Source: Calditrichales bacterium
Lineage (GTDB): Bacteria > Calditrichota > Calditrichia > Calditrichales > J004
Direction: 5' to 3'
NCBI GenBank assembly: GCA_965267575.1
Contig: OZ254086.1
Coordinates: 1,248,001-1,312,000, forward strand
Length of the DNA stretch: 64,000 nt
Shown: positions 1 through 64,000 of the stretch, piece after piece
Position numbering within the stretch: the first letter of the stretch is position 1
Layout: every line of letters begins with the position of its first letter
Position numbers and translations under genes: made by a program
Notes under the pieces: model-generated
Database searches by the model: none
Told to the model about the DNA's origin: nothing
Seen by the model: only the letters and a program-made list of their open reading frames with translations

Positions 1-319
1 CAAAACACTTGTTATGGAAAGCATCGACAATTTTGTGGAGAAGGGCGACCATGGCAATGCCGGATCGTGGTATCAGGCGGCGCGCTATTTTTATGACAAC
101 GATGTAGATACTGAAAAGGCACTGGAGATGGTCAACAAGTCACTTGAGCTAAATGCCGATCCGTTTTGGGTATGGCACACCAAAGCGCTGATACTGGCCA
201 AGCTGGAGCGCAATGAAGGCGCCGTTGAAGCAGCCAAAATGAGTATGCAAAAAGCAGAAGAAGCAGGTAACACCGATTTTATAAGACTTAATGAAGAGCT
301 GATCAAGGAACTGCAGTAG
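1..319 (+). CDS. C-terminal part (TPR-like) of a probable DUF2911-type protein, 5' truncated by the window
   Basis: The frame runs in from the left edge. The helical TPR-like tail WYQAARYFYDNDVDTEKALEMVNKSLEL...FWVWHTKALILAKL resembles DUF2911 C-termini. Confidence 0.55.
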   Translation, partial: KTLVMESIDNFVEKGDHGNAGSWYQAARYFYDNDVDTEKALEMVNKSLELNADPFWVWHTKALILAKLERNEGAVEAAKMSMQKAEEAGNTDFIRLNEELIKELQ

Positions 320-332
320 CGCGGAGACCTCC

Positions 333-1022
333 ATGGAAAAAACGGTTTTAATAACAGGAGCGGCCGGCAACCTGGGGCAGGCGGCGGTTAAGCGTTTTCT
401 GGATGACGGCTGGTTTGTGGTCGCCACGCTGGCCCCCGGCGAAAAGCTGGATATTTCCCATGAAAAGCTGCTTAAGCATGAAGTGAATCTGTTTAACGAG
501 GACGAAGCCGCCAAATGTGTACGCACCACCATAAATACACGGCGCAGTATCGACGCTGCCCTGCTGCTGGTGGGCGGCTTTGCCATGGGCAAGGTGGAAG
601 AAACCGGCAAGGAACAGCTGGACCGCATGTACCGCCTCAATTTTGAGACGGCTTACTTCTGCGCGCGACCGCTGCTCAAACAGATGAAAGCGCAAAAAAA
701 CGGCGGGCAGATTGTTCTGGTGGGCACGCGGCCGGGCTTAAATCCCGCTGAGGGAGCGGCCATGGCGGCATACACCCTGTCCAAATCGCTGATCTTTTCG
801 CTGGCGGATATTCTTAATAAGGACGGTGAAGAGCATGGCGTTACGACATCGGTGATTGTACCGAGCACGATCGATACGCCGCAAAACCGCAAATCGATGC
901 CCGATGCCGACTTTGATGAATGGGTGACGCCGGAAAGCCTGGCCAATGTGCTGGCTTTTGCATGTTCCGAAGAGGCCGGGGATCTGCGACAGACGATCTT
1001 TAAAGTCTACGGCGATTCCTGA
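333..1022 (+). CDS. SDR family NAD(P)-dependent oxidoreductase
   Basis: TGAAGNLG Rossmann motif, YxxSK (YTLSK), PSTIDTP; GGAG RBS upstream. Confidence 0.93.
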   Translation: MEKTVLITGAAGNLGQAAVKRFLDDGWFVVATLAPGEKLDISHEKLLKHEVNLFNEDEAAKCVRTTINTRRSIDAALLLVGGFAMGKVEETGKEQLDRMYRLNFETAYFCARPLLKQMKAQKNGGQIVLVGTRPGLNPAEGAAMAAYTLSKSLIFSLADILNKDGEEHGVTTSVIVPSTIDTPQNRKSMPDADFDEWVTPESLANVLAFACSEEAGDLRQTIFKVYGDS

Positions 1023-1034
1023 AATAACTAATTT

Positions 1035-1068
1035 AAAAAGCCCCGCACATGAAAGCGGGGCTTTTTTT
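1035..1068. terminator. bidirectional intrinsic terminator
   Basis: AAAAAGCCCCGC-acatgaaa-GCGGGGCTTTTTTT between convergent genes. Confidence 0.85.
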
Positions 1069-1858
1069 ATTTGATGTTGCTTTTTTTGCGGATGATCGTG
1101 CGGGCCTTGTTGCCTATGGGGATAAGGTTATAGAAGAAGTTTTTGACCGGTTTATAGGAGTAGGTCTCCCACACCACTACTTCAAAGCCCGCTTTTTCAG
1201 CGAGAAACGTAAATGAATCTTTATTGTATTCATTACAATGCCCGGGAACATAGCCCTTGCCGTAGGTGCGATCATGGATGCCAGCCTTTTGCAGCAACCG
1301 TTTCACTTTCAGATCCAGTGCTTTTATGTTGGGAAATTCCAGCACGGCATGACCGTTTTCTTTCAGGGCACTGTTGATTTGCTTCATGGCCAGCACAGGT
1401 TCGGGCAGATGCTCAAGAACATGCCGCAACACCACCAGGTCATATTTTTGATCGGTGTAGCCGTCCTCCAGAAAATTGGCAATATCCACATCGATGCCCA
1501 GCTTTTTTTCTATGGACTCCGCCAGCAGCGGAGAAAGCTCCAGGCCATGAGGCTGCCAGCCTGCCTTTTGCAGCAGGTACAGAAGCCGACCATTACCGCA
1601 TCCGATATCCAGCACACTTCCGGGCTTGTCCAAATGCTTCGTAATAAAACGGTATGTGATTGTCTGCGCGATATTGACCTTGTCATCCTCGTCATAAGGA
1701 TCAATATAAACCCGGCCGTATTTTTCCTGGTTTAGTCCATTAGACAAGTCATAATTGACCATACCGCATTCATCGCAGCGCTTAAACTTAAATTGCTGAT
1801 CGTCTCCCTGTGTATAATACAACTCCAATTCGTCTGAACCGCAGACACGACAAACCAT
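1067..1858 (-). CDS. class I SAM-dependent methyltransferase with N-terminal CxxC...CxxC
   Basis: VLDIGCGNG motif I, HVLEH motif, CRVC/CDEC; start placed at MVCRVC. Confidence 0.9.
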   Translation of the reverse strand: MVCRVCGSDELELYYTQGDDQQFKFKRCDECGMVNYDLSNGLNQEKYGRVYIDPYDEDDKVNIAQTITYRFITKHLDKPGSVLDIGCGNGRLLYLLQKAGWQPHGLELSPLLAESIEKKLGIDVDIANFLEDGYTDQKYDLVVLRHVLEHLPEPVLAMKQINSALKENGHAVLEFPNIKALDLKVKRLLQKAGIHDRTYGKGYVPGHCNEYNKDSFTFLAEKAGFEVVVWETYSYKPVKNFFYNLIPIGNKARTIIRKKSNIK

Positions 1859-2030
1859 AATGCCCCTCTTAAAAAATATCCGTAATGATTGCAAAAGGTG
1901 GCCAAACTAATATCGTTATCACAAAAACGCAAACGACAAAACAATAGCACGCATATAGATTAGCTTCTTTTGTGGTAGCCGGAGAACCCCAATTTAGGAA
2001 CAACAACGGCGGTTTTATCAATTTGCAGTA

Positions 2031-2061
2031 TTTGTACCCTTCTGCTTTTTGCGTAACTTTG
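2031..2061 (+). promoter_or_regulatory. Bacteroidota-type promoter (TTTG-N19-TAnnTTTG)
   Basis: TTTG at 2031-2034, 19 nt spacer, TAACTTTG at 2054-2061, just upstream of the EamA ATG at 2078. Confidence 0.55.
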
Positions 2062-2077
2062 CCTTTTGGGAAAAATA

Positions 2078-2956
2078 ATGACAGAAAAATCGCAAAACGG
2101 GCTTGCATTAACGCTTTTGCTTGCCGTATCCGTCATCTGGGGCAGCTCGTTTATTCTTATTAAAAAAGGTCTACTGGTTTACTCTCCGCAGCAGGTGGCT
2201 TTGCTGCGCGTATTTTTTGCCTGGATTGTACTTGTGCCCAGCGCACTGATCCATTTACGAAGATATTTCAAAAAGAGCGGCTGGCTGCTGGCCGTTTCGG
2301 GGATTATCGGTAATTTTATCCCGGCCTTTTTATTTGCCACGGCGCAGACGCGACTGGACAGCGGCATCACCGGTATTCTGAATTCGCTTACGCCATTGTT
2401 TACTATGATGGTGGGCGTATTGGCTTTTAGCCTGGCCATGCAGGCACGGCAGCTTGTGGGATTGCTGCTTGGGCTGAGTGGCTCCATTGTACTAAGCCTG
2501 ATTGGCAGCGGCGGCACTTTAGGGAGCATGAACTTTTTCGCCCTCTTTGTAATCCTGGCTTCGTTCTGCTACGGCACTAATGTCAACATTATAAAAAAAT
2601 ATTTTGCGGGGATTCCTTCGTTCCGCCTTACGGCCATGTCACTCTTTTTTATCGGCCCGCCTTCGCTGGTGTTACTTTTTCTTACTGATTTCAATCAACG
2701 CCTTGTTGAATCTCCCGGTGCCTGGCAGGCCCTTGGGTTTTTGGCCATTCTGGGGATCGTAAATACTTCGGTTGCCCTGGTATTATTCAACAAACTGATA
2801 AAAATGACGTCACCGGTTACGGCCAGCTCGGTCACATATATCATTCCGGTAATTGCTCTTGCTTTTGGTGTGTGGGACGGTGAACCGTTTTATATGTGGC
2901 ATGTGTTGGGCATGGCGATGATTGTCGGCGGTGTCTATCTCATCAACCGGCGTTGA
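2078..2956 (+). CDS. DMT/EamA family transporter
   Basis: About 10 hydrophobic helices, IWGSSFILIK, duplicated EamA repeat. Confidence 0.92.
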   Translation: MTEKSQNGLALTLLLAVSVIWGSSFILIKKGLLVYSPQQVALLRVFFAWIVLVPSALIHLRRYFKKSGWLLAVSGIIGNFIPAFLFATAQTRLDSGITGILNSLTPLFTMMVGVLAFSLAMQARQLVGLLLGLSGSIVLSLIGSGGTLGSMNFFALFVILASFCYGTNVNIIKKYFAGIPSFRLTAMSLFFIGPPSLVLLFLTDFNQRLVESPGAWQALGFLAILGIVNTSVALVLFNKLIKMTSPVTASSVTYIIPVIALAFGVWDGEPFYMWHVLGMAMIVGGVYLINRR

Positions 2957-2957
2957 T

Positions 2958-3806
2958 ATGCTGCACAGCACCCACCGTCGCGGCCTGGTCAACCTGCTTT
3001 TTGCCACCTTCTCGTACAGCATTATGGCCGTATTCGTCAAACTGGCCGGCACGGATATGCCATCGCAGCAGATCGTTTTCCTGCGTTCCGGCGTCGGCTG
3101 CCTGCTGATCGTCTTCCTGGCCTGGCGTCGCGGTATAAGCCTTAAAGGACACAACTACGGTTTGCTTGCCCAAAGGGCGCTGTTTGGCTTTTTCGGGATG
3201 TCGGCTTATTTCTACACACTCACGGTCATCCCCATTGCCGACTCGACCATCCTGCTTTATACCAACCCGCTGTTTACCATCTTGCTGGCGCCTTACTTAT
3301 TGCGCGAGGCCAACACCGGGCGTCAGTGGTCATACTCAACGCTTGGCTTTATCGGCGTTTTTATGGTAATCCAGCCAACGCTCAAGCTGGATCCGCTGGC
3401 AACAGTTGTGGGTATTGCCGGGGCCGTCGCGACCGCCCTTGCTTACATCACTGTAAGACGCATGCGCGATTCCGAGCACGAATTGGTGATTATTTTTTAT
3501 TTTATGTCCTTTTCCGTATTGGCCTCGTTTCCGGGCATCAGTTATGATTTTGTGATGCCCGGCGCGCGCGTTTGGTGGTATATCGCCGGGGTAGGCGTTT
3601 TTACCGTTCTGGGCCAATTGTTCATGACCCGCGGCCTGCACCGTGTGCGTGCGACGCAGGCAACTAACGTTTCCTACAGCAATGTACTATTCACCACTTT
3701 TTGGGGTATTTTAATCTGGGGTAACTGGCCGGATGTTCTGGCGGTCGCCGGCGTACTGTTTATTGTTGGCTCGATCGTTTTAATGAATCGGCGCGCTAGT
3801 AGTTAA
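2958..3806 (+). CDS. DMT/EamA family transporter
   Basis: Hydrophobic 10-TM pattern, QIVFLRS, PLFTILLAPYLLRE; starts 1 nt after the upstream stop. Confidence 0.9.
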   Translation: MLHSTHRRGLVNLLFATFSYSIMAVFVKLAGTDMPSQQIVFLRSGVGCLLIVFLAWRRGISLKGHNYGLLAQRALFGFFGMSAYFYTLTVIPIADSTILLYTNPLFTILLAPYLLREANTGRQWSYSTLGFIGVFMVIQPTLKLDPLATVVGIAGAVATALAYITVRRMRDSEHELVIIFYFMSFSVLASFPGISYDFVMPGARVWWYIAGVGVFTVLGQLFMTRGLHRVRATQATNVSYSNVLFTTFWGILIWGNWPDVLAVAGVLFIVGSIVLMNRRASS

Positions 3807-4419
3807 GCGCCTTAACATCGCCGGCGCCTTTGCGCAAAATCTCAGGCGGATTGACGGTAAAATCCACGATGGTGGAAGGATTAATGAAGCTGATGCCGGC
3901 ATCGATGATCAGGTCGAGGTCATGGCCGTAAAGCTTGAATATTTCCTGCGGATCGGTGTGGTAGGTCAGGTCATCTTCGATGGGTACGCTGGTTGACAAT
4001 ATGGGGTTGCCAAGCTCTTCGATGATAGCCAGGGCCAGCGGGGCATCGGGAATACGTATCCCCACCTGCTTGCGGTTATAAAGAAGCATTTTGGGCACAT
4101 CGCGGGTTGCCGGCAAAACAAAAGTGTAAGGACCGGGCACCACGCGGCGCATTATGCGGTAAGCATAGTCCGGCACATTGGCGTAGGTGGCGATATCTTT
4201 CAAATCCGGCAGGATAAAACTCAGCGGCTTTTTGATCGATTCATGCTTGATGCGCATGATACGGTTCATGGCCTTCTTGCTGAACAGGTCCGCGCCGAGG
4301 CCATAGATCGTATCCGTGGGATAAACGATAACGCCATCATTGCGCAGAATCTCCACAGCGCGCTTTACCGCTTTGTAATTTACCGTATCCGGGTAAGCTT
4401 CAATCATTTCCGCTGGCAT
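3796..4419 (-). CDS. Sua5/YciO/YrdC family L-threonylcarbamoyladenylate synthase-like protein
   Basis: VYPTDTIYGL, PGPYTFVL, VGIRIPD, STS, PSTIVD motifs. Confidence 0.92.
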   Translation of the reverse strand: MPAEMIEAYPDTVNYKAVKRAVEILRNDGVIVYPTDTIYGLGADLFSKKAMNRIMRIKHESIKKPLSFILPDLKDIATYANVPDYAYRIMRRVVPGPYTFVLPATRDVPKMLLYNRKQVGIRIPDAPLALAIIEELGNPILSTSVPIEDDLTYHTDPQEIFKLYGHDLDLIIDAGISFINPSTIVDFTVNPPEILRKGAGDVKALNY

Positions 4420-4604
4420 AATATCTTCCGGTTAAAAGTGCCTAATTTAAAGCATTGTTTTCATCGATAAAAGGAGAATCGAAACTGTTCGCTGCTTTAT
4501 ACAGAGAGCATCATTGGAATAATGACAAAAAGCGACATAGTTTTAAATTATTCCCCGCGGCAACAGGCCTGCGGAAAACTTGGTTTTGGCCAGCAGGAGG
4601 AGAT

Positions 4605-5021
4605 ATGGCGCAATACAATAGCGAATTAATTACAGCTTTACGCGAAACAGCACGGCGGCTTAAAAGCGGCGCGCGCTACGAGTGGGGCCACATGGGGCGC
4701 TGCAATTGCGGCCACCTTGTGCAAACCGTAACCGGCATGAGCGATGTGGAAATTGTAAAATCGATTGATTTTAAACTGGATGAATGGACCGAACATGCCC
4801 GTGATTATTGCCGGGGAACCGGCGGCAAAGTGGATGAAATCTTTGAACAACTTAAAATGCTGGGCTTCAGCCGTGAAGACGTGCTGCACCTGGAATACCT
4901 CTCTGATCCGCAGATACTGGGCCGGCTGAACCGTGAGAACAAACATTTGTCCCACAACAATATAGATGATGTCATCGAATACATGGAGACCATGGCCGAC
5001 GTTCTGGGAGAGAAGATCTAG
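4605..5021 (+). CDS. conserved hypothetical protein (YEWGHMGRCNCGH motif)
   Basis: AGGAGG RBS directly before the ATG at 4605; Cys/His-rich motif. Confidence 0.75.
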   Translation: MAQYNSELITALRETARRLKSGARYEWGHMGRCNCGHLVQTVTGMSDVEIVKSIDFKLDEWTEHARDYCRGTGGKVDEIFEQLKMLGFSREDVLHLEYLSDPQILGRLNRENKHLSHNNIDDVIEYMETMADVLGEKI

Positions 5022-5025
5022 GTTT

Positions 5026-5192
5026 AGATCCTAAAATGATTCAGCATTACAAAATGCCCGTCATGCTGAACTTGTTTCAGCATCTTCTCCACGTTCGATC
5101 AATGAACTGGGTCTATACGCTGCCGCGAACATAGATCCTGAAATGAATTCAGGATGACGCAGTCCTGTTTTTCTGAACTCGTTCCAGCATCT
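5026..5192. repeat. cluster of four alternately oriented ~26-bp REP-like palindromes (GTCA/TGAC family)
   Basis: GTCATGCTGAACTTGTTTCAGCATCT (5060-5085) and AGATCCTGAAATGAATTCAGGATGAC (5133-5158), with degenerate copies at 5026-5050 and 5167-5192. Confidence 0.8.
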
Positions 5193-5258
5193 TTTCTTTA
5201 ATGAAACTCGAGCTGACTCTTTGTTGTACCGCATCCGACCAATCGTTATCATTCCCCC

Positions 5259-6158
5259 ATGCATACAATTAAGAAAAATCTTTACCTGCAGGAGCTGACC
5301 CAAAATCTGGAAGGCTTCCGCCAATTTATAAGCTGCTGGATTTATACCGCCCATGACCGCGTGATCCTTGTTGATCCCGGACCGGCGGCAACCATAACCA
5401 CAGTAAAAAACGCGCTTAACAAGCTGGGCGCAAAGCATCTTGACTACATCCTGCTGACTCATATTCATATCGATCATGCCGGCGGCACAGGGTTGTTGCT
5501 GGATGAATTTCCCGAAGCTCGGGTGATCTGCCACCCCAAAGGCATCCCGCATATGATTGAGCCGCAAAAGCTGTGGGAAGGTTCTCTAAAAGTACTGGGT
5601 GAAGTGGCCGAGGCTTACGGTCCGATAGCTGCCATTCCTGAAAAAAGCATTTCCTACCCGGATAAAATATCTGACGGCGCGCTGAAAATTGAGATCACCG
5701 AAACACCGGGCCACGCTTCGCACCACCTCAACTATCTTGTGGATGGATTGCTGTTTGCCGGCGAGGTTGCCGGGGTCAACGCACCGGTCGATGAAGGGTA
5801 TTACCTGCGCATAGCCACACCCCCGCGCTTTATTTATGAAATCTACCGCGATTCGCTGTGGAAGGCGGCGGAACTGGACGCCGGCACCATCTGCTTTGGC
5901 CATTTTGGCGCGCGTGAAGATGTAAAGCAGGTTTTCGACCGTGCCAGGGCGCAACTGGAACTGTGGCTGGAAACATGCCGCCGCCACCATGAAAAAAACC
6001 TACGCGTCGTGCCGGACGAGATCTTTACCGAGTTGAAACAGCGCGACCCTTCGATGGCCACTTTTTCAATTTTGCCAAAAGATATTCAGAAGCGGGAAGA
6101 GTATTTTTCACTAAACAGCATTAAGGGCATGCTGGGCTACCTGGCCGATCAAAAATAA
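5259..6158 (+). CDS. MBL-fold metallo-hydrolase
   Basis: THIHIDHAGG (HxHxDH), TPGHASHH, FGHFG. Confidence 0.93.
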   Translation: MHTIKKNLYLQELTQNLEGFRQFISCWIYTAHDRVILVDPGPAATITTVKNALNKLGAKHLDYILLTHIHIDHAGGTGLLLDEFPEARVICHPKGIPHMIEPQKLWEGSLKVLGEVAEAYGPIAAIPEKSISYPDKISDGALKIEITETPGHASHHLNYLVDGLLFAGEVAGVNAPVDEGYYLRIATPPRFIYEIYRDSLWKAAELDAGTICFGHFGAREDVKQVFDRARAQLELWLETCRRHHEKNLRVVPDEIFTELKQRDPSMATFSILPKDIQKREEYFSLNSIKGMLGYLADQK

Positions 6159-7000
6159 AGGCCGTAACCAATAAAATCAGGGGTGATGCGAAGACCCGGC
6201 GCCGGCAACTTGTAGCGGTCCAGCAGAACAATCAGGTGGCGCAGAAACGGTGAATCGGTTTTGATGCGCTTGAGATTATAATCGAGAGCGACAACCAGTT
6301 CGCGGCGGTTGCCGCGGCTGACGCTGACACCCGTGGCCACGTTCAGCCAATTGGGCCACCAGGCGATTTCACGATCGAAATAGGCCGGCGCGTTAAAGGT
6401 TAGCCAGAAGGTCATGTTGGTGTAGTCTTCAATCGTCGCTTCATCGGATTTGGGTCGCGTAAAGTTGTAGCCCAGCTTGTAATCAAAGGCGCGCCATTTG
6501 GGATAGTGGTATTGCAGCGATGTGAACCCCGCACCGATGGCGTTGGCCACAAAATCGCCCGGCGTAAACCCCCAGCGTACGTAGTATGCATCGTGTATTT
6601 CCATGGCACTCATAATGCCTGTGGCCAGCCCAAACGCAGTCCAGGAAGAGGCCTCCGGGCCCATGCCCGACCAGCGCGCCAGGAAGCGGATATTCTGCGC
6701 GAATAATCCAGCCGAGTAAATATGCCCGAATTTGTCGAGCCCGCGGTGGCCGTTATCAAACCACTCCAGGTCACCATTCGGATTACGGGTAAAATGGAAA
6801 TCACGCTTCGCTTCATTGTAGTAGATGGGCCGGCCGGCGTTATAAATGGCGGCCACGCTAAAGCCGACCACACCCAGCGATATGCTGCCGCGATCCCATT
6901 GCAGGCTTGCATCCGGGTGGCTGTAATCAGGACGGTAATCGATGCTTTGTCCCGGCAGCAATGAAACGATCAATAAAAAAAAGACACTTAGCTTTAGCAT
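6149..7000 (-). CDS. DUF2279/YfiM-like exported protein
   Basis: Signal peptide, LDKFGH, E.HD...WGF..GD..AN..G, EDYTNMTFWL, KLPAP; C-terminal F. Confidence 0.75.
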   Translation of the reverse strand: MLKLSVFFLLIVSLLPGQSIDYRPDYSHPDASLQWDRGSISLGVVGFSVAAIYNAGRPIYYNEAKRDFHFTRNPNGDLEWFDNGHRGLDKFGHIYSAGLFAQNIRFLARWSGMGPEASSWTAFGLATGIMSAMEIHDAYYVRWGFTPGDFVANAIGAGFTSLQYHYPKWRAFDYKLGYNFTRPKSDEATIEDYTNMTFWLTFNAPAYFDREIAWWPNWLNVATGVSVSRGNRRELVVALDYNLKRIKTDSPFLRHLIVLLDRYKLPAPGLRITPDFIGYGLYF

Positions 7001-7085
7001 GCTGCAAAACTAAGTGTCCAGGGGTCTTGGGGCAATGTTTTTGTGGCCGGCATTTTCACCTGCCACGGGGAATGGGGTCGGAAAC

Positions 7086-7292
7086 TCACACGTCTTTTCT
7101 GATTATAAATCGTGTTTGTTCATCGCGTAAGCGTCTCTCTTCATCAAAATAACGCTCCACCAAAAGCTGGCTTGCTGTTTTGGGAAGATAAATGGCGCCT
7201 TCTTCCCTTTGAAGGTATTTTTCCCACAGGTACAATGCCCCATAAAGCAGTGCGCCTGTGGATAAAAAGGCGATAAGAAAAAGCAATTCCAT
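7086..7292 (-). CDS. small membrane protein (about 68 aa)
   Basis: AGGGAG RBS before the ATG at 7292; single N-terminal TM helix followed by a charged tail. Confidence 0.5.
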   Translation of the reverse strand: MELLFLIAFLSTGALLYGALYLWEKYLQREEGAIYLPKTASQLLVERYFDEERRLRDEQTRFIIRKDV

Positions 7293-7404
7293 TTGCGTTC
7301 TCCCTTCCATAGCTTCTTTGTTTAGTTATGATTTTCGGATTGCCAAGGCGGATAGTGAACAGCATTTCAACACAGGCAGAAAAATGACCAGCGGGAGAGC
7401 GGAA

Positions 7405-7842
7405 AACCACAGAGCGCGCAGAGTCTTTTCAAAGAGGCTAAAGAGGATTTTTAATTATTTTTTGTCTTGGGTTGTGGCGAGCGTAAACTTTTCGACCCTC
7501 TAAAAATTCCTGTTCTGTTGGAAAATAATATTGGTAGTTTGCCAAACCCCAAAAACAATCAAGTCTTTTAGGGAAATTAAAAAGCAAACACAGAGTACAC
7601 CGAGGATTTATTTTTCTAACCGGCCTACCGTAGTAAAACTCTTCAATATCCTAAGCACACTGTTCCTTAGGAACATAATATTGGTAGCGCCCCAATACCC
7701 AATATCAATCGAGTCCCTTTAGGGACGCAATAAAACCGTAAAAACATTTCCTTCGCTTAACAAAAAGAATTAATAAATAAAATTCTTTAGATTTGTATTT
7801 TACTCCGTGAACTCTATGCTGTACTCTGCGCTCTCTGTGGTT
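7405..7842. repeat. nested MITE/REP-like composite: CACAGAG-type inverted arms enclosing a duplicated ~66-bp unit
   Basis: The arm AACCACAGAGCGCGCAGAGT (7405-7424) matches the reverse complement of 7823-7842. Internal degenerate direct repeats lie at 7511-7575 and 7661-7726. Confidence 0.7.
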
Positions 7843-7856
7843 AAAAAAGGAAGCCG

Positions 7857-8555
7857 ATGCGATTTAATACTCCCCTGATTGAAACCAAACTGATTCGCCG
7901 TTACAAGCGTTTCCTGGCCGATGTGGAAATGCCCGATGGCAAAGCGCTCACCGTCCATTGTCCCAACTCCGGCAGCATGAAGGGCTGTACCGGCGAAGGC
8001 TGGCCGGCCATGATCAGCGACAGCGGCAACCCCAAACGCAAGCTGCGCCACACCCTCGAAATGACCCACAATGGCCAAACATGGATCGGCGTAAATACCA
8101 TGCACCCCAACAAGCTGGCCAAAGAGGCCATCGAAAACGGGACAATCGCGGAATTGCAGGGTTACGACGAAATAAAAAACGAGCAGAAATACGGAGAAAA
8201 TAGTCGCATAGATTTGTTGCTGCGAAGCAGTGCTAAGCCAGATTGCTACGTGGAGGTAAAGAACGTGACGCTGGTGGAAAATAACGAATACCGCTTTCCG
8301 GACGCGGTGACCGCGCGCGGCCTGAAACATTTGCATGAGCTGATGGAGATTAAAAAGAAGGGCGGGCGGGCAGTAATGCTGTTTATTATCCAGCGTGGGG
8401 ACGGAACCCTGTTTCGTCCTGCCGCAGACATTGATCCGGTTTACGCGAAGCGCCTGAAGGAAGCTCACGATGCCGGCGTGGAAATCATGCCCTGGCGGGC
8501 CCATGTTTCACCTGAAGAAATCGAAGTGATAGAAAAAATACCCTTTGTACTCTGA
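7857..8555 (+). CDS. sfsA: DNA/RNA nuclease SfsA (sugar fermentation stimulation protein)
   Basis: RRYKRFLADV, HCPNSGSM, SRIDLLL, VEVKNVT, FPDAVTARGLKHL. Confidence 0.96.
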   Translation: MRFNTPLIETKLIRRYKRFLADVEMPDGKALTVHCPNSGSMKGCTGEGWPAMISDSGNPKRKLRHTLEMTHNGQTWIGVNTMHPNKLAKEAIENGTIAELQGYDEIKNEQKYGENSRIDLLLRSSAKPDCYVEVKNVTLVENNEYRFPDAVTARGLKHLHELMEIKKKGGRAVMLFIIQRGDGTLFRPAADIDPVYAKRLKEAHDAGVEIMPWRAHVSPEEIEVIEKIPFVL

Positions 8556-8642
8556 TTGGCTTGATTTTATGATGGGCTTTGATTCATAAAACCAGGGTAA
8601 AAATCATTAAATCATTTAATCACGCAAATCACAGTTCAGACA
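8546..8642. repeat. TGATT/AATCA periodic inverted-repeat element
   Basis: The left arm TGTACTCTGATTGGCTTGATTTTATGAT resembles the reverse complement of the right arm (TGAACTGTGATTTGCGTGATTAAATGAT). Confidence 0.65.
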
Positions 8643-8656
8643 ATAGAAATTATGTA

Positions 8657-9403
8657 ATGGCAAAAAGACCGGAAATTTTTAACAATATCCACATCGTGCT
8701 GGTAGAACCGGAAAACCCCGGCAACATCGGGGCGGCGGCGCGGGCCATGAAAACCTGTGGCCTCAGCCGGATGATCCTCGTGCGGCCGCAATGCGACCTG
8801 GACCATGAGGATGTACGCAAAATGGCTCACCGCTCGCGGGACATCGTCAAAAGCGCCCGGCTGGAAGAGGACCTGACCGTCGTCCTGAACGACATGCATT
8901 TCAGCATCGGTACGACTATGCGCAGACGACACACACGTTTTCCTTACTACAGTCCGCCGGAGATCAGCGACAAAATATTCAGCATGGGTAAAGACAGGAA
9001 ATCCGCGTTGGTGTTTGGCAACGAGCGCAACGGCCTCTCCAACGACGATCTCGAACTGTGCATGGTGCGCTCCACCATCGCCACGGCCACGCAGAATCCT
9101 GCGCTGAACCTGGCCCAGTCGATCATGATCTATTGCCACACATTGTACAGCAACGCACTGGAAAACAAAGGCAGCTACGGCTGGGAAAGCGCCACCTCGC
9201 AGCAACTGGAAACCATTTACGCTCGATTACGCCAAGCCTTGGAAAATAGGGGTTTTGAACCCAACGACGGCATGGATGCCTTCATCACACGCTTTAAACG
9301 CATACTGGGCCGCGCCCAACCGGAAGAACGCGACGTAATGCTGCTGCATAAAATTTTGCAGGTGCTGGACAGGGAAGATCGAAGAAAAAAAAATAAAAGA
9401 TGA
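8657..9403 (+). CDS. trmJ: SPOUT RNA methyltransferase, TrmJ/LasT family
   Basis: VLVEPENPGNIGAAARAMK, LVFGNERNGLSN, LNLAQS. Confidence 0.88.
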   Translation: MAKRPEIFNNIHIVLVEPENPGNIGAAARAMKTCGLSRMILVRPQCDLDHEDVRKMAHRSRDIVKSARLEEDLTVVLNDMHFSIGTTMRRRHTRFPYYSPPEISDKIFSMGKDRKSALVFGNERNGLSNDDLELCMVRSTIATATQNPALNLAQSIMIYCHTLYSNALENKGSYGWESATSQQLETIYARLRQALENRGFEPNDGMDAFITRFKRILGRAQPEERDVMLLHKILQVLDREDRRKKNKR

Positions 9404-9407
9404 AAAT

Positions 9408-9435
9408 GTAGAGACGCAAAATTTTGCGTCTCTAC
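9408..9435. repeat. perfect 28-bp GTAG-type REP-like palindrome
   Basis: GTAGAGACGCAAAA|TTTTGCGTCTCTAC between convergent genes. Confidence 0.85.
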
Positions 9436-9452
9436 GTCTTTAACAGGCGCGT

Positions 9453-10520
9453 TTAATCCACCCACTCCGCAAGGAAAACGTTGGTATCGCGTGGGTTGCG
9501 GTTGGCACGGTTGCTGGCAAATACCAGGTGCTTGCCGTCGCTGGTAAACATGGGGAAGCCGTCAAACTGTTCGTGAAAAGTAATCTGCTTCAGGCCGCTG
9601 CCGTCTTCATTGATCATCCACAGGTTAAAATCCGGCTGGCGCGGGTTTGTGCTGCCCAGGCTGCTGCTAAAGAGGATGCGCTTGTTGTCGGGATGAAAGA
9701 ACGGCGCGAAATTGGCGAACTCATTATCGGTCACCTGGCGCTTGTTGGAACCGTCGGCATCCATCACCCATACCTGGAAATTACCCGGACGTATCATTTC
9801 CTGTGCCAGTAAATCCTTATATGTTTTGATCTCATCCTCGGTTTTGGGGTGGTAGCTGCGGTAAACGATTTTGCTGCCGTCCCAGCTGAAAAACGGACCA
9901 CCGTCATAACCCAGCGCGTCGGTCAGCCGCTTCAGGTCGCTGCCATCGATATTGCAGGAGTAGATGTCCAGGTCGCCATCTCGCTGCGATGTGAAAACAA
10001 TGCGATCACCCTGCGGTGACACGGTGGCTTCGGCGTCATAACCGGGTGCCGGCAAAAAGGGACGCGGGTTGCTGCCATCTGCATTGGCGATATACATGTC
10101 AAACGTGCTGTAGACCTTCCAGACATAGCCCTGCGAAAAATCGGGTGGCGGCGGGCAGGCGCTGTCCGCGGCATGGGTGGAAGCGTAGATAATGGCGCTG
10201 TCACCGGGCAGGAAATAGGAGCAGGTGGTGCGACCGTAACCGGTGCTGACCAGCTTCTTGTTGCTGCCATCCAAATCCATCGTAAAAATCTGATCGCATT
10301 CATACGGACCGTGCTTGCTTTGATAGATCAGCTTATCTTCGGTAAAATTAAAATATGCTTCGGCGTTTTCACCTTCCGTCGTCAGCATTTTAATATTGCG
10401 CAGATGTTTTTCCTGCTCGTAGCGCAGGGTGTCGGCCGCCGGATCGTAGGCCTGTTGTTTTTGCTCGCTGCCGCAGGCTGTTAATAAAGCAAGGATAGTC
10501 ATGAACAATATGTAGCGCAT
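9453..10520 (-). CDS. PD40/TolB-like beta-propeller lipoprotein
   Basis: Lipobox LTAC; repeated SPxGDRIVFTS / FSWDGSKIVY / FHPDNKRILF / FTSDGKHLVF PD40 motifs. Confidence 0.88.
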   Translation of the reverse strand: MRYILFMTILALLTACGSEQKQQAYDPAADTLRYEQEKHLRNIKMLTTEGENAEAYFNFTEDKLIYQSKHGPYECDQIFTMDLDGSNKKLVSTGYGRTTCSYFLPGDSAIIYASTHAADSACPPPPDFSQGYVWKVYSTFDMYIANADGSNPRPFLPAPGYDAEATVSPQGDRIVFTSQRDGDLDIYSCNIDGSDLKRLTDALGYDGGPFFSWDGSKIVYRSYHPKTEDEIKTYKDLLAQEMIRPGNFQVWVMDADGSNKRQVTDNEFANFAPFFHPDNKRILFSSSLGSTNPRQPDFNLWMINEDGSGLKQITFHEQFDGFPMFTSDGKHLVFASNRANRNPRDTNVFLAEWVD

Positions 10521-10536
10521 TGTCGTCTCCGTTTTA

Positions 10537-10709
10537 AGATCCCGGCGCGGCTCGCCAGCCGGGATGACATTTTATCTTTTTTCATTTTCCTAATCACAAT
10601 CATTCTCAGATCCCCATCCCCCTTGCCTCGTGTCATTCCCGTGAAAACGGGAATCCATTACCGATTGCTGCCACTGGCCCGCTGGATTCCCGCCTGCGCG
10701 GGAATGACA
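10537..10709. repeat. REP-like palindromes of the GTCA/TGAC family (dRS3-like ATTCCC-N8-GGGAAT pair)
   Basis: TGTCATTCCCGTGAAAACGGGAATCCA (10631-10657) is inverted relative to TGGATTCCCGCCTGCGCGGGAATGACA (10683-10709); AGATCCCGG...CCGGGATGAC at 10537-10568. Confidence 0.8.
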
Positions 10710-10736
10710 TTACCGGCCCCCGCCTTGAGCTCGTGC

Positions 10737-12128
10737 TTAAATATGCACCGCTTCGCCTTCCGCATCGGCGGCCGCTTCCATGATCATCTCCGACAGCGTG
10801 GGGTGGGCGTGAACCGTTTTGCTCAACTCTACCGGCGTTGCTTCAAGTGACTTGGCCATGCCCAGCTCGGCGATCAGTTCGGTTGCTTCGGTGCCCACAA
10901 TGTGCGCGCCCAGCAGCTCGCCGTATTTTTTATCAAAGATCAGCTTAACCATACCTTCTTTGGCGCCGATGGCGCGGGCCTTGCCGGAAGCGCTGTAGGG
11001 AAATTTGCCGACCTTCACATCGTAACCGGCCTCTTTGGCCTTCTCTTCTGTCATACCGATACTGGCCACCTGCGGCTGGCAATAGGTACAACCGGGAATA
11101 CTGTTGTAATCGATGGCATGCGTTTTTACTCCGGCGATTTTTTCCACGCAGACGATGCCCTCATGCGAAGCCACGTGCGCCAGCAGCGGCGGCCCGATGA
11201 CATCGCCAATGGCGTAGACGCCCTTCACGCCGGTTTCATACCATTCGTTGACCTTAATAAAACTCTTTTCTGTTTTAACGCCGATACCTTCCAGGTTAAT
11301 ATTTTCGATGTTGCCTTGGATGCCAATGGCCATCAGCGCTTTTTCGCCTTTCAGCGTTTCCTTCTTGTCCTTTACGGAAACGGTAACATTAACGCCGCTT
11401 TTCAGTGTTTTGACCTCTTCCACTTTGGCACCCGTCAGCACTTTGATGCCTGCTTTTTTGAAACTCTTCTCCAGTACCTTGGAAATCTCCTTGTCCTCAA
11501 TTGGCAGCAGTTGGTCCATCATTTCTACGATTGTTACCTCGGTGCCGATGGAGTTATAGAAATAGGCAAACTCAACGCCAATAGCCCCGGCCCCGATGAT
11601 CACCATCGACTTGGGCTGCTTGGGCAGGTTCATCGCCTGGAAATAGCTGATCACCTGTTCACCGTCAATTTCCACATTAGGGATACTGCGCGGCCTGCCA
11701 CCTGTCGAAACGATAATGTGCTTGCCTTTTACTTCGCTTTTTTTGCCGTTTTTGTCCTTAACTTCCAGCGTACCGGGGTCTTTAATACGACCATCTCCAT
11801 GGATCACATCAATCTTGTTCTTCTTCATCAGGTATTCCACACCCTTGGAGTTGGTGTCAGCCACGCCGCGGCTGCGTTTGATAACGGCCGGGAAATCAAC
11901 GGAGAATTTATCCAGTTTGAAACCATACTCTTTGGCATGCTGCATCTCTTCGTATACTTCTGCGCTTTTCAGCAGGGCCTTGGTGGGAATACAGCCCCAG
12001 TTCAGGCAGATGCCGCCCAGCTTGTCGCGCTCCACCAGCGCCGTTTTCATGCCCAACTGCGAGGCGCGGATTGCCGCCACATAACCACCCGGTCCGGAAC
12101 CCAGAACCACAACATCATACTGCGCCAT
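10737..12128 (-). CDS. lpdA: dihydrolipoyl dehydrogenase
   Basis: GSGPGGYVAA, GGICLNWGCIPTK, GAGAIGVE, HPTLSE. Confidence 0.97.
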   Translation of the reverse strand: MAQYDVVVLGSGPGGYVAAIRASQLGMKTALVERDKLGGICLNWGCIPTKALLKSAEVYEEMQHAKEYGFKLDKFSVDFPAVIKRSRGVADTNSKGVEYLMKKNKIDVIHGDGRIKDPGTLEVKDKNGKKSEVKGKHIIVSTGGRPRSIPNVEIDGEQVISYFQAMNLPKQPKSMVIIGAGAIGVEFAYFYNSIGTEVTIVEMMDQLLPIEDKEISKVLEKSFKKAGIKVLTGAKVEEVKTLKSGVNVTVSVKDKKETLKGEKALMAIGIQGNIENINLEGIGVKTEKSFIKVNEWYETGVKGVYAIGDVIGPPLLAHVASHEGIVCVEKIAGVKTHAIDYNSIPGCTYCQPQVASIGMTEEKAKEAGYDVKVGKFPYSASGKARAIGAKEGMVKLIFDKKYGELLGAHIVGTEATELIAELGMAKSLEATPVELSKTVHAHPTLSEMIMEAAADAEGEAVHI

Positions 12129-12228
12129 GATCACTCCAATCTTTTCATTATGTATTTTTTTTGAAAGCAAGAAACAGGGCAAAAAATTACGTGCAGGCCT
12201 TTAAAAATGCAAAAGCGTTTAAGCGGGA

Positions 12229-12634
12229 AGCCACAGAGGGTGCAGAGTACTGCACAGAGAACACTGAGATAATTAATAGGATATGTAAAAGAATGCGAAG
12301 TGGTTCTAACGACGCCTTTAAATTTTGTGTCACTATTACATGGTTTATAGAGCATAACAACATCTATCCTCATAATCGTTTTTAAATTAAAACTTTGTGC
12401 TCTCTGTGAAGCACTCCGTGAACTCTGTGGTTAATAAAGTGAGAGGACCTTAGCGGGAAACTACGGATTTAGGCAGGCTCGCTTAATTGAGATGCTGAAA
12501 CGAGTTCAGCATGACGCAGCTATTTTTGCTGGCACTATTATATGGTTAATAGAATTAAATGGTTTTTGTCCCTATACTCATTCCATAGTTTTAAGCTCTG
12601 TGCTCTCTGTGAAGCGCTCAGTGAACTCTGTGGT
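12229..12634. repeat. two tandem CACAGAG/CTCTGTG inverted-arm cassettes with an embedded TGAC-family REP
   Basis: Left arm 12229-12268; near-identical right arms at 12393-12432 and 12596-12634; AGATGCTGAAACGAGTTCAGCATGAC at 12490-12515. Confidence 0.75.
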
Positions 12635-12654
12635 AAAAATGAAAGGGGCGAGAA

Positions 12655-13164
12655 ATGAAAAAGATCCTGATGTTTGTTGAAGACGTATATGAAGATCTGG
12701 AACTATGGTATCCGCGTATCCGCATGGAGGAAGCCGGCTATAAGGTGGATGTGGCCGGGCCGGATAAAGGTAAGGTCTACAAGGGAAAAAACGGCTACCC
12801 CTGCCGCAGCACGATCGCGCTGGATGACGTAAAAGCAGCCGAGTATGTCGGATTGATTATCCCCGGTGGTTTTGCACCCGATAAGCTGCGACGCATGGAT
12901 GTGGTAAAGGACCTGACGCTCCATTTTCACGAAAACGGCAAGCTGCTGGCGCACATTTGCCACGCCGGCTGGATACCCATTTCGGCAGGTATTATGGAGG
13001 GTTTCCGCTGTACCTCCACGCCCGGCATAAAGGACGATCTGGAAAATGCCGGAGCCACATGGCTGGACGAAGAAGTGGTGGTGGATAGGCATATGGTTTC
13101 CAGCAGGCGCCCGGATGATCTGCCGGCCTTTTGTAAAGCGATTTTGGCATATCTGGAAAAGTAA
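12655..13164 (+). CDS. PfpI/DJ-1 family type 1 glutamine amidotransferase-like protein
   Basis: YEDLELWYP, IPGGFAPDKLR, ICHAGW, SRRPDDLPAF. Confidence 0.93.
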   Translation: MKKILMFVEDVYEDLELWYPRIRMEEAGYKVDVAGPDKGKVYKGKNGYPCRSTIALDDVKAAEYVGLIIPGGFAPDKLRRMDVVKDLTLHFHENGKLLAHICHAGWIPISAGIMEGFRCTSTPGIKDDLENAGATWLDEEVVVDRHMVSSRRPDDLPAFCKAILAYLEK

Positions 13165-13260
13165 CATTCAGGTATACGCAGTGTGGGCTTACCCGGCCTC
13201 TGTAATTTGAGTTTTGCACTTGGAATTTCTGCCCGTTTGACCTTTTCTGCTTCCGGCAAG

Positions 13261-13297
13261 AGATTCCGGTATGGCAAAAACGGCCAACCGGAATGAC
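13261..13297. repeat. TGAC-family REP-like hairpin
   Basis: AGATTCCGGT...ACCGGAATGAC. Confidence 0.6.
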
Positions 13298-13399
13298 AGG
13301 CAAAGAAGGCTCTAATATTTAGTGTCTAAAACAATTTACTTTGATTTTTTGCCTCCGTAACTTCCATTCCTGTCTAACCGTGACGAATGAGGATTTACT

Positions 13400-14779
13400 A
13401 TGAAAAACGTTCTTGTTCTTGGGGCCGGGAAAAGCAGCCCTTACCTGATACATTATCTGCTTGAAAACGCGCAGAGGTATGACTGGTTTGTAACTGTCGC
13501 CGATCGTGACCTGGATCTGGCCAAAAGCCGCATCAATAACCACGTGCGGGGAACGGCCATCCATTTTGACATAAACGATCGCGAAATGCGCGCCAAACAC
13601 GTAAAAAAAGCCGATGTGGTCGTAAATATGCTGGCACCGCGTTTTCAGCACATGGTGTCGCTGGCCTGTGTAGAAGGCAACACGCACATGATATCGGTTT
13701 CGTACGAAGACCGCCGTATCCGCGAACTGGAAAGCGACGCCCAGCGCCGCGGCCTGCTGATGCTCACCGAGATCGGCCTCGACCCCGGCATTGACCACAT
13801 GTCCGCCGCGGAAATTCTGGACCGCATCCGTGAAGACAGCGGCTCTGTTACCGTTTTTGAATCTTACGGAGGTGGTCTGCCCGCGCTGGACTCGCTCAAT
13901 AATCCGCTTAAGTATGTAATCAGCTGGAATCCGCGCAACGTGGTGATGGCCGGCTCCAGCGGGGCACAGTATATCCGCAACGGCAAGATAAAGATCATCC
14001 CTTATCATAATGTATTCCGCCACTCATGGGACGTGCAGGTGGAGGGCATGGGTCAAATGGAAGCTTACCCGAACCGGGATTCCATTACCTACCAGTTGAA
14101 GTATGCTTTCAAGCAGGCTAAAACTGTTATCCGCGCCACGTTGCGCTATCCCGGCTGGAGCGAAACCTGGCACGAAATTGTGCGACTTGGGCTGCCAAAC
14201 GAAGATTTGCGCATACCCAATCTAAAAAACAAAACCTATGCCGATTTAACCGAGATGTTTTTGCCGCTGCAAGTACGCGGCGAAGACCTCTATAGCCGTG
14301 TAGCCAATTTTCTCAATATCAGCCCCACCGGCGAGATCATGAAAAAGCTGCGCTGGCTGGGTCTATTCTCAGAAGAAAAAATCGGTATTGATGTGGAAAC
14401 CGCGGCCGAGGTGATGACGCATCTGCTCAGCGAAAAACTGAAGCTGACGCCCGACATCCGCGATATGGTGGTATTGGTGCACAAGATAGATGTGAAGTAT
14501 CCTGATAAAAGAAAGAACGAGCGGATTGTCTCAACGATGATCCACAACGGAGAACGCGGCGGTTTTACGGCCATGTCCAAATCCGTGGGTTTGCCTGCGG
14601 CGATTGTGGCCAGGCTTTTGCTGAACAATGAATTGCCGCTGACGGGCTGCCATATTCCCACACATCCGGCGATTTACCGTCCCGTGTTGAAAGAGCTGGC
14701 GGAGTACGGGCTGACCTTCAGCGAGACGAGCTATCCGCTGAAAACAAAAGCGAAAAAGACAATCAAGAAAACAGCCTGA
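13400..14779 (+). CDS. saccharopine dehydrogenase family protein
   Basis: LGAGKSS, EIGLDPGIDHMSA, SYGGGLP, EAYPNRDS, RATLRYPG, TAMSKSVGLP. Confidence 0.93.
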   Translation: MKNVLVLGAGKSSPYLIHYLLENAQRYDWFVTVADRDLDLAKSRINNHVRGTAIHFDINDREMRAKHVKKADVVVNMLAPRFQHMVSLACVEGNTHMISVSYEDRRIRELESDAQRRGLLMLTEIGLDPGIDHMSAAEILDRIREDSGSVTVFESYGGGLPALDSLNNPLKYVISWNPRNVVMAGSSGAQYIRNGKIKIIPYHNVFRHSWDVQVEGMGQMEAYPNRDSITYQLKYAFKQAKTVIRATLRYPGWSETWHEIVRLGLPNEDLRIPNLKNKTYADLTEMFLPLQVRGEDLYSRVANFLNISPTGEIMKKLRWLGLFSEEKIGIDVETAAEVMTHLLSEKLKLTPDIRDMVVLVHKIDVKYPDKRKNERIVSTMIHNGERGGFTAMSKSVGLPAAIVARLLLNNELPLTGCHIPTHPAIYRPVLKELAEYGLTFSETSYPLKTKAKKTIKKTA

Positions 14780-14793
14780 ACAATATAAATAAA

Positions 14794-14820
14794 AAGCGGA
14801 GTACAATATGTGCTCCGCTT
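14794..14820. terminator. hairpin, possible terminator
   Basis: AAGCGGAGTAC-aatat-GTGCTCCGCTT just after the stop codon. Confidence 0.5.
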
Positions 14821-15001
14821 AAAGCTCCGGTTTCGTGTATGGCACAAAAACAGCCGTCGCAGCGTAATTTTCCCGCCCCCGCTTCCTGAATAAGGGCCGC
14901 TTTTTTAATCGTTATAATAATTTGATACTATAAAGTAGCACTCAAATTTGTTTTGACTATATTTCATAGTAAGCATTCATAAAACCGGAAAGAGGTAAAA
15001 A

Positions 15002-16291
15002 ATGAAGAATGTAGTCATTGTAAATGGTCTCCGGACACCGTATGCCAAAATGGGTACCGCTTTTAAGGATATACCCGCCCATGAACTGGGGGCCACATTA
15101 TTGAAAGAGTTTATAAAAAGACTGGAAATCGACCCCAAGGATCTGGATGAAGTCATATTCGGGAATGTGGCACAGCCGCCAGAAGCAACCAACATCGCAC
15201 GTAATATTGCGCTGCTGGCCGGTGTACCTGAGAGCGTCCCTGCTTTCAGTGTGCAGCGTAACTGTTCCAGCGGCATGCAGTCAATCTCCGATGCCTGGTA
15301 CCGTATCCAAGTGGGTGAAGGCAGTATGTATGCCTGCGGTGGTGTGGAGAGCATGACCAATATCCCGCTGCTCTGGAATGATGAAGCGACGGAATGGTTT
15401 ACCTCCATGTTCAAGGCCAAAAGCGCCGGCAAAAAAATATCGACCATGGCCGGATTCAAACCGGGCTTCCTTAAGCCGGTCGTCGGACTGCAGCTTGGAC
15501 TTACCGATGGGTTCTGCGGCATGAATATGGGCGAAACGGCCGAACTGCTTTCACGCGAGTTTAAGATTGACCGGGAAGAGCAGGACAAATTTGCCATGCA
15601 CAGCCACAATCGCGCGGAGAAGGCGCAAAAGGACGGCTTTTACGATGATGAGGTGATGGCCGTGCCGATGCCGCCCAAATACAACGACGCGCTTGATCAT
15701 GACAACGGTGTGCGCAAAGGACAATCGATGGAAGCACTGGCCAAACTGCGTCCCGTTTTTGACAAACACAACGGAACGGTGACCGCCGGTAACGCCAGCC
15801 AGATTACCGACGGCGCCGCGGTCGTGCTGGTGATGGAAGAAAAGAAGGCCAAAGAGATGGGCTTTAAGCCGCTTGGCCGGATAAAGGCTTTCTCCTATGC
15901 CGGGCTGGATCCCAAACGCATGGGGCTGGGTCCCGCCTACAGCACAAAACTGGTGCTGGACAAAGCCGGCATGACCATGAAGGAGATGGAGCGCATCGAG
16001 ATTAATGAAGCTTTTGCCGTGCAGGTGCTGGCCAACATGCGCATTTTCGATTCCGAGGAGCTGAGCAAAAAGTATCTCGGTCTGAGCAAACCGCTCGGCG
16101 CTATCAATCATGACATCCTCAATGTAAACGGCGGTGCGATTGCACTTGGCCACCCGGTGGGTTCTTCTGGCACGCGTCTGGTTCATACCCTGCTGCGCGA
16201 ACTGAAACGCGCCGATAAGACGATCGGCCTGGCAACGTTGTGTGTGGGCGGCGGCCAGGGCGCGGCCTTTGTTCTGGAAAGAATGAACTAA
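15002..16291 (+). CDS. fadI: acetyl-CoA C-acyltransferase (thiolase, FadI-like)
   Basis: NCSSG, NEAFA, GHPVGSSG, CVGGGQG; directly upstream of a fadJ-like gene. Confidence 0.9.
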   Translation: MKNVVIVNGLRTPYAKMGTAFKDIPAHELGATLLKEFIKRLEIDPKDLDEVIFGNVAQPPEATNIARNIALLAGVPESVPAFSVQRNCSSGMQSISDAWYRIQVGEGSMYACGGVESMTNIPLLWNDEATEWFTSMFKAKSAGKKISTMAGFKPGFLKPVVGLQLGLTDGFCGMNMGETAELLSREFKIDREEQDKFAMHSHNRAEKAQKDGFYDDEVMAVPMPPKYNDALDHDNGVRKGQSMEALAKLRPVFDKHNGTVTAGNASQITDGAAVVLVMEEKKAKEMGFKPLGRIKAFSYAGLDPKRMGLGPAYSTKLVLDKAGMTMKEMERIEINEAFAVQVLANMRIFDSEELSKKYLGLSKPLGAINHDILNVNGGAIALGHPVGSSGTRLVHTLLRELKRADKTIGLATLCVGGGQGAAFVLERMN

Positions 16292-16345
16292 CCCCGGGAT
16301 GGCAAAGACAAAACCAATCATCGCCAAACGGGAAGGATAACAATA

Positions 16346-18481
16346 ATGGCACAAGCATTTCACTTTAAAAAAACGAATGATGATATCGGGATTTTGCTTT
16401 TTGATTTACCCGGACAAAAGGTGAACAAATTCTCCACCGACGTGATGCAGGAGCTTGAGAACCAGCTTACTGAACTGGCAAAGGAAAAACTTAAGGCCCT
16501 GATTATCGCCAGCGGAAAGGAAAATATTTTCATCGCCGGCGCCGATATCAATGAGATCAAAGACATCACGGATGCGGAAAAAGGCTACGAAGTGGGCCGC
16601 AGGGGGCAGCAAATATTTCAGCAGCTTGCCGACCTGCCCTACCCGACCATCGCGTTGATACATGGCGCCAGCATGGGCGGCGGCACGGAAATGTCCCTGG
16701 CCTGCAGCTACCGCCTGGCCAGCGACGCCGATAAGACAAAAATAGCCCTGCCCGAAGTCAATCTCGGTATCCTGCCGGGTTGGGGCGGCACGCAAAGACT
16801 ACCCAGGCTGATCGGTATCCAGAAAGCGCTGGATGTTATTTTGACCGGGCGCAAGCTGGACGCTAAACGCGCCCTGCGCTACGGTCTGGTCGATAAAATC
16901 GTTGCCGCGGAGTGGCGGTTGGACCGGGCACTGACCTTTGCCCGCGAAATCGTGTTGGGCAAGGGCGAAAGCTATCTGAAAAAGCGCCGTCAGAACAGCC
17001 TGCAATCTTTCATGCTGGAAAAGACGCCTTTCGGACGCGCCGTCATGTTCAGCCAGGCGGAAAAGATGGTAATGAAAAAAAGCGGCGGTCATTACCCCGC
17101 CCCGCTAAAGGCGCTGGAAGTAATCAAGAAGACGCACGGTATGCGCCTTGAAAAAGGGCTGGACGTCGAAGCACGGGCCCTGGGCGAACTCATCGTCACG
17201 CCTATCAGCAAGAATCTGGTTAAGATATTTTTCTGGACGGAAGAGATAAAAAAGGAAAACGGTACCGACAACAAAGAGCTTAAGCCGCGCGAAGTCAGCC
17301 ACAGCGGTATTCTTGGCGCGGGGACCATGGGCGGCGGTATTGCCCAGTTGTTCGCGTCAAAAGGCATCGACGTGCGTGTTAAAGACATCAACTATGAAGC
17401 GGTGAGCCAGGCTTACAAACAGGCGGACAAAGTGCTGAAAGGGCTGGTTAAGAAACGCCGCATCAGTAAGGACGAGCATCGCCGCGTATTACACCGCATC
17501 AGCGGCACAACGGACTACAGCGGCTTCCAAAAAACAGGCCTGGTGGTAGAAGCCGTCGTGGAAGACCTGGAAATAAAGAAAAAGGTGCTGGCCGAACTGG
17601 AAAAACATGTCAGCGAGGATACGGTCATCGCTACAAATACCTCTTCTTTGCGCGTGGATGATATGGCCGCCGCCCTGAAGAAAAAGGGGCGCTTCGTGGG
17701 TATGCACTTTTTTAACCCCGTGCACCGTATGCCACTGGTGGAGGTGGTGCGCGGCAAACACTCGGACGACGAAGCCATCGCCACGGTTTTTAACCTGTGT
17801 CAGCGTACCGGTAAAACGCCGATTGTTGTCAACGATGGTCCCGGTTTTCTGGTAAACCGGCTGCTTGTGCCCTATATGGTGGAAGCGATTTCCATGCTGC
17901 AGGAAGGTCACTCAGTGCAAAAACTGGATGGCGCGCTGCGCTCATTCGGCATGCCCATGGGACCCATCGAGCTGTTTGATGAAGTCGGCATCGATGTGGC
18001 GCATAAGGTGGCAAAAATCCTGCAAAAATTTATGGGCGACCGCATGGCCGATTCTGATCTGCTGGAGAAACTTGTAAACGATAAGCGCCTGGGTAAGAAA
18101 AACGGTATCGGTTTTTACCGCTATGATGACGGCAAGCGCGAGTATGACAAAAAAATTGAAGAGTACATCACCGTTAATCATAAAACAAAATTGACCGATC
18201 AGGAAATTGTGCGGCGGATGATCTATCCGATGATAAACGAGGCCGCGCGCTGTCTTGAGGAAAGGATCGCCCTGCGTCCCCGTGACGTGGATATCGGCAT
18301 GATCTTCGGGACGGGTTTTGCCCCCTTCCGCGGCGGACTGCTGACATATGCCGACAGTGAAGGGCTGGGCCAGGTCATCGATCAGCTTAAGGTTTTTGAG
18401 AAGAGCTTTGGCGAGCGCTTCAAGCCCGCGGCACACCTTTTAAAGGTGCACGAAAAGGAGAAGAACTTCTATAAGAATTAA
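16346..18481 (+). CDS. fadJ: fatty acid oxidation complex subunit alpha (enoyl-CoA hydratase/3-hydroxyacyl-CoA dehydrogenase)
   Basis: FIAGADI, GGGTE, LPEVNLGILPGWGGTQRLPRLIG, GAGTMGGGIA, GMHFFNP. Confidence 0.92.
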   Translation: MAQAFHFKKTNDDIGILLFDLPGQKVNKFSTDVMQELENQLTELAKEKLKALIIASGKENIFIAGADINEIKDITDAEKGYEVGRRGQQIFQQLADLPYPTIALIHGASMGGGTEMSLACSYRLASDADKTKIALPEVNLGILPGWGGTQRLPRLIGIQKALDVILTGRKLDAKRALRYGLVDKIVAAEWRLDRALTFAREIVLGKGESYLKKRRQNSLQSFMLEKTPFGRAVMFSQAEKMVMKKSGGHYPAPLKALEVIKKTHGMRLEKGLDVEARALGELIVTPISKNLVKIFFWTEEIKKENGTDNKELKPREVSHSGILGAGTMGGGIAQLFASKGIDVRVKDINYEAVSQAYKQADKVLKGLVKKRRISKDEHRRVLHRISGTTDYSGFQKTGLVVEAVVEDLEIKKKVLAELEKHVSEDTVIATNTSSLRVDDMAAALKKKGRFVGMHFFNPVHRMPLVEVVRGKHSDDEAIATVFNLCQRTGKTPIVVNDGPGFLVNRLLVPYMVEAISMLQEGHSVQKLDGALRSFGMPMGPIELFDEVGIDVAHKVAKILQKFMGDRMADSDLLEKLVNDKRLGKKNGIGFYRYDDGKREYDKKIEEYITVNHKTKLTDQEIVRRMIYPMINEAARCLEERIALRPRDVDIGMIFGTGFAPFRGGLLTYADSEGLGQVIDQLKVFEKSFGERFKPAAHLLKVHEKEKNFYKN

Positions 18482-18511
18482 GGCCCCTGTACGGCAATAC
18501 GGAGAGATACC

Positions 18512-20245
18512 ATGTCAGAACCTAAAATCAGTTTTTCAAAAGCAATGGTTAGCGGCATCATCCTCGATGATCTGGTTTTCCCCTATCCCAAAATGGAGAA
18601 GGATGAAGCTGAGAATGTCGCCATGATCAAAGATACCTTTCTCAAGTTTGCCAAAGACAAACTGGACCCGGTAAAGATTGACCGCGAGGCAAAGATTCCC
18701 AGCGAAGCCATAGATGAAATGAAAGAGCTGGGCTTTTTCGGGCTGATCATCCCGGAAAAGTATGGCGGCTTTGGTCTCTCCAGTACCGCCTATACCAAAA
18801 TGCTGGGCGTTGTCAGCAGCTGGGACGGCTCCACGTCACTGACGCTCGGCGCACACCAGTCCATCGGTATGAAAGCGCTGCTGCTTTTTGGCAATGAGAA
18901 GCAGAAAAAGAAATACCTGCCCAAGCTTGCGACCGGCGAAATGGTGGCCGCTTTTTGCCTCACCGAACCGGAGGCGGGTTCTGACGCGGCCGGAATTAAG
19001 ACCAGGGCGGTGCGCGATGAGCAACAGAAATGCTACATCATGAACGGCAGCAAGCTGTGGATCACCAACGGAGGAATCGCCGACTTTTTCACGGTATTTG
19101 CCAAAGAGGAGATCACCAATAAAAAAGGCGAAAAGGCCGAGAAGATCAGCGCGTTCCTGGTGGAACGTGCCTGGGAAGGTGTCAGCGTGGGTAAGGAAGA
19201 GGACAAGCTGGGCATTAAGGGCTCATCCACGGCGGCGGTATTTTTTGAAGACGTAAAGATACCTTTTGAAAACGTTGTGGGAGAGCGCGGCAAGGGTTTC
19301 AAGGTGGCCATGGAAGTGCTCAACTCGGGGCGCATGGGTCTGGCCGGCGGCGTTTTGGGGGCGTTGAAAACAATCTACGGAATTACGCTTGAGCATATTT
19401 CACAGCGTAAGCAGTTTCGTAAAACATTGTCGCAGTTTGAAGCGATCAAGCAAAAAGTGGCGCAGATTGCCATTGACCTGTACGCGGCGGAGAGCATGGT
19501 TTACCTGACCACCGGTTTGGCTGATCGCGGCGATATCGACTACTCGGTGGAATCGGCTATGTGCAAAATTGTGGCCACGGATGTCTGCTGGCGCGGTGTG
19601 AATGAATGCCTGCAAATGGCCGGCGGCATCGGCTATATGAAAGAGTATCCTTACGAACGCTATCTGCGTGACGCGCGCATCAACCCGATTTTTGAGGGCA
19701 CCAATGAGATTCTCCGTTTCTTCGTGGCGTTGTCCGGCATGCACGAGCGCGGCGAATACCTGCGGCGTATCGGCGGGGCATTGCGGGCACCGATCAAGGG
19801 CTTTGGTCTGCTGACCGATTTTGCTTCGGATTACGTCCGCTCGCGGATTACCACAGGCCGCATTCGTCACGTGCATCCGGCGCTGGAACACTCCAAAAAG
19901 CAATTTGAAAATTTTGCCAAAGATCTGCATATCACGGCAGAGCGCGTATTGATGCAGCATGCCGGCGATATTATCTACCGCGAGATGATCACAACCAGGC
20001 TGGCCGACGCGCTGCTGGACCTTTACGGTATGATCTGCTGTATTTCACGGGCCGAGCTGCGCATCACCGAAGTGGGCATTGAGAAGTGCCGCGATGAAGT
20101 ACGTATCGTCAACACTTTCTGTGAACAGGCCTGGCGGCGCGTACGTCGCAACCTGCTGATGGTTGACAAAAACAGCGACCAGGCGATGACCGAAATCGCC
20201 GATAATATTTCGGCCCTGAAGCGATTTCCCTATGAAACGGAATAG
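18512..20245 (+). CDS. acyl-CoA dehydrogenase (ACAD9/VLCAD-like long form)
   Basis: AFCLTEPEAGSDA, NGSKLWITNG, IFEGTNEILR plus a C-terminal extension. Confidence 0.93.
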   Translation: MSEPKISFSKAMVSGIILDDLVFPYPKMEKDEAENVAMIKDTFLKFAKDKLDPVKIDREAKIPSEAIDEMKELGFFGLIIPEKYGGFGLSSTAYTKMLGVVSSWDGSTSLTLGAHQSIGMKALLLFGNEKQKKKYLPKLATGEMVAAFCLTEPEAGSDAAGIKTRAVRDEQQKCYIMNGSKLWITNGGIADFFTVFAKEEITNKKGEKAEKISAFLVERAWEGVSVGKEEDKLGIKGSSTAAVFFEDVKIPFENVVGERGKGFKVAMEVLNSGRMGLAGGVLGALKTIYGITLEHISQRKQFRKTLSQFEAIKQKVAQIAIDLYAAESMVYLTTGLADRGDIDYSVESAMCKIVATDVCWRGVNECLQMAGGIGYMKEYPYERYLRDARINPIFEGTNEILRFFVALSGMHERGEYLRRIGGALRAPIKGFGLLTDFASDYVRSRITTGRIRHVHPALEHSKKQFENFAKDLHITAERVLMQHAGDIIYREMITTRLADALLDLYGMICCISRAELRITEVGIEKCRDEVRIVNTFCEQAWRRVRRNLLMVDKNSDQAMTEIADNISALKRFPYETE

Positions 20246-20328
20246 CGATCGCTCTGATTTTATTTATTAAATAAAACTTTGTACATTTAGCGTTTTCATT
20301 TTAAGAAGAACCGTATTAGGAGGAAAAA

Positions 20329-21078
20329 GTGAATATTGCGGTATGTGTAAAACAGGTTCCGGATACGGAAACAAAAGTCAAGATCAGCGATGACAAAAAG
20401 AGCATCGTTGAAGATGATATAAATTTTATCCTGAATCCTTATGACGAATTTGCCGTGGAAGAAGCGCTTAAGCTGAAAGAAGAACACGGTGGCGATGTCA
20501 CGATTATTTCACTCGGGCCCGATCGCATTACGTCCGCTATGCGCAGCGCGCTGGCCATGGGTGCCAACAAGGCGATCCATATCAAGACCGACAAGAACCC
20601 CGATGATCCCGGTGTGGTTGCCGGCGCTTTGGCCGAGGTGCTGAAGGAAGGCAACTACGACATCATTTTTACAGGCAAGCAGGCCATTGACGATGACCAC
20701 GCCCAGATGGCATCGCTGTTGGCGGAAAAACTGGATATGCCGGCCATGACGGTGATCGTGAAGCTGGAGATCAAAGACGGCAAAGCCACGGGCGAGCGTG
20801 AAGTGGACGGCGCCCACGAGATCGTGGAATGTGCGCTGCCCTGCATTATTGGTGCCCAGCGTGGCTTGAACGAGCCGCGTTATGCGTCGCTTAAGGGCAT
20901 TATGGCCGCCAAAAAAGTACAAATCGAAGAGAAGAGCGTTACCCTGCCCGATTCGCAACTGGAAGTGGTTGAATACAACTATCCGCCGGAGAAGACAGCC
21001 GGCAAGATCGTTGGCGAGGGCGCGGACGCCGTACCGGAACTGCTGCGTTTGCTTCACGAAGAAGCCAAAGTACTGTAA
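20329..21078 (+). CDS. etfB: electron transfer flavoprotein beta subunit
   Basis: CVKQVPD, NPYDEFAVEEAL, NEPRYASL; GTG start with AGGAGG RBS. Confidence 0.96.
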   Translation: MNIAVCVKQVPDTETKVKISDDKKSIVEDDINFILNPYDEFAVEEALKLKEEHGGDVTIISLGPDRITSAMRSALAMGANKAIHIKTDKNPDDPGVVAGALAEVLKEGNYDIIFTGKQAIDDDHAQMASLLAEKLDMPAMTVIVKLEIKDGKATGEREVDGAHEIVECALPCIIGAQRGLNEPRYASLKGIMAAKKVQIEEKSVTLPDSQLEVVEYNYPPEKTAGKIVGEGADAVPELLRLLHEEAKVL

Positions 21079-21123
21079 GGCGGCAGTTATACAATCGATA
21101 TGAAAATGAAAGGAATGAAATAG

Positions 21124-22077
21124 ATGAAAGCACTGGTTTTTGCAGAACAGCGTGAAGGCGCCCTACGCAAAATCGCTTTTGAAAACCTGAGCCTGGCCAA
21201 AAAACTGGGTCTCGATTTTGATACCGTCGTCATCGGCGGGGCGATCGAGAACCTGGAGCAGGAGCTGGGGCATTACGGTGCCGGAAATGTTGTCCATTAC
21301 AAAGATGACAAGGTAGCCAATTACACGCCCGACGGTTACGCCGCGATCCTGGCCGAAGCCATGGAAAAGCAGGGCGCGGATGTGCTGATCATGGGTGCCA
21401 CGGCCATGGGCAAAGATTTGGGCCCGCGTGTGGCCGCCCGGCTGAATGCGGCCATGGCCACGGATTGCACGCAGGTGGAACTGGAAGGCGACAATTTCAA
21501 AATCGTGCGCCCGATGTACGCCGGCAAGGTGCAGGCCACCATCCGCCTGACCTCAGCCAAGAAGGTGATCACGGTAAGACCCAACGTTTACTCTGCCGTT
21601 GAGAACAGCTCTTCGCCGAGCGTAAGTGAAGAGGCCGTTTCCGATACCGATTTCAAAACGGTGGTTACGGAGATTAAGACCGGCAGCAAAGGCAAGCTGG
21701 ATGTTACCGAGGCCGACATCGTGGTGTCCGGTGGCCGTGGCTTGAAGGACCCCGAAAACTGGCACCTGATTGAAGAGCTGGCCGGACTGCTTGGCGCCGC
21801 CCATGGCGCGTCGCGTGCCGCGGTGGATGCAGGTTGGCGTCCGCATGACGAGCAGGTGGGACAAACAGGCAAAACCGTTTCGCCCAGCCTCTACATTGCC
21901 GTTGGTATTTCCGGCGCCATTCAGCACCTGGCCGGAATGTCTTCTTCCAAGTACATCGTGGCCATAAACAAGGACCCGGAAGCGCCCATCTTTAAAGTAG
22001 CCGACTATGGCATCGTTGGTGACCTGTTTGAGGTGGTGCCAAAGATGATAGAAGAGTTGAAACAACAACGCCAGTAA
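21124..22077 (+). CDS. etfA: electron transfer flavoprotein alpha subunit
   Basis: [36 protein letters not shown]. Confidence 0.96.
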
Positions 22078-22082
22078 AAATT

Positions 22083-22112
22083 AAAGCCCCGGTTGTGCCG
22101 GGGCTTTTTTTT
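22083..22112 (+). terminator. intrinsic terminator of the fad-etf operon
   Basis: AAAGCCCCGG-ttgtg-CCGGGGCTTTTTTTT. Confidence 0.88.
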
Positions 22113-22193
22113 GTGATTGTTTTTAGGCTTTATTTAACCAACAACATCCATCCGGAATTTAATATACGCTCCCGCATTGTTTTATTGCTTCAC

Positions 22194-22225
22194 GGCCCGG
22201 ATTATGCCCCAACATAATCCGGGCC
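22194..22225. other. perfect 13-bp-stem hairpin
   Basis: GGCCCGGATTATG-ccccaa-CATAATCCGGGCC downstream of the minus-strand lipoprotein gene. Confidence 0.6.
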
Positions 22226-22262
22226 TATTTATCGACAATCATAGGCAGAACCTCCTAGATAA

Positions 22263-23291
22263 TTAATGAGTCATTTTACCTTTCAGGATTACCCTATAAT
22301 AATCGTAATCCTGAATAGCAAATACATAATCATCATTACACCAAAGCCCCCAGATGTTAAGACTGTATGGTGCATTTTTTATCTTTTTCCACGTACTACC
22401 ATTATAGTGATATAACCCAGTCTGATATCCACCCGCAAAAATATTATTTTGCGCGTTACCATGAATAGAATAAATTGTCGATGTATAAAATTGATTGCTC
22501 CATATTCCATCGGCGTACTTATAAACCCCGTCCATAGCTGAATAGAAATTGTTCATGTCATATCCCCACAAATCCATGCCAAAGCCTTTATCAAAAGTTC
22601 TTGAAGAATCCAGGAGTACTATTTTTTCACCAACTAATTGATAAAATCCTGCAAAATACCTTCCATTCTCTTCAGTCTCAGTCCCAATTGCATAAACTGT
22701 TGTATCACTAAAACCCCAAAGGCCTCTAAACTGTATCGATTTTCCGGTTTTGTATTTTGTAAATTCTTCACCATCATATTTAATTATCATACCACTATCA
22801 CAACCAAAAAACATATTATTTGATGAAGTGCCCCACACGGATAGACAAATTGGAAAATCTCGGTTATCCATACGATTCCAGGTACCGTTGTAATGCAGAA
22901 AATAACCGGGAGCTCCTGGTACATCGCTCTTAACGCCATACCCTACAATCCAGAAATCATCTTGCGCAAAACCGAATATTGCTTTATAGGTCGGTACATG
23001 ATCAATTGGCGGTACATACACGTTTTTCCAGGAGTTTCCATCGTAATGCCAGATGCGGTAGCGCGTTAAGCTGCTGTGTCCTACCGCCCACACGTTGTTC
23101 TCATCGGTACCCCATATATCATACAAATAGATTTGGAAAGCTTCTTCTTCATAAAGGGTGTCGCTTGTCCAGGTAAACCTGTGGCTGGTTGTATCCGGGC
23201 CATTTTGTGCGGAGGCAGGGTTTTCACTACAGCTTATTAAAATAAGGGTGATTAAGACAGGCAGTAATATCTTCGTTATAATATTTCTCAT
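22263..23291 (-). CDS. AT-rich beta-propeller lipoprotein (repeated I/L/V-W-G blades)
   Basis: Lipobox LISC; repeats IWGTDENNVWAVG, IFGFAQDDFWIVG, VWGTSSNNMFFG, LWGFSDTTVYAIG, IHGNAQNNIFAGG with HYDG/HYNG-xW linkers. Confidence 0.75.
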   Translation of the reverse strand: MRNIITKILLPVLITLILISCSENPASAQNGPDTTSHRFTWTSDTLYEEEAFQIYLYDIWGTDENNVWAVGHSSLTRYRIWHYDGNSWKNVYVPPIDHVPTYKAIFGFAQDDFWIVGYGVKSDVPGAPGYFLHYNGTWNRMDNRDFPICLSVWGTSSNNMFFGCDSGMIIKYDGEEFTKYKTGKSIQFRGLWGFSDTTVYAIGTETEENGRYFAGFYQLVGEKIVLLDSSRTFDKGFGMDLWGYDMNNFYSAMDGVYKYADGIWSNQFYTSTIYSIHGNAQNNIFAGGYQTGLYHYNGSTWKKIKNAPYSLNIWGLWCNDDYVFAIQDYDYYRVILKGKMTH

Positions 23292-23391
23292 AGCAGCCAC
23301 TCGTTAAGTAGGTTTACTGTTAATATATAAAGAAGAACAGAGAAAAAATACAACAATAAAGTGGTTATTCTTGGCTTTCCTGGTCTCGACG

Positions 23392-23419
23392 TGGATCCCG
23401 GCGCATGGCCGGGATGACA
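23392..23419. repeat. TGAC-family REP-like palindrome
   Basis: TGGATCCCGGCGCATGGCCGGGATGACA, similar to 10537-10568. Confidence 0.7.
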
Positions 23420-23494
23420 TACTTGGTACAATTCCCAATGCGTAGCGGAGACCGCCGGAGCAGGGCTAGTGACGTTCAAAAAGGCAAATAATGG

Positions 23495-23950
23495 TCAGCT
23501 CGTCTCCTCCTTTGCCTTCAGCTTGCCCTCAATCATCTCGCCGTGGGAGAGGCCCAGCAGGCGGCTGATTTTTTTGACCAGCGCTTCCTCGTACTTATCC
23601 ACCTTACCGTCGCTTAACACGAGTCCCCACAGTTTTTCCACGATCACTTTGCGTGTGTCACGGTCAAAGCGTTCTTTAATCTGGCTGGTAAAAAACCAGA
23701 TGTCGGTGTGCGATTGTCTCTTTTCCGCGGCCACTTCAATCAGCTCCTCCACGCGCTCCACGCTGATCTTGAAAAAGGCGCTCAAGGTATCACGCATGTG
23801 CTGTTCTTCTTCTTCGCTGACGGTCTCGTCGGCGTAGGCCATTTCCAGGAAAAGCACGGTGGTGGCCACGGTCAGGTCCACCTGATGGGATGGTTCATCA
23901 GCGGAAGCGCCGCCCATCCAATCGGCAATTTTTTGCCACTGTTTTTTCAT
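23495..23950 (-). CDS. TerB family (tellurite resistance-like) protein
   Basis: LFLEMAYADETVSEEE...LWGLVLSDGKVDKYEEALVKKISRLLGL. Confidence 0.85.
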   Translation of the reverse strand: MKKQWQKIADWMGGASADEPSHQVDLTVATTVLFLEMAYADETVSEEEEQHMRDTLSAFFKISVERVEELIEVAAEKRQSHTDIWFFTSQIKERFDRDTRKVIVEKLWGLVLSDGKVDKYEEALVKKISRLLGLSHGEMIEGKLKAKEETS

Positions 23951-23964
23951 TATTTTTCTCCTAT

Positions 23965-23996
23965 TTCACCATGAAGAGCATGAAGGACATGAAGAA
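23965..23996. repeat. 9-bp periodic CATGAAG repeat (isolated arm)
   Basis: ttcac CATGAAGAG CATGAAGGA CATGAAGAA. Confidence 0.55.
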
Positions 23997-24022
23997 ATAA
24001 ATAGACTAACTCATGCTGTCTT

Positions 24023-24541
24023 TTATTCTGTCTCCAGTAAATCTATGTAGGCTTTAGCAACAAGATCGCTGTCCTTAATGTTCAGAAGGCGCATCAGGTA
24101 GTGTACTTTTTCTTGCGCTTCCCGTTCCGGCGTTTCCTGCTCCATCACCGCTTCCAGTTCGATAAAACGGCCCAGGCCGCGCACATCATCCAGGTGGATG
24201 CGCACATAGTCAAACATGTACAAAAGGCGCTGCTTCTTCACCACGCCGCGGATGCCGTACATGGCCGTCAGCAGCTCCTTCACCCGTTCCAGCTCGTCCT
24301 TTGCCACGGACAGCAACGCGTATTGCGATTCCTTTGGCCCTTTCTCATCGTCACGCAGGTAGGGTATTAAAAACGATTCACCCGTGCCCAGTTCGCGCAG
24401 CTTCAGGCGGCCTTTTGGTGTATTGTAAAAAGTATCTGTTTGCTGCAGGATTGCCTTACGGGCGATGGAGGCTTTTTCCAATGCTTCAACAGCCTTGTTT
24501 AAATCATGGCAGCGTGCCTTTATTTCGATGTTTTTACCCAC
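24023..24541 (-). CDS. CYTH domain protein (class IV adenylate cyclase-like)
   Basis: NIEIKAR (ExExK-like), QTDTFY, RLKLRE, RIHLDDVRGLGRFIELE. Confidence 0.9.
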   Translation of the reverse strand: MGKNIEIKARCHDLNKAVEALEKASIARKAILQQTDTFYNTPKGRLKLRELGTGESFLIPYLRDDEKGPKESQYALLSVAKDELERVKELLTAMYGIRGVVKKQRLLYMFDYVRIHLDDVRGLGRFIELEAVMEQETPEREAQEKVHYLMRLLNIKDSDLVAKAYIDLLETE

Positions 24542-24645
24542 AATAATTTACCCTTGTAAACAACGTAGATTTTTTAGTAATGCTGCCCTAAATTAGAGGC
24601 TTTTATTTTTTGTTGAAAATTTTTGTATATAGGGGCGCTTCCAAA

Positions 24646-25875
24646 ATGAATCGACCCTCATCAAGGAGTATTTTTTTGGCTAAAAACAAGTCCGCTTTAC
24701 TGATCATATTTCTGACCATTTTTATTGACCTGCTTGGTTTCGGCATCATCATTCCCATCATCCCCTTTTACCTGGAGGGCTTTTTGGGTGACGCCGATTT
24801 TATCGGTCGTAACATGGCCGCGATGATCACCCTCTACAGCCTGATGCAATTCCTCTTCGCGCCGTTCTGGGGCCGCTTGTCAGACCGCATCGGCCGCCGC
24901 CCGATCATTATGATCAGCCTGATTGGCACCGCGGTAACGCATGTCTGGTTTGCGTTATCAACGGAGCTGTGGATGCTCTACGCCTCGCGGATATTCACGG
25001 GCATCTTTGCCGCCACCATTCCAACGGCCAACGCCTACATAAGCGATGTAACAACGCCGGAGAATCGCGCCAAAGGCATGGGTCTGGTGGGTGCCGCTTT
25101 TGGACTGGGTTTTATCCTTGGCCCGGCTACGGGAGGTATTTTGTCGCATGTGGGTGGCTACCGGTTGCCTCTGCTGGTTGCCGGCGGCTTGTCCCTGGCG
25201 GCTTTTGTGCTTTCGGTTTTTATGCTGCCGGAATCACGAAAAAAAGATGCGGCGCGCAATTACGAGCGCTTTAAGATAAATTTCATTTTCAACGCCCTGC
25301 GCCATCCGCGGCTGGGATTGCTGTTCGCCATCTTTTTCATTGTAACCATGTCTTTTTCAAATTTTGAAACCATCTTCGCGCTCTACGCCGAAGAGCGTTT
25401 CCAATTTGATGCGCTGCAAGTGGGTTATGTCTTTGCCTTTGTAGGCGTATGCAGCGCGTTGATGCAGGGGGTCTTCATCGGAAGACTCAACAAGCGCTTC
25501 GGCGAGAAAAACCTGATTGCCGCCGCCACGCTGCTTTTGGCAACCGTCTTTATCGTGATGCCTTTTCTGGTGAACATACCCGTGTTTGTTGGCGCGGCCG
25601 GCATAATGGCCATCAGCCTGGGCATGCACAATCCGTCTGTGCTGGCGCTGGTTTCCAAAAACGCCTCAGATAGTGAAAGCGGGGCAATCCTCGGGATAAA
25701 TCATTCCTTTTCCGCGCTGGGCCGTATTTTGGGTCCGTTGTGGGCGGGATTTTTCTTTGACAAGGTGAGTCCGGAATTTCCGCTGATAAGCGCCGGTCTG
25801 CTGATCGCGGTGGCTTTTGCTATGAGTCTGCTGCTTAGGAAAAAGCAAAACCTGGTGGAAAAGGTTAACCGATAA
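24646..25875 (+). CDS. MFS transporter, TetA/DHA1-like
   Basis: FIDLLGFGIIIP, GRLSDRIGRRP (motif A), GAAFGLGFILGPATGG; exact start uncertain. Confidence 0.92.
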   Translation: MNRPSSRSIFLAKNKSALLIIFLTIFIDLLGFGIIIPIIPFYLEGFLGDADFIGRNMAAMITLYSLMQFLFAPFWGRLSDRIGRRPIIMISLIGTAVTHVWFALSTELWMLYASRIFTGIFAATIPTANAYISDVTTPENRAKGMGLVGAAFGLGFILGPATGGILSHVGGYRLPLLVAGGLSLAAFVLSVFMLPESRKKDAARNYERFKINFIFNALRHPRLGLLFAIFFIVTMSFSNFETIFALYAEERFQFDALQVGYVFAFVGVCSALMQGVFIGRLNKRFGEKNLIAAATLLLATVFIVMPFLVNIPVFVGAAGIMAISLGMHNPSVLALVSKNASDSESGAILGINHSFSALGRILGPLWAGFFFDKVSPEFPLISAGLLIAVAFAMSLLLRKKQNLVEKVNR

Positions 25876-25992
25876 AACGGTTCACCTTGTTAATATTTGG
25901 TACTAAACCCGATGACTAAATTCATGGGTTAACTGTGCTTTAATAACCTCACCGGTCAAAAAAAACGGCTCATCGGTTTCCACAGCAAAATT

Positions 25993-27147
25993 CTAGGTGG
26001 CGTCTGCCTCGCCCAGGTTTTTTGTGTTTTCCTCGAGGTTCAGTTCAAAGGCATCACTGTCCTCGCTGATCTCACTGTCTTTGCGGCGCAGCAGGTTCTT
26101 TTCGGAAAGATTTTTTTCGATGATGATATAACCCGTTACCAGCGTGGCATTGATGATGGCGTAACCATAGCCTACGGTCATGTAGCCGGCCAGCATAAGG
26201 AAAATGTAGATGATAACAGCGGAGATTTCCGCAGATGGCCCCAGTGTTAAGGCGACATACTCTTTTTTCAGATAAACCAGTCTCGAACCGGCCTCACCAA
26301 AAATATCACGTACGATTGCATCCAGACCACCGACGGACATCTGCACGTAATAAAGCGCCTGATCCAGAATGGGCGCCAGCGAATGCATCAGCGGCATGAA
26401 CAAAACGGAATAGATTATCAGCCCGATTTTAATTACAAACGCGAATGCGACCGTGCCGGTAATAAAAAGCAGGATGCCCATTAATCCGTAAACACCCAGG
26501 CGCCAGGGCTGGCCCCAGGTGAGATGCATGCACTGCACGGCCGCGCCAAAGCCATCTTCCTCAGAAGAAGCGATAATAGCAGGCGCCAGAAAAAAGGCCA
26601 GGCCGAAGCAGATCGTCATAAACACCAGCACCATGCCGGAAAAAATGTAGGGTAATGTGGCCAACGCGTTGAGGATTTCTCCAAACCAGGGTATGCGGCC
26701 GACCGCGGCCATGAGCAAGGCCCCAACTATGAACGGCGTAATCAAAAAGACAAACGTAATGAAAACGCCAAACAGCGCTCCGGCGCGGCGGAAAGCAAAA
26801 GCGATCGCCTGGCGGCCCGTGTAAAAATAGTTATCACGCAGATACATATAGACCGCGCGGGAAAGAACAGTTGCCGTAAGCAAAAGGCTAAAGGCGCTTA
26901 CAGCAATGCCTGCCCAGCCGATAAGTACACCGGGCAGCGTAAGCTCCATCCCGAAGATAAAGGGCAGCAAGCCCCGGTTTTGCCACACGCTCCCGATTGA
27001 ATGACCGGAAACGATACAGGCCAGATAGGTTGTGCAAAAATAAATAACATGGGTCGCTGCGATACCAAACGTGGCCAGGTACAATCTTTGCGGACTTACT
27101 GCAATCCGTGGGGCTTTGATGATGTCTTTGTAGTTGTAATAGATCAT
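25993..27147 (-). CDS. hypothetical multi-pass membrane protein
   Basis: Many hydrophobic segments; ATGA overlap with the SPOR gene stop. Confidence 0.75.
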   Translation of the reverse strand: MIYYNYKDIIKAPRIAVSPQRLYLATFGIAATHVIYFCTTYLACIVSGHSIGSVWQNRGLLPFIFGMELTLPGVLIGWAGIAVSAFSLLLTATVLSRAVYMYLRDNYFYTGRQAIAFAFRRAGALFGVFITFVFLITPFIVGALLMAAVGRIPWFGEILNALATLPYIFSGMVLVFMTICFGLAFFLAPAIIASSEEDGFGAAVQCMHLTWGQPWRLGVYGLMGILLFITGTVAFAFVIKIGLIIYSVLFMPLMHSLAPILDQALYYVQMSVGGLDAIVRDIFGEAGSRLVYLKKEYVALTLGPSAEISAVIIYIFLMLAGYMTVGYGYAIINATLVTGYIIIEKNLSEKNLLRRKDSEISEDSDAFELNLEENTKNLGEADAT

Positions 27148-27905
27148 GGTATCCGTTCTACGATCCAGGCGTCGGGGTAACCCGAAGCACGTACGTTATT
27201 AAGCTCAGCCTCCGCCTCTTCGCGGGTGACAAAAGGCCCGACGAAAACTTTGTAAAGCTGCCCGTCCCGTTTATAAAAAGCGTTGCTGGCCGCGACGTTC
27301 TGCCATTGGTTCACAAGCGTTTTGGCTTTCAGCGAATCAGACGATGCCAGGAGCTGTATGCTGAACCGTCCCGCGTTTTGGATGCCGGCTTGCGGCTTTA
27401 CAGATACGCTGTCCGCTTCGATCGGGATATTTATTTTTGTAGCTACGACCCACGCTTTGTCAAATCCTGTTTTACGCATATCCATCACCATCATGTCCGC
27501 TCCGGGGCGGTATGGGAAATCACCTGCCTGCACTTTGTAAAGGGCATCCTGCCGCACGAGATAAACAGAGTCTTCGACACTTGCCGCCACCTGGCTTTTT
27601 ATAGCCGCCGCATTCAGCGAATCGATGCCGGCAAAAACCTGTACGCGAAATCCGTCGATCTGCTTGTGGGTCGGTGCGGGTGGCGGAGGCGGCGGGAGAA
27701 CGGTCACGGTCAGGCGTACATCCTGTCCATAACCGGCCTTGAGGCTGTCCAGAAACGGATCGTTTACCGGCTTGGGCTGATAATACAAAACGCTGTCTGC
27801 AGCGGTTGAAGCTTCCATACGCCCGCGGCGCACCCCTTGTGGCGGTTGACATGCCGCAAGCAATAATACAATCGCCAAAAACAATAATATAAGTTTAGTG
27901 CGCAT
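27144..27905 (-). CDS. SPOR domain lipoprotein (two SPOR domains)
   Basis: Lipobox LAAC; GFRVQVFAG...YKVQAGDF...AWVV and FSIQLLAS...YKVFVGPF...AWIV. Confidence 0.88.
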   Translation of the reverse strand: MRTKLILLFLAIVLLLAACQPPQGVRRGRMEASTAADSVLYYQPKPVNDPFLDSLKAGYGQDVRLTVTVLPPPPPPAPTHKQIDGFRVQVFAGIDSLNAAAIKSQVAASVEDSVYLVRQDALYKVQAGDFPYRPGADMMVMDMRKTGFDKAWVVATKINIPIEADSVSVKPQAGIQNAGRFSIQLLASSDSLKAKTLVNQWQNVAASNAFYKRDGQLYKVFVGPFVTREEAEAELNNVRASGYPDAWIVERIP

Positions 27906-29143
27906 TAATAAAGCCTCCGCAAGCGCGTGCCCGGAAAATAGCTCTCCAGAATGTGGTAAAATAACAGGCCTTTTTCCGCCTTGTCCACCGCGCCCCATTG
28001 CGACATACCGACGCCATGGCCGTTGCCGCCGCCATGAATTACCAGGCCCGTATCACTGGCGCTAAGATAAAACAGCGTGCTGGGCAAGAGGCGCCCCGCC
28101 GGCCAGCCAAAGTAGCGACGGATCTCGTAATTCTGCAGGTCAAAGCTGTCATCACCGTATGTAACGTTCATTTTTTTAACACGATTGGACGCAGAGCGCT
28201 CCAACACTTTAAAGGCGTAGGGCAGGCGCAGCGTATCTGAGACAGCCTGCGGCTTTTGGCCCTTACCGCGGAAAGCCTTGTATAACGAATCGAGTTGCGC
28301 CAATGTGCGCGTTTGCTTCCAGCGGAACCAGGGCTTGTCCGATCCTGCCAGGCGATCACCGATAACGTCCTGGCGGGCCATCATGTATGTGAGATTGGCT
28401 CCCGGCCACAAAACAGAGTCCTCTTCCAGCATGCCGCCGCTGTGTGAGTGATAGTAAACCCGGGCAAGCTCGTCGTTGTAAACCAGCACACGGCCACGGG
28501 TTTTATCAACGGCCTGGTTGCTCCATTCCGTACGTCCGGTCAGCGAGCCGTAGGCCTGGTCGCGCACATCGGCATGCATGTGGTAAATTTCGTTTCCACG
28601 CTGCGCGATGCGGTTTAGGGCGTAGGTACGGGCGCAAACGGCCTGCGCTTTTATGGCTTCCAGGTAAACTTGTTTTGCTGAAGGAATTTCCGCCGGAACG
28701 ACGCTCTTCAGGTAATCTTCCAGATCGATGACATTTACAAGCAGAAGGCTGTTGTCATCGGCGCGCTGAATAAAGATCTCTCCATTGTAGCGTTTTGTAT
28801 CGAACGCAAACCAGGCACCTTCTTCACGGGGAACAAAACGCACGACATCCGCCGGGCGAAAAAGGAACAGCCGCTGCTCATTAAAAAGCTTGTAGCCATC
28901 GGGCAGCGGTTCAATAATTATACGATTGTTGTTACGCCCGAATTCGTAATTGGCCTCTTCACTATTCAGATCGAAGGTTTGGTGGAAGTAGAGCGTGTCC
29001 GGCGCTGATATCTTTTTCAAGAGCACTTTTACCGTGGGTGCCGGTTCGCGTGCTTCGCGGATCTGATCGCGCGGGACACAGGCAAAAAGCAGCAATATCA
29101 GCAGAAAAGCCGGGTAGCGCTTAATAAAATTTAATGGATTCAT
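27905..29143 (-). CDS. SpoIID/LytB domain lipoprotein (lytic transglycosylase-like)
   Basis: LEDYLKSVVPAEI, EAIKAQAVCARTYA, DQAY, GHGVGMSQWGA; lipobox LFAC. Confidence 0.92.
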   Translation of the reverse strand: MNPLNFIKRYPAFLLILLLFACVPRDQIREAREPAPTVKVLLKKISAPDTLYFHQTFDLNSEEANYEFGRNNNRIIIEPLPDGYKLFNEQRLFLFRPADVVRFVPREEGAWFAFDTKRYNGEIFIQRADDNSLLLVNVIDLEDYLKSVVPAEIPSAKQVYLEAIKAQAVCARTYALNRIAQRGNEIYHMHADVRDQAYGSLTGRTEWSNQAVDKTRGRVLVYNDELARVYYHSHSGGMLEEDSVLWPGANLTYMMARQDVIGDRLAGSDKPWFRWKQTRTLAQLDSLYKAFRGKGQKPQAVSDTLRLPYAFKVLERSASNRVKKMNVTYGDDSFDLQNYEIRRYFGWPAGRLLPSTLFYLSASDTGLVIHGGGNGHGVGMSQWGAVDKAEKGLLFYHILESYFPGTRLRRLY

Positions 29144-29165
29144 CTAATAGTGGTGCTTCTTTTTG

Positions 29166-29801
29166 CTAAAAACCAAAATTATAGATGCGCAGGCCGACGC
29201 GGAATCCAAGGCCGGACATGCGAATCTCCGACCGGACGGGCAGGCCCAATTCAGTTTCCCCCTGGTCACGCGATGGCGTGCTATGATGGTAAACCAGCTC
29301 GCCAAAAAAATCGGAAGCGCGCGAGATGGGCATGCTGACCCCAGCGCTTATATGCCAGGCAAAGCCACTGAAGAATTTGGTCTTGTCGATATTTTCTTCA
29401 TACTTGGTGACGCTGTTCCATAACAGCTCGTAGCCGACACCGCCCGTTACCTTCAAATCCAGGGCCGGTGAAACAGGCCCGACATAATTTAAATTAAAAA
29501 ACAACGGGATCGCCGTCATGCTTTGATCAACTTCGCGGGCGACCACTGTTATATCGCCTTGTCCCTGATCTTCCACGCGGATCTTGGTATCCTTGGTGTA
29601 ACTGCTATGATAAAAATCCATACCAAAGCTAATACCGACATTTTCGTCGACCATGCGTCCCAGGTTTATCCCGCCAAAAAAGCCGCCTTTAGCATCTTCC
29701 GGCCCAAGATAGCCGGCCTTAAATTCTGTCATTCTGTTATCTGCCATTATAAAGCCGGCAAAAATTAACAACGTCCAAATCGCTCTGTGTACTGTTTTCA
29801 T
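29166..29801 (-). CDS. small outer-membrane beta-barrel protein
   Basis: Signal peptide, alternating beta strands, C-terminal F. Confidence 0.7.
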   Translation of the reverse strand: MKTVHRAIWTLLIFAGFIMADNRMTEFKAGYLGPEDAKGGFFGGINLGRMVDENVGISFGMDFYHSSYTKDTKIRVEDQGQGDITVVAREVDQSMTAIPLFFNLNYVGPVSPALDLKVTGGVGYELLWNSVTKYEENIDKTKFFSGFAWHISAGVSMPISRASDFFGELVYHHSTPSRDQGETELGLPVRSEIRMSGLGFRVGLRIYNFGF

Positions 29802-29824
29802 AGAATCACCCCACTTGTTCCGGA

Positions 29825-30721
29825 CTAGTTTTCCAATCTGTCTTCCAGGAAACTGGCCTTGAGCCACTTTTCAAAGTTGCCCTCGATAACACAATCGTGG
29901 CAGGCCCTGGTGTATTTTAAAAGTATTTTTGTGTCACGTGATAAAACCGTGTTGTATTTAAGTCCCTTTAACGAAAGCAGCTTGGCAAACTCCTTATGCT
30001 CTTCGGCGAGGTGGTCCGTATAAATGCTGCGCAGCTTGTTTTCGTAGTCCTGTTCCAGCCAGGGAATCAGTCTGTCCGTTAAATCATAAAAAGCGTCAAA
30101 CAGAAAAACTTCCTTAATTTTATTGCCAACACCGCCGTTTACCAGCCCAAGTATGGCCGGCCTGTAGCCCCCACTGTGCGCACTGATGATCACATTGCCC
30201 AACTCTTTGGCAGCGATTCTGTTTTCCGCTTTTAAAAGATCCAGCGTCTCCATGATAAACATACGCAGACCGTTTTTTTCCTCCATCTTACCGCCGGCCG
30301 AATCCATGGCGTTCTTAGGCCCCTGGGCAAAGATAAGAATGGCGTTCTTGTTGGAGCGCACCAGCTGCGGCGGCATGTCGAAATCGTGCATAACGTTTAT
30401 AACCTCATTGCCCCAACCATGAAAATGGACGATAACATCGTTTTGGCCGCCATAGGAAAAATAGTTGTCGGGGATAAAAACGATGGCCGAGCTATCGCTG
30501 TAATTAACGGAATAGGTAAAGACCATATTTTTATAGGTATGGCCGCTTTTCCGCGATGCGTGGGGAAAGGGACTACTCTGCAGATAAACACGTGCCCACG
30601 AGCCGCCTTCCGAATTGTGCCACACCACACTGGACTTTTGCTGCTGCCTGGTATCATCCGCGCCAACGGCCATAACAACTGCCGTAAAGCAAATAAAAGA
30701 TACCAGGATGGGGAAACGCAT
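29825..30721 (-). CDS. exported alpha/beta-hydrolase-fold protein
   Basis: Signal peptide, VHFHGW, ISAHSGG nucleophile elbow, LFDAFY. Confidence 0.7.
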   Translation of the reverse strand: MRFPILVSFICFTAVVMAVGADDTRQQQKSSVVWHNSEGGSWARVYLQSSPFPHASRKSGHTYKNMVFTYSVNYSDSSAIVFIPDNYFSYGGQNDVIVHFHGWGNEVINVMHDFDMPPQLVRSNKNAILIFAQGPKNAMDSAGGKMEEKNGLRMFIMETLDLLKAENRIAAKELGNVIISAHSGGYRPAILGLVNGGVGNKIKEVFLFDAFYDLTDRLIPWLEQDYENKLRSIYTDHLAEEHKEFAKLLSLKGLKYNTVLSRDTKILLKYTRACHDCVIEGNFEKWLKASFLEDRLEN

Positions 30722-30888
30722 AGAAACTCCGCAGAATGTCATAATTATAGCTGAAAATACGTTTGCAAACGGATTCAAGTCAAATATCACAGTTCATATT
30801 TTGGCCACCTGATTCAAATTTTTAAGCATCCTGAAATATTAGCGATTATCAATATTAAACACGGATGTTTTAAACAAAGGATCAGGCT

Positions 30889-31632
30889 ATGACACGTCAG
30901 AACATCAGACGCTCCATTCAGGAGATTTATGACCAGTTTTGTCAGCGCAGCCCGGCTTTGGAGTTCACGCTGGAATCAATCTATCTCATTTTTGATATAG
31001 GAAATGAGGTGTTTCTGAAAAACAGCGATGAAGAATACGAAAAGCTTGCTCAGCACCCGACTTCAAACGCACCGGACATCATGGATGATGAACCGTTCAG
31101 CTTTGACCGGACCATGGCAATTTACCAGGATTTGCAGCCACTCTACACGGAAGTAAACCCGCAGCTTATCCAACGCGTTTTTGAAGTGAACAGCCGGTTT
31201 GCCTGGAGCGAGTACAAGCAAAAATACCGCTCCTATATACTTGAAATCTACGATGAGCAGAAAAACGATGAGTATATCTGCTACCTAGCCGCTGTACTCC
31301 ATTACGACGGGCACGAATTCGAAAAAGCCATCGCATGTCTGAACCGCGCCTACGCCCAGAACAATTCCTGCAGCATGATATGTCACTTAAGGGGGTTATG
31401 CTATCTGCAACTGGGACAAATGGAAGAAGCGCGAAGCGATCTTTATCAGGGATTGTTCCTTATTGAATTACTTCAGGATGTACCGCCAAGAATGCAAGGC
31501 GAGGATGAGATCTATCCTAATTATCCGCTGGAATATCACACCTCTGCAGATGTCATCCGCAGCGATATTCAAAAGCTGGATCAGGTTGAGGACTTCTATC
31601 AGGCATCCGTAGTACCGCTTTTAGGTGCTTGA
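30889..31632 (+). CDS. TPR-containing hypothetical protein
   Basis: TPR-like EFEKAIACLNRAY and HLRGLCYLQLGQMEEARSDL. Confidence 0.7.
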   Translation: MTRQNIRRSIQEIYDQFCQRSPALEFTLESIYLIFDIGNEVFLKNSDEEYEKLAQHPTSNAPDIMDDEPFSFDRTMAIYQDLQPLYTEVNPQLIQRVFEVNSRFAWSEYKQKYRSYILEIYDEQKNDEYICYLAAVLHYDGHEFEKAIACLNRAYAQNNSCSMICHLRGLCYLQLGQMEEARSDLYQGLFLIELLQDVPPRMQGEDEIYPNYPLEYHTSADVIRSDIQKLDQVEDFYQASVVPLLGA

Positions 31633-33372
31633 TTTTTCCAGCAATTCGAGACCGCTAGAAATAATGCTGTCCAGTTCATCGGACGTCTGCTTTACTTTAT
31701 CCAGATGCGACATAAGCTCCGCTTGCAATGCGTCGCTGCTGTCCATTTCCCGGGCCAGTTCATAGATCTCCAGCGGCAGCAACCACTCTCCTTTATAGTT
31801 ATCCCGCACCATATTAAAGATCTCGCTGAGCTTTGGCAGTTCCGCGGTTTTTTGCCGGCGCATGTCGCGCACCTCTTTATAGAGCAGATGCAGGCTTTTC
31901 TCTTTGTCGCTGTACTTTATAGGAATGGCTTTCCGTTTTGACTTTTCAGGAAATACATTGTGTTTCAGTTTGTCTGCCGTTCCCGCAAAAACGGACGGGA
32001 GTTCTGCTCCAAGCGCCATATCATATTCGCCCCAATCCGGTTGGAACAAAGTTTCATTGTCAGGTCCTGTCACTGTGCAGTTTGTAAATGTCATCAGCAG
32101 GTTTTTGCCATTTTCGCGCAGTGTCTTTAATAATTCTCCGCGTACACGCACCCCGCCCTCAAAGCGCAGGTCGTAAATACCGTCATCGTTTTGAAACTGC
32201 TCCAGCTCGGCCTCAGTCATATCTTCCAGCGGCTTTGGATTATCTTCCAGAACGCCGACCGGCGATCCGTAGCCTCCTTTGTGGTAGTCCGGGCCGTGAC
32301 CCTCAAGAATATGGTTTTTATAGGACAGACTGGTCGGACCTTCAGTTTTAATATACACCGGTTCATCGCCGTTAATGATCGCGATTTTAAATAGCCCCGA
32401 GACCTGCAGACCGCTGGAATATTGGCATGTAGCTTCGGTACCCGATTCAAGCGCCTTTCTCAGGCCGAAAGCTCCGCCTTTTCGAAAAGCCATGCCATCG
32501 GCGAATTCTTCAAGCACATCCAGCAAATGCTGCCAGTCGCGATTTACAAATAGCTGCGGCTGTTCTTTTGTGATGTCGTAATTGTATTCCGTGCATTCGA
32601 TAGTGAGTGGCAGCTTTTTGACCCGTGGACCCATACAGTTTTTGCTTTCTCCCACGGAGCTTAACAATCCGGCCCCGTAAAGCTTGTAATCTTCCACGTT
32701 ACCAATCAGGCCGTATTCCACTGTCCACCAATGCAACCGCGACAACTTGGTCATTTCACTTGGATTTGTGTTCTGCTCAATCTTTTCGGCAAGATCCTTT
32801 TCCGCATCTTCAATTTCCTTGTCCGTTGTTTCCGGGTATTCCTTGATGATGGAGAGATATCGGATCGCTTCGTAAATCTCCTGGTCCAGTTTTGAGCTGA
32901 ATGCTTTTGTACCGTAATAGCCGAATTTCTGCAGGAACTCGCTGTATTTTTCGTCGGCAATTATCGGCGCATGTCCCGCCGCCTCGTGCACAATATCCGG
33001 TGCCGGCGTATAAAGAACATGTTTGATGTTGCGGATGTCCGCTGAAATTACAAGTATTTTATGATACTGAAATTCCATAAAAACAGCCGGCGGCAAAAAG
33101 CCGTCCACGATGACTGCTTTCCAGCCTATGCGTTCCAGACAATCATTCATTTCATCTATGTCCGGAACGTGGCTAATGCTGATGCCGGTTTTGGAGAGTC
33201 CTTCCATGTAAGCAGGATGCGCATGTTTTTTCAGAAAATCGATGTTTCGACGCATGATATAGCGCCAAACCGCCTGATCCTGCCAGGTGTAGCGATCATA
33301 GTTCTGATCAACCACATATTGTCTCAGGTGCTTGGGTATGCTTTCATAGAGAATGCGAAACTTTTCAGTCAT
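31621..33372 (-). CDS. phhA: aromatic amino acid hydroxylase (phenylalanine 4-monooxygenase, long form)
   Basis: YTPAPDIVHEAAGHAP, WWTVEYGLI, YGAGLLSSVGE, YDITKEQPQLFV. Confidence 0.9.
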   Translation of the reverse strand: MTEKFRILYESIPKHLRQYVVDQNYDRYTWQDQAVWRYIMRRNIDFLKKHAHPAYMEGLSKTGISISHVPDIDEMNDCLERIGWKAVIVDGFLPPAVFMEFQYHKILVISADIRNIKHVLYTPAPDIVHEAAGHAPIIADEKYSEFLQKFGYYGTKAFSSKLDQEIYEAIRYLSIIKEYPETTDKEIEDAEKDLAEKIEQNTNPSEMTKLSRLHWWTVEYGLIGNVEDYKLYGAGLLSSVGESKNCMGPRVKKLPLTIECTEYNYDITKEQPQLFVNRDWQHLLDVLEEFADGMAFRKGGAFGLRKALESGTEATCQYSSGLQVSGLFKIAIINGDEPVYIKTEGPTSLSYKNHILEGHGPDYHKGGYGSPVGVLEDNPKPLEDMTEAELEQFQNDDGIYDLRFEGGVRVRGELLKTLRENGKNLLMTFTNCTVTGPDNETLFQPDWGEYDMALGAELPSVFAGTADKLKHNVFPEKSKRKAIPIKYSDKEKSLHLLYKEVRDMRRQKTAELPKLSEIFNMVRDNYKGEWLLPLEIYELAREMDSSDALQAELMSHLDKVKQTSDELDSIISSGLELLEKSST

Positions 33373-36300
33373 TTTTTACCTCTTTTTTATTAGACTTTTT
33401 TTCCGGCAGCAACGCTTTTTTAATTTTGCCAAGGTCATAGCCGCTCTCTCCGGCCAGCTTCTTTGCCCTGTCCAGGCCGGCAATCACGCTTCGGTTGAAT
33501 GTGACCAAACCGCCCTTCGAATGCATCATTATGTAAACAAAAGCCTGCCAGTCCAGAAAATGCTCCCAGCGCTCCTTATTGATATACTCCTGTCCCTGGT
33601 AAACGTTATGGGCGAGGATCTCCCTCACATCAGACAAATTAAGAAACTCGCCAAGCTTGTCAACCGACGGCTCCGCTTCGATCATTTCAAATAAATTCTC
33701 ATACTTGACGCTTATGGCAACATTCTTACGCGCCAGTCCATCAAGGTCATCCATAGTGCGCTTAATGATTTTGTTCATAAACCAGTTGTTCCAGCTTTTT
33801 TCCGCGTTAGCCCCCGAATGGTACGATAGCATAATTTGCAAAGTAGCGACAACGGCCAGTGTTTTCAGCTCAATTTCGGTGGACCATTTTTCAATAAAAT
33901 GCTTTTCCGCTTCGGTCTTCCTGGCCATTTTCTGAATTGCCGTGCTGTTTTTATGTATCCGGGTCCAGCGTTTAAAAAGCAGGGTTTCCAGTTTTGTTTT
34001 ATCGGATTCCCATTCCGCAAAGCTCCAGACCGCGTCAATAAAGCGCACCGGCTGCACAATATCCTCACGCTTGAATGCCTCTTTGCGGTTATGCCATTTC
34101 GTGTTGAGAATATGCCCGATCAGGTTTTCCATGGCTGTTATGAGCGGCGCCAGCTTAAGTTCCTCCATGGCATCGTCCACCGACGCCACAGCACGTCCCT
34201 GCAAGCGGCTGTACAGTTCGTGATATGGATGCTCCTGATTATGATATACAATACGGATTGGTGTAAAGACCATATATTTAAAAGCCCCTAATTGCGCGTA
34301 AAAGCCCGATTCAATTATTTCCGTACTGCGGCGCAGGACCTCCGTCTGGCTGATATGATCATGAAGGATTACATACTGGTTGGGATCATGCGACAGGCCA
34401 AGACCATCCGCCAGCGATGTACGCCGTAGATTATCGTTACCGTCGTTATAGCCAACGCTTGTTCTTACCCAGCCGGCCGTATCATTGTATTTATTATTAT
34501 AAAGAACCAGACTGCGCTCATCATGATAGATATTGCTGTAGCAAAAAACGTTCTCATCAACTGTGCCGTGCATGGTTTCAAAATCGTAAAACAGGAAATG
34601 ATCCACTTCACTGAACAGGCGGCGCTTTTTAAGCAGGGGAAAGACTTCAAGCTTGTGGCGGTTTACCAGGTACTCATCGTCTTTTTCGTCCCAGTAGGCG
34701 CGTCTGTATTCCATGCCGTATTTTTCAGAATAACCTTCTATCTGTCCGTGCCCGAACATAGGCAAACCCGGCATCGTACACATCAAAATACAAATTCCAA
34801 AATACTTATCGCCTTTTCCGAACTGCGCCACGGCCGTCTCTTCATCCGGGTTGTTCATAAAATTGACATAGCGCTTTAAAATTTGCGGATTGAATTCCAG
34901 CACGTTTCTAATCATCTCACGGTACTTGGCGTTTTCTTCTTTCTTGAGCATATTCATGAACGCGCTGTTGTAAACACGGTGCATGCCCAGCGAGCGAACA
35001 AAATAGCCTTCCATCATCCAGAAAGCCTCCGCCAGCAACAATGTATCCGGCACCTCCTGCTGAACACGGTCAACGACCTCGCGCCAAAATTCTACGGGAA
35101 ATAATTCATTGAACTGGTCTTTGGTAAGCCCGTGTTCTGCCCGCGAAGGAATATCCCCTCCGCTGCCTGGTTCCGGAAACCATAGCCGCTGGAAATGTCG
35201 CTTTGCCAGCGTCATTGCTGCATCGAAGCGAATAATGGGAAACTGTCGTGCCACATGCAAAATCGTTTGTACAACGGCTTCGCGCACCTGCGGGTTAAGA
35301 TAGTTGAGCTGCGCTGTGTCGTTCCAGGGCATGCCGGTGCCATCGTTGCCATGGTAGATATAGCGAGCCCGGTTATCGCGGTGATCCCATATTTTAAAGA
35401 CCACTGCGGCGTCGGTTTTATCCCAGTAGCCATCCTCGATGTGGATGCTTAAATCAGGATCTTCGCTTAAATCTACACCATGAAAACTATATCCCGGAAA
35501 CGGCGGGTGTTCGGATTGAACGAACCAGTCCGGATGTTGTTTTATCCAGCGGCTGTCCAGACCTGTGTGATTAGGCACCATATCGGACGCCAGGCGGATG
35601 CCCCGTCTCCACGCTCTGTCCCGCAAATTGTAATAGGCCTGCTCACCGCCCAGATCATTGGCAATAACATAATCATACAAAGAATAGGCTGAGGCCACGG
35701 CTTCAGGGTTTCCGTTGATCTGCTTGATCTTTCGCGAAGCACTGCTGCGCTCCCAGACACCGATAAGCCATAATCCGGTAATGCCAAAATTCGCCAGCCT
35801 GTTCAGCTCTTCATCGGGGATTTGGTCCAGGCGGTTTATTTCCAGACCATATTTTTTGGAAAGTTGATCCAGCCAGACATACGTACTTTTCGCAATCAGC
35901 ACAAGGTGAGGCATCCAGTCCAGGTCCGGGCTGAATTGCTCCGGTTCAAACTCATATTCCGGGCCGAATCCGGGCACATTTGTCTCCGGCTCGTGAAACA
36001 CTCCCGGATCAAAGCGTTTTGCTTCCTCACGGAACAGGTCCATGCTCATCAGGATAAGCGAAAGAAAACCACCGGCCAGATCGCGCCAGCGTGAGCGTAT
36101 AAATTCCAGCTGATCGTAGACTGACTCCGGGTGACTGAGCAAAGGACTCAACAGAAAATCAATAAGCGACAAATCAGTACCGGGCACACTGGCCTGTTTA
36201 CGTAAGTAAGCCGTTAAACCGCCAAGCGCCTTTTCATATATGTCGGTAAGCTTCAGCTCCGAATCGTTGATCAGCTCCTTGATATTTTTATAGGCAGGAT

Positions 36301-36808
36301 TGCGGTTGTTAAGCCACTGTACGAGCATCTCCTCCATAACAATTTCGCGGTTGGACAGCTCGCCGCTCTGGCCCTTTATATATTGCGCTGCGGTTATTTC
36401 CCCCCTGTAAACCGCCGGTGGCGGAAATATATCAACAAAGCGCGCTAACAGTGCATCCCGGTTTTTGGTGCCATATTCCCCGGCCAGCCTGTCCAGGATG
36501 TCATTTAAAACGGATGGGTTTACCTGCTTGCGGTAATTTTCAATCACAAAATGGAAGATCTCATCAATCAGACCCATCGCCTGTATTTCTGCCGCGCTGA
36601 CCCCCTGACCCGGCGGACGCGTCGCGTTGATCTTTTGAGCAAAGCGCCGGGCTCCGTTAAAGTTTGCAAAAACGACCCTTCCGCGTATGGAGAAAAGATC
36701 TTCATCAAAGCGGTACTTATCCCTGGAAGCGCGGGTTACGTGAAAATGAAAAAGCGGAGATTGTTCATCACCTGTATTGTGATTTTTCTGGTCAACGGTG
36801 AGGATCAT
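33365..36808 (-). CDS. large GH13 alpha-amylase family protein
   Basis: DMVPNH, RFDAAMTL, LAEAFW, NNPDEE catalytic regions; no signal peptide; start uncertain (36808 or 36850). Confidence 0.88.
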   Translation of the reverse strand: MILTVDQKNHNTGDEQSPLFHFHVTRASRDKYRFDEDLFSIRGRVVFANFNGARRFAQKINATRPPGQGVSAAEIQAMGLIDEIFHFVIENYRKQVNPSVLNDILDRLAGEYGTKNRDALLARFVDIFPPPAVYRGEITAAQYIKGQSGELSNREIVMEEMLVQWLNNRNPAYKNIKELINDSELKLTDIYEKALGGLTAYLRKQASVPGTDLSLIDFLLSPLLSHPESVYDQLEFIRSRWRDLAGGFLSLILMSMDLFREEAKRFDPGVFHEPETNVPGFGPEYEFEPEQFSPDLDWMPHLVLIAKSTYVWLDQLSKKYGLEINRLDQIPDEELNRLANFGITGLWLIGVWERSSASRKIKQINGNPEAVASAYSLYDYVIANDLGGEQAYYNLRDRAWRRGIRLASDMVPNHTGLDSRWIKQHPDWFVQSEHPPFPGYSFHGVDLSEDPDLSIHIEDGYWDKTDAAVVFKIWDHRDNRARYIYHGNDGTGMPWNDTAQLNYLNPQVREAVVQTILHVARQFPIIRFDAAMTLAKRHFQRLWFPEPGSGGDIPSRAEHGLTKDQFNELFPVEFWREVVDRVQQEVPDTLLLAEAFWMMEGYFVRSLGMHRVYNSAFMNMLKKEENAKYREMIRNVLEFNPQILKRYVNFMNNPDEETAVAQFGKGDKYFGICILMCTMPGLPMFGHGQIEGYSEKYGMEYRRAYWDEKDDEYLVNRHKLEVFPLLKKRRLFSEVDHFLFYDFETMHGTVDENVFCYSNIYHDERSLVLYNNKYNDTAGWVRTSVGYNDGNDNLRRTSLADGLGLSHDPNQYVILHDHISQTEVLRRSTEIIESGFYAQLGAFKYMVFTPIRIVYHNQEHPYHELYSRLQGRAVASVDDAMEELKLAPLITAMENLIGHILNTKWHNRKEAFKREDIVQPVRFIDAVWSFAEWESDKTKLETLLFKRWTRIHKNSTAIQKMARKTEAEKHFIEKWSTEIELKTLAVVATLQIMLSYHSGANAEKSWNNWFMNKIIKRTMDDLDGLARKNVAISVKYENLFEMIEAEPSVDKLGEFLNLSDVREILAHNVYQGQEYINKERWEHFLDWQAFVYIMMHSKGGLVTFNRSVIAGLDRAKKLAGESGYDLGKIKKALLPEKKSNKKEVKND

Positions 36809-36909
36809 CTTTTTCCCTTGAATAATTCTTAATAGGTTAACGTTTATCATCCTGCCAATTTAAAGGAGCTAAAGTGGAATTTAACTATAAACCTCGTGTA
36901 ATTTACGGT

Positions 36910-37512
36910 ATGAACAGCTTTGATGAAAAATCCCTTAAAAAAGACCCGTTCGAACAATTCCATATCTGGCTCAAAGAGGCTATGGACAGCGGTTTGCGGG
37001 AGCCCAATGCCATGACCCTGGCCACAGTGGATCAAAACGGCCAGCCTTGTGCACGTATGGTATTGCTGAAAGAACTAAATGATAAAGGATTTGTCTTCTA
37101 TACCAATTATAAAAGCGATAAGTCGCTGCAACTGCAAAGCAATTCACAGTGTGCGCTTGTATTTTGGTGGGACAAACTGGAGCGGCAGGTGAGAATACGG
37201 GGCAATGCTGAAAAAATAGATTCCGGCATCTCCGACGATTACTTTGCCACAAGACCTCGCGGCAGCCAGATTGCGGCATGGGCCAGTGCACAAAGTTCAG
37301 TTATCTTATCTCGTGATGCACTTGAAAGGGAGTTCAAAAGCGCGGAAAAACGTTTTGCCGATTCAGCTATCCCAAGGCCCGAACATTGGGGCGGCTATTT
37401 TGTCATTCCGGATTCAATCGAATTCTGGCAGGGAAGAAAAAACCGCCTTCATGACAGATTGCTTTTTACCCGCGGTGAAAATGCCTGGCAAATACAGCGG
37501 CTTGCTCCCTGA
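36910..37512 (+). CDS. pdxH: pyridoxamine 5'-phosphate oxidase
   Basis: EPNAMTLAT, RMVLLK, FYTNY.S.K, RQVRI.G, EFWQGRKNRLHDR; start may be GTG at 36874. Confidence 0.95.
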   Translation: MNSFDEKSLKKDPFEQFHIWLKEAMDSGLREPNAMTLATVDQNGQPCARMVLLKELNDKGFVFYTNYKSDKSLQLQSNSQCALVFWWDKLERQVRIRGNAEKIDSGISDDYFATRPRGSQIAAWASAQSSVILSRDALEREFKSAEKRFADSAIPRPEHWGGYFVIPDSIEFWQGRKNRLHDRLLFTRGENAWQIQRLAP

Positions 37513-37522
37513 TCCTATTAAC

Positions 37523-37553
37523 AAAAAAGGCTGCCAAACCGGGGCAGCCTTTT
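37523..37553. terminator. bidirectional intrinsic terminator
   Basis: AAAAAAGGCTGCC-aaaccgg-GGCAGCCTTTT between convergent genes. Confidence 0.82.
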
Positions 37554-37578
37554 CACTTATATTAACCGTTTCTATTTC

Positions 37579-39930
37579 CTATTTCAAAACCATCATTTTA
37601 CGTACCTGTACTTTATTGCCCTGTACAAGCCTGTAAATATAAATACCGGTTGGCAACGAGCTGGCGTCAAAATGTGCCTGATGCACTCCGGCCGGGAGAT
37701 TGCCGTCAACAAGTGTTGCAACTTTCTGGCCCAATACGTTATAGACGATGAGACTCGTATAGCCAGCCCGTGCCACACTGAAATCAATGGTGGTAACGGG
37801 GTTGAACGGGTTGGGATAATTTTGACCCAGCTTAAAGCTGAGCGGTTTATTCTGATCTTCAAAAATTGAGGTAACTGTTCGTAGAGCCCATACTTCCGAG
37901 AAATTACTGCTGCCATATTCGTTGGAGGCCGATACGCGCCAGTAATATCGCGTGTAGTCATTAAGACCGGAGATGGTGATTGAAGTATCGGTGACCACCG
38001 TATCCAGAATTACGGTTCCCTCCTGGAAGAAGGAGCTTGTCCCCAGCTGATAGCGATAAACATCCGCGGAATCAGCAGGATACCACTCAAATGTCATCTC
38101 CAAAGGAATATTGACCGTGCCGCTGCGTGGGAAACTGAGTTCCGGGGCAACCGGAAAACCGGTTGTAAAGTTGTATGCCTGCGAGTAATCGCTGTGTCCG
38201 GCGGCGTTACCTGTTTTTGTTCGCCAGTAATAGGTGCTTAAGCCCTCCAGTCCTGTAACACTGGCTTGCGTATCCTGAACCGATTCCGTTAATACAATCG
38301 ACTCAAATTGATTGTCCGCAGCCACTTCAACCGTATATGCCCCGGCCTGGTCAACAACCGACCATGAAAGCATGGTCGTGTCCGATTGGTTTTTGGCCCC
38401 GTCAGCCGGCATAACAAGCGTCGGTTTTTCGGGCGGCGTTACGGTAATGACGTTGCTGGGAAAACTCTCGTTATAGTTACGGTCCAGCGCGCGCACCAAA
38501 AAATAGAATTGATCCTGATTTTCCTCAGGGATCGGCGGGCTGAAAGATCTTTTGTTTGTGACATCCAGGATGTATTGCGGCAATTCCAGGTCTTCGATCA
38601 ACGGGGCCTCTTCAAATCTATAAATCACATAGCGCGAAGCCGAATCCCCGTCGGTCGCCTGAAAAGGCAAATCCCACTGCAAGCTGAAAACACCGTTGCT
38701 TTCATTCTGCGCGTAGGCCAGGTTTTGCGGCTCATTGGGCGGCACAATATCCTTCCAGTCCATAACGGGCAGCAAAGCAGGGTAGCGATAATAATTGTTC
38801 TTAAGGCTATCGGTTACCCCTTTGGGGTTCTCAAAAAAGTTATCCGCGCGGAAGAAAACGCTGCCCAGGCTGTTTTCCGTTTCGCGGTTCAGGCGAATTT
38901 GACGAGGTATTTCATCGGAAGCCCAACCGGATTGGCGGTATAAGGCCTGGCCCGGGTAGAGATGGCGTCCGTTTATCCGGGCATCATCAGCCCACCAGGG
39001 CATCAGTTTGCCGTAGTCCTGTCCGCCGCCAAAAGGCCAGTATAGCTGTGGCGTCAGGTAATCCAGGTATTCTCTGTCCATCCATGTCGGCGCGTCACAA
39101 TAGATCACATTATAGGCATCCAAACCTGTTATGCCCGGCGGCACGCCGTTTTTCCAAATACCGAAAGGACTGATACCAAATTTTACATGCGGCTTAATGG
39201 CCTGAATACTGTCAGCCACCATGCCAACAAGGATATTTACGTTCTCGCGGCGCCATTCTCCGCGATTGGTAAAATCACCTTTATAAGCATCCCATGTTTC
39301 CTGGTCGTCGCTGTTGGTCGTTCCCTCATAAGGGTAGAAATAATCGTCAAAATGAACGCCATCGACATCATAGCGTCGTACGACATCCGTGATAATACCG
39401 GCGACATACTCGCGTACATCCGGAATGCCCGGATCAAGCATGATCAAGTCATTCTTTTTAAAATGCCACTCGGGATGTTCACTATAAATGTGATCGGGAG
39501 ATAGAGTATAGGTACCTTCTTCCCTGACCGATCGATAAGGATTAAACCAGGCATGAAGCTCCATGCCACGGGCATGTGCTTCTTCTATCGCAAATTCCAA
39601 CGGATCGTAATACGGTGAAGGCGGCGAGCCTTGCGAACCTGTAAGCCAGTATGACCACGGTTCATAAGGTGAGTCATAAAGCGCGTCGCATTCCGGCCGG
39701 ACCTGAAAGATTACCACGTTTATGCCAACTTCTTTCAATTCATCCAGCAGGGTTATCAATTCTTCTTTCTGTGCCGCGGTACCCGTAGTCGGGTTAGCCG
39801 GCCAGTCCAGATTGACAACGGTGGCTATCCATGCCGCGCGGAATTCGCGTTTTGGAGGGTCAGCCTGCGCAAAGCAGGAGGCCTGAAATCCAAAAAGCAA
39901 AAGCAAAAAAATGTATCCGATCCTATTCAT
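37579..39930 (-). CDS. glycoside hydrolase-like family 10 (GHL10/DUF187, YddW/DigH-like) with FN3-like repeats and T9SS type A CTD
   Basis: KREFRAAWIATVVNLDWP, HAWFNPYR, DGVHFDDYFYP, FGISPFGIW, PQLYW; two YYWR FN3-like repeats; QNYPNPFNP...KMMVLK. Confidence 0.9.
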   Translation of the reverse strand: MNRIGYIFLLLLFGFQASCFAQADPPKREFRAAWIATVVNLDWPANPTTGTAAQKEELITLLDELKEVGINVVIFQVRPECDALYDSPYEPWSYWLTGSQGSPPSPYYDPLEFAIEEAHARGMELHAWFNPYRSVREEGTYTLSPDHIYSEHPEWHFKKNDLIMLDPGIPDVREYVAGIITDVVRRYDVDGVHFDDYFYPYEGTTNSDDQETWDAYKGDFTNRGEWRRENVNILVGMVADSIQAIKPHVKFGISPFGIWKNGVPPGITGLDAYNVIYCDAPTWMDREYLDYLTPQLYWPFGGGQDYGKLMPWWADDARINGRHLYPGQALYRQSGWASDEIPRQIRLNRETENSLGSVFFRADNFFENPKGVTDSLKNNYYRYPALLPVMDWKDIVPPNEPQNLAYAQNESNGVFSLQWDLPFQATDGDSASRYVIYRFEEAPLIEDLELPQYILDVTNKRSFSPPIPEENQDQFYFLVRALDRNYNESFPSNVITVTPPEKPTLVMPADGAKNQSDTTMLSWSVVDQAGAYTVEVAADNQFESIVLTESVQDTQASVTGLEGLSTYYWRTKTGNAAGHSDYSQAYNFTTGFPVAPELSFPRSGTVNIPLEMTFEWYPADSADVYRYQLGTSSFFQEGTVILDTVVTDTSITISGLNDYTRYYWRVSASNEYGSSNFSEVWALRTVTSIFEDQNKPLSFKLGQNYPNPFNPVTTIDFSVARAGYTSLIVYNVLGQKVATLVDGNLPAGVHQAHFDASSLPTGIYIYRLVQGNKVQVRKMMVLK

Positions 39931-39947
39931 TACACATTCCTCAAGTT

Positions 39948-39980
39948 AAAAAAAGGGCACCCAGGTATGGATGCCCTTTT
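39948..39980 (-). terminator. intrinsic terminator/stabilising hairpin inside the operon
   Basis: Minus strand reads GGGCATCCA-tacc-TGGGTGCCC followed by T7. Confidence 0.78.
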
Positions 39981-39998
39981 AGACTTTTACATTAAATA

Positions 39999-42566
39999 TT
40001 ACTTGATCAAAGTCATTTTACGTGTATCCGTAAAATCTCCGGACTGCAGTTTATAAATATACATGCCGGAAGAAAGCTTGCTGGCGTCAAAAGAAATGCT
40101 GTAATCGCCTGCGGACAGGTTCTTATCAACAAGTGTCAATATTTCCTGACCTAGAACGTTATACACTTTCAGCACCGTTTTACCGCTCTTGGCAATCGTA
40201 AAGTCGATTGTCGTTGTCGGGTTGAACGGGTTAGGATAGTTCTGCTTCAGCGTATAATTTTCCGGAGTTACAACATTTTCATGACGTCTCAGCGACGTGA
40301 ATACACCGGTGTACTTATACACAACACCGTTGTTGAACGATCCGGTGTACATAACCGTACCATCGCTATTGAAAGCAACACCACGAGGTCCGTCGGTGTC
40401 ATCACCGTTATCCTGCGGCATCCATACGTAACCGTAGGTATTATCACGCGGATCAAACCATACTATAGCATTTACGTCCTGCGTACCGGCATATGCGTTA
40501 TCCTGGGATACCCAGAACTTGCCATCGGAACTGCGGTCTAATGTAACCGACTGTGCTTCGAAGATAGGTTTGCCGGTGTTGTCATTTCGGATACTGTCAG
40601 CCAACGGATAATTGATGAAGTCCGTGGATTCGTAAATATAAAGCGAGTGAACGCCTTCAGCCAGGTTACCCGGAATGAGCGTCAATCCGTCAGGCGAAAC
40701 ATAGATACCACGATGGAATCCACCTGCCAGAGGATCAAGCGTGATCGTTTGAGTTACGTCAAACGTAGCCGGATTAATAACGTTGATGAAGGGATTGCCG
40801 CCAAATACAACCGCACCTGTGTAGATAAATCCTTCATCGTCTACCATCGGTGCACCTTGCGACAGACCAAGCTCAACACGTGCCAGCGTACTACCGTCAC
40901 TCGGATCAAGCTTCAGTGTTGTACCGCCACTCTTGGTATAAATGATGTTACCATCATTGTCCGTTGCCAGTCCGCGGCAGCCTGTTAAGAAGACAGTCGA
41001 GTCCCCACCGCCGTCTGCTTCAACGGTAGTTGAGTCAAGGGTCATGAATTCCGAGCCATCTTCGTTATAAACAAAGACACCACCGGAGAATGTACCAATC
41101 CAAAGACGGTTATTACCGTCTACAGCAACACCGTGTACGGCACCCGTTGTATCCACAACCCCGTCATAGGAGTATTGGATTTGGTCAAGCTGCCATACGC
41201 CGGGGCTTACGTCCGGTTCTACATTAAGAACAACCAATGCCTTGGTTTCCGGACCAAAGCTTGTGGTGTACATTACTTCGGTACCCAGGTCATCATCAAT
41301 ATTAGCAAGGCCAATAACATTCCAGAAACCGCTAGGTGCATATTCGGAGTCAATAATTTCATGAGTCCAGTTATTAATGTTGCTTACGTCGTCCTGTGCG
41401 CCAGTGTACTCTAAGCGGAAAATGGCTGCGTTGGGCTCAGCGAAACGCGAACCTACGATATAGTCGGTACGGCCGTTAACATCAACATCACCGATAGAAC
41501 TACCGCCAAGACGAATGCTTTCACCGTAAGCGGAAAGGTCCGCCACTAGCGTGCCTTTAAGTGAATCGCCTTCGGCATCATACTCATATACATAAACGCC
41601 GGCAGGTGAATCGTCCTGAATAAAAGGCGTCCAATAAGTACCAAAGATAATTTCCGGCTGGGCGTTTCCATCAATATCATAAACCTCAACGCTATTGAAA
41701 GGACCACCACCACCTGCAACAGGCGGCAGATCCTCGAGCAACTCGTAAGTGTCAGCGGCCGTTGCGCGAACGCGCGTGGTAGTAATTTCGTCGAACAGGT
41801 AGATGGTGCCGTCAAGAACAGCAACATCCCACTTGTTTTCGGCACCGGAAATCGGGCCACCGGAAACAGTCAAACCATTGGATTCAACCGTCCAGGTTTC
41901 GCTGCCGTCGCCGGCATCCGGAACATCATCAACGGAGAGGACACCAAAATACCAGCCACTGGATGTACCGGTACGATCATTAAAGATCACTTCTTTTGTG
42001 CCGTCGCCATCAACGTCATTAACAACGAAATTAGTTGGGCGCAGGTTAAGATTGTCCTGATTGGTCATGGTGAATTGCGTATTTGGCAGAAAACCGCCAA
42101 AGCCATCGGAAACACCCATATCATCAGAACCGCCACCTACTGATTCAAAAATCACGATACGTGGAGGATTAGCTACACCGGCAAAATTATTAACCGGCCC
42201 CCAGATGATCTCTTCTTTACCGTCTTCATCAAGGTCATCAACGGTAAGGGCAGGCCAGGTGTTTTGGGCAATACCTGCGAGTTCGGTGCTCCAAACATTG
42301 TTCCAGCCACCAGCGCCGTCTTGTTCCAGCTTATATAAACGTGGAACGAGCTCATCCGGCGTATCATTAGAGTTGTCGTTGGCCATAAAAATTTCCAACA
42401 AGCCATCACCGTCGGTATCAGCACCGGCAACGATATTACCAATGCTTCCGACGTTTAGATTAAGATCAGGAATCTGAATAGAATCCTGACGGCTCCATTG
42501 TGCGAACAGTTGTGTTGCGCAAAACAGAACCACAAAAATGAACGTGGTATAACGAACGTGAGTCAT
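39999..42566 (-). CDS. secreted FG-GAP-like plus second beta-propeller protein with T9SS type A CTD
   Basis: Signal peptide; DTDGDG, DLDEDG, DVDGDG, DIDGN, DVDVNG motifs; NHL-like HGVAVDG, RGLATD, PRGVAFN; QNYPNPFNP...KMTLIK. Confidence 0.85.
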   Translation of the reverse strand: MTHVRYTTFIFVVLFCATQLFAQWSRQDSIQIPDLNLNVGSIGNIVAGADTDGDGLLEIFMANDNSNDTPDELVPRLYKLEQDGAGGWNNVWSTELAGIAQNTWPALTVDDLDEDGKEEIIWGPVNNFAGVANPPRIVIFESVGGGSDDMGVSDGFGGFLPNTQFTMTNQDNLNLRPTNFVVNDVDGDGTKEVIFNDRTGTSSGWYFGVLSVDDVPDAGDGSETWTVESNGLTVSGGPISGAENKWDVAVLDGTIYLFDEITTTRVRATAADTYELLEDLPPVAGGGGPFNSVEVYDIDGNAQPEIIFGTYWTPFIQDDSPAGVYVYEYDAEGDSLKGTLVADLSAYGESIRLGGSSIGDVDVNGRTDYIVGSRFAEPNAAIFRLEYTGAQDDVSNINNWTHEIIDSEYAPSGFWNVIGLANIDDDLGTEVMYTTSFGPETKALVVLNVEPDVSPGVWQLDQIQYSYDGVVDTTGAVHGVAVDGNNRLWIGTFSGGVFVYNEDGSEFMTLDSTTVEADGGGDSTVFLTGCRGLATDNDGNIIYTKSGGTTLKLDPSDGSTLARVELGLSQGAPMVDDEGFIYTGAVVFGGNPFINVINPATFDVTQTITLDPLAGGFHRGIYVSPDGLTLIPGNLAEGVHSLYIYESTDFINYPLADSIRNDNTGKPIFEAQSVTLDRSSDGKFWVSQDNAYAGTQDVNAIVWFDPRDNTYGYVWMPQDNGDDTDGPRGVAFNSDGTVMYTGSFNNGVVYKYTGVFTSLRRHENVVTPENYTLKQNYPNPFNPTTTIDFTIAKSGKTVLKVYNVLGQEILTLVDKNLSAGDYSISFDASKLSSGMYIYKLQSGDFTDTRKMTLIK

Positions 42567-42632
42567 ACACTCCTCCTGTTAAAGGGTACTAGTATAGTGG
42601 TTTCCATTTCTCAACAACTCAAATAGGCTGCT

Positions 42633-42642
42633 TCACCTCCTT
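42633..42642 (-). promoter_or_regulatory. extra perfect Shine-Dalgarno (AAGGAGGTGA) in the 5' leader
   Basis: Lies 67-76 nt upstream of the ATG at 42566, which has its own AGGAGG. Confidence 0.45.
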
Positions 42643-42674
42643 CGTGCTTGTTTCACAAACAGTATTTTTTTTCA

Positions 42675-43919
42675 TTATTGATCGCGCCCGTAATAAGGAG
42701 CTCCATTTTCGCGCATATCTATGCGTAAAACTTTTGAAGAGGAACTCGATGTTTTTTGGGCGGCATACAAATACAGGCCTGTTCCCCAATGAAAATCAAT
42801 TATTTCAGGCCCAATCAGTTCGGGATAATGTATGTCCAGTGTCTGGCTTGCTTCATCAAAGACGTATATAGCATCCGGCTCGGCAGATGTACCGATAAAA
42901 ATCCTTCCCTCTTCTGAGACAGTAATATCATTTATACCGGCTTGATTTAAAACAGAACTTTGTTCTGCAGTTAATAACGGAGAAATAGAGGACAGCCCTC
43001 CATTTCCATCTATGGTTCCCTTATATAATGCGACTGCATCTGAGGAATCCGGATGACGTAGCGTGAAATACAAATTGTTGTTAAAAACACGAAGACTCGA
43101 AACCGGCCTGTCAAAACTCTGGACAACAGTACTCGAAGAGCCATCCGGCATGATGGATGTTATGTTGCCGGCAGCAATTACTTGTGTGCCTTGTGTATAT
43201 GAGCTATCGATGGCCGTATAGATATAAAATGATCCATCAAAATCAAAATCACGGGGGATACCACGGAATGACGCGAAAGAGCTAAAACTGCCACTGGTAG
43301 TATCAAGTTTAACTATTTGACCATTTCTAATAGTAACAGACGCATAGAGTTCATCGTTTGGGCCTATTTGCATTGCTTCTACAAGCTCAAAGGCCATGGC
43401 ATCGTTAACAAGCTTAGTAGATTGTCCCGGTATGGTTTTTCTCAGTACCTTACCCTGAATATATTTAAATACTGTCCCCGCACGGTTCACGGCTACGGCC
43501 AGAACCACTTCTCCCGGAGCCAAGGTGCCGAATTCGGCGACTGCCGGATTGAGCTTATAAAAGGCAGAATCACTGTATAATTCCGAAGAACGTATGCCTA
43601 CTCTTACTCTAAACCTGTCTTTTGCTGTCTTTGGCGTTTTAACCGTAAGCTCGTTTTCGGAAGCTGATAGCACTTCGGCAACAATTTCATCAAAAACAAC
43701 AAAATTCTCCGCGGGTACAGGCGAAAAGCCATTGCCCGTAATGGTCAATGTGCCTACACCGGCGAGGGCACTGTCTTCAGGCAGAATATTGGTTATGACT
43801 GGTGCCGTTCCCGGGTCCCTGTCCGGATTGTATAAGCTGTCTGTTGGCTCTTCGCTGCAAGACAGGACCAATACAATCAGTGACAAAACTAATATATGCA
43901 TGGGGCGCATGCGTTTCAT
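42675..43919 (-). CDS. IPT/TIG domain plus beta-propeller lipoprotein
   Basis: Lipobox VLSC; PVITNILP...LTITGNGFS...N.V.F IPT/TIG pattern; propeller-like C-terminus ending GAPYYGR. Confidence 0.8.
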   Translation of the reverse strand: MKRMRPMHILVLSLIVLVLSCSEEPTDSLYNPDRDPGTAPVITNILPEDSALAGVGTLTITGNGFSPVPAENFVVFDEIVAEVLSASENELTVKTPKTAKDRFRVRVGIRSSELYSDSAFYKLNPAVAEFGTLAPGEVVLAVAVNRAGTVFKYIQGKVLRKTIPGQSTKLVNDAMAFELVEAMQIGPNDELYASVTIRNGQIVKLDTTSGSFSSFASFRGIPRDFDFDGSFYIYTAIDSSYTQGTQVIAAGNITSIMPDGSSSTVVQSFDRPVSSLRVFNNNLYFTLRHPDSSDAVALYKGTIDGNGGLSSISPLLTAEQSSVLNQAGINDITVSEEGRIFIGTSAEPDAIYVFDEASQTLDIHYPELIGPEIIDFHWGTGLYLYAAQKTSSSSSKVLRIDMRENGAPYYGRDQ

Positions 43920-43940
43920 TTTTAGCTCCTTAATGCGCGT

Positions 43941-44948
43941 TTAAAAAGAAAATCCAAAGGCAAAACGGTGAACATCGCCGAAAACACCAAAAGGTGTGTA
44001 GGCATAATCCACGTTCAGATCAAATCCTGTAACTTCCTGCCGCAGGCCGGCGCCAAAAGACATGCCTTCTTCATCTGTTGGCGAAGTGAGTCCGGCGCGC
44101 AATGAAACCTGCTTGAGAAATGTATACTCAAGACCCACATCAATCTGCTCATAGTAGTCTCTGGGGTGAGATGCATCTATCGCAAGCAATAAATCATGCC
44201 TGTCAGAATCGAGGTCCGTCAGATCAAGCATGTCCATGGCAACACCGATTTCAAATGTCAGCGGAAGTTCAAATGCCTCTTCGTAATACTGTACCTGCTG
44301 TGAAAAATTGCGCACGTACATACCAAACGTCAGGCTTTGATAACCGGTTTTATAAAGAATACCAAAATCGAAGGCTAAAACATTGGCATCAAATTCGCCC
44401 GTAACCACCTGCTGATCGGCATTTTTAAAATTGACCGCACCGCCTGTAAGGTTTTGATACACATATTTCATGTGACCGCCAATAGAGAAACGATCGGTAA
44501 GCGCCCGCGCATAGCTAAGACCAATGCTGTAGGCAATCGGAGAAAACTCGCCGGTGTCGAGAAAGCCTTGTTCGTTTTCGCTTTTGATTGATCCCTGAAA
44601 GCTGCCGTAGTCCGGAGCGATATAGGTAAGACCAAAAACGCCATACTGTCCACCGGAAGGGCTGTAGGAAAGTGTGGCGAACTGATATTGAAAATCAGCT
44701 ATCCAGTTTAGCTGACCAATGGTTGTTGAAACCATGGAAGGCAAGCGTGCCATACCTGCAGGGTTGTAGAGCATAGATGTGCTTCCGCCTTCAAGGGCAA
44801 CCGTGGCACGGCCAAGCGCGCTCATCCGCGCATCCAGCGACAGGCTTAAGAAAACCATGCCTGTTTGTGCCAGCTTTTGGCGTTCAGCACCAAAGCCGGA
44901 TGCTACAGTAAGCAAGATGACTATGAGAGTTAATAATTTGTTTTTCAT
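43941..44948 (-). CDS. PorV/PorQ family outer-membrane beta-barrel
   Basis: KLAQTGMVFLSLSLDARMSALG...YNPAG N-terminal motif; DYAYTPFG..HRF; terminal F. Confidence 0.85.
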   Translation of the reverse strand: MKNKLLTLIVILLTVASGFGAERQKLAQTGMVFLSLSLDARMSALGRATVALEGGSTSMLYNPAGMARLPSMVSTTIGQLNWIADFQYQFATLSYSPSGGQYGVFGLTYIAPDYGSFQGSIKSENEQGFLDTGEFSPIAYSIGLSYARALTDRFSIGGHMKYVYQNLTGGAVNFKNADQQVVTGEFDANVLAFDFGILYKTGYQSLTFGMYVRNFSQQVQYYEEAFELPLTFEIGVAMDMLDLTDLDSDRHDLLLAIDASHPRDYYEQIDVGLEYTFLKQVSLRAGLTSPTDEEGMSFGAGLRQEVTGFDLNVDYAYTPFGVFGDVHRFAFGFSF

Positions 44949-44963
44949 ATGAACACTCTCGCT

Positions 44964-47057
44964 TTATCGAATAACGACAAATTTTTTGATTTCACGGCGG
45001 CCGGTAGATTGGTCCGTTATCACGGCAAGGTAGATACCGCTTACTACCAATTGGTTGGAAGATGTAACACCATCCCAGAACTCATCTCCGCTGCCGTCCG
45101 TATGTTCAATGGAATAAACCAATTCCCCGCGCTCGGTATAAATATCGATAGTACAACGTGCAGGAATATTGTAGAAGACCAGTTTATTCGGCTCATTTTC
45201 AAAGCGCAGCCTGTTTGGTGAGGAGGCTATCATAAACGGATTCGGTACAATTCGTACGGTACTTTCATCAGCAGCAAATGTTTCTGAACTGCCGGCAGGG
45301 CGCTTAAGAAAAACAGGATCATAGGTTTGTGTGTAAAGCCTGCTGCTTTTTAACTGCGTTGCAGGTATTCCCAGATCGGGGTCTGCGGGAATGGTTTGGC
45401 CTAAAACTTCCAGAAAATAGAAGTAGCCTACTCCTCTTACTGGTGATGTGTCTTCAAACTCAGTGACGGACGGATCAAGAGGTTCTGGGGTTAGTAATTC
45501 TGGCTCGGCATCGAAACGGCCGCGGCTACGATAAACGTTATAACCGCGTACGTCACCAGAGTTGGCATACAAGGTCCAGGAAAGGGATACCTTGTCTCCC
45601 TTTCCTTCAACTAACAACTGTTGCGGGGGCAGTGGTGGATTTGCGATATCATATCCGGATTGATAATTAGCAATCGCACGGCGAAACGTTTGAAACAAAG
45701 AATCACGTCCGGTTAAAACAGCTTCGTTTTTTTCCACATCGGAAATATTGCCAGCCTTATACTCAACACCTATTTCCGTAGCGTTTTTGCGGCTTAGGCC
45801 GGCAACGGCTTCCGCCATCACAATACGGATTGTATCACCGGGGCCCATTGTGTAGGGGCCATAGCCGTTGGCAAAAGAAAAGCCGCCCGGCTCGCCCGGG
45901 CTGATATTTGCTGTCTTATCCTGTTCAGCGAAGTTGCCGTCCGGAACCACTTTCCATGCGTGACGATCCGAATGGCCTCGTGACATCCACGCGTATTCTT
46001 CCTGCATTTTACCTACGTCAAAAGCGCTGTTATTGGATGTCAATGGTTCATCAGAACCTACCGTGGTTGTTGTAAAAGGCTGACCCGGATCATCGCTTTT
46101 ATCATCAACCGATTTATCTGCATGGATAGTAACAATGCCGCCGAATTGCGGCGCGCCAAGACGGCCTACTGTATCATATTCTGCAATATAAGGTGGGTTT
46201 ACTGGATCCTGACGCCAGATGGGAGCGCCGATATTATCGTATGAGACCGCTTTATCGGCATAAAAGCCATGCCAGGCGAATTGCGCCCTGAACTGTTCAT
46301 CTTCCGGATCACCGTATTTTTGCATATTTTCTTCGCCATCGCCCCTGGCATCATTCATTGTGTTTATTCCCCAGCCGGAAGCGTTGCCGATCAGGTATCT
46401 TGTCTGGCGGGTCATGGAATAACGGTATTGCCAGAAAAATATAACGTCATTGACTGTATTATCTGGCAATTCTATCTCTTCGTCGTCGTCTGTATTGCCC
46501 GTGTTGATAAAAGTGTATTCATATATCATGTAGTTGTCATGCAACGGATTGCTCCATGCCAGGATTTTCCTTTCCATAGTTATTCCCAACAGCGTATTAA
46601 CCTTATTATAAATCATCCTGTCGGAGGGCAGCGTTGGGTCAATCCTGTCATTCTCAACTTCTTTTTGGTACGTTTCGACACCATCGGCAAGAACTGTTGG
46701 CGGTTCAAATTTGCTGATCATTTCAAATTCGAGTGGAAAAAACTCGTTAAAACCAAGCACGCGCGGCCCAACATGCACAACGCGCGCGGGAAAATTGGTT
46801 CCGTTTTCATCCGTAAAATTGGTGGCGCCAATCCAGAATCCTTTAGCGGCCTGATTGTCTTGAAATTCGTAAATAGCCGGCCACTGCAATCCGTTTTGCT
46901 GTTGGGCAAAGCCCTGGCCTTCTTCCGCCTCACAGCCGAATTCGGAAAACCAGTTATGCAGATTACCCACGGCGAGCCATTTGTAAGCACCTTGCGCCTG
47001 TGTGGAAGCAAGCAGACCAAATAGGCATATATAAAAGGCTAAAAGTAGATTTTTCAT
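44964..47057 (-). CDS. large secreted protein with FN3-like domain and variant CTD (IVPNPF...KFVVIR)
   Basis: Signal peptide; PPLPP linker, V.LSW...GYNVYRS, YFYF; C-terminal IVPNPF...FYNIPARCTIDIYTERGELV...WD...SGIY...KFVVIR. Confidence 0.8.
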   Translation of the reverse strand: MKNLLLAFYICLFGLLASTQAQGAYKWLAVGNLHNWFSEFGCEAEEGQGFAQQQNGLQWPAIYEFQDNQAAKGFWIGATNFTDENGTNFPARVVHVGPRVLGFNEFFPLEFEMISKFEPPTVLADGVETYQKEVENDRIDPTLPSDRMIYNKVNTLLGITMERKILAWSNPLHDNYMIYEYTFINTGNTDDDEEIELPDNTVNDVIFFWQYRYSMTRQTRYLIGNASGWGINTMNDARGDGEENMQKYGDPEDEQFRAQFAWHGFYADKAVSYDNIGAPIWRQDPVNPPYIAEYDTVGRLGAPQFGGIVTIHADKSVDDKSDDPGQPFTTTTVGSDEPLTSNNSAFDVGKMQEEYAWMSRGHSDRHAWKVVPDGNFAEQDKTANISPGEPGGFSFANGYGPYTMGPGDTIRIVMAEAVAGLSRKNATEIGVEYKAGNISDVEKNEAVLTGRDSLFQTFRRAIANYQSGYDIANPPLPPQQLLVEGKGDKVSLSWTLYANSGDVRGYNVYRSRGRFDAEPELLTPEPLDPSVTEFEDTSPVRGVGYFYFLEVLGQTIPADPDLGIPATQLKSSRLYTQTYDPVFLKRPAGSSETFAADESTVRIVPNPFMIASSPNRLRFENEPNKLVFYNIPARCTIDIYTERGELVYSIEHTDGSGDEFWDGVTSSNQLVVSGIYLAVITDQSTGRREIKKFVVIR

Positions 47058-47064
47058 ACGTCCC

Positions 47065-48060
47065 TCATTCATACAAATTGATGCGAATTGTCAAATCACC
47101 GCCCGGGAAGGACGACGGGTCGCTTTCGAGCATGATATCTTCAAAAAGAACCGGGTTTTGCTCTATGGTAGCCCGCATTAAAGTAATCCGAAACGGCCGG
47201 TTGGCATAAGCCGGGTATGTTGGCGTCAGGCGAATTTGTACTTCCGCGCCAACCAGGTTTAGTGGAAACGTCAAACCCGCCGGTGCATTATTTATAAAAT
47301 CCTCTCCGGGAAAGGCTGTAATCGCCGAGCGGCCGCTGCCACTGTAGGCAAATGACATATCTGCCCCTATCGGACTGGTAAATTTTCCCGTAGAGAGCGT
47401 GTCGCTTCCCTTAATTACCAGGCCTTCATAAACCCAACCGTTTGTCAATTCGGGCAACACAAGGGTTTCGGAATAAGTACTGTCGATTACCACGGTGCCC
47501 GTTGTGTCTGTTGACATGGTCGTATCAAGCGTTGTAAACCAAAGTCCGGCAAAGTTATTGGCAGAAGCAGGGCTAGTTGGTGTATACACCATAAAAGAAC
47601 CCTGTAAAGTAGAAAAATCAAAATTAAGCAGCTGCTGGCTTCCTATCGTAAAAACGCTGTTATTGGCTTCAATGGTTGATCCTATGACGCTAAACACTGT
47701 AGGAGTGAACAACGTATCACCGGCCCCGGTAAAACGCATGCCCGGTACATCATCCGGTTCAATCGTTATGATGACCTCTTTGGCCCTTTGCAAATCCCCG
47801 ATTTCCACCTCTGTTTCCAGGGAGTAAGGGGAAGCGCTTCCAGCCAATATGCCCAGGCTGGCATATTTTTGAACATTGTTTCCGCCTTCAAGTACATCCC
47901 ATGATATCCAGGCCTCATACCAGGCAGAGTCTCCGGGCGCATTAAGCCCGTTAACGGTAAGCGATATTTTGCCTGTTGTATCCCCCGATCCGAGAACGGT
48001 TGTTTCTTCACAGGAAAGCAGAAGCAATATCGCAAAAATAAGAGTTAGAAAAGTTTTCAT
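47065..48060 (-). CDS. uncharacterised lipoprotein
   Basis: Lipobox LLSC; internally repeated YEAW/YEGL motifs; STGKF, FPGEDF. Confidence 0.72.
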   Translation of the reverse strand: MKTFLTLIFAILLLLSCEETTVLGSGDTTGKISLTVNGLNAPGDSAWYEAWISWDVLEGGNNVQKYASLGILAGSASPYSLETEVEIGDLQRAKEVIITIEPDDVPGMRFTGAGDTLFTPTVFSVIGSTIEANNSVFTIGSQQLLNFDFSTLQGSFMVYTPTSPASANNFAGLWFTTLDTTMSTDTTGTVVIDSTYSETLVLPELTNGWVYEGLVIKGSDTLSTGKFTSPIGADMSFAYSGSGRSAITAFPGEDFINNAPAGLTFPLNLVGAEVQIRLTPTYPAYANRPFRITLMRATIEQNPVLFEDIMLESDPSSFPGGDLTIRINLYE

Positions 48061-48075
48061 TGATTTGTCCCGACT

Positions 48076-51000
48076 TTAAAAATCGAAAGAGATTTCTATG
48101 CCCCAGAAAATATCCCTCGGGTTCAAAAACGTTAGGTAGCTCTGGTTCGGCATATCGATATAAGCTTTATTGTCCAATACATAATTGACCCGGCTGTCTT
48201 TGGCTTTTGTCCACTCGCCCTGTTCATTATAGGTGAGGTACTGGCCGCTGCTGGCCTCGTAATAAAGATCGTTTTTGTTGGGGTTGTTTACGCTGTTTCG
48301 GTTAGCCATTGTAATGATGGGAATAAAAGGCACGCCGCTTTTTCTGTAGTCTCCGGGTTGGTCATCACCAGGAATATTTGTATAGTCCAACCGGTCGAGG
48401 CCTTCTGTATTTTCTGGCAGGTGCAGTGATCGCATGTAACGCCTAAAATCATCTTTTTCGCTAACGAATCCGTATGTGGAAAAAAGCTTGAAATTAAACA
48501 GGTTTTGTACGTCCATAAAAAAATCTATTCGCGCCGGTCCAACTTCCAGGCCCTTGCGAAAACGCATATTGACATTATAATAATCTGTCCACTGCACATT
48601 GTTATCAATACCTAATTCATCGGCTGACCCCCCGTCTGTCCAGTCAAAATATCCGCCGGAACGCCAGTTGGCCAAAAGGCTGAGTGTTACGTTGTCCAGC
48701 AGATAAACGCCTCCAACGCTCGGTCCATATTGATTGGGCGTAAAGAAGGACAGATTAGCCCTGGCGTAAGGACGGGGTCTTGGTTTGGACTGTTCATAAT
48801 TTGCCTGGCGTCGTTCCTCTTCGCGCTGTTGTACTGAATTTTCAAACGAATTTCTGAAACCAAACGTACCGGATGATTCTACCTGGTAAGTGTAGTTAAT
48901 GAATCCTCGCACCCACCGTCCCCGGTTTTTATTTATCGTCAGTTCAAAACCGCGAATATCTTCGTAAGAGTTAGGTTCATTAATATTTACGCGTGTGTTA
49001 CTGCTGATATATGTCACGGTAGTAGGCTGATCCGAGATGTCTTTATAAAAGCCCGCAGTACGAACTAGGTATTCATCAAACAGACTGTGCTCGTATCCCA
49101 ATTCATAAGCAATAGTTTTTGGCAAAGGATTGTTTGGATCAGCGATACGCTCAACCGCATTGGTTTGTCCGTTTTGCCTGAGAATAAAAAAGTTTTCCGG
49201 CTGCGGTACCTGGCGAAAGTGGCCATAGTTAAAGTATATCTTGCTGTTCTCGGATACAGGAAAAGAAACAGCCAGCCTTGGACTAAATGTAAAAATATGC
49301 TCTGTCGGTTCCTGATTGAGGGTATCCAAAGCGGCCGGGTCATCACCACTAAAGGCAGCATCGTAAGGATTGTAGCCGGAATACCATTCGCCGCCGGCGT
49401 GGGTATAATCCATCCTCAAGCCCACCGAAGCAATCATGCCTTCAAATTCAAGTTTGTCTTCGAGGTAGATTGCACCTTGTATTGGTGTTCTGTTCCATTT
49501 CGTTTGAGCATTTCCGGATGGTAAAAATCTATCGAAACGGGCATAATTGACCCGACTGTCAGTAATAACAAACTCGGCGCCGGCCTTAACATTATTATAG
49601 CGGTTCACCTGGCTGGAAATATCAAACTTGCCGTGATAACGCACTACCACACTGGAATCACGGGCGTTACTGAAGCCGACGCTCATGCGCATGTTACCAT
49701 CTATGCCGGTAGTTGGGGCCTCCCAAAAGCCGAACGGCGCTTCATCCACAAAATAAGAATTACCGAACTGGTATCTTCTGGTTGTATCACGCAACGCACC
49801 AAGCGTAGTGCTGTAACGCGACTCGAAGCGTTGTAATTTAGCTTCGTAAAATGTTTTTGAACTTATGGCGTTGGTAAATTTTATACCGACATTATTAAAA
49901 TTAACCCGTGAAGGATTCCAGTAATCCGTGCTGAAAATGCGTGAATCCACGAAACTGATCGTCGTCAGATCACTCGCTATTTGCCAGGGTGCCGTAAAAA
50001 GCGTAGGAGCTCCGGCGCGGCTGCGGCTTGTGCCAACCTCTTCGCCAATTAAACCCGAAACAACAAGTTTCTTGCCGGGTCCGAGATCAGATGTGAAGTT
50101 AATTTGCCAGTTTTGAGTTGTGTATGCCTCGCGTGAAAGCGGGACCAGATACATTTCTCTCAGGCGTCGATAGGCAGTAAAAAAGCGGAGATTACCCAGA
50201 TCCTTGGTCAGAAACGGTACGGGACCGCCGAAGCCGATATCAACGTCATAGTCCGGCTTATCGATATCGGTTTGCTTGCGGTGCTGGAACAGAAAAAGCT
50301 CCTGAGCGGCACGCGGAGTCAGATCGTTTGAAGGATCATCATCTTCCAGGGTACGACGGGCAATTTCATTCCATCCTACGAAGTCCGGGTACTGCAAACG
50401 CGTCCACTCATCCCAGCCACCGTTATCGGTTCCAACCCAGGCAACCTCATCATCCAGGAATGGACGAACATAATAGGCGTCAAAATCATTGAAGGCCGGT
50501 CCAAAGTGTTTTGCAGCTATCGGCGAATAGCGAAAAACCGCGTTTACATTATAATCGCTCTTGGAGCCCTCCTTGGTGACAACATTTATCAATCCGGAAC
50601 GGAAATCACCATATTCCGCGGAAAACCCTCCGGCCTGCAGCTGGATCTCTTTGATGCTGGTCAAGCTGATGCCGGTATAAGGTTCGTTGTCTCTTCCGTC
50701 ACGAAGATTGAATCCATCCATGATAAAGACAACTTCGTCCAGTCCGCCGCCGCGAATTTCCAGGCCTTCGGCACCGGCCTGCAGAGCAACAACTTCGGAA
50801 ACATTCGCCAGCGGCAATGCTTCGACCTCTTCAGTGGAAATATTCGCCCGGCTGGCGGCAACGTCTTTTTCCACAACCGGACGTTCGGCAACAACAGATA
50901 TGGCTTCATCCAGTTCGATCGCTTCTGTGCCCAGCTGTACATTTATTTCTGTTGTTTGATCTATAAAAACGCGTACATCAGTGAATGTTTTGCTGGCGTA

Positions 51001-51237
51001 ACCTACGTTTACAACCTGCATGGTATAAGTACCGGGCTCCACATTAATAATAACATAGAAGCCATCCAGGTCTGTGGCCGCACCACGGGTGGTGCCCTCA
51101 AGATAAACGTTAACGCCCGGAAGGGGCTCGCCGGTTTCGGCGTCTGTAACAACCCCGGCTATTTTTCCTGTCGTCCCTGAAAACAGGGATGAAGCGGTAA
51201 GGAAAACACTAAAGATAAGATAAGCGACTCTGCGCAT
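48076..51237 (-). CDS. TonB-dependent receptor (carboxypeptidase-regulatory-like N-domain, plug, barrel)
   Basis: GKIAGVVTDAETGEPLPGVNV, IRGG, GGFSAEYG..SG.INVVTKEG plug; NPRDIFWGIEISFDF terminus. Confidence 0.92.
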   Translation of the reverse strand: MRRVAYLIFSVFLTASSLFSGTTGKIAGVVTDAETGEPLPGVNVYLEGTTRGAATDLDGFYVIINVEPGTYTMQVVNVGYASKTFTDVRVFIDQTTEINVQLGTEAIELDEAISVVAERPVVEKDVAASRANISTEEVEALPLANVSEVVALQAGAEGLEIRGGGLDEVVFIMDGFNLRDGRDNEPYTGISLTSIKEIQLQAGGFSAEYGDFRSGLINVVTKEGSKSDYNVNAVFRYSPIAAKHFGPAFNDFDAYYVRPFLDDEVAWVGTDNGGWDEWTRLQYPDFVGWNEIARRTLEDDDPSNDLTPRAAQELFLFQHRKQTDIDKPDYDVDIGFGGPVPFLTKDLGNLRFFTAYRRLREMYLVPLSREAYTTQNWQINFTSDLGPGKKLVVSGLIGEEVGTSRSRAGAPTLFTAPWQIASDLTTISFVDSRIFSTDYWNPSRVNFNNVGIKFTNAISSKTFYEAKLQRFESRYSTTLGALRDTTRRYQFGNSYFVDEAPFGFWEAPTTGIDGNMRMSVGFSNARDSSVVVRYHGKFDISSQVNRYNNVKAGAEFVITDSRVNYARFDRFLPSGNAQTKWNRTPIQGAIYLEDKLEFEGMIASVGLRMDYTHAGGEWYSGYNPYDAAFSGDDPAALDTLNQEPTEHIFTFSPRLAVSFPVSENSKIYFNYGHFRQVPQPENFFILRQNGQTNAVERIADPNNPLPKTIAYELGYEHSLFDEYLVRTAGFYKDISDQPTTVTYISSNTRVNINEPNSYEDIRGFELTINKNRGRWVRGFINYTYQVESSGTFGFRNSFENSVQQREEERRQANYEQSKPRPRPYARANLSFFTPNQYGPSVGGVYLLDNVTLSLLANWRSGGYFDWTDGGSADELGIDNNVQWTDYYNVNMRFRKGLEVGPARIDFFMDVQNLFNFKLFSTYGFVSEKDDFRRYMRSLHLPENTEGLDRLDYTNIPGDDQPGDYRKSGVPFIPIITMANRNSVNNPNKNDLYYEASSGQYLTYNEQGEWTKAKDSRVNYVLDNKAYIDMPNQSYLTFLNPRDIFWGIEISFDF

Positions 51238-51298
51238 GTCGCTCCTCCCTTACGGTTAATAAATAAATATATAGTTGCGGGCAAGTAGGTCTTTAACT

Positions 51299-51361
51299 GG
51301 TTTGTACGCTTGGCGAACAAACCGTTATAGCAAATATAATATTTTTATATATCCACACAAA
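51299..51361 (-). promoter_or_regulatory. Bacteroidota-type promoter (TTTG-N19-TATATTTG) followed by a leader hairpin
   Basis: Minus strand reads TTTG tgtggatatataaaaatat TATATTTG, then the hairpin GGTTTGTtCGC-caa-GCGtACAAACC. Confidence 0.55.
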
Positions 51362-51384
51362 CATTTTTGTAAGAATCGTAATTT

Positions 51385-52683
51385 TCACTTGCCCGATTCG
51401 ATCTCCTGTAACAATTGTTTCTTCAAAACAGGGCGCAAAGGCGGTACCAGTGTGCGCTTTGGGAAATGCTGTTTCAGAACCGCCATATTTGTGCGCTGGC
51501 TGTCCAGCGTATCCCATTGCGCGTAATTAAGCCGGACGCTGCTTTGCTCCAAAAGGCTATCCAGAGCATTTTGCGGATTGTCTGTACGCTCCAGCCAGCT
51601 TTGCTCAAGATAAAAATCGCTCCATAACTTTTTTTGACGTAACACTTGTTCCGCCGAGCCATATCCTTTTTCTCGGGCGTAAAAGACAATCGTCTGGTCA
51701 TCCAGCATATCCTTAAGCACCCTTAAAAAGCTGCGCTGAAAAGCCGCACCGCTTTCAAAATTCAGAGGATAGGGTGAAACTTTCATCCGCTTCAGAACAG
51801 CACTTCCATCCCACACAACACCATTGGCAAAACGGACAATGGAAGCTTCTCCTGCAGCCGGCGCTATTTCGGGCATAGCCGCTCCGCGTAACATCCGTGG
51901 ACCACGATTGTAAACTTCTTCGAACAGGCTTTTTAAAGCTCCTTTGTCTAATTCGTAGCTGTATTGACCCAGTTTCTCCCGGGCAAATTTACGAAAAAGA
52001 TTTTTACTTTTCTTCAATTTAAGCTTTTTTTCAACCTGGCTTATGCCAGGCGTTTGGCCGGTCGGCGCGTTGGTTTCGGCAATAACCTGGTAGATATAGT
52101 AAAGATCGTTTACCCGTTGCGGTCCCCCTATTTCTCCGGGAACAGCGCCAAAAAGAGAGTCGGACAAGGCTGATCCGGGGTCATACTTCACCGTATCCGC
52201 ACGCACTGAAAAATTGCGCCATAGCGGATTTTGCTTAAAGTCCCGCGCCGCGGCTTCGTCTTCAAATACCATATAGCGCAATATTCGCTGAAACTTGAAC
52301 CGTTCGATAACAGCGGAAATCTCCTCGGGGCTTATCTGAACCTGAGGAAAGATCTCTTGCTCCCAGACTTCCTCAATCAACGCCTCACGTTCATGCTGAG
52401 CTACCCGCGCGGCAAGCAGTTCCGATTCATCAAAGCGCTGCTTTGCGGCATCATGCGTGATAACCTGGCGGCAAATCAAGCCGTGTAAAATCATGATTTT
52501 TGCCAGCGAGTCGTCTTTAACGTCCGTTAACAAAGGATTGTACCGATACAAATCGACAAAATAATCCTGGCTGATATCATGGCCATTTACTTCAAGCAAC
52601 GGTTCTTGGGAGTCGGGAGAGCAGCAGAGCAAAAAAAAGGCAATCGCTACGATTGCCTTTTGGGTAAATAACGTTTTTTTCAT
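51385..52683 (-). CDS. PrsA/SurA-like (degenerate peptidylprolyl isomerase) lipoprotein
   Basis: Putative lipobox FLLC; LEVNGHDISQDYF SurA-N-like start; LFGAVPGEIGGP...YYIYQV parvulin remnant. Confidence 0.6.
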   Translation of the reverse strand: MKKTLFTQKAIVAIAFFLLCCSPDSQEPLLEVNGHDISQDYFVDLYRYNPLLTDVKDDSLAKIMILHGLICRQVITHDAAKQRFDESELLAARVAQHEREALIEEVWEQEIFPQVQISPEEISAVIERFKFQRILRYMVFEDEAAARDFKQNPLWRNFSVRADTVKYDPGSALSDSLFGAVPGEIGGPQRVNDLYYIYQVIAETNAPTGQTPGISQVEKKLKLKKSKNLFRKFAREKLGQYSYELDKGALKSLFEEVYNRGPRMLRGAAMPEIAPAAGEASIVRFANGVVWDGSAVLKRMKVSPYPLNFESGAAFQRSFLRVLKDMLDDQTIVFYAREKGYGSAEQVLRQKKLWSDFYLEQSWLERTDNPQNALDSLLEQSSVRLNYAQWDTLDSQRTNMAVLKQHFPKRTLVPPLRPVLKKQLLQEIESGK

Positions 52684-52690
52684 TTCAATA

Positions 52691-53719
52691 TCAGAACCGT
52701 ATTGATAAGCTGAATTTTTGGGCGCTTTCCAGCCTGTTCCAGTCGGCATAAGCCCAATCTACACGCAAATGCGTCTGGCCCGCCAGGCGGATATTGGCCC
52801 CGAGACCATAAGTGAGGCCTTCTTCCGTTTCATCCTGAAACAGCGACTTATAGCCGGCCCGAAGAAAAACAAGCTCCTTCCAGCCATACTCGAATCCTGT
52901 ATTGACGGCTTCAAAGTTATCATTGGGCTGAATGGCGTCCAGGGCCAGTGTGAGGCGATTGTATTCTCCGATCTCAATATCTTTGGCAAAGCCAACCTGA
53001 AAACGCAGCGGCAGGTTGTAGGCCAGCATTTCATACTGAGCGTTTACAATTTCCACGTTTCCGATATTGTCCGGGTCAGGGTCGGTGGCAAACTTGCTGT
53101 CGCGACCTTCCAATTTCATTTTGTTGCCAAAATTGCTGATGGAAGCCCCAAGACGAATGCCCCAGAAAGGCGTCTCGAAAAGCGTACCCACATCGAGCGC
53201 AACGGAAGTGGCCGTCATGTGCCAGATGCGCTGGTAAATAAACTTCCCGGTAAAACCGATGGAAAATTTATCTGTTAGATTGCGGCTGTAAGCGAGGCCC
53301 GCGGCTATATCCTGCGTGTCAAAACGCTCGCCGGTGCCGTCCGGTTGCTGAACTGTCCTTACTTCCATTTCACCGGACTGGAAAGAGGCCACCATGGCGC
53401 CCAACGCTCCAAATGAACCGAGATTGAGCACGACCGCACCATAATCAAATGAAGTTCCGGCCAACCAATCAACATGTGTAAACATGGCTTCATTGGCATA
53501 AATGCGCGACAGGCCTGCGGGATTATGATGAATGGCGCTTACATCATTGGCCACGGAAGTGAAAGCTCCTCCCATACCAATAGAGCGCGCGCTGGGTCCG
53601 ATTTTTAAAAACTGGGCTACGGTAGTTCCGACCTTGGACACGCGGTCACCATCCTGAGCCAGGCCGGCGGAAAAACCGCAAAAATAAAATATAAATGTTA
53701 TTGCTAATAGCTTTTTCAT
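52691..53719 (-). CDS. PorV/PorQ family outer-membrane beta-barrel
   Basis: KVGTTVAQFLKIGPSARSIGMGGAF...HNPAGL; DWAY...QKFSLSIRF. Confidence 0.88.
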   Translation of the reverse strand: MKKLLAITFIFYFCGFSAGLAQDGDRVSKVGTTVAQFLKIGPSARSIGMGGAFTSVANDVSAIHHNPAGLSRIYANEAMFTHVDWLAGTSFDYGAVVLNLGSFGALGAMVASFQSGEMEVRTVQQPDGTGERFDTQDIAAGLAYSRNLTDKFSIGFTGKFIYQRIWHMTATSVALDVGTLFETPFWGIRLGASISNFGNKMKLEGRDSKFATDPDPDNIGNVEIVNAQYEMLAYNLPLRFQVGFAKDIEIGEYNRLTLALDAIQPNDNFEAVNTGFEYGWKELVFLRAGYKSLFQDETEEGLTYGLGANIRLAGQTHLRVDWAYADWNRLESAQKFSLSIRF

Positions 53720-53738
53720 GAATCCTCCGCGGAGATCT

Positions 53739-56700
53739 TTATTTTATGATGGCGAACTTGCCGACAGTGGTACCAATGCCCGGGGCATCGACGTGATAAA
53801 AGTAGAGACCGTATGCCACCTCAATGTTATCACGTGTTAAAAGGTCCCAATAAACTTTGCCGTCATCTACGCTGCTGTCATGATGCAGGGTACGCACCAA
53901 TTCGCCAGCCGTCGTATAAATCCTGATTGTGCATTTCTGCGGCACTTTGTCAAAGTAAATGCGCCGGAAGCCACGCTCGTCCCTCGCTGTTGGATTGGCC
54001 GGCTCAATGACGTTTGTAGCCACATAAGGGTTTGGTACCACACGAATGTCATCGAGCTTATTGCGGGCCAGCGCTTTATCCTCGCGTGCGCCTTCCGTGG
54101 TAAAACGGAAAATATCACCGGGATTAAATGGCTTAAAGGTAGCCAGCAGGAAGATATCGCCGTTGGCCGGCGCATCACTCGTATCACGGGTTTGAGAAAC
54201 AAGCTGCCACACAGCGTTGCGTGTGTTGGTGCCATTCTCAAAGATGAAAATATCTTCACCCGGATCCCATGTGCCGTTGCGTGTAGCGGCTTTTTCCAGC
54301 ACAAAGAATTTCGATTTCGTGTTTTCCGTAACATTCCACAACTGGAAGTTAGTGGCAATGTCGTTTATTGATGAATCCTGCATATCCGTAAAAAACCTCA
54401 GCTCATAATCCGCGGGGTAAAAGCTGGCCGAATCACGCTCCAGAAGGGTAAATTCCATCTCTGTCTGTGCGCTGCTGTTCCAGCCGGTCAGGTCTTCATT
54501 AACGCGGAATTCTTCGTTTTTAATAACCAGCTGCATGCCATCAAAGATGGGGTTGGTTTCCTGCGAATCCACGGCAAAACTGCGGAAAATGGGGAAGTGC
54601 GTATACTCGGCCGTATAACGGGTGTCGTCCATCATGCCCGCGCCGGGTACGCTGTCCGGGTCGAAAACAGTGATCGTACCAAAGCGGGCGTCGAGATCGT
54701 AATCTACACCTTCCGTGAAAGTCTCCCCACTCTCAGAACGTACAACAAATGACTCAGGATTAACGAATTGCTTTTGCAATGAGACAGACCTGCCGAAAAA
54801 GGAGATGAACATCTCTTCAATTGGTTTTTGATCCTCTACGGTATACTCCAGACCCTCCGCAGTCGAATCAGCGAACTGGATCTCAAAGGTATTGTTATCC
54901 TCTACGGCAGATTCGTCCAGAATGCTGACAAATATGGTCCCCGTGGAGCGGCCGCCGGTTTCGTTTTGAATTCCGTCGGTCAGGCGTGGCGCTACGTAAC
55001 CTGCTGTTCTGCTCCGCGGAATCACAAGGGCGGTATTAACATCTGTTGAATAGGTGTTTGTCGTCGGGTCAAAAGTAACAATCTTGGCGCACTCCGATGG
55101 CGGAATACCCAGGCTGTCGCTGCCGTGATCATAGGAAACGATCGCATAAAAATATTGCTGACCATTGATCACATTGTTGGAATCAATAAAGGTATAGCGC
55201 AATCCTGTATTATTGCCAAGATTATAGGAAACACCGCGCCCCGTATATGGAACGTTACTGGGCCCGCTGTATTCGTTGTCCAGGTCAAAGCGGGCATCTA
55301 CCCCGGTTACCGTTTTAAGCGGCTCAAATAAAAATTTGGTACCGTTTATGTCTGTGATGGTTTGAATATCAAGAAAGCCGGGATCTGTGCTGCGGTAAAT
55401 GACGTATCCTTCGAAGTCATTTTCGCCGGAGACGGCGTCAAAGGAGGATTCCGCCACCTTATCCCAGTAAAGTGTCACTTTGCGGTCGCCGGGCACGGCG
55501 GTAAGGTTTGGCTTTGCGGGCGGTTTGGCAAACTGGTAACCGCTGTCATAAATGCGCTGCACCGTTTCAGCATTTTGAATCAGGTCATTACGGTCTTCCC
55601 CGATTATGAGGGCGATTGAAAAGCGCTTAATGGCTTCGCTTATCTGGTCATCCGGTGTCGTTTGGATCGATCTTAAAGTAAAGCGTCCGGAGCCATACAA
55701 AAACACATAATCGCCCGGATCGCGGGAGCCGGCAAGCGTGTCAAATTGGCCCGGCTGAATATAACGGCTCCACATCTCTTCATCGTCGCTAATCTGGAGA
55801 CCGGAGAACGACGGCTGAGCAAAACTTGTCAGACCGATCATGTCCGATTCATCGATGTCGGTAAATTCAAAATTGGGCTCACCGGGTTTGGTGATATCAA
55901 AAGGATCGCCGGCAGTGGGTACACCGTCACCTTCACCTTCATCAAGGGTATTGGGAACGCCGTCTATGCCCACGTCATCGGTTTCGGCGTTCCAGTCGCC
56001 ATCGTTGTCGATGCCGTCCGTCCAGCTTTCATCGATCATACCGTCTTTATCATTGTCGATACCGTCATTGGCCAGGCCCGGACTTTCCAAAAACTTATAG
56101 CCCATATAACCCGGAACACGGCCGGCGATATCGCTTCGTCCATCGTTATCCCAGGCAAAGGTCATATTAAGATCACGGTTAAAGTCAGCCAGGTCATCCT
56201 GCCAGTTATCCGGGCCGCCGATGTGCGGATCGCCCCACATACCAAAAATGACACGGTTCAGGTCGTAAGCGCCTTTGTTGCGGATTTTATAAATTAAAAA
56301 GATCGCGTCTTCAGCCAGGGGGTTGGACCACTGATACACGCGGCCTTCCACTTCAAGCCCCAGGCCCTTGCGCACTGAATCTCCGGGGTAGGGGTAATAC
56401 TCAAATTCGCGATTGTTCACATCATCCATAACAAAGAAAGATTCCTTGTCAGCATTGGTGGCGCCTTGCCCCAACGCACCGGGCCACACATAATCGCGCA
56501 GGTTTTCATTATACCAGGCGTCGGGCCATGTGTCGGGTTTGCCGTCGGCGTCCTGATCCGGCGCGTCATTGGTAGGCATGGTATTTTGCGTGCTGTTCAG
56601 ATAAACATTAATACCGTCGTCGCTAACCTCAAGCGGTTCCCAGCCCCAGCGCTCGGTAAAGTCTGGCGAGACTTCACCGCCATTGGAGATCAATCCATCG

Positions 56701-57116
56701 GAAATGGCATGTACCACCCAGGTGGAATCGTTCTTGCGAACAACATCAGGATGACTGCCGGGCGGCACGGGAATTTCAGACGCCACAAAGGGGCCGAACT
56801 CGTAACCGTAGCCAAGGCCTTCCCAGATAATGTCCGTGGTGCGGTTACCCGGTGCGGAAATGGAGCCGTAGTTCCAGATCTGCGTGGTAATCTTGTTACC
56901 GTTCATTATAACATCCTGGCGCAGGATGGGATTATCTGCCGCTGTTTTTTGGAAACGGTTATTATACCATTGCCACCAGGCGTCTACCTGCTCCGGCGAC
57001 CACTCTTTTTGCGGGCCAAAACGATAAACAGAATCCTGCTTGGATAGCTGCGCGGAAAGCGGTACCGCCAGACAAAACAACAATGTTACAAATACAATCT
57101 TTTTCATAATGTGCAT
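53739..57116 (-). CDS. large secreted protein with Asp-rich DGIDNDxDG repeats, FN3-like domain and variant CTD (VVPNPY...KFAIIK)
   Basis: Signal peptide; PPAKP, VTLYWD, FEGYVIYRS, YFYAIVSYD; C-terminal VVPNPY...FDKVPQKCTIRIYTTAGELV...WD...YGLYFY...GKFAIIK. Confidence 0.82.
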   Translation of the reverse strand: MHIMKKIVFVTLLFCLAVPLSAQLSKQDSVYRFGPQKEWSPEQVDAWWQWYNNRFQKTAADNPILRQDVIMNGNKITTQIWNYGSISAPGNRTTDIIWEGLGYGYEFGPFVASEIPVPPGSHPDVVRKNDSTWVVHAISDGLISNGGEVSPDFTERWGWEPLEVSDDGINVYLNSTQNTMPTNDAPDQDADGKPDTWPDAWYNENLRDYVWPGALGQGATNADKESFFVMDDVNNREFEYYPYPGDSVRKGLGLEVEGRVYQWSNPLAEDAIFLIYKIRNKGAYDLNRVIFGMWGDPHIGGPDNWQDDLADFNRDLNMTFAWDNDGRSDIAGRVPGYMGYKFLESPGLANDGIDNDKDGMIDESWTDGIDNDGDWNAETDDVGIDGVPNTLDEGEGDGVPTAGDPFDITKPGEPNFEFTDIDESDMIGLTSFAQPSFSGLQISDDEEMWSRYIQPGQFDTLAGSRDPGDYVFLYGSGRFTLRSIQTTPDDQISEAIKRFSIALIIGEDRNDLIQNAETVQRIYDSGYQFAKPPAKPNLTAVPGDRKVTLYWDKVAESSFDAVSGENDFEGYVIYRSTDPGFLDIQTITDINGTKFLFEPLKTVTGVDARFDLDNEYSGPSNVPYTGRGVSYNLGNNTGLRYTFIDSNNVINGQQYFYAIVSYDHGSDSLGIPPSECAKIVTFDPTTNTYSTDVNTALVIPRSRTAGYVAPRLTDGIQNETGGRSTGTIFVSILDESAVEDNNTFEIQFADSTAEGLEYTVEDQKPIEEMFISFFGRSVSLQKQFVNPESFVVRSESGETFTEGVDYDLDARFGTITVFDPDSVPGAGMMDDTRYTAEYTHFPIFRSFAVDSQETNPIFDGMQLVIKNEEFRVNEDLTGWNSSAQTEMEFTLLERDSASFYPADYELRFFTDMQDSSINDIATNFQLWNVTENTKSKFFVLEKAATRNGTWDPGEDIFIFENGTNTRNAVWQLVSQTRDTSDAPANGDIFLLATFKPFNPGDIFRFTTEGAREDKALARNKLDDIRVVPNPYVATNVIEPANPTARDERGFRRIYFDKVPQKCTIRIYTTAGELVRTLHHDSSVDDGKVYWDLLTRDNIEVAYGLYFYHVDAPGIGTTVGKFAIIK

Positions 57117-57134
57117 TTAATATGTCTCCCTCGC

Positions 57135-59870
57135 TTATAGGTCGATGCTCATGCCCACGCGTATCTCACGCGGTGCACGATAAAAGTCAGGACGTGTAAT
57201 GTATTCTTCGTAGGTATGCACGCCTGGCGTGTCATATTTTTCGATAAGTTCTTTTGGCTCATCGGCGCTGCGGTTGGCAAAAGTATAACCCGCGCGGCCC
57301 GTATCGTTAAATACGAAACGTTCGTTAAGCGAATCAAAAAGATTATAAATCTTTACGAAGAACTGATAGTTAATGTCTTTAAAGGCAAAATTATAAGACA
57401 TCCTTAAGTCTACGCCCTTGTATGTCGGTTTTCGGTCGGAGTTGGGTTCCGCGTCATACGTAGAGTTGAACAGAAAAGGTGAATAGGGGTAGCCCGTGCT
57501 CATTTGCCCGATCGCGCTAACCAGAAAACCCTGAAACGGCCGTACGGTCACCGAAGCATTCAGCACATGCTGCTGGTCCCAGTCCAGCGGAATAATTGTG
57601 CGGATTGCCGTTTGCCCAGACAGATTACTGAAATAAAAAGCCGACGGATCATTATCATTACCTTCTGCGACCTGGAACGTATAGTCAATATTGGCCGCAA
57701 CCGGGTCGCCGCCCATCATGCGCTTGGTGAAGGAGAGCGTAAGCCCCTTCACATTGGCATAATCCAGATTGCGATAGAGGCTGTAGTTACGGATATCACC
57801 GCTTAAGGCGCGGAATTGCAATGATTGCGTAGCCAGCAAATCGCGGATATCCTTGTAAAAACCGGTAACGTCAATGGCGTAGCGGTCGCTGATCTGCTGC
57901 TGCAGACCCATTTCATAAATAACCGTTTTTTGCGGATTCAGGTTGGCATTGCCAAAAGTAAACGATCCGCTCACGGGTACTTCAAATTCCGGGTTTACAT
58001 ATAAGTTGGCCAGAGAAGGCATCTGGAAAAAGTGGCCGTATGAAAAGTGAATAATGCCGGTCGCGGTTATCGGGAAGGAAGCACCCAAACGCGGGGCAAC
58101 CATATGTTTATGTTCCGCTTCCTTCAACTCGCCGTCCGGTTGCAATACATCTACCGCGTAATCGAAATCAGAGAAAAAGTAATCGTAACGAAGGCCCGCA
58201 TTGATAATAAAATCGTCGTACTCAATTTTATCCTGGATGTATGCCGACATCTGCCGCGGATAAGTTACATAAGCGTCGTGTGTCGGTGAATCCAGGCCGA
58301 GTACCGTAGGCTGTTTATAGCGATTGCGGTCATAGAGTATCGTGAAATTTTCGCGGTCCAGCTCGTAAAGGCGTGCTTCCAGTCCCGCCTTGACCAGGTG
58401 ACGGTTGTTAACCTGGCTCGTTATATCAAACTTGCCAAGGTATGTAAATGAGTTGGAATAAGAGTGCCCCATGGAAGTACCGCCAAAAAGAAACTGGACA
58501 CCCGCAGGGGAGCCCTGGACTTTGTCCGTGGGAACGTAGCGCGGATCACCTGGATCTTCATAAAGATAAGTGGTTGAGCGCTGAAAATTGACGGCTGCCT
58601 TCAGTTCATAAAACGTCTTTGGAGAAAGAGTATGGGTGAAGAGCAACGAGTTTTGTGCGCTCCAGGAACGGCTGGTCGGCAAACCTTCCGGGTTAAATTT
58701 CCACAGGTGTGAATAAGATTTGGAGCGACCCTGGTTGAAAAGTGACTGCGTGCGCAGAGTCATATTGGGCGTAAGCTTAAACTTCAACTTGCCCATCAGA
58801 TTCAGACCTTCGCTTGGATTCATCGGGACAATAGCATTATCACCGCCAAGTTCAATATACCACTCGTCATAGGTTCTCGTGATGGTAACGATTTGGGAAA
58901 AGTCATCTTTATAGCTGATTGTCTCTGTTTTCAAATCAAAATTTGCAGAGTCCGATGGCAGGTGCTCACGGCGGCCATAGAGATAACCCTCGCTCTTGGA
59001 ATAACGCCCGGAGAGGAAAAAAGTATGATCATTGCTGCCCAGGAATGAGAGCGGGCCGGAAAAGGTACCTTCTATATTGCGGTTGGCAACCGCGTCAATG
59101 TCATCAATGTTTAAGAAAATATCGTCGTGCGAACTGACAAAGTCGCCGCTGTAAAAACTTAAAAATGCTTTATATTTCTGGCCACCGTCTTTGGTCGTCA
59201 GGTTTACAATACCGCTCATGGCGTTACCGTATTCGGCGTTAAACGCGCCGCTCACCACAGACATCTCCTGGATGGCATTGTTGGCAACGGTTACAGACAA
59301 TCCGTTTGTGGAATACGGATTTGCCACAGAAACACCGTCAACCAGGTAGGCAATCTCGTTGGAGCGGCCACCCTTGATGTGCAGTTCGCCGCCGGCACCC
59401 TGGGTTACGCCGGCCTGAGTCAGCATAACATCCGTAAACGTTTCAACCGGAAGCGCCGCGATTTCTTCAGCGCTTGTTATTTTTTTGGATGCGGTAAGGT
59501 CCTTTTGTACAAGCGGCCTGTCCGCAACAACCGTGATCTGCTCCAGCTCGAGCGTCTCTTCACTCATCTGAAAGTTAATGATGCGTGATTGGTCGGCGTT
59601 GATAACCACGTTTTCTACGCGCTTCGTGGCATAGCCGATCATGCTACATTCCACGACATAAGTGCCGGGCTGAATATTCAGAACGAAGTACTCGCCGTTG
59701 GCATCACTTGAAGCGCCCAGTGATGTGCCCTCTATAATAATGTTGGCGCCCGGCAGTGGTTCGCCGCTGCTCTGGTCAATTACCGTTCCAAGCAACTTGC
59801 CGGTATTTCCGGCAAATGCCGAAGACCCTATCAGCAACAGAAATAAAATGGCTTGAAAAAAACGTACCAT
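57135..59870 (-). CDS. TonB-dependent receptor (carboxypeptidase-regulatory-like N-domain, plug, barrel)
   Basis: GKLLGTVIDQSSGEPLPGANI, HIKGGRSNEIAYLVDG, GAFNAEYGNAMSGIVNLTTKDG; APREIRVGMSIDL; GGAGG RBS. Confidence 0.93.
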   Translation of the reverse strand: MVRFFQAILFLLLIGSSAFAGNTGKLLGTVIDQSSGEPLPGANIIIEGTSLGASSDANGEYFVLNIQPGTYVVECSMIGYATKRVENVVINADQSRIINFQMSEETLELEQITVVADRPLVQKDLTASKKITSAEEIAALPVETFTDVMLTQAGVTQGAGGELHIKGGRSNEIAYLVDGVSVANPYSTNGLSVTVANNAIQEMSVVSGAFNAEYGNAMSGIVNLTTKDGGQKYKAFLSFYSGDFVSSHDDIFLNIDDIDAVANRNIEGTFSGPLSFLGSNDHTFFLSGRYSKSEGYLYGRREHLPSDSANFDLKTETISYKDDFSQIVTITRTYDEWYIELGGDNAIVPMNPSEGLNLMGKLKFKLTPNMTLRTQSLFNQGRSKSYSHLWKFNPEGLPTSRSWSAQNSLLFTHTLSPKTFYELKAAVNFQRSTTYLYEDPGDPRYVPTDKVQGSPAGVQFLFGGTSMGHSYSNSFTYLGKFDITSQVNNRHLVKAGLEARLYELDRENFTILYDRNRYKQPTVLGLDSPTHDAYVTYPRQMSAYIQDKIEYDDFIINAGLRYDYFFSDFDYAVDVLQPDGELKEAEHKHMVAPRLGASFPITATGIIHFSYGHFFQMPSLANLYVNPEFEVPVSGSFTFGNANLNPQKTVIYEMGLQQQISDRYAIDVTGFYKDIRDLLATQSLQFRALSGDIRNYSLYRNLDYANVKGLTLSFTKRMMGGDPVAANIDYTFQVAEGNDNDPSAFYFSNLSGQTAIRTIIPLDWDQQHVLNASVTVRPFQGFLVSAIGQMSTGYPYSPFLFNSTYDAEPNSDRKPTYKGVDLRMSYNFAFKDINYQFFVKIYNLFDSLNERFVFNDTGRAGYTFANRSADEPKELIEKYDTPGVHTYEEYITRPDFYRAPREIRVGMSIDL

Positions 59871-60032
59871 GTATCCTCCCAGGGAAATAAAACTTTGCCA
59901 GTCATGATAATGAATTTTTGGCAAATATCAATTTTTTGATTATACTCTTCAACGCCCAATATATAAAGCAAGGCTTTACAAATCACAATTAATTTACTTA
60001 CCAAACAAACCTAAACAAAAGGAGGAGAAAGT

Positions 60033-61856
60033 ATGCGTCGTTCGCTTACTGTATTCGCTATCCTCGTAACGATGGCCTTTATCAGCCAGGGATTTGCACA
60101 GGGAACTGAAGCTTCCCGCGTTGCAACTGCCTACAGCTTCCCACCGGCTGACACATTTTTCACCGGTCTGCAAAGTATCCGTGGTGTTAACGTAGCCGTC
60201 GATCCTTTCGGGGATGGAGTTAATCTTATTTCAGCCACAAACTATTTTACCGGTGGCGCGGTTCACGTTTTTGCCGCTGTCGGTATGGACTCCATCGAAC
60301 TGAAGTGGAGCTCCCCGCCCGGAGTCGGTGGCGGTGGCTCTACACCTCGTCACTCCGCTTTTGGAGATCTTGACAATGATGGGGTTGTTGAAATCATCTT
60401 CCAGAATTCGGACCGTGGTTTCTACATTTATGAGTGGGACGGGGTTCCCGGAAGCTATAACTTCGGTGATGCTCCTGCACAGATCATAGATGATACCTAT
60501 TTTCCCGCGACAAGCGGATATACGGAATGGTTCGACATTTCCGATGTTGACGGCGATGGTGCCAACGAGTTGATCACGGCTTATAATGCCGGTGGTTCTG
60601 TGAGCGACGGTCTGTTTGTTATCAGCGCCAACGGCGAATGGGAAACAGGAGATCCCGGTTTCTCAGGATTTAATGTTGAGCTGGAAGCACTGCGTTCGGA
60701 TCCCTTTTATGGAGCCCTTGGTTTTGGCGGAAGCCCCATGGGCGCCTGGGCAGCTCAGCTGGACGGTACAGGTAACGAAGAAGTCTTCTACACCAACTGG
60801 AATTTTAAGAATGTTACCGTTGTAAGAGCCACGGCCGCAGACACCTATGAAGCAGCCGATACGACAGGCGGTAATGGTAACCTCTTTATTACATGGCCCG
60901 ATGACAATACCGCGCTCTTTGGCGGCTTTGCCACAGATATCGATGGCGATGGTCGTGAAGAAGCCTATCTGTCGCAATTCGGTAGCGCTAATGCCGGCAA
61001 ACTGCACATGATCTATTTTGACGAAGGCTCTGACCTCAGCAAAATCGATTCCAGCAATCTGGCAACAATTGATGTTACCGACGTGCTGAACGGCAGTATT
61101 TTCGGACATGGTGTTGGTGACATTGACCAGGATGGACGTCCTAACATTTACATGGGCTTTGTTTACGGCAGCAACGTTGCTACCGCGGAATTCCAGGGTG
61201 GTGACAAGACAGATCCTGCCAACTGGACAACGGACGTACTTTACGAAGGCGAAGATGACATCTATACATCGGTAACCTATAGCGATAGCCTGGGCACAGT
61301 CGATACATCCTATGCCATTGACAACTCCTTTGTTGCCAAGCTGGGCGCCGGATATTTTGACCTGGACAATGACGGCTTTGAAGATATCATTCTGCCTTAC
61401 CAGGCTTTGAATGACAGCCTTGATGTTACCGAGCAAACCTGGGATGCCGATTCCGGAGCATACGTCGTAGATGCCCAGTATAAAGTGGTTAACCCCAAGC
61501 GCTGGTCACTGCGTGTACTGGAAGGCACCATTGGCAGCAGCATCGAAGCCAAAGACCTGACAGTTATTACACCGAATGATTACAAGCTTAAGCAAAACTA
61601 TCCCAATCCTTTCAACCCGGAAACAACGATTGAATTCGTAATGCCGGTACGTAAAAAGATCACCATGACGATCTACAATACCCGCGGCCAGAAGGTTAAG
61701 ACACTTCTTAAAGACGCGTCTTATCCGCAGGGTACGCACAGTGTTAAATGGGATGGTACAAATGAAGCCGGCCAGCAAGTGGCAACAGGCATGTATATCT
61801 ACGAGTTTAAGTTTGGTAACTTCACCAAAAGCAAGCGCATGATGCTTGTTAAGTAA
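60033..61856 (+). CDS. secreted FG-GAP-like beta-propeller protein with FlgD-Ig/T9SS CTD
   Basis: Signal peptide; DLDNDG, DVDGDG, DIDGDG, DIDQDG, DLDNDG; QNYPNPFNP...WDGTNEAGQQVATGMY...RMMLVK; strong AGGAGG RBS. Confidence 0.85.
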   Translation: MRRSLTVFAILVTMAFISQGFAQGTEASRVATAYSFPPADTFFTGLQSIRGVNVAVDPFGDGVNLISATNYFTGGAVHVFAAVGMDSIELKWSSPPGVGGGGSTPRHSAFGDLDNDGVVEIIFQNSDRGFYIYEWDGVPGSYNFGDAPAQIIDDTYFPATSGYTEWFDISDVDGDGANELITAYNAGGSVSDGLFVISANGEWETGDPGFSGFNVELEALRSDPFYGALGFGGSPMGAWAAQLDGTGNEEVFYTNWNFKNVTVVRATAADTYEAADTTGGNGNLFITWPDDNTALFGGFATDIDGDGREEAYLSQFGSANAGKLHMIYFDEGSDLSKIDSSNLATIDVTDVLNGSIFGHGVGDIDQDGRPNIYMGFVYGSNVATAEFQGGDKTDPANWTTDVLYEGEDDIYTSVTYSDSLGTVDTSYAIDNSFVAKLGAGYFDLDNDGFEDIILPYQALNDSLDVTEQTWDADSGAYVVDAQYKVVNPKRWSLRVLEGTIGSSIEAKDLTVITPNDYKLKQNYPNPFNPETTIEFVMPVRKKITMTIYNTRGQKVKTLLKDASYPQGTHSVKWDGTNEAGQQVATGMYIYEFKFGNFTKSKRMMLVK

Positions 61857-61873
61857 GCTCGGTTCTTACCTAT

Positions 61874-61904
61874 AAAAAAGGCGCCTTTTTACGGCGCCTT
61901 TTTT
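61874..61904. terminator. bidirectional intrinsic terminator overlapping the lpxH stop
   Basis: AAAAAAGGCGCC-tttttac-GGCGCCTTTTTT. Confidence 0.82.
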
Positions 61905-62629
61905 GTTTTGTAATACTCCAGCTTCAAATCCTTTCCATCAAAAACAGCATAGCTGAAATAGGTAAGCCAGTCTCCCAGATTTATATATTTACAGCCACCT
62001 CTTTCGTGCACCAGCGGATTATGGCGATGGCCCATCATTACATAATCAAAGCCCTTGTCAAAACACGCCTCGGCAAATTCGACGTAATCGGTTTCATCAC
62101 GCTTCTCGTTGATGGTATCGGTATACCCGCGACTCGTGCCCGACACCTTTCTCGCGAAGGGGATTCCAGCGTCCGGATGCAGCCAGCGAAAGACGCGCTG
62201 GTTCAGCTTACTACGCAGGATTCTCTTTAAGAAGCGGTAGCCCTTATCCTTTTTGGCAAGCCCGTCTCCGTGAAAAAGGTAAAACGATTTACCTGCAAGC
62301 TCGAATGTGTATTCATCCGGCCAGGTTGTGATTCCCAGTTGCTCATCAAAAAAGCGTCCCAGAAAGAAATCGTGGTTTCCCGCCAGATAGTGCATTTCCA
62401 CACCATCGTTGCGCAAGTTCATAAGACGGTTTAAAACGCCAAAATATGCCTTCGGTATTACATGATTGTATTCATACCAGAAATCGAACAAATCGCCAAC
62501 GATATATAAGTGGGTGAGGTCACCGCGTATGTCATCAAGAAATTTTTCAAAAATCGTTTCGCGTGCTTTTTCAGCAGCCGTATCCGCAATACCCAGGTGA
62601 ATGTCCGAAACAAAAACAGCCTTAACCAT
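61889..62629 (-). CDS. lpxH: UDP-2,3-diacylglucosamine diphosphatase (LpxH-like metallophosphoesterase)
   Basis: SDIHLG, GDLFDFW, GNHD, HGDGL, GHRH, INLGDW. Confidence 0.85.
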   Translation of the reverse strand: MVKAVFVSDIHLGIADTAAEKARETIFEKFLDDIRGDLTHLYIVGDLFDFWYEYNHVIPKAYFGVLNRLMNLRNDGVEMHYLAGNHDFFLGRFFDEQLGITTWPDEYTFELAGKSFYLFHGDGLAKKDKGYRFLKRILRSKLNQRVFRWLHPDAGIPFARKVSGTSRGYTDTINEKRDETDYVEFAEACFDKGFDYVMMGHRHNPLVHERGGCKYINLGDWLTYFSYAVFDGKDLKLEYYKTKKAP

Positions 62630-62726
62630 AATCTGCTCATCCTTGTAAAAGAGGGCGAAAATATTGTATTATGACGTGTGAAGCAATTATCAACAGACTG
62701 GCTTTAATTTATAACCGGGAGGATAT

Positions 62727-63275
62727 ATGACCAAGATTTTAATGCCGCTGAGCGATGGCGTGGAAGAAACGGAAGCTATAACCGTAATAGACCTGCTTCG
62801 CCGCGCCGATCTCGAGGTTATGACGGCTGCATTGGAACAAAACCCGGTCCGCGGATCACACAACATTCGCTTTTACGCAGATGCCTTGCTTGAGGATGTT
62901 GGCCACGAGCTTTACGACATGCTTATACTGCCCGGCGGACCGGGAACGGCCAAACTGCGTGATTCGCAAATGGTTTTGGACATTGTTAAGAAGCATTATG
63001 AAAAAGAACGCTGGGTCTGCGCCATCTGTGCCGCACCAACCATTTTACAAAAAGCCGGAATTTCAAAGGGCAAAAAAGTCACCAGTTTTCCAACGGAAGA
63101 AAAGGTCTTTTCAGATAGCACATATCTAAAAGATAGGGTTGTTCAGGACGGGAAAATTATCACCAGCCGCGCTGTGGGTACAGCCATACCATTTGCCCTA
63201 AAATTGATCGGAGTATTAAAAGGTGGAGAGGCAGCCAAGGCTGTTGCAGAAAGGATCGTTTACGCAAGCAGCTAA
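62727..63275 (+). CDS. DJ-1/YajL (ThiJ) family protein
   Basis: GVEETEA, DLLRRA, LPGGPG, AICAAP, ITSRAVGTA. Confidence 0.92.
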   Translation: MTKILMPLSDGVEETEAITVIDLLRRADLEVMTAALEQNPVRGSHNIRFYADALLEDVGHELYDMLILPGGPGTAKLRDSQMVLDIVKKHYEKERWVCAICAAPTILQKAGISKGKKVTSFPTEEKVFSDSTYLKDRVVQDGKIITSRAVGTAIPFALKLIGVLKGGEAAKAVAERIVYASS

Positions 63276-64000
63276 AAAATCGAAATGGCCGTTTTGGTGG
63301 TAAAAAGCTCCAGCGCGCGTGTACCGGCCAGCGAATTGCCCTGTGGATTGAGACCGGGTGACCAGACGCAGACGCTGAATTCATGGGGCATCAGTGCCAG
63401 GATACCGCCGCCAACGCCGCTTTTGCCCGGCAGGCCAACACGGTAAGCGAAGTCGCCAACGGCATCGTAGGTGCCGCAGGTAAGCATGATAGATTTGATA
63501 TATTTTGCCTGGCTCGGGCTTACAATCTCTTCACCATGCAGCAACCGGCCACGGTTAGCCAGAAACAGGCCCGCCCTGGCAACATCCACACAATTCATGG
63601 AAAGGGCGCAGTAACGGTAATAGTTTTCCAGAACAACATCCGGGTCGTTATTCAAATTGCCAAAGCTCTTTAAAAAATTGGCCAGCGCAGCGTTGCGAAA
63701 TCCGGTGTCTCCTTCAGATTCCGCGACGGCATGGTCAAAGTCGATCGTCTCATTAGCCGCCAGTTTTCTTACAAAACGCAGAACATCCTGCACCGGGCTT
63801 TTAAGCCTTGAAGCCAGAACATCTGTTAAGACAAGCGCGCCCGCGTTTATAAAAGGATTGCGTGGAATGCCGTTTTCGTATTCCAGCTGTACAAGAGAGT
63901 TAAAAGCCGTGCCGGAGGGTTCGCGCCCGAGGCGTTCCCATAAGGCGTCGCTCTCATATTTCATGGCCAACGTAAGTGTGAAAACTTTCGATATGCTCTG
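63272..64000 (-). CDS. glsA: glutaminase (5' end outside the window)
   Basis: The frame continues to the window edge (QSISKVFTL); GREPSG, NPFINAGA, GLPGKSGVGGG. Confidence 0.95.
   Translation of the reverse strand, partial: QSISKVFTLTLAMKYESDALWERLGREPSGTAFNSLVQLEYENGIPRNPFINAGALVLTDVLASRLKSPVQDVLRFVRKLAANETIDFDHAVAESEGDTGFRNAALANFLKSFGNLNNDPDVVLENYYRYCALSMNCVDVARAGLFLANRGRLLHGEEIVSPSQAKYIKSIMLTCGTYDAVGDFAYRVGLPGKSGVGGGILALMPHEFSVCVWSPGLNPQGNSLAGTRALELFTTKTAISIF

Follow-up and report, generated by a model that had tools for sequence, protein, structure and literature searches.

A widespread and apparently undescribed three-gene outer-membrane cassette, a probable substitute for the SusC/SusD pair

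Results

The window analyzed here, a stretch of 64,000 nucleotides from a Calditrichales genome, carries two copies of an apparently undescribed, widespread three-gene outer-membrane cassette, a variant of known systems; our literature searches found no description of a receptor/cargo/barrel cassette. Its first component is a TonB-dependent receptor (TBDR) with an N-terminal CarboxypepD_reg-like domain; the second, the cargo, is a large Sec-exported non-lipoprotein with a galactose-mutarotase-like β-supersandwich in its predicted fold and fn3/Ig-like domains, ending in a C-terminal domain (CTD) of the T9SS type; and the third is a PorV/PorQ-family barrel whose clade is distinct from the canonical PorV and PorQ of this cell. 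The cassette probably stands in for the SusC/SusD nutrient-capture pair. We assign a probability of roughly 0.58 to the whole proposal, namely that a conserved TBDR, a T9SS-exported tethered capture protein and a PorV/PorQ-family barrel together form a counterpart of SusC/SusD.

A preliminary description had reported the same gene order twice on the minus strand, and all the genes that it named are present. The genes of module 1 and its neighbors are as follows.

57135-59924, minus strand: TBDR 1; longest ORF, with a TTG start at 59924 (probable start, the ATG at 59870)
53739-57116, minus strand: cargo 1; 1125 aa, Sec-exported, non-lipoprotein, all-β
52691-53719, minus strand: barrel 1, PorV/PorQ family (NF033709, 212.2 bits)
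51385-52749, minus strand: 454-aa ORF 3′ of barrel 1; cassette membership doubtful
60033-61856, plus strand: FG-GAP protein with type A CTD, 607 aa (TIGR04183, 33.3 bits), divergent from TBDR 1

Those of module 2 and the flanking locus are listed below.

48076-51237, minus strand: TBDR 2 (CarboxypepD_reg, 66-73 bits; Plug, 25.8 bits)
47065-48060, minus strand: lipoprotein between TBDR 2 and cargo 2, 331 aa; lipobox Cys followed by EETT
44964-47072, minus strand: cargo 2; 702 aa, exported; predicted β-supersandwich, one fn3 domain, PorZ-like CTD
43941-44948, minus strand: barrel 2, PorV/PorQ family (NF033709, 184.9 bits)
42675-43919, minus strand: TIG-domain lipoprotein downstream of barrel 2, 414 aa (TIG, 38.8 bits)
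39999-42566, minus strand: FG-GAP protein with ordinary type A CTD, 855 aa (Por_Secre_tail, 45.9 bits; TIGR04183, 49.9 bits); surrounding locus
37579-39930, minus strand: GHL10 glycosyl-hydrolase-like protein with fn3 and ordinary type A CTD, 783 aa (GHL10, 229.7 bits; TIGR04183, 44.6 bits)
33365-36850, minus strand: alpha-amylase-family protein, 1161 aa (catalytic domain, 49.1 bits); just beyond the reported range

Read from the ATG at 59870, TBDR 1 has a normal signal peptide and begins MVRFFQAILFLLL. The 607-aa FG-GAP protein is a conserved fourth neighbor of the module-1 type: a homologue spanning 70% or more of its length occurred in 36 of the 80 related loci, lying upstream of the cargo gene and on its strand in 33 and, where listed, immediately upstream of the TBDR gene. 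The 454-aa ORF probably encodes a lipoprotein whose start codon is the ATG at 52683; it gave no Pfam match and only a weak EpsD-type PPIase match (E 0.0092), and had a homologue in just 1/80 related loci. In module 2, the 331-aa lipoprotein has a homologue at the corresponding place in 18 of the 30 module-2-type loci, counting its own, and is probably surface-exposed, because EETT follows its lipobox Cys; a passage in PMC12578637 gives acidic residues after the lipoprotein Cys as a surface-exposure rule. The TIG lipoprotein also recurs, directly 3′ of the barrel gene in 9/30 module-2-type loci with flanks of only 1.5 kb, and the alpha-amylase-family neighbor hints that this locus is concerned with alpha-glucans.

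The genome holds ten cassettes, nine of them in the order TBDR, cargo, barrel. Of its 19 PorV-like genes, ten were no more than three genes away from a TBDR-like gene (25 in the genome), whereas 10,000 trials of random placement gave on average 0.73 receptor–barrel neighbors and at most 5 (genes outside the window were called with a simple ORF caller, not a gene finder). Gaps within cassettes were 0-36 nt, with medians over the nine cassettes of 18 nt (TBDR–cargo) and 15 nt (cargo–barrel); module 2 has the intervening lipoprotein gene. In cassette 10, the barrel gene lies directly 3′ of the TBDR gene and a cargo-like gene lies three genes upstream; therefore, it may be the receptor, and not the cargo, with which the barrel is linked.

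The cassettes sit in differing enzyme loci, which contain PL6 and heparinase-type lyases, a subtilase, S51, M14 and M20 peptidases, an alpha-amylase with CBM20, GH16 and GH3, or GHL10. Since two cassettes are in peptidase loci, glycan binding cannot be general. SurA/PPIase-like genes are found close to cassettes 4 and 5. Divergence of the three components was correlated, mostly owing to four cassettes that are near relatives; for the six more distant cassettes, rho was 0.11-0.41 (15 pairs), and no specific CTD–barrel co-evolution signal was detected across the ten cassettes of this one genome.

Conservation of the cargo-1 type was assessed in the best 80 loci from public genomes. Where the locus left room, the TBDR gene was upstream of the cargo gene in 70/71 cases (the lone exception being a split cargo ORF) and the barrel gene downstream in 73/73, and all 67 loci with room on both sides had TBDR, cargo and barrel in order; these 67 carry the labels Ignavibacteria, Rhodothermales, Marinimicrobia, KSB1, Calditrichota and Kryptonia. 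For the module-2 type, the barrel gene was downstream in 30/30 loci, own locus included. The triplet order, on whose conservation the preliminary description had staked its reading, is thus kept in relatives. Of 86 genomes from the phylum to which the window belongs, 85 had the cargo-1 family, and in a set of 1.84 billion representatives the family spanned 1,829 clusters at E ≤ 1e-30.

Both TBDRs matched CarboxypepD_reg (66-76 bits) and Plug (43.3 bits for TBDR 1, 25.8 bits for TBDR 2; cut-off, 23.9). The barrel region of TBDR 1 matched several NCBIfam TBDR models, all under their cut-offs, and the PF00593 barrel gave no match in either window TBDR at E ≤ 0.01. The two receptors are paralogous (27% identity over 830 columns, E 1e-71). 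Within this one genome, the ten cassette TBDRs matched each other at phmmer E ≤ 3.4e-67, the next TBDR following at 9.7e-36, and every TBDR of this clade (10/10) sits in a cassette.

All cassette cargos checked had a Sec signal peptide and no lipobox. Cargo 1 gave no Pfam match. The predicted structures of cargo 1 (pLDDT 81, pTM 0.75) and cargo 2 (pLDDT 82.6, pTM 0.81) both contained a β-supersandwich (Z 17-20, rmsd 3.0-4.4 Å, about 245-290 residues): the N-domain of cargo 1 matched GH94/GH116-type N-terminal sandwiches at Z 17-20 and that of cargo 2 matched the same PDB set at Z 17-19. An fn3 domain spans residues 477-593 of cargo 2 (Z 11.8), and cargo 1 also has fn3/Ig-like domains. Sequence homology of the two cargos was detectable only in the CTD (34% identity in the ~100 C-terminal residues, E 1e-11), and the body that they appear to share is a matter of predicted folds. 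The supersandwich serves as an accessory domain in the PDB enzymes that were matched, and a fold held in common does not establish function. A catalytic domain was recognised in none of the ten cassette cargos. On these models, the cargo looks like a multidomain β protein of the binding type more than a SusD-like cap.

The preliminary description's view that the cargos lack a SusD fold agrees with these models, both of which combine a β-supersandwich, fn3 and a CTD. Its further claim that SusD is missing stands for the 16 ORFs scanned, none of which matched a SusD family at E ≤ 0.01, but does not extend to the genome, which has a sole SusD_RagB match at 4696593, adjoining another TBDR gene. 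In the small sample searched, cassette carriers have few SusD matches: 0-7 SusD_RagB matches in 11 carriers versus 8-35 in 5 non-carriers, the latter being comparably sized genomes from the same phylum as the genome with locus L018 and all genomes being hand-picked, with kin that are not independent.

Among NCBIfam models, the CTDs of all ten cassette cargos best matched PorZ, at its C-terminal end (22.9 bits in cargo 1, 25.4 bits in cargo 2). The type A model TIGR04183 (cut-off, 23) was passed by 4/10 cassette cargos and scored 17.4 bits in cargo 2; the type B model TIGR04131 matched one of ten, at E 0.18. Conversely, the three ordinary CTD proteins in the window scored 33-50 bits with TIGR04183 and had no PorZ-CTD match. 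The earlier assignment of CTDs to the cargos is upheld, with CTDs that are PorZ-like on both; neither passes the type A models. According to the part of PMC10202324 on these proteins, PorZ and PorU retain their CTDs, bound to PorQ and PorV, and cognate PorV-like barrels are proposed to protect CTDs. The cassette CTDs are more like the uncleaved PorZ CTD than like ordinary type A CTDs, a point absent from the preliminary description that by analogy strengthens the anchor idea. A cargo-1-like paralog without an adjoining barrel gene has an ordinary type A CTD (40.3 bits). PorZ-like CTDs (41-50 bits) also occur in three tandem proteins at 792-800 kb of the genome, which have neither a barrel gene nor a TBDR gene nearby; this CTD type needs no adjoining barrel.

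Both barrels exceeded the NF033709 PorV_fam cut-off of 90 bits, and the closest solved chain in a profile search was PorV 6h3i_F (E 2.3e-23), in accord with the PorV-like identity proposed earlier rather than with FadL or PorP. Barrel 1 scored 91.7 bits with PorQ and 80.7 with PorV, both under their cut-offs, and had no PorP_fam match; barrel 2 scored 82.5, 76.6 and 22.5 bits with PorQ, PorV and PorP_fam (PorP_fam cut-off, 90.55). They are paralogous (26% identity, E 6e-29). In a tree, the ten cassette barrels formed one group (UFBoot 86, SH-aLRT 98), separate from the canonical PorV (256.2 bits) and a PorQ-like gene (215.8 bits). "Dedicated", as they had been called, is a fair term, because they are extra paralogs forming their own group. 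The T9SS on which the preliminary description had counted is encoded in the genome, with SprA_N, PorU (845 bits), PorZ (262.7 bits) and canonical PorV, and SprA_N was found in 5/5 diverse cassette carriers.

Discussion

From genomic context and by analogy with known systems, we infer an export route, tethering, a receptor contact and substrates for the cargo. T9SS would export the cargo, whose CTD would stay uncleaved and be held by the cognate barrel, as PorZ is on PorQ and PorU on PorV. The barrel would thereby anchor the cargo at the cell surface next to the receptor, where the cargo might catch, and perhaps trim, a polymer or oligomer and hand it over for TonB-driven import. The lid role of the cargo and the single complex of receptor, cargo and barrel that the preliminary description put forward are both unproven candidates.

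The barrel could instead be a dedicated T9SS shuttle or specificity adaptor that is no permanent anchor: it would take its own cargo over from the SprA translocon, PorU would cleave the CTD, the cargo would be freed or lipopolysaccharide-linked, and the link to the receptor would be mere co-regulation in a substrate locus. Canonical PorV works as a shuttle in the account given in part of PMC10202324, the cassette barrels are PorV relatives, PorU is present, and some cassette CTDs (4/10) still pass the type A model. However, the retained PorZ CTD is the best match of every cassette CTD, canonical PorV is already in the genome, and one barrel per cargo, adjacent in 73/73 and 30/30 loci, exceeds the needs of a general shuttle, so we consider this account unlikely. 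Slightly more doubtful is a reading in which all three genes belong to a degradation locus and are expressed together without physical coupling of their products, the cargo being a secreted enzyme or adhesin, the receptor importing products and the barrel serving separate transport. The supersandwich is found in many glycan-active enzymes and many neighbors are T9SS-secreted enzymes, but the ten cargos have no recognised catalytic domain, and the fixed order and 0-36 nt gaps hold over several phyla while flanking enzyme genes vary, which argues that the unit is selected as such.

Cargo and barrel might also build or cap outer-membrane barrels, with no substrate capture, like BamG and the surface lipoproteins of the Bacteroidota BAM complex; a section of PMC12578637 describes BamG as a FadL homologue with 14 strands that binds BamA as well as a surface protein. 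In keeping with this, SurA/PPIase-like genes adjoin cassettes 4 and 5, and the cargo-1-like paralog is flanked by TamB-like, BamA/TamL-like and BamD-like genes; yet this paralog has an ordinary CTD and no adjoining barrel, and the BamG model gave no match to barrel 1 and one to barrel 2 at only E 0.0073. Ten diverged cassettes in differing enzyme loci suit substrate specificity better than general assembly, and we regard such a function as very improbable.

Several known systems come close to the cassette. Xanthomonas CUT loci are TBDR-centred carbohydrate loci without SusD, in which the TBDR works with locus-encoded enzymes, and TbpA/TbpB-type pairs combine a receptor with a surface-exposed β-rich binding partner. 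To our knowledge, the partners in CUT and TbpA/TbpB systems are lipoproteins or absent, and none is T9SS-exported or paired with a PorV-like barrel. As in SprB–SprF (a type B CTD with a PorP/SprF-like barrel), one dedicated barrel gene adjoins each cargo gene, and for type B cargo the adjoining cognate barrel is proposed as a surface anchor in portions of PMC10202324 and PMC11205867. Unlike SprB–SprF, the cassette barrels belong to the PorV/PorQ and not the PorP/SprF family (22.5 versus 90.55 bits), and the cassette CTDs are not type B. We know of no TBDR component in the SprB–SprF system.

The pairing of a CTD protein with a PorV/PorQ-family barrel recalls PorZ–PorQ and PorU–PorV, and the resemblance to PorZ–PorQ extends to the best match of the cassette CTDs, the PorZ CTD, and to the barrels, which score slightly higher on the PorQ than the PorV model. 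In contrast to those pairs, the cassette pairs are extra, multi-copy, encoded by adjacent genes and joined to a TBDR; the cell's own PorZ, PorU, PorV and PorQ-like genes are encoded away from the cassettes, and the cargo bodies are unrelated to PorZ.

Compared with SusC/SusD (RagA/RagB), the cassette differs in that its partner is all-β, with a signal peptide and CTD, and not a SusD-family helical lipoprotein; that its TBDRs match the SusC model over the first 130-210 residues only (66-69 bits versus a cut-off of 368); and that a third gene, for a PorV-like barrel, is always present. It shares with SusC/SusD a TBDR with a CarboxypepD_reg-type domain followed directly by the gene for a surface partner, and many diverged copies per genome, each within a different enzyme locus. 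If the proposal is true, the cassette would be the working counterpart, in SusD-poor lineages, of SusC/SusD plus surface glycan-binding proteins, and each substrate locus would be served by one diverged cassette.

Gene organization of the two modules

As the preliminary description had proposed, the window contains, at 43.9–59.9 kb on its minus strand, two gene runs of the same logic. Each comprises a TonB-dependent receptor (TBDR), a large exported protein with a C-terminal sorting domain (CTD), hereafter the cargo, and a barrel of the PorV/PorQ family; no match to the SusD family at E ≤ 0.01 was found among 16 window ORFs, so that the proposed lack of a SusD-like gene in the modules also held.

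Genes of the two modules (window coordinates)
57135–59924, probable start 59870, minus: TBDR 1 of module 1, CarboxypepD_reg and Plug domains
53739–57116, minus: cargo 1 of module 1, 1125 aa
52691–53719, minus: barrel 1 of module 1, 342 aa, NF033709
48076–51237, minus: TBDR 2 of module 2, CarboxypepD_reg and Plug domains
47065–48060, minus: lipoprotein of module 2, 331 aa
44964–47072, minus: cargo 2 of module 2, 702 aa
43941–44948, minus: barrel 2 of module 2, 335 aa, NF033709

The two TBDRs were 27% identical (E 1e-71) and the two barrels 26% identical (E 6e-29). Cargo 1 and cargo 2 were 34% identical across their last ~100 residues (E 1e-11), the CTD being the only sequence link between them (hhalign 98%). 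Judged from these sequences, modules 1 and 2 are old paralogs. Both TBDRs exceeded the 23.9-bit cut-off of the Plug domain (PF07715), with 43.3 bits for TBDR 1 and 25.8 bits for TBDR 2. The barrel domain PF00593 had no match at E ≤ 0.01 in either, and NCBIfam models matched their barrel regions below cut-off; six of the eight other cassette TBDRs in the genome matched PF00593 at 67–108 bits. Against the SusC/RagA model TIGR04056 (cut-off 368.25 bits), the window TBDRs scored 69.1 and 66.5 bits, with the match restricted to model positions 2–208.

A hairpin with a perfect 12-bp stem and a T run behind it was found at 52635–52661 (minus), 30 nt past the barrel 1 stop and within the initial codons of the next ORF, which encode its signal peptide; the hairpin may terminate or attenuate transcription of module 1. 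A scan for sigma-70 promoters gave a chance-level result (21 found versus 24.4 expected), and a sub-threshold RskA_C match in the 331-aa lipoprotein (E 0.0087) was dismissed. At 60033–61856 (+), the window carries a 607-aa FG-GAP protein with a type A CTD that is a conserved fourth neighbour of the cassette: homologues (at least 70% covered) were present in 36 of the 80 related loci listed, in 33 of these 36 upstream of the cargo and on the same strand, and the gene is inverted in the window. Unrelated to the cassettes, an ordinary cluster for fatty-acid beta-oxidation and electron-transfer flavoprotein (ETF) occupies 13400–22077 (+), with genes for thiolase, a hydroxyacyl-CoA dehydrogenase/enoyl-CoA hydratase fusion, acyl-CoA dehydrogenase and ETF beta/alpha.

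Recurrence of the cassette within the genome

The genome is a single 4.73-Mb contig, in which ORFs were obtained with our own simple caller and compared using phmmer. Seventeen matches passed the cut-off for the PorV family, and ten of these barrels lay directly downstream of a TBDR of the same clade, with a large protein between receptor and barrel in nine of the ten cassettes and an added lipoprotein gene in module 2. In the tenth, the barrel directly follows the TBDR and a cargo-like gene lies three genes upstream. Median gaps were 18 nt from TBDR to cargo and 15 nt from cargo to barrel. When 25 TBDR-like and 19 PorV-like genes were placed at random among 3872 genes, receptor–barrel neighbours averaged 0.73 and never exceeded 5 in 10,000 trials, as against the 10 observed. 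All ten cassettes are encoded on the contig's minus strand.

The ten cassette TBDRs matched TBDR 1 at E ≤ 3.4e-67, the next best TBDR at 9.7e-36 (phmmer); in a quick tree with weak support, they were not cleanly apart from three other TBDRs. The similarity matrices of the components correlated across the ten cassettes (Mantel rho 0.42–0.69), a signal that came mainly from the four close cassettes 4, 5, 7 and 9 (rho 0.11–0.41 for the other six). This correlated similarity shows en-bloc duplication of these four. Once they were removed, co-variation between CTD and barrel was no stronger than that between other parts, giving no contact signal specific to the CTD–barrel pair.

The genes surrounding the cassettes differed from one to the next, each cassette having a locus of its own.

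Neighbours of the cassettes in the genome
Cassette 1: chondroitinase-B-type lyase, heparinase II/III
Cassette 2: subtilase, GWxTD protein
Cassette 3: S51, M14 and M20 peptidases
Cassette 5: two GH16 enzymes, GH3, CBM proteins
Cassette 8: GHL10 proteins
Cassette 9: no evident degradative enzyme close by
Cassette 10: RND efflux genes, NHL-repeat protein
Window cassettes: alpha-amylase-family protein, GHL10 protein

[quoted passage not shown] In the lyase locus (L001:8813–10396, minus), an extra 527-aa FadL/Toluene_X-like barrel (46.8 bits) directly follows the cassette barrel.

Conservation of the triplet in related genomes

Four cargo-1-type paralogs served as queries for a scan of one genome per species, which yielded at least 600 stretches, at least 569 of them confirmed. 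Eighty loci were taken and searched with HMMs of the ten paralogs, and their labels were counted by hand from the record titles.

Labels of the 80 loci listed
Ignavibacteria-type: 24
Melioribacter-type: 4
Rhodothermales-type: 14
Marinimicrobia: 8
Kryptonia: 2
KSB1: 1
Calditrichaeota: 1
Candidatus Coneutiohabitans: 1
Chlorobiota: 1
Unspecific Bacteroidetes, Cytophagia or Chitinophagaceae MAGs: 12
Plain "bacterium": 7
Implausible labels (an archaeon, Syntrophomonadaceae, others): 5

The contigs L039, L046, L017, L051 and L085, which carry full cassettes, are labelled Methanobacteriota archaeon, Syntrophomonadaceae, Caldisericaceae, Victivallales and Acidobacteriota, respectively; these labels are likely binning or labelling errors.

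Among the 80 loci listed, a TBDR was found upstream of the cargo in 70 of the 71 with room for it, the exception being a split cargo ORF with the TBDR still there, and a barrel was found downstream in all 73 with room. Both partners were present in 67/67 loci with room for both, which bears out the conserved order expected of the triplet in relatives. For the module-2 type, the barrel was downstream in all 30 loci of the window's phylum (own locus included), and the gene upstream was a small lipoprotein gene in 18 and directly a TBDR in 10. Another TBDR followed the barrel in 10 of the 30, forming tandem cassettes as in the window.

Within the window's phylum, 85 of 86 genomes contained the cargo-1 family, with several copies per genome, and 48 of the 86 the cargo-2 type (E ≤ 1e-100); the closest named relative of cargo 2 belongs to a Calditrichae MAG (62% identity). 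The cargo family was also found in 92 of 201 genomes sampled evenly from the phylum to which one Rhodothermales-labelled carrier belongs. A search of 1.84 billion cluster representatives with the cargo-1 profile returned 1,829 clusters at E ≤ 1e-30. The family is thus large and without a Pfam family: no Pfam family was common to the relatives listed, all of which were named "hypothetical protein" except one "fibronectin type III domain-containing protein".

Barrels and the secretion system

Both barrels passed the PorV/PorQ family model NF033709 (cut-off 90 bits), barrel 1 with 212.2 and barrel 2 with 184.9 bits. They scored 80.7 and 76.6 bits against PorV proper (NF033710, cut-off 250 bits) and 91.7 and 82.5 bits against PorQ proper (NF033711, cut-off 220 bits), below the cut-off in each case. 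Against PorP/SprF (TIGR03519, cut-off 90.55 bits), barrel 2 reached 22.5 bits and barrel 1 had no match at E ≤ 0.01; neither barrel matched FadL/Toluene_X (PF03349, cut-off 29.7 bits) at E ≤ 0.01, and three paralogous cassette barrels matched it at 23–26 bits, below the cut-off. A search of solved structures with a profile of barrel-1 orthologs found PorV (6h3i_F, E 2.3e-23) and no FadL. The earlier assignment of the barrels as PorV-like was consequently confirmed at the family level. In an IQ-TREE analysis of 17 paralogs, the ten cassette barrels formed one group (UFBoot 86, SH-aLRT 98), separate from the canonical PorV and the PorQ-like gene of the genome, which was recovered in 86% of 200 bootstrap trees and in agreement with FastTree.

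The genome was also checked for T9SS genes, as the preliminary description had advised, and outside the window it contained SprA_N, PorU (845 bits), PorZ (262.7 bits), a canonical PorV (256.2 bits) and a PorQ-like gene (215.8 bits). Because the canonical PorV and the PorQ-like gene are encoded elsewhere, the cassette barrels are extra. SprA_N was present in each of five diverse genomes that carry the cassette (carriers). Two further loci contain PorV-family proteins: at genome 1934064–1952792, a 5606-aa ORF with a CTD is directly followed by a 632-aa PorV-family protein, possibly another cargo–barrel pair of a different kind, and at 405477–410812, a second, partial PorU-like gene (281.6 bits, model positions 6–780) lies beside a PorV-family barrel.

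Structure and sorting domains of the cargo proteins

All ten cassette cargos had a Sec signal peptide and none had a lipobox. AlphaFold2 models of cargo 1 (pLDDT 81, pTM 0.75; 33-sequence alignment) and cargo 2 (pLDDT 82.6, pTM 0.81; 32-sequence alignment) were almost all beta. Using VIA-align, both N-terminal domains aligned to the N-terminal beta-supersandwich of GH94 phosphorylases, GH116 glucosidases, cyclic glucan synthase and dextran dextrinase (Z 17–20, rmsd 3.0–4.4 Å, about 245–290 residues), with galactose mutarotase next (Z 12–14). In cargo 2 the supersandwich was followed by one fn3 domain (Z 11.8) and in cargo 1 by further beta domains, and no catalytic domain was recognised in the cassette cargos. 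These features suggest a common body plan for cargo 1 and cargo 2, a conclusion that rests on the two models, and the predicted folds are not SusD folds. Comparison at the domain level was the informative one, as whole-chain Foldseek searches returned mostly generic fn3/Ig chains, PorZ (5m11) and PorU (6za2) among them. A sequence search of solved structures with cargo 1 found nothing (best E 0.046), and a phage tail-tube match in cargo 1 (23.9 bits against a cut-off of 60) was dismissed as sub-threshold. The supersandwich of cargo 1 contains an Asp-rich, low-confidence insert (residues about 350–430) with repeated DxDxDG-like motifs, which was conserved in cargo-1-type proteins only and, as read from the motif, probably binds calcium.

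The last 115–128 residues of all ten cassette cargos found their best match in the C-terminal end of the PorZ model (20–40 bits), and the cargo CTDs matched the CTD parts of both the PorZ and PorU models. The type A model TIGR04183 (cut-off 23 bits) was passed by 4 of the 10, and neither window cargo was of this type by score, cargo 1 giving no match at E ≤ 1 and cargo 2 scoring 17.4 bits. None of the ten matched PF18962 (cut-off 27 bits), and one matched a type B CTD at E 0.18. The three ordinary CTD proteins of the window scored 33–50 bits with TIGR04183 and had no PorZ-CTD match. The general features of T9SS cargo were all found, namely a signal peptide, a beta-strand C-terminal domain (in the models) and the T9SS core genes.

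Cargo-like proteins also occur outside cassettes. At genome 2947633–2950596 (within L120, 2940000–2953500), between TamB-like, BamA/TamL-like and BamD-like genes, there is a cargo 1 paralog of 987 aa (phmmer E 1e-171); it has an ordinary type A CTD (40.3 bits), and no TBDR or PorV-like barrel is near it. At 791500–803000 (L121), three tandem cargo-like proteins of 949, 669 and 673 aa lie beside EutJ and an aldehyde dehydrogenase; these proteins (792–800 kb) have PorZ-like CTDs without a barrel or TBDR nearby, and for this reason a PorZ-like CTD does not strictly imply a barrel partner.

Proposed working and comparison with known systems

According to passages of a review (PMC10202324), the CTDs of PorZ and PorU are retained, bound to PorQ and PorV, and cognate PorV-like barrels have been proposed to protect CTDs from cleavage. 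The best-supported reading of the triplet is a conserved nutrient-capture cassette. By analogy with these proteins, the T9SS would export the cargo beta protein and the cognate PorQ/PorV-like barrel would hold it at the surface via its uncleaved PorZ-like CTD; the cargo, presumably in contact with the receptor, would capture or trim the substrate of the surrounding locus, which the receptor would import. The data establish the gene content and order, their conservation, the fold class and the family placement; the export route, the tethering, the receptor contact and the substrates are inferred from these. The preliminary description had cast the cargo as a lid on the receptor, and nothing favours a cap over a tethered binding protein. 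More speculatively, and with a chance that we would put at roughly three in ten, the components might form a stable outer-membrane machine, in which a T9SS-delivered beta-sandwich protein, anchored through its uncleaved CTD in a PorQ/PorV-like barrel of its own that docks on the TBDR, acts as a hinged substrate loader or lid, a SusD-independent "utilisome" across Ignavibacteria, Rhodothermales, Marinimicrobia, Calditrichota, KSB1 and Kryptonia.

Such a machine would link protein secretion with the import of nutrients and mark the polymer-utilisation loci of these groups as SusC/SusD marks PULs. The cassette would show cognate PorV-like barrels to be a general means of surface retention of T9SS cargo, serving here nutrient capture and not the secretion machine, and would offer a second, SusD-independent way to feed a TonB-dependent transporter. 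PUL prediction relies on SusC/SusD pairs and therefore overlooks lineages in which SusD genes are few. As a tag of substrate loci, the conserved triplet would provide a marker with which polymer-utilisation loci may be found and counted in the six groups named above, which are of importance in sediments, hot springs and the dark ocean; this would interest researchers on T9SS, TonB-dependent transport and the degradation of polymers in the FCB group.

Full-text literature searches found no account of the triplet, and subscription journals and supplements may hold one; passages of the genome papers on Caldithrix abyssi (PMC5317091) and Melioribacter roseus (PMC3534657) and of a T9SS review (PMC11205867) likewise contained none.

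The single SusD_RagB match of the genome lies outside the window's cassettes. Eleven carriers had 0–7 such matches (1 in the window's genome; 1, 1, 2, 5 and 0 in five diverse carriers; 6, 7, 0, 2 and 0 in five from the sampled phylum), compared with 10, 8, 19, 35 and 10 in five non-carriers of similar size from that phylum; since these genomes were hand-picked from lists and form a small sample of kin that are not independent, the lower numbers in carriers are a hint only. Compared with SusC/SusD, the cassette would work in a similar manner, but two of the three defining features tested did not hold, as SusD is absent and the receptor is not a full-length SusC, whereas the third, the enzyme-locus context, is shared. 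Together, these comparisons indicate that the cassette joins the logic of SusC/SusD with that of PorZ–PorQ and that of the type B CTD and PorP/SprF pair.
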